A stretch of 33,349 bases of DNA from a virus (lineage: Duplodnaviria > Caudoviricetes). Of the stretch, positions 1 to 33,349 are shown one piece after another. Under the pieces are notes generated by a model. The model ran no database searches and was not told the DNA's origin. It worked only from the letters and a program-made list of their open reading frames with translations. Each line of letters begins with the position of its first letter. Positions within the stretch are counted from its first letter, which is position 1. Both the position numbers and the translations under genes were made by a program. The stretch covers positions 1 through 33,349 of IMG/VR virus record IMGVR_UViG_3300028586_000791; one strand, 5' to 3'.

Positions 1-243
1 TTATCCCTCCATAAACGCAATAACGTTATAAATGGTGCGGTCGCTAATGTTGTACATAGCAGCAGTAATACCCGCGGCCTTTGTTTTCTTCGGTTTACCA
101 AATTCCTGAAATAGCAAATCAGACTGTTTTAAATAAGCTTCATAATATACCTTCCAGTCTAATACGTGCACCGGAATAAGGCTTTTGCCCATCAGCTTTA
201 CAAAGTTATCGCCAAGGCTTTTTATAGTTTCATACCGCGTCAT
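1..243 (-). CDS. Small phage protein with C-terminal helix-turn-helix (80 aa); possible late-gene regulator
   Basis: ATG at 243 preferred because the longer ORF overlaps the upstream gene; C-terminal AAGITAAMYNISDRTIYNVI is HTH-like. Confidence 0.55.
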   Translation of the reverse strand: MTRYETIKSLGDNFVKLMGKSLIPVHVLDWKVYYEAYLKQSDLLFQEFGKPKKTKAAGITAAMYNISDRTIYNVIAFMEG

Positions 244-244
244 G

Positions 245-484
245 TTACCATTTATGTATAGGGCAAATATCGTTACTGCGCACTTTAGCGCTAAGCGGGC
301 ACCTGCAAATGTTGCAGTAGTTACCCTCAATTTCTTTAAGAGAATCATTTATAAAGGTCAGCAATTTTCCATGCCTTACATTAGGGCAGGCTGCGCAAAT
401 AACCGCACGCTCACTTGCAACAGCCTCAGTAACCTCGCTTTTTAAAAGGTAATTTTTCCAACCCGATAAAATTTCATGTAACAT
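245..484 (-). CDS. Small Cys-rich, probably zinc-binding phage protein (79 aa)
   Basis: CAAC...CNICRC...CPIHKW pattern; ATG at 484. Confidence 0.6.
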   Translation of the reverse strand: MLHEILSGWKNYLLKSEVTEAVASERAVICAACPNVRHGKLLTFINDSLKEIEGNYCNICRCPLSAKVRSNDICPIHKW

Positions 485-571
485 ACTTTGCAATAACGTG
501 AGCAAATCTTAGCCAAATTGCTGCTCGCTTTACATTCTCTGTGTTCATGCTGAGAGAGCATAGCACATTAA

Positions 572-3382
572 TTAAAAGTTAGCGGCATCCCTTACCTGCA
601 CGTAACTGTTACTCTGCGCCACTATATCCTGTACGGCAACAACCGGCGTAGGCAAAGACCGGTTAGCGAGGGCTATCTTCGCGGCAAGTTCGTCTATGTT
701 TACACTTTGCTGCGCCACTTCGCGAGATACAATACCTCCACCTGCAAAATAATTAGGCGCGCTGCTGCCCCCTGCCGGAAAAGCATTATTGAAAGCCATA
801 AAGTGTGCCGCAGCGTTACGGTTCATAACACCTATAAGCTCGCCCTGCTCGGCTTCAAAGCGCGTACCATCGGCGCCGGTAAAGAGGGTGCCGCCGTTGC
901 TGTGGCGATTACCGCCTATACTAAACAATGCCCCCTTTTCTGCCTTTGGTGTTTTGGTCCCCGCAATTTGTTTAACAGCCTTTAATCCTGATGCCACTAC
1001 AACTGCGGTACTTGCAATTTTTGATGCAGTAGCAAAAGGCTCGGGCAAAATACTTGCAGAAGCCCATACCTGCGTGACACCGTTATACGTGTTCATGGTA
1101 GCCTCTGCAATAGCGGCCGCTTTACCGGCGGCGGTTTTCTTGCCCAAAAGCTGCGATATGTTTCCAAACAATGTGGCATATTGCGAGGCTACAGCAGTGT
1201 TCTTAGCGAGGCTTATTTCTTTCTCTTTATTGTTGTGCTCCTCTGTTGCGATAACCCTTAACTGATCATACTGCTCGAGGGTTATTTGCTTTTTGTCCAG
1301 TTGGTCCTTAAGCCTTACAAGTTCTTCATCAAAACGGGCCTGTTCTACTATAAGGTCGCCATCATATTTTGTCTGGGCATTGGCAATATTAATACGTTGC
1401 TGGGCCTGTGCCTCGCTGGCAACCCGCGCCTTTTCCTGATCATCGAGTGCTTTATTATTAGCGTTTGTAGTTTTCTTAAATTCGCTATCAAGTTCCCCTT
1501 TCTTTGCGAGATATTCCAGGTCGTTGGCAGCAAGCTGTTCGTTATTTTTCCTTTTGGCCTCAATTTCGGCATCGTTGGTTTTTAATATTAACTGCAGCTC
1601 CCTTTCTTTTGCGTCCTTAATGTGCTGCAGCCGCTTTTCTTCTTCGGTAATAAGTTCCTGTGTTAGCTGTTGCTTACCCTCTAAAATGTTTGGATGCAGC
1701 TGTATATACAAATCAAGTTCCTTATGGGCATAAGCCGCCGTAGCATCGGCAGTAGCCTTGGCACTCTCAATCTCGGCAGCACCTTTTTCGATCTTTAATT
1801 GAAGCGCGTCGTTAGCCGTCTTTTTAGAGGCATTGTATTCTGACTGGGCAATGGCAAGCTTTTTATTTTTAACCTCTTCCAGAAACTTCAGTTCATCTGC
1901 CAGGGATTTTGCCTTATCGCCCTCCGACTGTACAAAGGTCTCAAGTTTAAGTTTTTGCTTTTGCAGTGCGGCAGCAATAAATTCCTGTTTCTTTTTTTCG
2001 TGCTCTTCCTGCCGCCTTAGCGCGGCGTCGTGAGCTTCTTTCTCTAATCGCTCCCGCTCTTCCCTAAAATCCTTATGCATGGCCCCAAGCCCCTCGTTGT
2101 GTGTGGCAATTAACGTTTTCTCCTCGGCAAAAACGCCTTCGCGTTTTATCTGTGCATCTTTCAGGGCTTTTATTTCGTCATCGCCAATGCTTTTAACCTT
2201 CATAAGTTTTTGGGCATATGCAAGGCCGCCCCTTTTTAATCCCTCTATCTCCTCATCTGTAAGGTTCTTGCCGTTTGCAATTGCTGCCACGGCGTTATTA
2301 TAGGTTTCTAAGGATTGCTTTTTGCGTTGCTTAAAATTCTCCGTCTCTATTTGGGCAGCCTTTTTAAAAGCCTTTATGCGGTCTCCCTCGGTTAACGTAA
2401 TGTCTTTAGAAAGTGCGATCTGATCGGCAATGAGCCCTTTAGCTTTTTCATTGCGCACATCCTGAAGTTCCAGTTCCTGCCTCAGTTCCTGCTGTGCCTT
2501 TTTTAGCTTCACGGCTTCGGCGGCTGCCTTGGAAGAATTATTCCCCATCTCCGAAAAAACCTCGCTCGCAGACTTTGCCGGATCCATTAGTGCAAGGAAG
2601 GAATTCGCGATAGATTGTATAATGGCATCTACCGCTGCCATAGCCTGCTCCAGCACGTTCATTAAAGGGGTAAATTTCTTAAACACCTCAAATACCCCTT
2701 GGATAATAGGCATCAGCAACGTTAATATGAGGCCAACGGGGTTAGCAACAATGGCCGCCCCCATGCCTTTTATGCCGCCCGTTATGCCGGCAAACGCATT
2801 TTTAAGCAATGGCCCTGCGCCACCGGCTTCCTGCGCGCGGGTTGTAAAGCCACTCAGGCCGCCGTTAAGTATATTTATGCTCGCAAAACTTTCGGCAACC
2901 TGGTTTTTATAGTAGCCCATGGTCGTATTGAGTTTCACAATGTCCGATCCGTTTTCCTTTAGCCAGTTGCTGTTCTGCTCCAGCTTCGCATTGATAAGGC
3001 TAATATTCTCGGCATAATTAGCGCTGTCCCTTTTTAGGTCTTTACGCAGTTTTAACAGCTTTTCGTTATTATTAATATGTTCATTTTCGCTGTGCATTAC
3101 TTCCTGCAACGCGTAGTCTAATCGCAACTGGGTTTTAATATAAGCTTCATTAATCATTAAATTCCTGCTTAATATCGCATCGGTAACTTTATACTCGTCG
3201 TTAAGGGCAATTATTGTTGCTACGTTATTTTTATACTGAGAAGACTGCGTTTGCCCCTGACTTTCAAGCTTACGCTGTACCTCCGAAAGGTCTGCCAGCT
3301 GCTTCCTGAACTTCTCCAGTTTGTCTACTACCGAGTTTACATCCAGGTCGAGCCTGCCAAGCACTATTACATCATTTTTCAT
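572..3382 (-). CDS. Tail tape measure protein (936 aa)
   Basis: Long Ala/Lys/Glu-rich helical protein with hydrophobic ANPVGLILTLL segment and C-terminal GG..H..GG / FAGGG motifs; in tail gene cluster. Confidence 0.8.
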   Translation of the reverse strand: MKNDVIVLGRLDLDVNSVVDKLEKFRKQLADLSEVQRKLESQGQTQSSQYKNNVATIIALNDEYKVTDAILSRNLMINEAYIKTQLRLDYALQEVMHSENEHINNNEKLLKLRKDLKRDSANYAENISLINAKLEQNSNWLKENGSDIVKLNTTMGYYKNQVAESFASINILNGGLSGFTTRAQEAGGAGPLLKNAFAGITGGIKGMGAAIVANPVGLILTLLMPIIQGVFEVFKKFTPLMNVLEQAMAAVDAIIQSIANSFLALMDPAKSASEVFSEMGNNSSKAAAEAVKLKKAQQELRQELELQDVRNEKAKGLIADQIALSKDITLTEGDRIKAFKKAAQIETENFKQRKKQSLETYNNAVAAIANGKNLTDEEIEGLKRGGLAYAQKLMKVKSIGDDEIKALKDAQIKREGVFAEEKTLIATHNEGLGAMHKDFREERERLEKEAHDAALRRQEEHEKKKQEFIAAALQKQKLKLETFVQSEGDKAKSLADELKFLEEVKNKKLAIAQSEYNASKKTANDALQLKIEKGAAEIESAKATADATAAYAHKELDLYIQLHPNILEGKQQLTQELITEEEKRLQHIKDAKERELQLILKTNDAEIEAKRKNNEQLAANDLEYLAKKGELDSEFKKTTNANNKALDDQEKARVASEAQAQQRINIANAQTKYDGDLIVEQARFDEELVRLKDQLDKKQITLEQYDQLRVIATEEHNNKEKEISLAKNTAVASQYATLFGNISQLLGKKTAAGKAAAIAEATMNTYNGVTQVWASASILPEPFATASKIASTAVVVASGLKAVKQIAGTKTPKAEKGALFSIGGNRHSNGGTLFTGADGTRFEAEQGELIGVMNRNAAAHFMAFNNAFPAGGSSAPNYFAGGGIVSREVAQQSVNIDELAAKIALANRSLPTPVVAVQDIVAQSNSYVQVRDAANF

Positions 3383-3668
3383 CAGATACAGTTATGGTTA
3401 AAACATTACTCTCAAGGCTTATTTTCTTGTTTGATGTGCTTACGCTAAGCTTAACTTCGTACGGGCCGGGCTGGTTATAAACAATCTTATATTCGTAATT
3501 AGATATTCTGGTTACTGTACCACGTGTCAGTAGGTTAAAGTTGTATAGTTCGGTATTATAAAGCGTGTTTAGCCATACTGTAACAGGGTCTCCCACGGAA
3601 ATTTGTGAAACGGTCCGGCCAAAGCCAAAATCGATAAACGGGGGTGCGTTTTTAAGTTGTTCTATCAT
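3372..3668 (-). CDS. Hypothetical protein, PKD/Ig-like beta fold (98 aa)
   Basis: YNQPGPYEVKLSV motif; tightly coupled to neighbouring tail genes. Confidence 0.5.
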   Translation of the reverse strand: MIEQLKNAPPFIDFGFGRTVSQISVGDPVTVWLNTLYNTELYNFNLLTRGTVTRISNYEYKIVYNQPGPYEVKLSVSTSNKKISLESNVLTITVSDEK

Positions 3669-3671
3669 TTA

Positions 3672-5831
3672 TTAAGGGATTATTAAGTCTATAATATTGG
3701 AAGACACCTGATTGACAGTATCATACACACGGTAGTGATACGTATTGCTCACAGCAGGCAGAAAAAAGAAAAGGCCATTATTCTCTACTACTCCGGCATT
3801 ATTCCAGGTTATAAAATCCAGGCTCCATTGCAGTCGCAGGTTGCCCGGGGTATAATTAACGGTATAGATGCCGCCTATGCTGCTCGTGGTTCTTACGGTA
3901 AATTCTAAATACAGCTCTTTTGCCGGCAGCAGCTGCCCGTTAAGCGGCACCCGTATTAACTCGCACGAAGTGGCTTTGCCGGGTATATAGTTGTTTATTT
4001 TGTTCATGATAAAGTAAGAAGAAAGCTGCTCTATGTAATACAGTTTTTTAAAGTCGAAGTTTACAATATCGGTATCGGTAAGCCATAGCTGCGCCGTTGT
4101 AATGCAGGTATTGTTGTTAAGGAGGTTTTGCAGCGGGGTGTAGTACTCATGAATAATCTCCCCAAATGAAAGCTTATAAAAACTTTCGGTATAAAAATTT
4201 GGTACCCGCTCCGACTCCGGAAACTCTGTCGAAAACAGCCTTACCGAACTGAAAAGAGGGTTTTGTACCGCCCTTATAAAATAGTACCTTTTATCAAGCG
4301 GTTTGTACGTCACGGTGTCGGGCTCGCCATTGCTCCCCTCCTTTAGTTCTTTATCCCAAAGGCGGTAAACGTGGTGTTGCTGCCCCAGGTAATCGACCGT
4401 TTTTTTCTCCGGACTGTAAATTTTAGACTTTATCGCGTCCCGGGTGTCCGGCAGGTTAAAGTTATTTACTGCAATATTGCCGTCGTTATGGTTGCTCTCT
4501 TTGTCATTATACTGATACCTGAACCAGTTAAGCTGGGCATAATTGCCGTACATGTAATTTTCGCTTACCTTTTTGCTAAACTTGGCACTCCAGTTTTCTA
4601 AGCGGGGCGTTTGCAATACTTCCTGCAGGGTTAAAAATTCTATTTCGTGGCTGTTCCTTTTGGTATACATGGTAAGGCCAAAGCGATGTACGACCTCTGT
4701 AAGAAAGTCCCGAATGGAAAAGTCTGACAGCGCTAAAGAAAAATCGAGCGAAGAGGCATTTACCTTAGTAAGCGTAACCGATAAATTGATATCAGATACG
4801 GCGCCGCCCTCTGTAATAAGGCAGATGCTCTGCCACATATACAAATGGAAATTGATAGTAACATCAAAAGTAAAATTGCCGTTTATGTTTTCTGCCAGTG
4901 TCCTGAAAACAGGTACAGAGCCAAGAGCCATACCGGCACTGTTTTTACCCACAAAAAGCCTTCGGTTGCCGGAACCACCAAACAAAAAATGGATGTTGCC
5001 CGACACGCGCAGGGTATAATTACCCTCCTCGGGCACCGTTAAATGGATGCCATTGCCATAATTTAAGAGCTCGTTGGTTTCGGCAGTGCGAAACTTAATG
5101 AAGTGACGCGCATCAAAGGCATTGCCCGATACAGAGATGTCATCGCTTTTATAAACCTCCTGTAACGATGCCACCGTGGGCACCCCTTTAGGGTAAGTAA
5201 GCCAAAGCTGCTTAAAGTTGAAACTCTCAAAAACACTGCCCCGTGGCTGCGTGTTGTGGTTGTAAGTATGAAATATCTTTTCCCACAGCCACGACACTTT
5301 TACAGCAGGCACAAGGTAATCTATGTTTACAGATGGTGCGGGTTCGTCTAATAATGACCCTGTGTCGCCATTATAATCTGTGAGTATATACCGGTACGGC
5401 ATATCGTTATCCCAGGTGTTTTTAATGTTTGCTATATTCTTGTCGTGTGTAAGTTCTTCAAGGCCCAGATCGGTCAGGGTTTTATTCTCTATAGCTTTAT
5501 AAAGGTCTATAATACCATCATAAATTACAGCGTCGTAGCTATCGCCACCATCGGTAATGACTGCCCAGCCTTTATACACAAAGCATTCGCCCGAAGCGCT
5601 GTAGAGCGAACACTCATTTTTTTGGTACGGCACAGGCGAGTTGTTTCCCGGCAGGGTTAAAAACTGCATGATGCGCATGTTGTTTGCCGTTTTAGGCAGG
5701 CTGAATTTATTGGTATAACTGGCCTGCCGGTCGTCCAGGCTGTTAAGGTCGTTTACCTGCCGCGTCTGGGCTATAACGGTACCGGCATCAATATCAGTCA
5801 GTTGCCCATTTATGTAAAGGAGTAATGCCAA
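3672..5831 (-). CDS. Minor tail / tail-tip protein (719 aa)
   Basis: N-terminal LYINGQL.D...RQASYTNKFSLP typical of Bacteroidota siphovirus tail proteins; next to tape measure; TTG start. Confidence 0.65.
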   Translation of the reverse strand: MALLLYINGQLTDIDAGTVIAQTRQVNDLNSLDDRQASYTNKFSLPKTANNMRIMQFLTLPGNNSPVPYQKNECSLYSASGECFVYKGWAVITDGGDSYDAVIYDGIIDLYKAIENKTLTDLGLEELTHDKNIANIKNTWDNDMPYRYILTDYNGDTGSLLDEPAPSVNIDYLVPAVKVSWLWEKIFHTYNHNTQPRGSVFESFNFKQLWLTYPKGVPTVASLQEVYKSDDISVSGNAFDARHFIKFRTAETNELLNYGNGIHLTVPEEGNYTLRVSGNIHFLFGGSGNRRLFVGKNSAGMALGSVPVFRTLAENINGNFTFDVTINFHLYMWQSICLITEGGAVSDINLSVTLTKVNASSLDFSLALSDFSIRDFLTEVVHRFGLTMYTKRNSHEIEFLTLQEVLQTPRLENWSAKFSKKVSENYMYGNYAQLNWFRYQYNDKESNHNDGNIAVNNFNLPDTRDAIKSKIYSPEKKTVDYLGQQHHVYRLWDKELKEGSNGEPDTVTYKPLDKRYYFIRAVQNPLFSSVRLFSTEFPESERVPNFYTESFYKLSFGEIIHEYYTPLQNLLNNNTCITTAQLWLTDTDIVNFDFKKLYYIEQLSSYFIMNKINNYIPGKATSCELIRVPLNGQLLPAKELYLEFTVRTTSSIGGIYTVNYTPGNLRLQWSLDFITWNNAGVVENNGLFFFLPAVSNTYHYRVYDTVNQVSSNIIDLIIP

Positions 5832-5903
5832 AGGTTTTTCATTTTGAAGAAATATTTATTGAAATTAAAGGCTTGATGCCGAAGGCCGAAAGTCGTTGTA
5901 TAT

Positions 5904-6281
5904 CCTCACCCCTAACCCCTCTCCAAAGGAGAGGGGAACTCATGCAGAAAGTCGAAAGCTAAGCCGGCGTAAAAGCAACGCGGATGCCACGAATGCATGG
6001 CAATCACGGATTATTTGCATCATTCCGTTTCGCTCTTTACATACTGTCATTGCGAGGAACGAAGCAATCTCTTTATTTATTCAATCATTTAATGAGATTG
6101 CCGCGCTACGTTGCACTTCGCTCGCAATGACAGCGCGTGAAGAGTGTAGCTGATAATATATTCTCACCCCTAACCCCTCTCCAAAGGAGAGGGGAACTCA
6201 TGTCGACTAACCGCCTGATTTTTCTTCGGAAGAGTGTAGTTGCTCCCCCTCTCCTTCGGAGAGGGGGCCGGGGGGGTGAGG
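5904..6281. repeat. REP-like cluster: CCTCACCCCTAACCCCTCTCC..GGAGAGGGG family (5904, 6163, inverted 6242-6281) plus a GTCATTGCGAG inverted pair (about 6045-6132)
   Basis: Near-identical palindromic units read directly; the first family also occurs at 14749, 15713, 21419, 21723, 21848, 24204, 24556 and 24730. Confidence 0.85.
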
Positions 6282-6336
6282 ACTTCGAGTGAAGCCCAAT
6301 CTAAAATCTGCATTCTGAAATTTATTGGAGCTTAAA

Positions 6337-6488
6337 AGTCCCGGCGGGACGGCATGTTTATAGTAAAAATGTAACCCAGGCAGTTTTGAGCTCCCGAGGA
6401 GCGTCATGTAAATTGATATACCGCTCCTCCGGAGCTCCTTTTTATCAATGTCTATGTATTTCTATAAACATGACGTCCTGCCGGGACT
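6337..6488. repeat. Long imperfect inverted repeat (REP/MITE-like)
   Basis: AGTCCCGGCGGGACGGCATGTTTATAG pairs with CTATAAACATGACGTCCTGCCGGGACT; inner GAGCTCC..GAGGAGCG / CGCTCCTCCGGAGCTC pair. Confidence 0.75.
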
Positions 6489-6507
6489 AATCTAAAATCT
6501 AAAATCC

Positions 6508-7662
6508 CTAAAGAGTCTGCGTATACCTTACCGGCAGCTCTATATCAAATGTAAAATTAGTAAGCGGCTGGCGCGGGTTCTTAATGCGTGCCGATGTAGT
6601 TTTTAGCGCTACCTCTATCCAGTCGTTATAACCGTTGCGGGCATAAGGCTTGCCGGTAAACAGGTAAATCTTTGGTGCATCAAGTATGCCCTCTACATTA
6701 CGGCGCTCATCATCGGTAAGCAGTTCGGCTACAATTTTCAGGGTATCCTGACTCTCCTTCCCTATCTGTATCGTTCGCCCAAAAGAATGTTCCGGGTTAT
6801 CATTATCACGGTCCAGTTCGCCCAACTGCTTGGTGCTGCGGTCTACGCTGTAAGTATCTTCAAAAAGCCAGTAGCTGTAACTGCCCATGGCGTTGAGCCA
6901 TTTGAGGTAAACGCCCTGTTTATAAGGCACTTTATGCAGATTGATAAACATGTCATTTGCGCTTGGTTCATCATCTGCCATGATGCGCAGGCTGTTATGG
7001 CCATCGCTTAATGGCAATACATCTTCCAGCGTTTCGTCGTCATCGCCATTACTAAATACCATCCTGAAAACGGGTCCCGGCACGGTGAACTGCGCCGTGA
7101 GCAGGTTGGTTTCATTGGCAACACTGAATAACGCATCAGGGCAGTACACCGAAACATCATACGGGTATCCCTGCCAATATTTTAATTGCCAGGCATTCGC
7201 CGATGCCTTAGCAAACGGACTCAGCACGTACGTTCCCGATGTGCTAAGCGGTACATAGCTGCCCAGCTGTGCTGCTGCCGCAAGCCAGGTGAGGCTGTGG
7301 GTAACATCATCGGTAGTGTCATTTATAAATGTGATTTCTATGTTTATGGTAAGTTGTAGCAGCGTGCCGGGTGTGGCGTTATACACAAAGCTGTCAGGGT
7401 TGGTACGGTTAAGTTCCGGCTGAAGGGTATCTTCAAAATTACGCGTGTTAATGAGCGCAGTAACATAGGGCTTAAAGTTGAAAAAGAACGAGCCATCTGG
7501 CGCGGGGTACAGCGTGATGTTAAGGGCAGAAGCATCATTACGGTTAGTGATCCTGCACGATTTTGCCGCCAGGGTATTATCCGAATAAAACCGGAGCACA
7601 TCGTTATTATAGGCCATCCGCAATTTGGTGTCGTCTATGGCCGTTGCGAAAATTATACTCAT
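6508..7662 (-). CDS. Phage tail protein, distal-tail-like (384 aa)
   Basis: C-terminal YLKWLN..G.YSYWLF and ILDAPKIYL motifs common in Bacteroidota phage tail proteins; position in cluster. Confidence 0.6.
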   Translation of the reverse strand: MSIIFATAIDDTKLRMAYNNDVLRFYSDNTLAAKSCRITNRNDASALNITLYPAPDGSFFFNFKPYVTALINTRNFEDTLQPELNRTNPDSFVYNATPGTLLQLTINIEITFINDTTDDVTHSLTWLAAAAQLGSYVPLSTSGTYVLSPFAKASANAWQLKYWQGYPYDVSVYCPDALFSVANETNLLTAQFTVPGPVFRMVFSNGDDDETLEDVLPLSDGHNSLRIMADDEPSANDMFINLHKVPYKQGVYLKWLNAMGSYSYWLFEDTYSVDRSTKQLGELDRDNDNPEHSFGRTIQIGKESQDTLKIVAELLTDDERRNVEGILDAPKIYLFTGKPYARNGYNDWIEVALKTTSARIKNPRQPLTNFTFDIELPVRYTQTL

Positions 7663-8114
7663 AAGGCAGCTTGTTTTAAGTAATTAATAATAGTATTTGT
7701 AAAATTGTCCAGGTACACCGCGCCCACATTATCCAGCATCCGCTGAATCCTTTCGGGTGTCACCACGCTATCAACGATATCGACACTGCCTGCTTGGGGC
7801 TTCCAACCCTCCCGCCCTATTTTGCGGGCAATAAGAAAAGCAAGGCTGCTTATGGTCATGTTCTTTTCAAGGCGTGCAGCAATACCTCTCTGCTGTAGCC
7901 ATTCTTCAATAGCTTTGCTTGGCGGCGGCTTGCCGGGACTACGACCATTTATATAGTCGGCGGCGATAATGCTGTAACCGTTGGGCGTGGCTTCAACCGT
8001 TACGGTTTCGGCCCAACTGCCGCTTACTGCCTGCCCGCTTGCCCGGTATGCCGAAATGATGTCCGTCCTAAGCAGCTCAAATTCGGCTGCCAAAAGTTCT
8101 GTAGGGCTACTCAT
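7659..8114 (-). CDS. Putative neck / tail completion protein (151 aa)
   Basis: GRSPGKPPP..AIEEW...AFLIARKIGREG motif of phage morphogenesis proteins. Confidence 0.6.
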   Translation of the reverse strand: MSSPTELLAAEFELLRTDIISAYRASGQAVSGSWAETVTVEATPNGYSIIAADYINGRSPGKPPPSKAIEEWLQQRGIAARLEKNMTISSLAFLIARKIGREGWKPQAGSVDIVDSVVTPERIQRMLDNVGAVYLDNFTNTIINYLKQAAL

Positions 8115-8556
8115 AACTTACCGGGAATGTAATTTTATAGCTGCATAAAAGCCCGTCCATATTGGCATCGAGCGCATCGGTAACGTCTATGTTATCCCAT
8201 TGCAATACCTCGGCATCAAGGCATGCGATCGTGTTGCCTATATCCTGAAAAACACCCAGCAGCGGTGCGATGTTCATGGCATATTTAGAGGTTTCCTCGT
8301 TGCCTCTCTCGGCGAAATACTGCTGGTCGAAATCGGCATGCTTTACCAAGAAAAACTTCCCCTCATAAGTAGCCGCCGTAATCTTTGTCCCCGATGCGTT
8401 ATAGGCACTTTTACGGTTGGTAAACTCATGCAGCAGAAAGATTTTTTCGGGCTCAAGGGTGCCATCCAACAGGTTAAGGGCGGCTTTTTTACCATAATGG
8501 TAAGTCAGGTTTTTGCTGAGCGCAATGTCCTGTAGTATGTAAACAATGTCTTTCAT
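8107..8556 (-). CDS. Putative tail terminator protein (149 aa)
   Basis: Size, acidic composition and position; weak assignment. Confidence 0.45.
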   Translation of the reverse strand: MKDIVYILQDIALSKNLTYHYGKKAALNLLDGTLEPEKIFLLHEFTNRKSAYNASGTKITAATYEGKFFLVKHADFDQQYFAERGNEETSKYAMNIAPLLGVFQDIGNTIACLDAEVLQWDNIDVTDALDANMDGLLCSYKITFPVSYE

Positions 8557-8600
8557 TTTAGAATGTTGATTTGGTTATTTGTTTTATGTTGATGTGATGA

Positions 8601-9235
8601 AGGGAACGCGGATTTAAACGGATACTACGCAGTCGCGGATGAACGCGGATTTTTCCCCTGCCTTCTTCACGCACTGTCATTGCGAGGGAGGCACGACCGC
8701 GGCAATCCCTTATTTAGTAAGTTATTTTTCTTGGAATGCTTATAGACAACTATTTACCACAAGCGCTTCCGCGCCACAATGCATTCACAAAGAACACGAA
8801 GTCATCTTAATAGGCTTGTTCCAAGCTATAAAGGACACAAAGCTGTATGCAGATATAACGTTTGCTTTCTTCACGCACTGTCATTGCGAGGGAGGCACGA
8901 CCGCGGCAATCCCTTATTCAGTAAGTCATGTATCTTTAAATGCTAATAGACAACTATTTACCACGAGCGCTTCCGCGCCACAATGCATTCACAAAGAACA
9001 CAAAGTCTTCTAAATAGGCTTGTTTCAAGCTATAAAGGACACAAAGCTGTATTCAGATAATAGCGTTGCTTTCTTTACGCACTGTCATTGCGAGGGAGGC
9101 ACGACCGCGGCAATCCCTTATTCATAATATGAAACAAAAGATTGCTTCGTGCCTCGCAATGACAGTACGTGGAGAAAAGGCTCTAAAAAATCCGCGTTAA
9201 TCCGCGCTTTCAATCCGCAACCATCCTCGTTCCCT
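8601..9235. repeat. Nested repeat block: 204-bp-period tandem units (two full plus a partial third) inside inverted repeats
   Basis: TTCTTYACGCACTGTCATTGCGAGGGAGGCACGACCGCGGCAATCCCTTATT at 8663, 8867, 9071; inverted partner about 9138-9180; outer IR 8601-8613 / 9223-9235. Confidence 0.9.
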
Positions 9236-9268
9236 TTCTGAAAACTGCGACTGAACACTGAAAACTGA

Positions 9269-9805
9269 TCACTGCCTGCTAAGCTTCCCATACGCTGCCT
9301 CTACCTCATTCTGTGTTTTAGTCTGTGCAAGGAGGTTAAAAATTTCGCTATACGGTTTTCTGCCCAGGTCGAACGGATATTGCCCAAACAGCATGCCCAG
9401 TTGCAATAGCGGAAGCGTATCGCTGTACGGTTTCAGCTTATCGGCACCGGCCATTTCCCAAAGATGGGTGTCGGTGTTTTGAGTGGCAAGCAGCTTATTT
9501 TCGGTAGTAATGATGCGTTCAAATTCGGTAATCAAGAATTTACGCGCCGCAAAATACTCGATGACTGTTGCCTGCCAAAAGTCTTTTTCAGATACCTCAA
9601 AACAAATCTCGAATAACTGTTGTATGCCCTGCCAGCTATCTACTTTTGGCAACAGCCTGATGCAGTATTTTACATTAGCATATGGCATGCGGTTAATGTC
9701 CATCTGCTTTTTAGCAAAGCTGTTCTTTGGGTTTAAGTGGGTTAATATACTGTAGGGCGAGGGGTCTTTAAGGGTAATGTATTGTTTAAGGGTGATGTTT
9801 TTCAT
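9269..9805 (-). CDS. Hypothetical phage protein, possible tail assembly chaperone (178 aa)
   Basis: Intact ORF downstream of terL; helical; function inferred from context only. Confidence 0.5.
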   Translation of the reverse strand: MKNITLKQYITLKDPSPYSILTHLNPKNSFAKKQMDINRMPYANVKYCIRLLPKVDSWQGIQQLFEICFEVSEKDFWQATVIEYFAARKFLITEFERIITTENKLLATQNTDTHLWEMAGADKLKPYSDTLPLLQLGMLFGQYPFDLGRKPYSEIFNLLAQTKTQNEVEAAYGKLSRQ

Positions 9806-9833
9806 AACGTGGGTTTTGAGAATTTGGTTAGGG

Positions 9834-10092
9834 TTTTACCACAAGCGCTATTGCGCCACAAAGGTTTTCACAAAGAACACAAAGCTGTATGTTATAGAAG
9901 CACGGGAGATAACAAGTTATCTTACTAAGAGCACAAGGCTTTGCATTTATACATTTAATTGTAAAATATTTACGATTTAATTTCAATGTTGATCATCAGA
10001 TACAGCTTTGTGTTCTTAGTAGCTTGGAACAAGCCTAATTTATGCAGCTTTGTGTTTCTTTGTGAAAACCATTGTGCACTTTGTGGTAAAAA
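9834..10092. repeat. Inverted pair of CACAAAG-rich repeats
   Basis: TTTTACCACAA...TTCACAAAGAACACAAAGCTGTAT pairs with ATACAGCTTTGTG...CTTTGTGAAAACC...TTGTGGTAAAA; same family inside the 204-bp units. Confidence 0.75.
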
Positions 10093-11418
10093 TCACCCTA
10101 CCCGTACTTTTGTAGCAAAAGTCTTCCGTAAGGCAAACCAATACCGCATCATAATGCTGTCCCACTCATCTGGGCTGCGGCCTATGAGCTCCTTAATGCG
10201 GTCTTTGGGGATGATGCCCTGCCTCCCGTCTTTATCGATATCCTTAAGTTTGATCTGCTCCATTTCTTCGGCGGTGGTTTGCTTTACAGCATCGTTGTCG
10301 CAAAGCTCGCCTGCCAACCGATTCGTGATCATCTCGGCCATTTTTATGGAGCACTGACTCTTAAGGTTGTCGTAGTTGGGCTTAACGTAAGCACCGCCTT
10401 CGAGCATTTCGAGCGGCGCCGAATTGTTTACAAAACCTTTGCATTTAAGAAAGTCGACCACGCCGCCACCCACACCGTCTTCGTCGGCCACCACGTTAGA
10501 GAGTGCAATGCCGTGGCGGGTTTGCAGGATCTTTGCACGGCCCACCACCTCGTCGAGTCCGCTCTTGGCAATGCTCTCCCGCGCAATGCACAGCCACCCG
10601 TGCCAAATGCGGAACACCGTTTTGTCGCGGCCCTTACGGGCAACGTCAATCGTCATGAATTTAAGTCCGTTGGGAATAACGTGCGAAGGGTTAAAGTAGT
10701 CGGCAATGCTGTCGTTGTCCATGAGCGTTGCAGGGTCGTCGTCATACTCCCAGTTGCCGTAGTACAGGCGTTCCCTGCTGTTCTTGTCGAGCCGTAAAAG
10801 CGACTGTAAATAACTGGGGTGCAGGTAGGGATTATCTGTAGGCAGGCTCTGAATGAACCGCCTGTGCAGGGGCAAAATACCGTCGCGCTTTGGCTTGTAA
10901 AACTCTTTGTACGCCCAATTCTTGGCAGGGTTGCAGGAGCCTAACATCTTAGGGATGAGTCCGTACTGCGTAAGCTTATACCTTATACGGCTTTTTACAA
11001 TTTGCCACGCATGGTAGGCCACCTGGTTGCACTCGTCTATAAAAGCACCGCTGATTTCGAGGGAACCCAAGCTGTCGAAATTAGGATCGGAAGGGTACGA
11101 AAACAGGTCTTTGAGTAAAATCTGGCTACCGTTATTAAACTGGATTACATGCTCTACCGATTTGTATTTAAACTGGCTGCCAAGGTGCAGCAGTGTTGCC
11201 TGCTCAAAAAAAGTATTGAGCGTGGTCTCTTTAAGTGTCTTGAGCTTTGACCGACCCATAAGCCAGCGCGTACCAGGATATTTCTGACACATTTCTATGA
11301 GCCAAAGGCATCCCAGCGCGCTCTTGCCGCCACCGGCAGCACCGCCATAAAGTATCTCTTCGGTTACATTGTCTTTTAAATAAAAGACGGCATGCTCCTG
11401 TTTAACCAGCAGTTTCAT
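10093..11418 (-). CDS. terL: Terminase large subunit (441 aa)
   Basis: Walker A GGAAGGGKS, Walker B AFIDE, coupling motif SCNP, nuclease IDVAR.G.D and SPDEWD. Confidence 0.95.
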   Translation of the reverse strand: MKLLVKQEHAVFYLKDNVTEEILYGGAAGGGKSALGCLWLIEMCQKYPGTRWLMGRSKLKTLKETTLNTFFEQATLLHLGSQFKYKSVEHVIQFNNGSQILLKDLFSYPSDPNFDSLGSLEISGAFIDECNQVAYHAWQIVKSRIRYKLTQYGLIPKMLGSCNPAKNWAYKEFYKPKRDGILPLHRRFIQSLPTDNPYLHPSYLQSLLRLDKNSRERLYYGNWEYDDDPATLMDNDSIADYFNPSHVIPNGLKFMTIDVARKGRDKTVFRIWHGWLCIARESIAKSGLDEVVGRAKILQTRHGIALSNVVADEDGVGGGVVDFLKCKGFVNNSAPLEMLEGGAYVKPNYDNLKSQCSIKMAEMITNRLAGELCDNDAVKQTTAEEMEQIKLKDIDKDGRQGIIPKDRIKELIGRSPDEWDSIMMRYWFALRKTFATKVRVG

Positions 11419-11923
11419 CGCTAAGGGGGTTTTGGCCGGAGCCCAAATTGAGCGTTACGGCACCGGGAGCTGCCTCATCGCTATCGTCATACTTTTCGTT
11501 CCACTGCGCGGGGTTACGGTTCCTTAACCAAAACTGCTGACTCCTGAAGTCGGCCGGAATGTGCTTCTCGACCTCTACAATTTCTATGCGTTCTTTCTCA
11601 ACGCGTTTTCCGTTCTCGTCATAATAAATTTCCTTACACTTAATGGCCTGCCGCGTGGTAATGACCCTGTCTACCGTGGCCTGGTACAGCGAATGTGCTA
11701 CCTCCATATCGGCCTGCCGCCTGCCCCGGGTAAGCGCTTCGGCAAACTCAGCATGGTCTTTTTTCCAACGCGCAAACATGCGCCGGCTTACGCTAAAAAA
11801 CGTTGCCAGGTCGTGTTCGGTCAGCCCCAACAGCATGAGCTTGGTTGCCTGCGCCGCATAGGTTTCGCTATATTCTTTTTGTGTGGTTTTATGTATAACG
11901 GAAGCTGTTAGTGCTTCGTTCAT
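11402..11923 (-). CDS. terS: Terminase small subunit (173 aa)
   Basis: KL.LLG.T..DLA.FF.VS...W...H.EF.EAL..G...AD..V..SLY and FWLRNR.P..W motifs; overlaps the terL start. Confidence 0.85.
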   Translation of the reverse strand: MNEALTASVIHKTTQKEYSETYAAQATKLMLLGLTEHDLATFFSVSRRMFARWKKDHAEFAEALTRGRRQADMEVAHSLYQATVDRVITTRQAIKCKEIYYDENGKRVEKERIEIVEVEKHIPADFRSQQFWLRNRNPAQWNEKYDDSDEAAPGAVTLNLGSGQNPLSDETAG

Positions 11924-11955
11924 TTTTTAAAGGGGTGAAGGAAATATTGGGGAAG

Positions 11956-11982
11956 AAAAAAGCCTCAATTAAGTTGAGGCTT
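11956..11982 (-). terminator. Intrinsic terminator downstream of PIN gene
   Basis: Perfect 9-bp stem AAGCCTCAA-N5-TTGAGGCTT running into a U-tract on the minus strand. Confidence 0.75.
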
Positions 11983-11991
11983 GGTTATAAA

Positions 11992-12534
11992 TTAAATTTG
12001 AGTTGTGATAATTTGTAAATTCCCTTTCAGTTGTTGAAAGTCACGATCATTTGTCACTATTTTATAATTGTTTAATCTTGCAATTTCAGCAAAATAGCTG
12101 TCATTAAAATCAGCTATCAGGAAGTTTTGCTCAATATTAGTTACATCAATGGCATTTAAATTATCAAGAACTTTTACCACAATGGGCAATGCAAGTATTT
12201 TCTTAATCAGAATTAATATTGTCCCTACACTGCTTTTATAATCCGATGTTCCTACGTAATCCTTTTTAAAATCTTTGCCGATATTCTGAGCAAGACCACT
12301 CCATTGTTTGAAACTTTTTCGTAAAAGAACATTCGAAAATTCAGAAATCACCATTGAAGTAATATATATTCCTCCATTTCGCGACAATAGTTCTTCTAAA
12401 AATTTAGAATATGCCTGCTGATCTTTTTTCTCGTAATTTGCAATTGTTCCAAAGAGGAGTATCCAGATATTAGTATCAAAAAAAAATTGGTCAGTAAAGC
12501 CAATTTTATATTCAGTAACGTTAGTCGCGACCAT
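11992..12534 (-). CDS. PIN-domain (VapC-like) ribonuclease (180 aa)
   Basis: FFDTNIW, VISEF, DFNDS and IVTNDRDF acidic PIN motifs; ATG at 12534 overlaps the end of the upstream gene. Confidence 0.88.
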   Translation of the reverse strand: MVATNVTEYKIGFTDQFFFDTNIWILLFGTIANYEKKDQQAYSKFLEELLSRNGGIYITSMVISEFSNVLLRKSFKQWSGLAQNIGKDFKKDYVGTSDYKSSVGTILILIKKILALPIVVKVLDNLNAIDVTNIEQNFLIADFNDSYFAEIARLNNYKIVTNDRDFQQLKGNLQIITTQI

Positions 12535-12886
12535 AAATTGCGTCATTTGAGTTTTTTTCGAACGTATCTCTATTCGCAAAATATTCTTTTGCCCGCTGAA
12601 TAACATCTTTGAAGAGTTTTTGGTCGTCTTTCTCTACGTTCTTAAGCTCTAAATATTCATTTAAAAACTCACCAGTATATTCCTTTTTGCTATATAAACT
12701 TCCAATTGCAGCATTTAAAAATGCTGTGATCATTATTGTTATACCAGCAAAATCAAGCTCAACTTTTTCTTTCTTTTGCAGATATCCATCTACAATTTCG
12801 AAAATTCTATTACCATTTTCTGTAGAAACTGCTAAATCAGTTCCAATTATGTCCTTGATAATTAGGTGCTCCATGTTTATTTTCAT
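12521..12886 (-). CDS. STAS-like domain protein (DUF4325-type anti-anti-sigma fold)
   Basis: VELDFAGITIMITAFLNAAIG matches the STAS LDF.G....S/T.FL motif. Confidence 0.8.
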   Translation of the reverse strand: MKINMEHLIIKDIIGTDLAVSTENGNRIFEIVDGYLQKKEKVELDFAGITIMITAFLNAAIGSLYSKKEYTGEFLNEYLELKNVEKDDQKLFKDVIQRAKEYFANRDTFEKNSNDAIYGRD

Positions 12887-12903
12887 GCATTATTTTGCTT
12901 TCG

Positions 12904-12934
12904 CAAAGGTATGTTTTTAAAATATATTTTCAAA
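12904..12934 (-). promoter_or_regulatory. Bacteroidota housekeeping promoter for STAS-PIN genes
   Basis: Minus strand TTTG-N19-TACCTTTG matches the -33/-7 (TTG-N19-TAnnTTTG) consensus. Confidence 0.7.
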
Positions 12935-13801
12935 ATCATCAATTGCTTCAATTGTAAGCCTGTAGTGATTAACATCGTTTAGGTTAAATCTAATGTTAAT
13001 AATGGTACCATCAAAAATCGAATTTAATGTTTTTTTCGACACAGTGCCGTTATAATACTCATAAAATCCATCTGATGATACAACCTGTATTTTGCCTTTA
13101 TTCAACGTTATAAATTCAAATATTACAGCTAAGCCCAACCCGCCAGATGTGTTGCCTGTTTTGGTTGTATTGCCTTTTACCATCGCCCATTCAATTGCAT
13201 CAGCGGCATATAAATCTCTTTTTAAAAATTTAGAAACATTATGTTTAATATTAATTCCTTTATCTACGATTGTGAAAAACAATGGTTTATCTGGAGATTT
13301 TGGATAAAATTGTCCACAGGTATGTATGTAATCGCATTTACCATGTGTACGGGCATTCTCGTACATCTCAAAGATGTTTTTTGTAATTTCTTTACCAAGG
13401 CGTGCACTATGAGATGGGAAGTCTTTCTTATTTAATAATTCTTTTTGTATATAGTTATTAAAACTACTATCATCTTTTGAAGTGAATTTTCGATATGTTA
13501 ATGACGTGCCATAATGATCAGACAGCTTTTCATATCCAAAATGAACTAAAAAACCATTCTTCTGTAATATTTTTTCTACTGACTCAGTAAGGTTAATGAC
13601 GGATGTAATATTTCCATTATTTTCCAATATCTCTATAACGCTACCAAGAATTGCGCATAGATTAGCTTCTAAAAATGTAGTCTTATGGAAATCAAAAATA
13701 ATTTTAGTATTTTTTATTAATCCATATTTATTAATGATGTTTATAATAAAATCATATCCATCAAAATCACCTTTAACATTACTTGGAATTTCAATTACCA
13801 T
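12917..13801 (-). CDS. GHKL/HATPase anti-sigma-type kinase with N-terminal STAS-like domain (294 aa)
   Basis: N-box EMYENARTH, G1 IVDKGI, G2 GGLGL, terminal GT; N-terminal IIFDF..TTFL. Confidence 0.82.
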   Translation of the reverse strand: MVIEIPSNVKGDFDGYDFIINIINKYGLIKNTKIIFDFHKTTFLEANLCAILGSVIEILENNGNITSVINLTESVEKILQKNGFLVHFGYEKLSDHYGTSLTYRKFTSKDDSSFNNYIQKELLNKKDFPSHSARLGKEITKNIFEMYENARTHGKCDYIHTCGQFYPKSPDKPLFFTIVDKGINIKHNVSKFLKRDLYAADAIEWAMVKGNTTKTGNTSGGLGLAVIFEFITLNKGKIQVVSSDGFYEYYNGTVSKKTLNSIFDGTIINIRFNLNDVNHYRLTIEAIDDFENIF

Positions 13802-13980
13802 TTACTTTTGATGATTTAAATTATTAAGCTATAAAAGTATAAATAATTTAAATAATTCAAAGGCTCAGCAATCCCTGCTATACCTTCATGTTACACTATG
13901 TCAAAGAACGTTTAAGTCTTAAAGCCGAAAGTATTAAAGTCTAATGCCAAACTGCGACCGCGACTGAACACTGAATACTG

Positions 13981-14529
13981 CTACTGCTTACTCGATATTC
14001 CGCTCCATATCCTCCTTAAATTACGACTGTAGTTAAACTCGTCGCTACAGGCAAAGTCGGCATGGTCGCGCTGACTCTCCAGTTCGGCCAGTGAGCAGCG
14101 GTCATCAAAATACTGACGGAAGAACGTGAGTACCTTTTGTACTGTAAGGCTTTCGTACAACTCACCATACTGCCCGCTGATAATCTTGCGGAACAGGTAA
14201 GTAAGGTCGCTCATGCGCAGGGAGCCGTACAGGTTTATCACCTCTGTGGCGCAGTGCTCAATCTGGTCTTCGGTCATGGGTTTGTTCAGGTTCAGCATGT
14301 CGTTGAGGTACACAAGCCAGCCCATGGTGAGGCCTATGGCAAATTCCTTCCCGTTTTCGCGGTTTATAGCCGCCAGCGTGGGTGCTGTAGTGTTCATGGC
14401 TGCGCTAAGGTTTGTAAGCTTATGGGCATGCAGCATACAGTTATTTGGACTGTAAACGGTTAGCAATCTTTCGCCTGAAATCGTCGCTGTACCGCACTTT
14501 GCCTTTACCGGCAGCTGGTTTTGTTGCAT
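13981..14529 (-). CDS. Hypothetical phage protein following the replication initiator (possible helicase loader/accessory)
   Basis: Intact ORF with L.MSDL...F.....GQYG.LY pattern; start uncertain (89-bp overlap with upstream gene). Confidence 0.55.
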   Translation of the reverse strand: MQQNQLPVKAKCGTATISGERLLTVYSPNNCMLHAHKLTNLSAAMNTTAPTLAAINRENGKEFAIGLTMGWLVYLNDMLNLNKPMTEDQIEHCATEVINLYGSLRMSDLTYLFRKIISGQYGELYESLTVQKVLTFFRQYFDDRCSLAELESQRDHADFACSDEFNYSRNLRRIWSGISSKQ

Positions 14530-15304
14530 CTTGTTTTAATTCAAAAAATCCTTTCCAGCCCTTGCCCATGCTTTGGTGCAGTATGGCTATAGCCGTAGTT
14601 TCGCTGGTGTGTGCCAGGGTGCCCAGTTCGGCAAGGGCGGCCTGCTCGCTTTCGGCACTGCGGTAGGTAAAATGATGTTCTGCGGCACGGTACCGCTTCC
14701 ACGCCTGCCACTGGGCCGCAAAATCTTCCGAGGCAAAGGGTAGTACAACCTCACCCCCGGCCCCTCTCCGAAGGAGAGGGGAGCCAACTACACTTGCCGA
14801 AGTTAAAGAGCCTGCTCCATCCGGTTTTTCTCCCGAACCCTCTTTTCCTTTTTCAATTTCAATTACATTTTCATTCTCTCTTTCATTTTCATTTTCTAAA
14901 GGCTTCTTTTGGGTTTTAATTGGGTTTTTAGGTTTAACTTCTTTAGATGTTTTAGTTGTAACACTAGCATTTACAGCACTTATAACCAAATCTTCTTTTC
15001 TTGGCCTGCCACCCTTTTTACCGTTTTCGGCTTGTTTTTGTTTGAATTGGGCACGTTTTTCACGCTCCATTTCTAACCGTTCGTTAAACAGCACGCCGTC
15101 TTTTTCTATAAATTTATCGCTGATGCATAACCACACGCTATCCCAGCCGGAACCCAAAATACTGCCAAGCCTGTTTTTTGGGATACCCAAATTTATCCAC
15201 TGGTAAGCAAGCAGTTTTATAAAGGCACCGGTTTCCTGACAGGATAGATGCAATGTACCCACTAAGAAATCCTGGGCATAGAAGGGAAAAGCAGGATCTT
15301 TCAT
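14441..15304 (-). CDS. Phage replication initiator-like protein, YdaU/DUF1376 type (287 aa)
   Basis: N-terminal PAFPFY..DFL..T..LS....GA.I.LL..QW, NGKKGGRP, low-complexity linker, C-terminal W..W..YR domain. Confidence 0.75.
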   Translation of the reverse strand: MKDPAFPFYAQDFLVGTLHLSCQETGAFIKLLAYQWINLGIPKNRLGSILGSGWDSVWLCISDKFIEKDGVLFNERLEMEREKRAQFKQKQAENGKKGGRPRKEDLVISAVNASVTTKTSKEVKPKNPIKTQKKPLENENERENENVIEIEKGKEGSGEKPDGAGSLTSASVVGSPLLRRGAGGEVVLPFASEDFAAQWQAWKRYRAAEHHFTYRSAESEQAALAELGTLAHTSETTAIAILHQSMGKGWKGFFELKQDATKPAAGKGKVRYSDDFRRKIANRLQSK

Positions 15305-15552
15305 TACACTCTTACTATAGTGTCTATAATCACGTTGTTGTACATGCCCTTAGACCCGCAAATATGAAACTCGAGTTCGGCCACATCGCCCGGAAGCATG
15401 TCCTGCAGCAGCTCTATCTTTGTGCCTAATGCCGATGGGTAGAACATCCTGCCGGTTTCCTGTTCAAAATGCAGCTGTTGCACCGCAGTGCCCAGCTTTG
15501 TTGTTTTTATATCGCCTACGGCAGTTATAATGCCTTTTATTTTGTAGTTCAT
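15304..15552 (-). CDS. Small OB-fold protein, DUF3127-like (82 aa)
   Basis: IKG.I...G....GD...LEF.I.G....YNN pattern. Confidence 0.55.
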   Translation of the reverse strand: MNYKIKGIITAVGDIKTTKLGTAVQQLHFEQETGRMFYPSALGTKIELLQDMLPGDVAELEFHICGSKGMYNNVIIDTIVRV

Positions 15553-15620
15553 TTTCTATTGTTTTTTTGTTGATATGTAAATTTGGTTATTTTGGAATTT
15601 CCGAAAAGATATTGCTGCTC

Positions 15621-15800
15621 TGTCATTCTGAGCGTAGTGCAACGTAGTCGAAGAATCTGTTGTGCTAAAACCTCTACCCGGTAAAGAGGGCGCCAGCTGC
15701 CTGCTAGTTTGTCCTCACCCCCAGCCCCTCTCCGAAGGAGAGGGGAGCAGCTGCACTCTTACTCTTATAGTTAAGTTCCTCGCCTTTGGAGAATCCCGAT
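15621..15800. repeat. Mixed REP-like cluster
   Basis: TGTCATTCTGAGCG..GAAGAATCT at 15621; CCTCACCCC..GGAGAGGGG at 15713. Confidence 0.75.
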
Positions 15801-15879
15801 AGCTATTGAGAGAATGAAGGTTCTGTAAACTGAGACTGTGAGATGAGACTGTTCACTGTAACTGTCTACTTTAAACTAT

Positions 15880-16134
15880 CTACTGTAAACTGTTTACACT
15901 CTGCGCCACCAGATTGTTATACTGTATGCCGCTGTTCTTGCTTATTTTACCTTCCAGGGTTACGGCTACCTGTATCTCATCGTTTTCTTTGTAGGCCTCA
16001 AGGTCGTCCATACGGCGGCCGCGAAATTCTACAAACGCCCGCTGCCTGCCATCGGGCGCAAGGGTTACTACTTTCTTTTCATGACCTGCTGTGTTGCGGT
16101 ACTCAATGCTTTCAATTGTTCCTGTGATTGTCAT
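15880..16134 (-). CDS. Small OB-fold protein, DUF3127-like (84 aa)
   Basis: MTITGTI...VEF.G...D.L......DEI.V...LEG......YNNL.A pattern. Confidence 0.6.
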   Translation of the reverse strand: MTITGTIESIEYRNTAGHEKKVVTLAPDGRQRAFVEFRGRRMDDLEAYKENDEIQVAVTLEGKISKNSGIQYNNLVAQSVNSLQ

Positions 16135-16258
16135 CTTAAATAAGTTTAAAAGTTATAAAGTTGTCAAGTCTTAAATTTTTTTTTGTTGATTTGTTAATTC
16201 GGTTATTCGATAATCTCATTAGGTCCGGATCAACAAATTCCAAATCAACAAATCCACC

Positions 16259-16597
16259 TCATTCGGTAATGGTAAAACGCCTGTCGCTGTTAAACTGCAT
16301 AATGGCGCGGGTTTCGAGTGCCTTAAATTCAGCCGACTGAAAATAGCCGCCCATTGCTGACGTCTCATTTCCTATAGGCCTTTGGCTCAAGCCAATGTTT
16401 GCTTCGCTTTTGGTAAAAACTTTCAGTTCGTCATAAAGCTGCCTTAGCGACTGATTAATTACACAAAGGTTATGGTGCAGCTGTGTGGCGTTTTCCACTT
16501 CAAATATCGAACGCCCAGAGGCTAAATAGTAGTTGTATGAAGCTTTTATTGCACTAAGTTCCACTATTTCTCTGGTTACATGTTGTTTGTTACGCAT
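16259..16597 (-). CDS. Hypothetical protein, first gene of the leftward operon (112 aa)
   Basis: ATG lies just downstream of a consensus promoter; no recognisable motif. Confidence 0.55.
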   Translation of the reverse strand: MRNKQHVTREIVELSAIKASYNYYLASGRSIFEVENATQLHHNLCVINQSLRQLYDELKVFTKSEANIGLSQRPIGNETSAMGGYFQSAEFKALETRAIMQFNSDRRFTITE

Positions 16598-16612
16598 TTA
16601 TTAGTATCTTTG
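16583..16612 (+). promoter_or_regulatory. Rightward promoter for repressor gene
   Basis: TTG(16583)-N19-TATCTTTG(16605-16612). Confidence 0.6.
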
Positions 16613-16624
16613 TGAAGTATAATG

Positions 16625-16654
16625 CAAAGTTAAGTGTAATATTCCACTTAACAA
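16625..16654 (-). promoter_or_regulatory. Leftward (early) promoter with an overlapping palindromic operator at 16629-16652
   Basis: Minus strand TTG-N19-TAACTTTG; GTTAAGTGTAATATTCCACTTAAC is a 24-bp palindrome with one mismatched pair. Confidence 0.7.
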
Positions 16655-16721
16655 GTATAATTTTAAATTATTTTTCCACATTGTTGTGAAATTTTTTTAG
16701 TTGTTAGCTAAAGTTTTGATT

Positions 16722-17456
16722 ATGGAAGGATTAGATATAAAACGCAAACGCGAGGAGCTCGGACTTACCCAAAAAGAATTGGCCGAGATGATTGGGTCAA
16801 GCCGTGAAACGATTATTAACTATGAGAAGGGGCGCCCCATACCTAAAAGTAAAAGTGAAATATTACACAAGGTATTAGAATCGGGTAACATATATGGTAA
16901 AACGGTGGCCAATGAGGAGGTTGTTAAAATATCTGATGATTTTGAAAACAAGAACGGTAACCGCTTTGTAGAACTGCCTAACGGTCAGTTTTATATGCTT
17001 ATGCCCCTGGCCGAATTTAATATTCAGGCAGGCTTTTTAAGCACGTATCAGGATGCCGATTTTTTGATGGACTTAAGCCAGCACGGTATTATAGTAGATA
17101 AGCCTGTGCAGGGCCGCTATGTGGCATTTAGGGTTAACGGCGACAGTATGGACGATGGCAGCAGCCGCGCCATTACCCGAAACAGCGTTGTGAGTACCCG
17201 CGAGCTGCAACGCCACCACTGGAATGGCAAGCTGCGCTACCGCGATTTCCCGTATTGGGTTATTTACACCACCCAGAGTAAAATGCCGCTGCTTAAAGAA
17301 ATTATAGAACATAATACCGAGGAAGGCTACATTACCTGCCACTCCCTGAACGACAGCCCGGAGTTTACCGATTTCAGGCTGCATGTAAACGATATTCAGG
17401 CTCTCTTTTATGTTATCGATGTGAACAGGACGGTAGGTAAAAAGAGTTTTTATTAG
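16722..17456 (+). CDS. CI/LexA-type repressor: XRE HTH plus S24 autopeptidase
   Basis: LTQKELAEMIG.S..TI.NYE.G HTH; Ala-Gly site IQAG; catalytic FRVNGDSM and LLK; ATG at 16722. Confidence 0.9.
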   Translation: MEGLDIKRKREELGLTQKELAEMIGSSRETIINYEKGRPIPKSKSEILHKVLESGNIYGKTVANEEVVKISDDFENKNGNRFVELPNGQFYMLMPLAEFNIQAGFLSTYQDADFLMDLSQHGIIVDKPVQGRYVAFRVNGDSMDDGSSRAITRNSVVSTRELQRHHWNGKLRYRDFPYWVIYTTQSKMPLLKEIIEHNTEEGYITCHSLNDSPEFTDFRLHVNDIQALFYVIDVNRTVGKKSFY

Positions 17457-17556
17457 AAGAAGTTGAACTCGTGCATTTTTTGCACAAGTTCGATTAACAG
17501 TTACATAAAGTTTCACAAAGAAGGCACAGAGGATCACAGAGAGAAGATAAGCGTTA

Positions 17557-18968
17557 TGTCATTCTGAGCGAAGTGCAACGGAGTCGAAGAATCTCTCGAT
17601 ACATTTTATTACACAAAGTTTCACAAAGAAGGCACAAAGGATCACAAAGAGAAGACACAAATTGCACTAATTTTCAAGAAGTCTGTAGCTGTCATTCTGA
17701 GCGAAGTGCAACGGAGTTGAAGAATCTTATCTACACGAGAGATTCTTCCTTCGTCAGAATGACAAACCGCGTGTGTAACTGACTAAGTAAAATTATATCG
17801 CTTCGTTTAGCACGACGTGTCATTCTGAGCGAAGTGCAACGGAGCCGATGAATCAATCTACACAACGGATTCTTCCTTCGTTAGAAATGACAAACCGCTT
17901 GTAAAATCACTCAAAATCAAGTCACTACGCTTTAAGCACGCATGTGTCATTCTGAGCGGGAGTGCAACGGAGTTGAAGAATCTCTTGATACATTTTATTA
18001 CACGAAGTTTCGCCAAGAACGTGCAGAGTCTCACAAAGAGAAGACTCAAATTTGCACTAATTTTCACGAAGTCTGTAGCTGTCATTCTGAGCGAAGTGTA
18101 ACGGAGCCGAAGAATCTCATCTGCACAAGGGATTCTTCCTTCGTTAGAATGACAAACCGCATGTAAAATTTTACTTAGTAAATCAAGTCACTACGCTTTA
18201 AGTACGCACGTGTCATTCTGAGCGGAGTGCAACGGAGTCGAAGAATCTCTCGATACATTTTATTACACGAAGTTTCACAAAGAAAGCACAGAGGGACACA
18301 AAGAGAAGCGAACATTTTGTCATTCTGAGCGAAGTGCAACGGAGCCGAAGAATCTCATCTACACGAGGGATTCTTCCTTTGTCAGAATGACAAATTGCGT
18401 GTGTAACTGACTAAGTAAAATTATATAGTTCGTTTTAGCGCGAACGTGTCATTCTGAGCGGAGTGCAACGGGCTGAGGAATCACATCTACACGAGAGATT
18501 CTTCCTTCGTCAGAATGACAAACCGCATGTAAAATTACTCAGCAAATCAAGTTACTACGCTTTAAGCACGCACGTGTCATTCTGAGCGGAGTGCAACGGA
18601 GTTGAAGAATCTCTTGATACATTTTATTACACGAAGTTTCACAAAGAAAGCACAGAGAGACACAGAGAGAAAGCAAACCTTTTGTCATTCTGAGCGGAGT
18701 GCAACGGAGTCGAAGAATCTCTTACAAAGAGACATAAGGAAAAGACACAAATTGCACGAATTTTCACGAAATCTGTTACAGTCATTTTGAGCGAAGTCCA
18801 ACGGAGTCGAAGAATCTCTTATAAAGGGACATAAAGATAAGACACTAATTGCACTAATTTTCACGAAGTTTTTTCTACACACTATACCCGTTACTGTCAT
18901 TGCGAGCGGAGGAACGAAGCGCGGCAATCTCTTATTTTCATATAGACTGCTTCGTACCTCGCAGTGAC
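17557..18968. repeat. Array of REP-like palindromes (11 TGTCATTCTGAGCG..GAATC units, 5 with inverted partners, plus one GTCATTGCGAG pair)
   Basis: Units at about 17557, 17690, 17818, 17945, 18080, 18211, 18318, 18447, 18575, 18683, 18781; the sequences between units also repeat. Confidence 0.9.
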
Positions 18969-19025
18969 GTTGTGTGAACGCTGCCAGCTTTATGCATTAG
19001 TAAACATACAGCTATTACAATAGTC

Positions 19026-20114
19026 CTAAAAATCAAACTTTAATTGTACAGCAACTGCTTTCTTTATCCCTGCTTCATTATTTAAATTAGACAGCGAAAT
19101 GCCTAAAAGCCGTACCGACTCTTTAGGGCGTTCCTGATACAACAGCTCCTTGGTAGCTTCTAAGATCAGGCTTTTATCTGATATAAAATAAGGAAGCGTT
19201 TTGCTGCGGGTTTGAACCGTAAAATCAGAGTATTTTATTTTAAGTGTTATGGTTTTACCGGCAGTTTTCTTTTTACGCAGGCGGCGGTCCAGTTCGGCGG
19301 CAATATCCTCCAGCTTTTCGAGCATAAAAACCTCCGACACTAAATTTTCATTAAACGTATGCTCTGTACCTACAGATTTTGCTATCCTGTTAGACTTTAC
19401 CTCGCTATTATGGATTCCCCTTACCACATAATAGTAAAAGGCACCAGCTTTGCCAAAATGCTCCGTAAGAAATTCTATCGATCTCTCTTTTAAATCCTTG
19501 CCGGTAAAAATGCCCAGTTGGTACATCTTCTCGGTAGTTACCTTTCCCACGCCATAAAATTTGCCAATGGCAAGGTCTTCCAGAAACGGCAGCACCTCAT
19601 CGGGCGTTACCGTTTTTTGTCCGTTAGGCTTATTAAAGTCGCTGGCAACCTTGGCAATAAATTTATTAATGGATATCCCTGCCGAAGCCGTTAAACCGGT
19701 CTCTTCGAGTATGCGCTGCCTTATTTCTTTGGCAATAATCGTAGCACTGGGATTTCCTTTTTTGTTTGTGGTAACATCAAGATAGGCCTCATCGAGCGAA
19801 AGGGGTTCTACCTTATCGGTAAATTCATGAAAGATGCTGCGTATCTTACCGGATATTTCTGTATAGCGTTCAAAGCGGGGGCGCACAAAAATCAGTTCGG
19901 GGCAGCGTTTGCGGGCGAGGAAACCGCTCATGGCACTGCGAACACCAAATTTTCGGGCTTCATAACTCGCGGCAGCCACCACGCCACGGTCGCCACCACC
20001 GCCCACGGCAAGCGGCTTTCCGCGCAGCTCGGGGTTATCCAGCTGCTCTACAGAGGCATAAAAAGCATCCATATCTACATGGATTATTTTTCGCTGTGGC
20101 GTTATGGGTTCCAT
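19026..20114 (-). CDS. dinB: DNA polymerase IV (Y family)
   Basis: IIHVDMDAFYASVE, ASYEARKFGVRSAM, SLDEAYLD, KPNG, and C-terminal clamp-binding QLKFDF. Confidence 0.97.
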   Translation of the reverse strand: MEPITPQRKIIHVDMDAFYASVEQLDNPELRGKPLAVGGGGDRGVVAAASYEARKFGVRSAMSGFLARKRCPELIFVRPRFERYTEISGKIRSIFHEFTDKVEPLSLDEAYLDVTTNKKGNPSATIIAKEIRQRILEETGLTASAGISINKFIAKVASDFNKPNGQKTVTPDEVLPFLEDLAIGKFYGVGKVTTEKMYQLGIFTGKDLKERSIEFLTEHFGKAGAFYYYVVRGIHNSEVKSNRIAKSVGTEHTFNENLVSEVFMLEKLEDIAAELDRRLRKKKTAGKTITLKIKYSDFTVQTRSKTLPYFISDKSLILEATKELLYQERPKESVRLLGISLSNLNNEAGIKKAVAVQLKFDF

Positions 20115-20218
20115 ACTGCAAAATTAAGGTATTTTGTGCAGTAAAGGTATAGTCAAAATCATGCCGAAATCATTGCATACTCTATCTATCCAACTTTAAA
20201 AAGCGGACTTACGATTAT

Positions 20219-20506
20219 CTAACTATTATAAAAATAGGCGTCCAAATCTCTACTGACTTCCGGCTTATTAGCCTTTATAAATTCATGGTCCTCCTCGCGC
20301 ACAGTACTAAGACGATGCTCACACAACGTTTCCTTTGCTATCATCCTTAAATGCGCCTGTACATACTCGTTGTTACTGTAAGGGTCGGCATTTTTGGTTT
20401 TCACTTTTCGCCTGGCTCTATAGTAACGTACAAGCAGTCCGGTACCTATCAAAAGTATCTGAAGGATCGTTACAATAAGGGTACCGCTGTTAAAAAAATA
20501 CTTCAT
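20219..20506 (-). CDS. Small single-pass membrane protein (paralogue 1)
   Basis: N-terminal TM helix, basic stretch, NEYVQAH..M motif. Confidence 0.6.
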   Translation of the reverse strand: MKYFFNSGTLIVTILQILLIGTGLLVRYYRARRKVKTKNADPYSNNEYVQAHLRMIAKETLCEHRLSTVREEDHEFIKANKPEVSRDLDAYFYNS

Positions 20507-20509
20507 ATA

Positions 20510-20803
20510 TTATTCTTCATTTTCATGCATATCTGTACGGGACACCGACCTTTTATTAAAATAAACTTCGTATCCGTTCATGGCAGCCCACTGCACATAG
20601 GCAGCATAGTCCAGTTCGTTCTGCACTGCAAAAGGTGTTTTTTCGGCCTTTGTGTTCTTTATCTTTTTATCTAACCTGCTGTACGGAATTTGGAGTATAA
20701 ACGACATTACAAAAAACACTAAAAGTCCACCCATAAAGTATTTGCCCTTTTCTTCGCTATTCGCAACCGCGGCACTTAACAATATTATAAATAGCTTATT
20801 CAT
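20510..20803 (-). CDS. Small membrane protein (paralogue 2)
   Basis: ATG at 20803; TM helix; NELDYAAYVQWAA..G.E.YF motif. Confidence 0.6.
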   Translation of the reverse strand: MNKLFIILLSAAVANSEEKGKYFMGGLLVFFVMSFILQIPYSRLDKKIKNTKAEKTPFAVQNELDYAAYVQWAAMNGYEVYFNKRSVSRTDMHENEE

Positions 20804-21059
20804 AGCGTCGGGGTAAATTATTGTCTTTAACCTGTTCCATGAAAGTTTCAAAGTTCCTGCTGAATGTTATGTTAGATGACTCGTTCACCAACATTATAGT
20901 ATGTGCCTGTATATAAAAATTATCCGCTTGCAATTCGTTTTTAGTCTTCTTCTTTCTTATTGTTAAAAGTACTGTAAGGAATTTTATACTCAAAACAGCT
21001 GCCTGGAAAGCCACACAACCTAAAAAAGTATACAGCGCATAAATAAAAAAATTATACAT
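20796..21059 (-). CDS. Small membrane protein (paralogue 3)
   Basis: TM helix, basic stretch, NFYIQAH..M motif. Confidence 0.55.
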   Translation of the reverse strand: MYNFFIYALYTFLGCVAFQAAVLSIKFLTVLLTIRKKKTKNELQADNFYIQAHTIMLVNESSNITFSRNFETFMEQVKDNNLPRRYE

Positions 21060-21069
21060 ATATGTTAAA

Positions 21070-21357
21070 TTAGATTTTCAGGAAATAAGGTTCATGCCCA
21101 CGCTCCGCAGCCCACGCCAGGTAATCGGCATAGTACATCTCGTTAATTATCTCGATGGGAATACCTTTTGGCCTGGCCCTTTCTTCCCGGTATGCCTCCA
21201 GTTTTTTAAATATAGGTGTATATACTTTATTCCAAAAAACGACCGCCATTGTAAAACCAAATATAACGGCTCCCAGAAACACTAAGATCTCGATAATCCG
21301 CGCCGACTGCGCCGCTGTCATTAGTAACGTAGCGTTAAAAGTTATTGCTTGTACCAT
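21070..21357 (-). CDS. Small membrane protein (paralogue 4)
   Basis: TM helix; NEMYYADYLAWAA..G.E.YF motif; TATATTTG -7 element at 21372-21379. Confidence 0.6.
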   Translation of the reverse strand: MVQAITFNATLLMTAAQSARIIEILVFLGAVIFGFTMAVVFWNKVYTPIFKKLEAYREERARPKGIPIEIINEMYYADYLAWAAERGHEPYFLKI

Positions 21358-21525
21358 TTTATAAATTTGTCCAAATATATAAAGTTTTGGTTTACTGCAA
21401 CAACTGCTGTTACTTTTACCTCACCCCTCCCGATAGCTATCGGGACTCTCCAAAGTAGAGGGGAACTCATACCGGCTCACTCAATCTTTAAGTATGAATG
21501 TATCTCGATTGACCGAGTGTAGCTC

Positions 21526-21691
21526 AAGGCCTTAAACTTCGATGCGTTAAGCAAATTTGAAGTTGAGGCGTTAAAAATCATTTGCTGTTTGAAGCGAAGC
21601 AAGTTCAAATGATTTAGCCGAAGCTTAAAATTTGTAGCATAAGAAGTTAAGCCTTGAATTTTTGCTTCTTTTGTTTCAAGACAAAAGAAGA
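21526..21691. repeat. About 165-bp structured dispersed element, copy 1
   Basis: Highly similar to 24319-24483; long hairpin followed by TTCTTTTGT-TTCAAG-ACAAAAGAA stem. Confidence 0.85.
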
Positions 21692-21722
21692 ACGCTACTT
21701 CAAAACCCGATTCTTTAAATGA

Positions 21723-21986
21723 CCTCACCCCTAACCCCTCTCCAAAGGAGAGGGGAACTCATACCGGCTTACTCAAATTCAATCACGAGTGTATCTCATT
21801 CTGAAATCTAAAATCAAAACACTGCAAAACCCGCTTCAGTACTTTGGCCTCACCCCTAACCCCTCTCCGAAGGAGAGGGGAACTCATACCGGCTTACTCT
21901 GATTTAAACCATGAGTGAAACTCAATCTGAAATCTACATTCTGAAATCTGAAATCAAACCACTGCAAAACCCGCTTCAGTACTTTA
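21723..21986. repeat. Tandem duplication (125-139 bp) of a REP plus ACTGCAAAACCCGCTTCAGTACTTT unit
   Basis: Units 21723-21845 and 21848-21985; related partial unit at 21419. Confidence 0.8.
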
Positions 21987-22001
21987 CCAAAATACCCGCC
22001 G

Positions 22002-22009
22002 TACCTTTG
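22002..22009 (+). promoter_or_regulatory. -7 promoter element of the head/lysis operon
   Basis: TACCTTTG about 106 bp upstream of the protease ATG; no TTG at the -33 position. Confidence 0.55.
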
Positions 22010-22115
22010 CATCATCAAAACAAGACACCTTTATAGCTATAAAGCATTCTTTAATTATTGCCTCACTATTTCTGCCCTTCCAATCATTCAATATTTCAAT
22101 ACTTAAATAAAATGA

Positions 22116-23138
22116 ATGACAGGAAACATTTATATCTCCGGCCAGATAGGCACGTTCGACGGTACAACCGGTGTAGCGCTTATAGACGTGGTGAGTCAGG
22201 TAAAAAAGCAGCATGAAGCAACCGCCTTTAACGTGCACATAAACAGCGAGGGCGGACTGGTAGATGTGGGTTTCGACATTTACCAATACCTAAAATCGCT
22301 CAAAAAGCCCATCACTACTATAGGCAGCGGTATTGTAGCCAGCATAGCCACCGTAATTTTCATGGCAGGCGATAAGCGGCAGGTGCGCGAAAATACCCCG
22401 TTTATGATTCACCTTCCGTGGGGCGGGTCTATGGGTACGGCAGACGAGCTGGAGCAATTTGCAGATCAGCTTCGTGCCATCGAGAAAAAGATGGTGGGCT
22501 TTTACACAAAGGCGCTCAACGTGCAGGAACAGGCCATAATGCCGCTGCTTAAAAACGAAACGTGGCTCACGGGCAGGCAGCTTGCCGCCCTGGGCTTTAC
22601 TACCTCGCGGCAGGTTAAGGCCGCAGCCAAAGCTTTCATTAACCCCAACTCTACTATGAGAGGAACATTTACCGACAACGACAGGCACTGGATGGAAGGC
22701 CTGTTTACTAAAGTACTGGGCAAGTTTAAAAGTGCCCACATTTTTAACAAAGTGGTGCAGGACGCTACGGGTGCCGAACTCGATTTTACCGATCTGCCCG
22801 ATGATGCATTAATTGAAGTGGGTGCTACAGCAACGGTAGACGGCTCCCCTGCCGAAGGCGAATACCTGCTGCCCGATGGCTACACGTATGTATTTACAGC
22901 CGGTGAACTTACCGAAATTATCGAACCCGAAGAAGACGCTGAAGCCGCTTCGCTGCGTACTGAAAACAAAGCCCTGAAACGCCAGCTTAACACTATTAAA
23001 AGTGAGGTGCTTGCCCTAAAAAGACAAGTAACGAGCAAGTTTAGTGTAGATAGCAAAAAGGTGGCACAGCGCAGGGCGGGAGAAACCGATAAACTTGCCG
23101 GGATGAAAGAATATTTGAACAAAAACACCCGTAAGTAA
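22116..23138 (+). CDS. Clp-type (S14) prohead protease fused to a scaffold-like C-terminus (340 aa)
   Basis: HINSEGG, VASIAT (Ser), FMIH.P (His), ETWL; C-terminal coiled coil; precedes capsid gene. Confidence 0.88.
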   Translation: MTGNIYISGQIGTFDGTTGVALIDVVSQVKKQHEATAFNVHINSEGGLVDVGFDIYQYLKSLKKPITTIGSGIVASIATVIFMAGDKRQVRENTPFMIHLPWGGSMGTADELEQFADQLRAIEKKMVGFYTKALNVQEQAIMPLLKNETWLTGRQLAALGFTTSRQVKAAAKAFINPNSTMRGTFTDNDRHWMEGLFTKVLGKFKSAHIFNKVVQDATGAELDFTDLPDDALIEVGATATVDGSPAEGEYLLPDGYTYVFTAGELTEIIEPEEDAEAASLRTENKALKRQLNTIKSEVLALKRQVTSKFSVDSKKVAQRRAGETDKLAGMKEYLNKNTRK

Positions 23139-24196
23139 TGAGCGTTATTAATGCAGAAGGATTAACACTACACGCCCGTGAGGCCGAAACGGTAAGCGAG
23201 GTAATTTTTGCAAGGGTTTTTAACGAAAGCGACCTTGCCGAATACCACGAAATAGAAACGGGTATTGATGTAAACACCCAGATTGCTTTCGCCGGAAGGC
23301 TTGGGTTGTTAGGTAAAAAGTCGGCGGGGTGCCAGCCTAACGAAGCGGGTGGTTTTGCACTGACAGAGAAATTCTGGACACCCGTGCTGGAAGATTTCAG
23401 GCTGAGGCATTGCCAGGCAGATATGCCAGCTTTGTTTAAAATGTTCAGGAAATCCCAGCGCATCAACCCCGACTTTTTTGATGCCGTAGGCTCGCAGGAG
23501 TTTGGCGTTATCATATCGGCGGTAGAAACGGCTTTGCAGGAAAACATTCACCGCAAGGTATGGTTTAACGATACGGCGGCTGCCACTACGGCAAACGGTG
23601 GAGTGTTTAAAGTAGGCACCGACCTTGATTACTTCAACTCCTTTAGCGGACTCTTTAAGCAAATCTTTACAGCGGTTACTGCCGGTAAGGTTACCCGTGT
23701 GCCTATAGATGTTAATACCGGTGCAGGCTATAACACACAGGCACTTGCTGCCGATGCTGCTATTGGTATTTTCGAGAAAATGCTTAACACAGCCGATGAA
23801 AGGCTTGTTGCTGCCGATGATGCTTTTATCCTTGCCTCACGCTCCCTGGCTGATAATTACCGTGCCACGCTTCGCAACAAGAACTTAGGTTCGGGCTTTA
23901 TGGAAGTGGTTGAGGGTGGCCGTCCTAAACTGTTATTTGATGGTATAGAAGTTAAAGTGCGCTACGATTGGGACCGTTATATTAAAACATACCAGGACAA
24001 CGGCACTAAATTCAACCTGCCACACAGGGCGGTATTTACTACAAAGAGCAACATTCCGGTAGGTACGTTAAGCGACGCCGACCTTTCTAAACTGGATGTG
24101 TTTTATGACAAGACCCTTAAAACTAATTTTATGGATGCTGCCTATACTATTGATGCCAAATTACTGGAAGAATATATGGTTGTAGCGGCGTATTAA
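23138..24196 (+). CDS. Major capsid protein (352 aa)
   Basis: Size and coupling to the protease gene; WF.D....FSGLFK pattern of Bacteroidota phage capsids. Confidence 0.78.
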   Translation: MSVINAEGLTLHAREAETVSEVIFARVFNESDLAEYHEIETGIDVNTQIAFAGRLGLLGKKSAGCQPNEAGGFALTEKFWTPVLEDFRLRHCQADMPALFKMFRKSQRINPDFFDAVGSQEFGVIISAVETALQENIHRKVWFNDTAAATTANGGVFKVGTDLDYFNSFSGLFKQIFTAVTAGKVTRVPIDVNTGAGYNTQALAADAAIGIFEKMLNTADERLVAADDAFILASRSLADNYRATLRNKNLGSGFMEVVEGGRPKLLFDGIEVKVRYDWDRYIKTYQDNGTKFNLPHRAVFTTKSNIPVGTLSDADLSKLDVFYDKTLKTNFMDAAYTIDAKLLEEYMVVAAY

Positions 24197-24203
24197 AGGG
24201 CGG

Positions 24204-24815
24204 CCTCTCCCCTAACCCCTCTCCAAGGGAGAGGGGAGCCCGGGACGGACGTATCGTGTGTACTGACTTCCTTTTTACAATTATATGTATGTAAGGGTGA
24301 GCATAAATGAGTGAAGCTAAGGCCTTAAACTTCGTTGCGTAAGCAAATTAAAAGTTGAGGCGTTAAAAATCATTTGCTGTCTGAGCGCAGCGAGTTCAAA
24401 TGATTTAGCCAAGGCTTATAATTTGTAGCATAAGAAGTTAGAGCCTTGAACTTTTGCTTCTTTTGTTTCAAGACAAAAGAAGAGGCTAAAAGATAATTGA
24501 GATGTGTTTACACGAGCGGAGAGTAACTAAAATGCCGGGGGATGTTTTTTTATAACCTCACCCCTAACCCCTCTCCGAAGGAGAGGGGAACTCGAGACGG
24601 CTAGTTTAACAGCTTTCGATTTAGAGGGGGAATTTAAAGAATGAAAAGAGATTCCTCAATTTCGCTGCGCTGCATTCGGAATGACATTCAAAGCCGCTAA
24701 CACAGTTGCATTAGATTATGAGTGTAGCTGCTCCCGTCTCCTTCGGAGAGGGGCTGGGGGTGAGGATATAGAAATCGCTTTACGCCTCGCGGTAATCCGC
24801 TAATCCGCGTTCCAA
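24204..24815. repeat. Repeat block between capsid and tail tube genes, including structured element copy 2 (24319-24483)
   Basis: REP copies at 24204, 24556 and inverted 24730-24765; GAATGACA half element about 24649-24688. Confidence 0.85.
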
Positions 24816-24867
24816 ATCAATTCTTCAATAATACTTCCCCAGAGAATTCAAAAAAAATCAAAACAAC

Positions 24868-25485
24868 ATGCCAATAGATTGTACAGGACACTTAACTGCC
24901 GATATTACTTTTAACTGTGCTAATGCGCCAGTGGGCGGCATCGAGCAAAATGTGGTGCTTATTAATAAAGACGATGTAGATCTTACCGCTACAACCGTAA
25001 GTGCCGATAACAGGCTGCAGGTTACGCAAATTCAGCTTAAGCCGGGCAAGACAGGCTACAAACTTACCGGTGTAAAACAAAGCAACGGCAAAGCTTGGGA
25101 GCTGGTTAAAAAAGAAAATGCACCCGATAAGTTTAAACATACCTTTAGCGGGGTGGTCTTTAATCCAAGCCTTGCTAATAAAATTCAGGCAGATAACCTG
25201 AGCAAAGGTGGTAAATATCTTGCCGTTATAGAGCAGGTATGGAAAGGCAGCGGCAACGCCGATGCATTTGAGGTTTTAGGGTACAACTCAGGCCTTGAGC
25301 TTATTACCATGACTAACAGCTCGAAGGAAAATGATAACATGATCATGTTCGAGCTGGCATCTGCCGATGGGTTTGAAGAAACCACCATGCCTAAAACCTA
25401 CTACTTTGCCGACGCTGCAAACGGTACCCCATCTGGCTATGCCGAAAGGAAAACATTATTTGACAACTGCTTTACAGAAGCATAA
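24868..25485 (+). CDS. Putative major tail (tube) protein (205 aa)
   Basis: C.......I...C....GG start and beta-rich body typical of the structural protein following the capsid in Bacteroidota siphoviruses. Confidence 0.6.
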   Translation: MPIDCTGHLTADITFNCANAPVGGIEQNVVLINKDDVDLTATTVSADNRLQVTQIQLKPGKTGYKLTGVKQSNGKAWELVKKENAPDKFKHTFSGVVFNPSLANKIQADNLSKGGKYLAVIEQVWKGSGNADAFEVLGYNSGLELITMTNSSKENDNMIMFELASADGFEETTMPKTYYFADAANGTPSGYAERKTLFDNCFTEA

Positions 25486-25979
25486 TGGATTTTAAAACCA
25501 TGGATATAGCCACCCTTACCCGTAGCGTTACGGGCGGGGGTGTGCTCTACCTGGAGCTGTTCTTAAAAGAATATACCTCCCTTTTTAGCGGGCCGGTTAA
25601 TCCCTCCTGCTCTACCTGCTTAACCACTTACTTAACCAAATATCAAAACCATTTTAAAGATATGGAAAATACATGCTACTACAGGCTTCACGCCAAATAC
25701 GAAAATATACCCCTGCAATTTGGCTCACCTATATTAGTCAACAATGCCAACATTACTAACGAGTATGCCGAGGTACTGTTGCAGCAGCCTAACGGTTTGC
25801 GCTTTTTTGCTAACGTGCCACCGGCACAGGATCCGGCAGATCTGTTTACGGTTACTGTGATAGATTCAGCCCCTACAAACGACGAGCCGATAGCGCCATC
25901 ACCCAACGAAGACGACGATAACAGCGAACTGGAAGGCCACGACGACTTTGATATTTTAGAAACCGGCCAACCTGAATGA
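25485..25979 (+). CDS. Hypothetical phage protein with CxxC and acidic tail (164 aa)
   Basis: Translationally coupled on both sides; NPSCSTCL. Confidence 0.6.
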   Translation: MDFKTMDIATLTRSVTGGGVLYLELFLKEYTSLFSGPVNPSCSTCLTTYLTKYQNHFKDMENTCYYRLHAKYENIPLQFGSPILVNNANITNEYAEVLLQQPNGLRFFANVPPAQDPADLFTVTVIDSAPTNDEPIAPSPNEDDDNSELEGHDDFDILETGQPE

Positions 25980-27133
25980 AAACCCTTTTAATAGACGTGT
26001 GGAAGCGGCTTACACCCTGGAGCAAAAGTGCCGATGTGTATGCCAACGATACCGATAACGCGTACCCGGAGCGTATGGACAGGCTGATAAACAATAGCGT
26101 AACGGCCAAGAGTGCAGCAGCCATTATGGTGCAGTACCTCATCGGGAAAGGGTATGGTACAGATGCCGATAACCTGATCATCAACAAAGAAAAAAACCTG
26201 AAGCTGATTGACTTTGCCGATGATGTTGCCGATGACCTTGTAAAGCAGCGCGGTGTATTCATCCACATTAACTGGAATGCGCTGTACCAGATAGCCGACT
26301 GCAGCGTGGTGCCTTACGAGTGGTGCCGCATAGGCAAAAAAGACAGCAACGACTACGCGGGCAAAGTAGCCATTAGCAAAGAATGGCTAAAGCCGAAGCG
26401 CAGCGAAATAGAACTGGTAGACATTTACAATCCGCGTAAAGCGGTAATAGACGCACAGGTAGAAAAAGCAGGCGGGTGGGAACATTACAAAGGCCAGATA
26501 CTGTTTATAAATATGGACACGAAGCTTATTTATCCGCTTTCGCGCATCGATTCGGTTTCCGAAGATTGCGACAGTGAGGCGCAGGCATCCATCTACAAAA
26601 ACAAGCTGTTACGAAAAGGCTTCTTTGGCAATACGCTGGTGGTTACACGTCCGCTCGTTGGCGAAGGCCTTGAGCCCGGAAGCACTGCTCTGACAGAAGC
26701 AGAAAGTGAACGGGAGCGTTTTCAGCAGGCTATAAAAGACAGCCTTGGCGCACAAAATACAGGTGGTGTGCTGTGTCTTGAAATGGACTTTGCAGGAGAA
26801 AAGCTGGACGACGCCATATTAATAAAGCAGATAGAAAGCAAGATAGACGACAAGCTTTTTAACTATACTGAAACCAGCGTGCGCGAAAATATACTGGTGG
26901 CGTTTAACAACCTTCCGGCAGGGCTTATCAAGACCAATGAGGCATCGCTGTTTGGTAATTCGGGTGAGGCGATACGCGAAATGAAACGCACCTACTGGGA
27001 AAACACAACCAAGGAACGCAGCCTTTTAACGGCTGTCATTAATCAATTATTACAGCGGTCGCAGGACTATGCAAGCCTTATTGTAGAACCCTTAAAACTG
27101 ATAGACGATGCAACCCCTGATAACCCGCAGTGA
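25976..27133 (+). CDS. Portal protein (385 aa)
   Basis: DNAYP......NSVT, IYPL, ENIL.AF..P..L..  patterns; position before adaptor gene. Confidence 0.7.
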   Translation: MKTLLIDVWKRLTPWSKSADVYANDTDNAYPERMDRLINNSVTAKSAAAIMVQYLIGKGYGTDADNLIINKEKNLKLIDFADDVADDLVKQRGVFIHINWNALYQIADCSVVPYEWCRIGKKDSNDYAGKVAISKEWLKPKRSEIELVDIYNPRKAVIDAQVEKAGGWEHYKGQILFINMDTKLIYPLSRIDSVSEDCDSEAQASIYKNKLLRKGFFGNTLVVTRPLVGEGLEPGSTALTEAESERERFQQAIKDSLGAQNTGGVLCLEMDFAGEKLDDAILIKQIESKIDDKLFNYTETSVRENILVAFNNLPAGLIKTNEASLFGNSGEAIREMKRTYWENTTKERSLLTAVINQLLQRSQDYASLIVEPLKLIDDATPDNPQ

Positions 27134-27602
27134 TATTGCCCGTTTTAAGCAAATATCTAAAACCCCTTATGATGACAAGCTGCACGAGCAAATACTCGAT
27201 GCGCAGCTGCTGGACCTTCAGCCGCTCATTGGCGAAAGCTTTTTCAACAAAATACTTTCTGCGCCCGAAGATTACAGCGATGTTTTAGAAGGCTGTGTAT
27301 ATGAGCATGACGGTATAAGCTACACTAACTATGGCCTTAGTATGGTGCTGACGTACTTTGCCTATGCCCGGTATATGATGTTCTCGGGTGCTGTAGACAC
27401 GCCGTTTTCGGTAGTCGAAAAACTAAACGACAACAGCAGGCCTATAGAGGCATCGACTAAAAAAACATTGTACACCCTTAACCGGGAAGCGGCAGCGCAG
27501 GTATGGGAGAACGTAAAAAACTATCTTATACGTACTGCACACCCCGATTATAAAACCTGCAGGACAAAACAGGGCGGATTTCGATTTAAAAAAATAGGCT
27601 GA
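27108..27602 (+). CDS. Putative head-tail adaptor (164 aa)
   Basis: I.DAQ..DL.PL.G...GL..VL.YFAYARY motif; follows portal. Confidence 0.6.
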   Translation: MQPLITRSDIARFKQISKTPYDDKLHEQILDAQLLDLQPLIGESFFNKILSAPEDYSDVLEGCVYEHDGISYTNYGLSMVLTYFAYARYMMFSGAVDTPFSVVEKLNDNSRPIEASTKKTLYTLNREAAAQVWENVKNYLIRTAHPDYKTCRTKQGGFRFKKIG

Positions 27603-30097
27603 TGAATATTATATCGACAATAAATGATAAGCGTTTCTCCTTCAATAACATCCAATACTTAAAGAACTATGTTACAGAGGTTCACGGCAATAAAATAGAG
27701 ATATTTAATTGTTATGAGCGGGAAGATGTACTGGCAGAACTTGCGCACTACAATACTTTTATAGTTGATGGCGTTCGGTACCCTAATGCCCTTGCCCTTC
27801 AGGCAGCGTTATTGCCCGTGTTGTACTCACGAAGTAACCTTGGCGGCGATAGCCCTGATATCGATCAGGATAACATAGAGATTGTCCATTATATAAGAAG
27901 CGCATCAGCGTCTGCCGAAAGTGTGTTGGCACAGATAAATAGCCTTGAGATGTATACGCTGGATGCCAAGCAAAGCCTTTGGTTTGTAGTAACCATTCCC
28001 GGGGCAGCAGGGTTAAACGGCAGGGCATTACAGCCGCACACGTATAAATACAAAATGATAAACTATGGCAAGGGAACGTACGGGCAGGACGCATTCCAGT
28101 TGGCAGTAACCGATATAGAACTTGTGTATGCTGCCGAAGCAACGGTTCAGGACATCAGGCTGCAGCCGGATACGCGGGTTGTAACTGTTGGCAGTACTAC
28201 ACAAACCATCAGCAGCTGGGTTAACAGCCAAAGCCCTGCATTAGCTATATCGGCGCATTCCGAAGCTTATACCCTATTTAACGCTACTATAAACGGAACG
28301 GAAGTATCTTATATATGGGCAGGCGGGGCAGGCACTTATGGCAGCAATAGCAGCCGCAGCGTAGCATCCGACTTTTTATTGCTGCCTGAAACGGTCGTAG
28401 CCACAAATCAGGACAACATAGATATTAAAAAGACCTTTGTGCTGCAGGGCTTATACGATATTAATACAATACTGGGTAAAATAAATAACCTGGCTCCCTA
28501 TGCGGTGAATGATAAACAGTCGGTTTGGTTTGTGAGCAGGTCGGTATCAAGGCCATTGGCGCCAAATCTTGATTTGCTGCGGCCGGCAGTAATAAATCCG
28601 CTACTGCTGAAGTACAAAATGCTGAATAAGGGAAAAGGTATTTACGGCGCGGGGCAAACGCAACTTACCGCAGCTGATATTGAATTGGTGTACAGCAACG
28701 AAGCCTCATTAAACGATATTGAAGTTGCTGTAGAAACTGATATTGTGCCATTTACCCTTACGGCAGGGCAAACTATAAGTCAGTGGCTCAATACCGTTAG
28801 CCCGACAAAAACCATACAGCCGCAGGAAGAGGGTTATACCCTGTTTAAAAGCACTGCTGCGGATGATCAAACCTATTTATGGATAGGGAATGCCGGCACT
28901 TACGGCAGCGGCAGGTTACAGTCATCAGAAAATAATTTTCAGTTGCTTAACGAAGCGATCACTCCGGTAAACCAGGATAACATCGATATTAAAAAATCGT
29001 TTACGATACCTAACAATTACACCACCGCAACAATACTTGCAGCCATAAACCGCTTAAGGGCATACGAAATAAAGGAGACGCAATCGGTGTGGTTTATAGG
29101 CAGTCAGCGGGCATTGATACAAAGGCCGTTAACCCCAGGCGTGACAGGACCTATACGTTTTGTAGCTCCCCTTGTACTAAAATACAAAATGCTCAACAAA
29201 GGCAAGGGATGGTATGGGCAGGGAGGCATTGCGCTAACATCGGCCGATATCGAATTGGTTTACACCAACGAGGCATCGTTAGAAGATCTTGAAAGTGGTG
29301 CAGAAACTCAGATTATCGAGTTTAACCTGATACAAGGGCAAACGGTAAGCGATTGGTTAAATAACCAAAACCCAAATATAACCATACAGCCACAGGAAGA
29401 AGGCTACACCATTTTTAAGGGAGTTTTAAATGGTGAAGAGGTATCCTATTTGTGGATAGGCACTGCGGGACGCTACGGTGCCGGCAGGACGCCAGGTACA
29501 GATGAAGATTTCCAGTTGCTAAATGATGTGTCTCCTGCCCCTTTTGTGCCAACCTACTCACAGGTTTTGGCTCAAAATAACAGGACATTAGAATATGCCA
29601 TACACGTCCATGAAGATACCGATGCTACCACTGCCTATGGCGCTGATATACAACACAGGAGCAGGGCGGGCAATAGCATCTCTATAGACTTTGAACAGCC
29701 GGTAGGCACTGTTCGGTATCTTATCCCTGCAAAGCAGGCTGATGATAGTTTTGCAATGCAGAGCGATGTACATAAGCCTGTTAAAACAATAAGTATGACT
29801 ACACCCGGCTTTGAAGACAGCACTTACACCCTTCACGCAGAAGACAGGGACAAGTGGCTGGTATTTATGATCTCAACTGATTTTATAATCAAAGTACCTG
29901 ATGCGATTTTTGCAGCTCATACACTTATTGAAGGTGAGGTAGCCGATGTTGGACAGGCAACATTTTCCGGGGACGGAATAACACTACACTATGGAGCGTC
30001 AGAAAATCCTAAAACCGCCGAGAAGAATAGTGTATTTGGGCTGAAGTTCAGGACGGCTACAGATGTATCATTATATGGCAAACTCGAATTACGATAA
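27602..30097 (+). CDS. Putative tail fibre with three internal repeats of about 185 aa (831 aa)
   Basis: Repeats start at QDNI and share QS.WF, KYKM.N.GKG.YG, DIELVY, YTLF, Y.W.G.AG.YG; fibre-type C-terminal domain. Confidence 0.62.
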   Translation: MNIISTINDKRFSFNNIQYLKNYVTEVHGNKIEIFNCYEREDVLAELAHYNTFIVDGVRYPNALALQAALLPVLYSRSNLGGDSPDIDQDNIEIVHYIRSASASAESVLAQINSLEMYTLDAKQSLWFVVTIPGAAGLNGRALQPHTYKYKMINYGKGTYGQDAFQLAVTDIELVYAAEATVQDIRLQPDTRVVTVGSTTQTISSWVNSQSPALAISAHSEAYTLFNATINGTEVSYIWAGGAGTYGSNSSRSVASDFLLLPETVVATNQDNIDIKKTFVLQGLYDINTILGKINNLAPYAVNDKQSVWFVSRSVSRPLAPNLDLLRPAVINPLLLKYKMLNKGKGIYGAGQTQLTAADIELVYSNEASLNDIEVAVETDIVPFTLTAGQTISQWLNTVSPTKTIQPQEEGYTLFKSTAADDQTYLWIGNAGTYGSGRLQSSENNFQLLNEAITPVNQDNIDIKKSFTIPNNYTTATILAAINRLRAYEIKETQSVWFIGSQRALIQRPLTPGVTGPIRFVAPLVLKYKMLNKGKGWYGQGGIALTSADIELVYTNEASLEDLESGAETQIIEFNLIQGQTVSDWLNNQNPNITIQPQEEGYTIFKGVLNGEEVSYLWIGTAGRYGAGRTPGTDEDFQLLNDVSPAPFVPTYSQVLAQNNRTLEYAIHVHEDTDATTAYGADIQHRSRAGNSISIDFEQPVGTVRYLIPAKQADDSFAMQSDVHKPVKTISMTTPGFEDSTYTLHAEDRDKWLVFMISTDFIIKVPDAIFAAHTLIEGEVADVGQATFSGDGITLHYGASENPKTAEKNSVFGLKFRTATDVSLYGKLELR

Positions 30098-30099
30098 CT

Positions 30100-31722
30100 A
30101 TGGGAACAATTTTAGCAAGCAGGATGCGGCAGCGAATCATGCCTTTTATCTCCACTTGGAAAACCGAAAATATTGGCGAGGGAAGCAGTAATTCGAACCA
30201 GGTAAAGATACCTCTTTATGAAGATGGTATTTATGATTTTAAAGTGGATTGGGGCGATGGGACGGCCTCGAGAATAACAGATTATGATCAGGATGAGGTG
30301 ACGCATACATACGCAGTAACAGGCACCTATACTATAACTATTAAAGGTACCTTGATAGGATTCCGTTTTAATACTACCGGCGACAAGTTGAAGATACTAA
30401 ATGTGCAACAGTGGGGTTGTCTGAGGATTGGTAATTTGGGGCGGGCTTTTAATGGCTGTGCCAATTTAACCCTGAACGATGTAAGTGATGTTTTGAATTT
30501 AAAGGGCGTTACTGATGTAAGTTACATGTTTTCGGGATGTAGCGCACTGACAAATGTTAATCATATCACGGACTGGGACGTTAGTAATGTAATTAACATG
30601 AGTGGAATGTTCTGGCAGGCTTTAGTATTCAACCAATCGCTCAATGGATGGGATACGGGTAAAGTAACGAATATGAGTTTCATGTTCCAGGAGGCAGCGT
30701 TATTTAACCAACCGTTGGATGAATGGAATACTGGTTCGGTAACCACGCTTTACCAAACGTTCAGGGAGTGTAAAGCATTCAACCAAAATATAAATTCGTG
30801 GGATGTAAGTAATGTTACGACGATGCGAGGGGTCTTCTATTTGGCAGGCAATTATAATATGCCATTAGATCTATGGAGTACCGGAAATGTAACTGAAATG
30901 TACAGTATGTTTAATGGTGCCTCCTCCTTTAATCAACCGCTTAACAACTGGAACGTAAGCAACGTAACAAATATGCAATCGATGTTTTACCTAACTACGT
31001 TCAATCAGCCATTAAATAGTTGGGATACGAGTAACGTGACTAATATGGCTCAAATGTTTGGGAGAGCCACGGCGTTTAACCAACCTTTAAATAACTGGGA
31101 CACCAGCAATGTCACAGATATGACCAATATGTTCAGGCTGGCACCGGGGCTTACAGGTGTTTTCAATCAGGACATTTCAATGTGGGATACCGGAAAAGTT
31201 ACGACCATGTTCTATATGTTTGCGTATAACCCTGTATTCAACCAGCCACTTGCAAACTGGAATCTATCAAATGTAGAAGTAGCCAGTTCGATGTTCAGGC
31301 AGACATCTGCTTTTAACAAGCCACTAAACACCTGGAATACCGAAAAAATAATCGAAATGGACTACATGTTTGCAGAAGCAAAAGCCTTTAATCAACAGTT
31401 AAGTAACTGGAATACTGCAAATGTAACTGTAATGTCTAATATGTTTCAAAACGCCACGGCTTTCAATCAGAATATCAGTAATTGGAACGTTGCTAAGGTA
31501 ACCGGATTCACGAATTTTATGGCGGGTAAATCATCGGCAAACTACTCCGTTGCAAATTATAATGCCTTGCTTAACGCATGGGCCGCACAAAATGTAGCTA
31601 CCGGCAAAGCTATACATTTCGGAAGTATAAAATACTCTGCAGCCGGACAGCCGGGACGTACCACACTTACATCTTCAAAAAGATGGACCATTAATGATGG
31701 TGGGTTAAGCCAATCAGTGTAA
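30100..31722 (+). CDS. PKD plus DUF285/BspA-type repeat protein (540 aa); candidate adhesin
   Basis: VDWGDG..THTY...GTYTITI PKD motif; 13 repeats of about 25 aa FNQPL..W....V..M..MF. Confidence 0.85.
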   Translation: MGTILASRMRQRIMPFISTWKTENIGEGSSNSNQVKIPLYEDGIYDFKVDWGDGTASRITDYDQDEVTHTYAVTGTYTITIKGTLIGFRFNTTGDKLKILNVQQWGCLRIGNLGRAFNGCANLTLNDVSDVLNLKGVTDVSYMFSGCSALTNVNHITDWDVSNVINMSGMFWQALVFNQSLNGWDTGKVTNMSFMFQEAALFNQPLDEWNTGSVTTLYQTFRECKAFNQNINSWDVSNVTTMRGVFYLAGNYNMPLDLWSTGNVTEMYSMFNGASSFNQPLNNWNVSNVTNMQSMFYLTTFNQPLNSWDTSNVTNMAQMFGRATAFNQPLNNWDTSNVTDMTNMFRLAPGLTGVFNQDISMWDTGKVTTMFYMFAYNPVFNQPLANWNLSNVEVASSMFRQTSAFNKPLNTWNTEKIIEMDYMFAEAKAFNQQLSNWNTANVTVMSNMFQNATAFNQNISNWNVAKVTGFTNFMAGKSSANYSVANYNALLNAWAAQNVATGKAIHFGSIKYSAAGQPGRTTLTSSKRWTINDGGLSQSV

Positions 31723-31755
31723 GCCTTCTTGAATATTTGTAAATATTCTTATAGT

Positions 31756-32190
31756 ATGAAACCTATTCAATCTATAGCAGTCTTTCTATTCGCGTATTTT
31801 CTCCCTGTGCAGGGGATACTTATTGCAGTAGGTGCTGCAATAGCGCTGGATACCATAACAGGCATTTATAAATCTGTTAAAACGGGACAGCCCTTAATAA
31901 GCCGGCGCTTCGCCGATGTTATCCTGAAAATGTTTGTGTACGAGTTTGTAACGATTATGATATTTACCATAGACCACTTCCTGCTCTCGGAATTTTTCTG
32001 TCTATGGTTTTCCGTGAATTACTTTTTCACAAAAGCTTGTGCAACTGTACTTATTTTTACCGAAATTGTATCTATAAAAGAAAACATAGAACAAGCCCAC
32101 GGAATAAATTTCCTGAAGCAGTTGCGCAATGCACTCAGGCGCACCAAAGATTTAAAGGATGATATATTTGACATTACAAAAAATTCCTGA
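31756..32190 (+). CDS. Phage holin
   Basis: Multiple TM helices, DTITG and E..SI.EN motifs; directly upstream of endolysin; ATG at 31756. Confidence 0.8.
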   Translation: MKPIQSIAVFLFAYFLPVQGILIAVGAAIALDTITGIYKSVKTGQPLISRRFADVILKMFVYEFVTIMIFTIDHFLLSEFFCLWFSVNYFFTKACATVLIFTEIVSIKENIEQAHGINFLKQLRNALRRTKDLKDDIFDITKNS

Positions 32191-32720
32191 TGGATGCACT
32201 AACCTTATCCCGCATAAATTTATTACACCCTGCTGTAAGACAGGAAGCACTCGCTGCCTACACGTATATTAACAATAACCTCTTTGGCAAAAATATACGG
32301 CTGAGGTTCTCGCAAACGTTACGCTCTCTTAACGAGCAAAAGACTCTTTATGCTATAGGCCGTACAAAATCCGGAAAGAAGGTTACCAATGCCAAGGCAG
32401 GTCAGTCGATACACAACTACGGACTGGCATTTGACATAGTAATCCTGATAGATAAAAATGGTGACGGCACTTTCGAAACGGCTTCGTATAATATAAAAAG
32501 TGATAACGATAATGACAAAGTTTCCGACTGGATGGAAGCCGTAAATTATTTAAAAAATCTGGGATGGACATGGGGCGGCGACTGGAAATCTTTTCCGGAT
32601 TACCCGCACTTCGAAAAGACTTTTGGTCATAATTGGAAATCGCTTCAGGCAAAATATAAAGCAGGAGATGTATTTACCGAGGTTATAGATGGCACCACGT
32701 ACACTTGGGTTAATGTATGA
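32190..32720 (+). CDS. Endolysin, M15 family peptidase (CwlK/Ply500-like)
   Basis: R....Q..LY..GRT, VTNA..GQS.HNYGLAFD, WGGDW..F.DYPHFE. Confidence 0.9.
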   Translation: MDALTLSRINLLHPAVRQEALAAYTYINNNLFGKNIRLRFSQTLRSLNEQKTLYAIGRTKSGKKVTNAKAGQSIHNYGLAFDIVILIDKNGDGTFETASYNIKSDNDNDKVSDWMEAVNYLKNLGWTWGGDWKSFPDYPHFEKTFGHNWKSLQAKYKAGDVFTEVIDGTTYTWVNV

Positions 32721-33349
32721 AAAGCTACATATACCCAGGCATTATTACTGCACTGCTGATAATTTTGTTTTATTCTGTCGACCGATGCCAGGGACTTAGG
32801 CAAGCGGCCGAAACGAATTTAACAGCTTTATCAGATAGTATTGGTTATTATCGAAACCGGTTAGGCACACAAACGGCAAGGATAAAAATACTCGAAGTAA
32901 AGCAATCTGACTTAAAAAAGGTTATACTTTCTAAAGACGAGCAATTAGCAGCACTTTCTAAAGAATTTAGCAGGATCAGGACAATAGTGCAGTATACCCA
33001 ACAGATAACTTACGATACCATTGCTGTTACATACAAGGATAGTGTGCCTTGTATATTCAACCGGTTGGGCACGGTCAACACTAAATGGTATGCCTTTAAA
33101 TACGAGTCAACTAACAACGGCTTTGTTATAGACAGTTTAACGCTCGATAATAAAGTAACCGTAATGAGTGGTTTTAAACGCTCCTGGCTCTTAGGCAGGC
33201 AAACCTTAGTCACCGATGTTACCAATTCAAACCCACACATAATGGTAACCGAATTAAAATCAACCGAAATAGTGATACCGTCACCGTGGTATAAAAAATG
33301 GTATGTGTGTCTTGGCGCAGGAGTTATAGGCACATTGATAGCCCGGTGA
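32717..33349 (+). CDS. Putative spanin-like lysis accessory protein (210 aa)
   Basis: N-terminal TM helix, coiled coil, C-terminal hydrophobic tail; follows endolysin. Confidence 0.5.
   Translation: MKSYIYPGIITALLIILFYSVDRCQGLRQAAETNLTALSDSIGYYRNRLGTQTARIKILEVKQSDLKKVILSKDEQLAALSKEFSRIRTIVQYTQQITYDTIAVTYKDSVPCIFNRLGTVNTKWYAFKYESTNNGFVIDSLTLDNKVTVMSGFKRSWLLGRQTLVTDVTNSNPHIMVTELKSTEIVIPSPWYKKWYVCLGAGVIGTLIAR

Follow-up and report, generated by a model that had tools for sequence, protein, structure and literature searches.

Gene transfer agents (GTAs) have been described in few lineages, and these are far removed from their phage ancestors. Enterobacteria provide examples of domesticated defective prophages that evolve under purifying selection. 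RcGTA (Rhodogtaviriformidae) is run by host regulators, F-type tailocins have no head, portal or terminase, and the tail of PBSX of Bacillus subtilis is contractile. The Brachyspira GTA (VSH-1/BhGTA) is described, in the text available on it, as being induced by DNA-damaging agents, with mass lysis. In the accessible part of the viriform definition, a GTA has Caudoviricete-derived particle proteins, encapsidates mostly random host DNA, is fully endogenized, has a genome of its own too large for its head, is inherited vertically with co-diversification, and delivers DNA; the same text presents the Bartonella GTA (BaGTA) as endogenous, co-diversifying and located near a phage-derived replication function (PMC9662315). 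The words Bacteroid and Flavobacter do not occur in that part, and the characterised GTAs listed in the available text of PMC12946183 include no Bacteroidota member. PBSX was reported to package host DNA (13 kb) and to act as a bacteriocin, without transfer (PMC7667829, part of text). Extracts from two further sources describe the small terminase subunit (TerS) of RcGTA as having no helix-turn-helix at its N-terminus (HTH; PMC6854486) and the operator of a non-canonical LexA of Bacteroidetes as GGA-N5-TCC (PMC8565304).

The stretch of DNA analysed here (hereafter the window; IMGVR_UViG_3300028586_000791, 33,349 bases, 35 ORFs, both ends cut at stop codons) is an integrase-less siphoviral element of a relative of Flavobacterium rivuli (Table 1). 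Its left block reads leftward and holds the early genes divergent from the repressor, the terminase, tail and tape measure genes and a Mor-like gene; host dinB and four small membrane-protein-like ORFs occupy the middle; and the right block reads rightward from a Clp protease through capsid, tube, portal, fibre, holin and endolysin to a spanin-like gene. A second locus (L302) matches the window at 10243 of 10243 bases and continues past its left end for 10 kb, where the genes are those of the host (pepP, patatin, uvrC and one for an Ig-domain surface protein) and no integrase was seen. At the right end, a relative's contig runs on into sequence reading as the C-terminus of F. rivuli RecO. An earlier sequence-only reading had described the head, packaging, tail and lysis ORFs as full length with intact catalytic motifs and the early region as small; both descriptions hold, with the motifs of the large terminase subunit (TerL) and the repressor intact and five leftward ORFs filling 2.6 kb (13981-16597). 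It had also listed integrase, excisionase, recombinase and helicase as missing, which agrees with family profile searches that found none of these, and no sheath family, among the 35 ORFs, but the early region does contain a replication initiator-like gene (Rep). Overall, the element is very probably a domesticated, integrase-less prophage remnant kept by a Flavobacterium subclade. We lean, with modest confidence, towards a chromosome-fixed temperate siphophage remnant that acts as a DNA-damage-induced GTA and packages the host chromosome in place.

Table 1. Features of the window, in order of position.
Feature	Position	Strand	Remarks
Mor-like HTH protein (80 aa)	1..243	-	last gene of operon 1; gene start 243
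Conserved Cys-rich ORF (about 80 aa, cluster c15)	245..505	-	also in integrase-bearing prophage
Tape measure protein (936 aa)	572..3382	-	PHROG tape-measure matches
Tail-tip/neck/chaperone block (98, 719, 384, 151, 149 and 178 aa)	3372..9805	-	single roles predicted from position
Terminase large subunit	10093..11418	-	Pfam Terminase_3; TIGR01547 below cut-off
Terminase small subunit	11402..11923	-	one N-terminal HTH; phrog_309
Low-GC (0.30) cargo: HATPase-like, STAS-like (DUF4325), PIN	11992..13801	-	variable slot, not core
Replication initiator-like gene and DUF6633 partner	13981..15304	-	initiator-like gene 14441-15304
Two small SSB-like ORFs (82 and 84 aa) and first early ORF (112 aa)	15304..16597	-	
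Genetic switch	16605..16647		repressor -7 box 16605-16612 (+); lytic -7 box 16625-16632 (-)
Predicted operator GTGTAATATTCCAC	16634-16647		in lytic promoter spacer; second site at 16855
CI-type HTH-S24 repressor	16723..17456	+	self-cleavage motifs intact; start most likely 16723
Largest REP cluster	17457..19025		13 motif hits; at putative inversion junction
Host dinB	19026..20114	-	inside by rearrangement, not core
Four small paralogous membrane-protein-like ORFs	20219..21357	-	cargo
Late promoter: inverted repeat ACTGCA-N8-TTCAGT, then CCGCCG, then -7 box TACCTTTG	21961..22009	+	
ClpP-type prohead protease/scaffold and HK97-fold major capsid protein	22116..24196	+	
Tail tube (205 aa), 164-aa ORF, portal, DUF6712	24868..27602	+	DUF6712 a head-tail adaptor by position
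Repeat-bearing fibre-like protein (831 aa) and PKD-DUF285 (PARCEL) protein	27602..31722	+	hypervariable
Holin, M15 endolysin, DUF6549 protein	31729..33349	+	DUF6549 spanin-like by position

The closest phages are the Bacteroides phage BS-TP3 (PQ571276) and three uncultured Flavobacterium phages (G001:C2, L248 and L253), which share the gene order of the element: repressor, early genes, terS-terL, tail, tape measure, Mor-like gene, Clp, capsid, tube, portal, fibre and lysis. The capsid is 26% identical to that of BS-TP3 and 64-69% identical to those of the Flavobacterium phages, and TerL 38% and 76-83%, respectively. All four phages carry an integrase after the lysis genes, unlike the element. 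G001:C2 further contains xis, a GC content of 0.37 (0.368) and not one REP hit in 33 kb; the three Flavobacterium phages lack the late-promoter motif described below, and G001:C2 also lacks the operator. The tail-tip/neck/chaperone block is syntenic with that of BS-TP3 and all relatives. The capsid model (352 aa, pLDDT 73) matches HK97-fold capsids (best E 1e-9), and the 205-aa ORF best matches siphophage tail tubes, weakly to moderately (Z 7.4, rmsd 3.7, 117 aligned), with no Foldseek match at E<=0.001. The 831-aa fibre-like and PKD-DUF285 proteins probably serve in receptor binding. TerL contains Walker A/B and nuclease Asp motifs and appears weakly PBSX/SPP1-like, for which a headful mode is predicted. 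Loss of the DNA-binding domain of TerS was considered and discarded, since TerS of the F. rivuli prophage contains an additional HTH at its N-terminus but that of another integrase-bearing relative has a single one; orthologues of the element show HTH-type matches at residues about 34-68. The recognition helix of TerS is variable (49% mean identity, versus 98% for that of the repressor), which may be a weak hint of relaxed specificity. No conserved pac block was seen in terS.

Compared with the GTA viriform definition, three of the six properties appear to be present: particle proteins, judged by homology and fold; endogenization, judged by the absence of integrase and att, the fixed flank and the existence of split and inverted copies; and vertical inheritance. 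The element measures 22-42 kb and the integrase-bearing relatives have genomes of 33-40 kb, so the heads may be large and may hold the whole element. A small head and a TerS without HTH are typical of GTAs. By description, it resembles BaGTA in being endogenous, co-diversifying and near a replication function; BaGTA, however, has run-off replication, packages 14 kb and itself extends over about 79 kb, whereas here Rep has been lost in many lineages and a CI switch is present. VSH-1/BhGTA shares the induction by DNA damage that is predicted here, but it belongs to another phylum and phage ancestry and has proven transfer, which for the present element is a prediction. RcGTA likewise has an HK97 head, a non-contractile tail and vertical inheritance; it differs in its host regulation, against a CI switch in cis here, and in its TerS, the element having kept the HTH. 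PBSX is similarly a defective, mitomycin-inducible prophage packaging host DNA, and TerL matches TIGR01547 weakly. It differs by its contractile sheath, with no sheath family among the 35 window ORFs, several tail ORFs of which are unannotated. Unlike F-type tailocins, the element has head, portal and terminase genes, all under purifying selection, and this retention points to a DNA-filled particle rather than a tailocin.

The switch region suggests how the particle genes would be controlled. The repressor retains the Ala-Gly site, Ser and Lys of self-cleavage. In 29 of the 30 elements with a switch region examined, the palindrome GTGGAATATTCCAC was found at the switch with two or fewer mismatches, between TTTG and TAnnTTTG boxes 19 bases apart, which we take to be a promoter from the Bacteroidota consensus. 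Like the non-canonical LexA, the repressor is a phage-type HTH-S24 protein, and the core of its operator, GGA-N4-TCC, is similar to the GGA-N5-TCC of that LexA, which has operators upstream of host SOS genes. A role as host LexA or SOS master regulator was ruled out: in a genome-wide search for exact matches, the operator pattern was confined to the element in 5 of 5 whole genomes, and thus the repressor is not the SOS regulator of the phylum. Upstream of the protease, 32 of 35 elements have the late promoter (inverted repeat plus -7 box), which was seen in none of the 4 basal relatives. The HTH of the Mor-like protein aligns to BS-TP3 gp61 (hhalign probability 93, 26 columns), itself a weak Pfam Mor match; its label comes from gene position and this 26-column alignment, and no match in Pfam, PDB or Atlas to the window protein itself supports the label. 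The Mor-like protein (median dN/dS 0.048) may bind the late promoter and activate the head/lysis operon. The 84-aa early ORF gives weak DUF3127 and SSB PHROG matches, and dN/dS is 0.03-0.06 for the two small SSB-like ORFs. The initiator-like gene and its DUF6633 partner were not found in 10 relatives, and the presence of Rep requires at least 3 changes on the host tree. F. rivuli DSM 21788 carries Rep, as well as an integrase-bearing prophage, and F. subsaxonicum DSM 21790 is Rep-less. Searches for Rep in five Rep-less genomes were empty, without a positive control, and the main support for its loss is gene order. Contigs from one of three metatranscriptome runs cover parts of the element; contig depth cannot show transcription.

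In the proposed sequence of events, RecA-stimulated self-cleavage of CI would free the lytic promoter, whose spacer holds the operator. Operon 1 would then supply the SSB-like proteins, Rep where retained, the terminase, the tail and the Mor-like protein, which would activate the promoter before the protease to give heads, tube, portal, fibre and lysis proteins. Since the element presumably cannot excise, the terminase would load chromosomal DNA into the heads, perhaps 35-40 kb if the wild relatives are a guide; a locus bias in packaging, as in BaGTA, would be expected in Rep-positive lineages and a flatter profile in Rep-less ones. Lysis would set free non-contractile particles, and the DNA that these inject into related cells would recombine there.

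The chromosomal site is largely constant. In 18 of 27 genomes the flank at the lysis end is recO-porZ, with a gap of 1-82 bp in 15; the lysis end lies tail-to-tail with recO in relatives, and the last gene abuts or overlaps it. Nine of the 27 copies lie elsewhere: five genomes of the beibuense group and G010 have another flank in common, close to tRNA-His where seen; the copy in G011 adjoins tRNA-His and that in G006 tRNA-Ser, and G417 is rearranged. In genomes outside the clade recO adjoins ileS (11 of 16), and in G016 the element stands between ileS and recO. On a tree of rpoB plus gyrB, the carriers of the recO site include the earliest-branching clade members. The sequence-only reading had proposed a fixed locus next to dinB; the fixed locus stands, as recO-porZ, but dinB is not its neighbour: it lies inside or adjacent solely in the window lineage and in F. 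rivuli, and is close by in G002 and G003. Nor was an integrase seen just outside the window, either in the 10 kb to the left or beside relatives. Of 186 flank and cargo ORFs selected, 143 were scanned, with no match to an integrase or recombinase family; tblastn over all regions, including the 43 ORFs outside that scan, found no integrase at the element; and among 78 further proteins the integrase of a separate F. rivuli prophage was the sole match. In 18 of 19 elements the two ends share repeats of 11-14 bp, and in the remaining element a repeat of 18 bp, set against the 49-bp att at tRNA-Phe of the integrase-bearing prophage G001:C2, the positive control. The element thus shows neither the integrase or excisionase nor the att sites of an active temperate prophage. 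Among virus records, 6 of 30 have an integrase match, including 1 of the 15 belonging to this element, in which the match has a stop.

Orthologues of the element occur in one Flavobacterium subclade. A capsid query returned 26 loci in species-level genomes (76-96% identity, closest in F. rivuli), all from Flavobacterium species or Flavobacteriaceae/Bacteroidota MAGs, and the repressor gave a single match in 25 of these 26 capsid-positive genomes (24 at 74-90% identity, one at 38%). In an even sample of 401 genomes of the genus, the capsid matched in 18, of which 12 were at least 64% identical; in a family-level sample of 401 genomes, it was found in F. rivuli plus one distant match. The clade was defined as 15 genomes, comprising the top 14 of the 401 by RecO ranking and G016 placed by rpoB, a ranking that would miss element-free members with fast-evolving RecO. 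Twelve of the 15 carry the element in the genus sample. The other three (G078, G297 and G318) contain a different element (type B) with a related repressor and TerL and another head, and no integrase was seen adjoining it; a second phage may have undergone parallel domestication in this clade. One capsid cluster has 24 members; the 15 listed include F. alkalisoli, F. rakeshii and F. beibuense, each with two named entries.

Gene transfer is somewhat favoured as the selected role. The main rival is a PBSX-like killer particle, also domesticated, that packages host DNA as filler and is selected to kill related strains; we regard this as unlikely, although all positive evidence for the GTA reading fits it equally well. 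PBSX itself combines packaging of host DNA with bacteriocin action, the switch is of the DNA-damage type, and the fibres and tape measure are hypervariable. An exported protein (c20), encoded antisense after the tape measure gene, is polymorphic (21-88% identity between copies) and in some cases duplicated together with ends of the tape measure gene, which recalls exclusion or immunity genes; it matched no named family. However, c20 is missing from the window, from F. rivuli and from several other intact copies, and so is not an essential self-immunity factor, and the tube is siphoviral-like with no sheath family found, whereas PBSX is contractile. The proposal of a domesticated prophage or GTA holds for domestication, given the locus, the absence of integrase and att, dN/dS and trees; between gene transfer and killing, sequence does not decide.

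Most copies are intact: in 19 of 22 whole copies all 14 core genes are full length, and the repressor ORF of G016 has 245 aa. In G003 TerL and the protease are split, and G008 and G015 have lost the terminase, tail tip and portal but retain CI, the SSB-like genes, the Mor-like gene, the protease and the lysis genes. These reduced copies could suggest that the element is kept mainly as an inducible lysis, immunity or defence cassette (release of eDNA or vesicles, hotspot for cargo), with packaging secondary. Cargo slots across copies hold AbiH, AbiJ, Abi-alpha, HipA, Fic, SocA, R-M and OLD-like genes; PADLOC gave no match to the low-GC cargo of the window, and the four small membrane-protein-like ORFs are possibly exclusion proteins. 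This explanation is improbable, as it does not account for TerL, portal and capsid having dN/dS values of 0.03-0.04 across the 19 intact copies. Median dN/dS (Nei-Gojobori, 5-7 independent pairs) was 0.038 for TerL, 0.029 for portal, 0.041 for capsid, 0.062 for protease, 0.054 for tube, 0.053 for repressor, 0.12 for TerS and 0.21 for tape measure, against 0.019 for rpoB; the predicted purifying selection was therefore observed, with core genes far below 1. Low dN/dS on its own is also compatible with an active phage, and the telling pairs are those without integrase and Rep: G002/G004 (TerL 0.04, portal 0.02, capsid 0.04) and G014/G417 (TerL 0.04, portal 0.06, capsid 0.15).

Descent was examined with trees. 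Of 22 splits, the nucleotide head tree has 11 in common with rpoB (against a mean of 0.18 and a maximum of 2 for shuffles), and 7 of its 18 well-supported splits conflict with rpoB. In protein trees, 10 of 21 splits are common to head and rpoB, 7 of 21 to head and gyrB, and 7 of 21 to rpoB and gyrB. The suggested comparison of phage and host trees thus came out in favour of shared descent, the head tree agreeing with host genes as well as these agree mutually. The 27 element copies group on a single branch of a 46-row TerL tree (SH-aLRT 96, quick method), and two integrase-bearing relatives fall outside it; one copy, the fragment L353, was left out of the integrase test. GC content of element and flank is correlated (r = 0.88, 19 elements). 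Synonymous sites of element genes have diverged 2-5 times as far as those of rpoB; saturation affects the tail, fibre and lysis genes even between the window and F. rivuli, the tape measure is likewise saturated or swapped, and at least four endolysin families alternate among copies. Taken together, the head and terminase genes appear to be inherited vertically and to co-diversify with the host, with conflicts and with swaps of tail and lysis modules. These tree conflicts and swaps, the use of three or more loci and an element length near the inferred head size could reflect continued self-spreading without an integrase of its own, by large heads that package the element together with its flanks and by homologous recombination (as in lateral transduction) or by an integrase in trans. 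G006, a mosaic with another repressor and a long TerL branch, and its relative L255, with a broken integrase beside the element, fit such spreading. It is nevertheless a poor prospect in view of the absence of att repeats, the last gene abutting or overlapping recO, the tracking of host GC, and the persistence under selection of split, inverted and Rep-less copies.

Colinear layouts are seen in BS-TP3 and most relatives. In F. rivuli, about 11 kb of host genes including dinB separate the two operons; an inversion of the first operon is found in the window lineage (L238, L244 and L363) and also, apparently independently, in the F. coralii lineage (G005, G015 and L327). Misassembly as the source of the divergent layout was rejected, the same layout being present in L238, L244 and L363 and a DNA run bridging the Mor-like gene to host genes. 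The conserved operator and the conserved late promoter define two operons, and their linkage in trans explains why the element can accommodate inversions and host genes inserted between the two, changes that a mobile prophage could not withstand. Two further claims of the sequence-only reading proved accurate: the seven REP-bearing gaps sum to exactly 5000 bp, and the REPs are of host type, the same repeats being spread over the F. rivuli chromosome. The recO element of G001 has 25 REP hits in 42 kb and a GC content of 0.418. Ordinary, slowly decaying defective prophages, with low dN/dS predating independent integrations, would account for the 3 of 22 broken or reduced copies and the high REP load of the window, but this very improbable explanation is already largely refuted by the selection persisting between sister species that both lack integrase and Rep and by the single TerL branch, and would require that integration at a non-tRNA site and loss of the integrase had both happened repeatedly.

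Thus, with the integrase lost, the particle genes under purifying selection and mostly one site occupied, particles filled with host DNA are likely to be made after DNA damage. No description of this element was found in the accessible text of CC-licensed PMC papers and bioRxiv. It appears to be a new, independently domesticated lineage of defective prophage, with its function predicted from the genes. More tentatively, it may be the first Bacteroidota GTA, independently evolved and caught in mid-domestication, with the integrase lost once, replication lost later in some lineages, and terminase specificity relaxing. If so, an SOS-type switch would tie gene transfer to DNA damage beside recO. 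Virus catalogues split this organelle-like chromosomal element into many separate proviruses. Its integrase-bearing wild relatives still exist, and the stages from integrase-bearing phage through integrase-less forms with Rep and Rep-less forms to lysis-only remnants can be compared in type strains that are culturable and non-pathogenic, so that the path from prophage to GTA or to bacteriocin is open to direct tests.

The cargo slot, a variable position between core genes, contains in the window a low-GC triplet of HATPase-like, STAS-like and PIN genes, and in relatives it holds HipA, SocA, OLD-like or Abi genes. PADLOC returned no match for the triplet, which is a candidate defence or toxin-antitoxin (TA) module. 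The set of four small paralogous ORFs was also found in genomes G002, G004 and G018 and at loci L310 and L331. The PKD-DUF285 (PARCEL) protein at the fibre position is present in only a subset of element copies, and is retained in the tail-less copy of genome G008.

Features of the window and of related loci
Feature	Location	Remark
HATPase-like / STAS-like / PIN triplet	window 11992-13801	cargo slot; low GC
Second operator-like site	window 16855-16868	inside repressor gene
Four small paralogous ORFs	window 20219-21357	hydrophobic segment and common C-terminal motif
PKD-DUF285 (PARCEL) protein	window 30100-31722	fibre position
c20 gene (example)	L017:3715-4512	
Type B element	G297:C1 1632800-1661200	
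Type B element	G078:C2 326200-357000	
Type B element	G318:C22 32800-59400	

ORF cluster c20 comprises a polymorphic exported protein of about 265 residues. In many element copies its gene lies antisense after the tape measure gene, and at times, as at L018 and L333, it forms a tandem arrangement with duplicates of the tape-measure end; it was not seen in the window or in integrase-bearing relatives. The c20 product is possibly an exclusion or immunity protein.

Two reduced copies (L008 in G008, L015 in G015) retain the tape-measure end from about residue 741-745, together with CI, SSB-like genes, a Mor-like gene, the protease and the lysis genes. L255 is a deleted remnant akin to the G006 element, and its integrase, located after the lysis genes, is interrupted by a stop.

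The operator-like site within the repressor gene is kept in several relatives and may serve autoregulation or looping. The late-promoter motif occurs in tandem at L238 and L244. Stray copies were observed outside the element, one in F. rivuli and four in G002 (L293, L296, L298, L299, L300); one lies immediately upstream of a gene that we take to be HAD-like from its sequence, and another upstream of a presumably xth-like gene.

Beyond the clade, distant elements (G368:C23, G317:C12, G044:C34) show 38-40% capsid identity and a gene order different from that of the window-type element. Within it, the head, tail and TerS of the type B element differ from those of the window-type element, and no neighbouring integrase was seen at the three loci. 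It occupies the tRNA-Phe/coaX site in G297 and G078; in F. rivuli, this site is occupied by an integrase-bearing prophage. The type B element may represent parallel domestication of a second phage.
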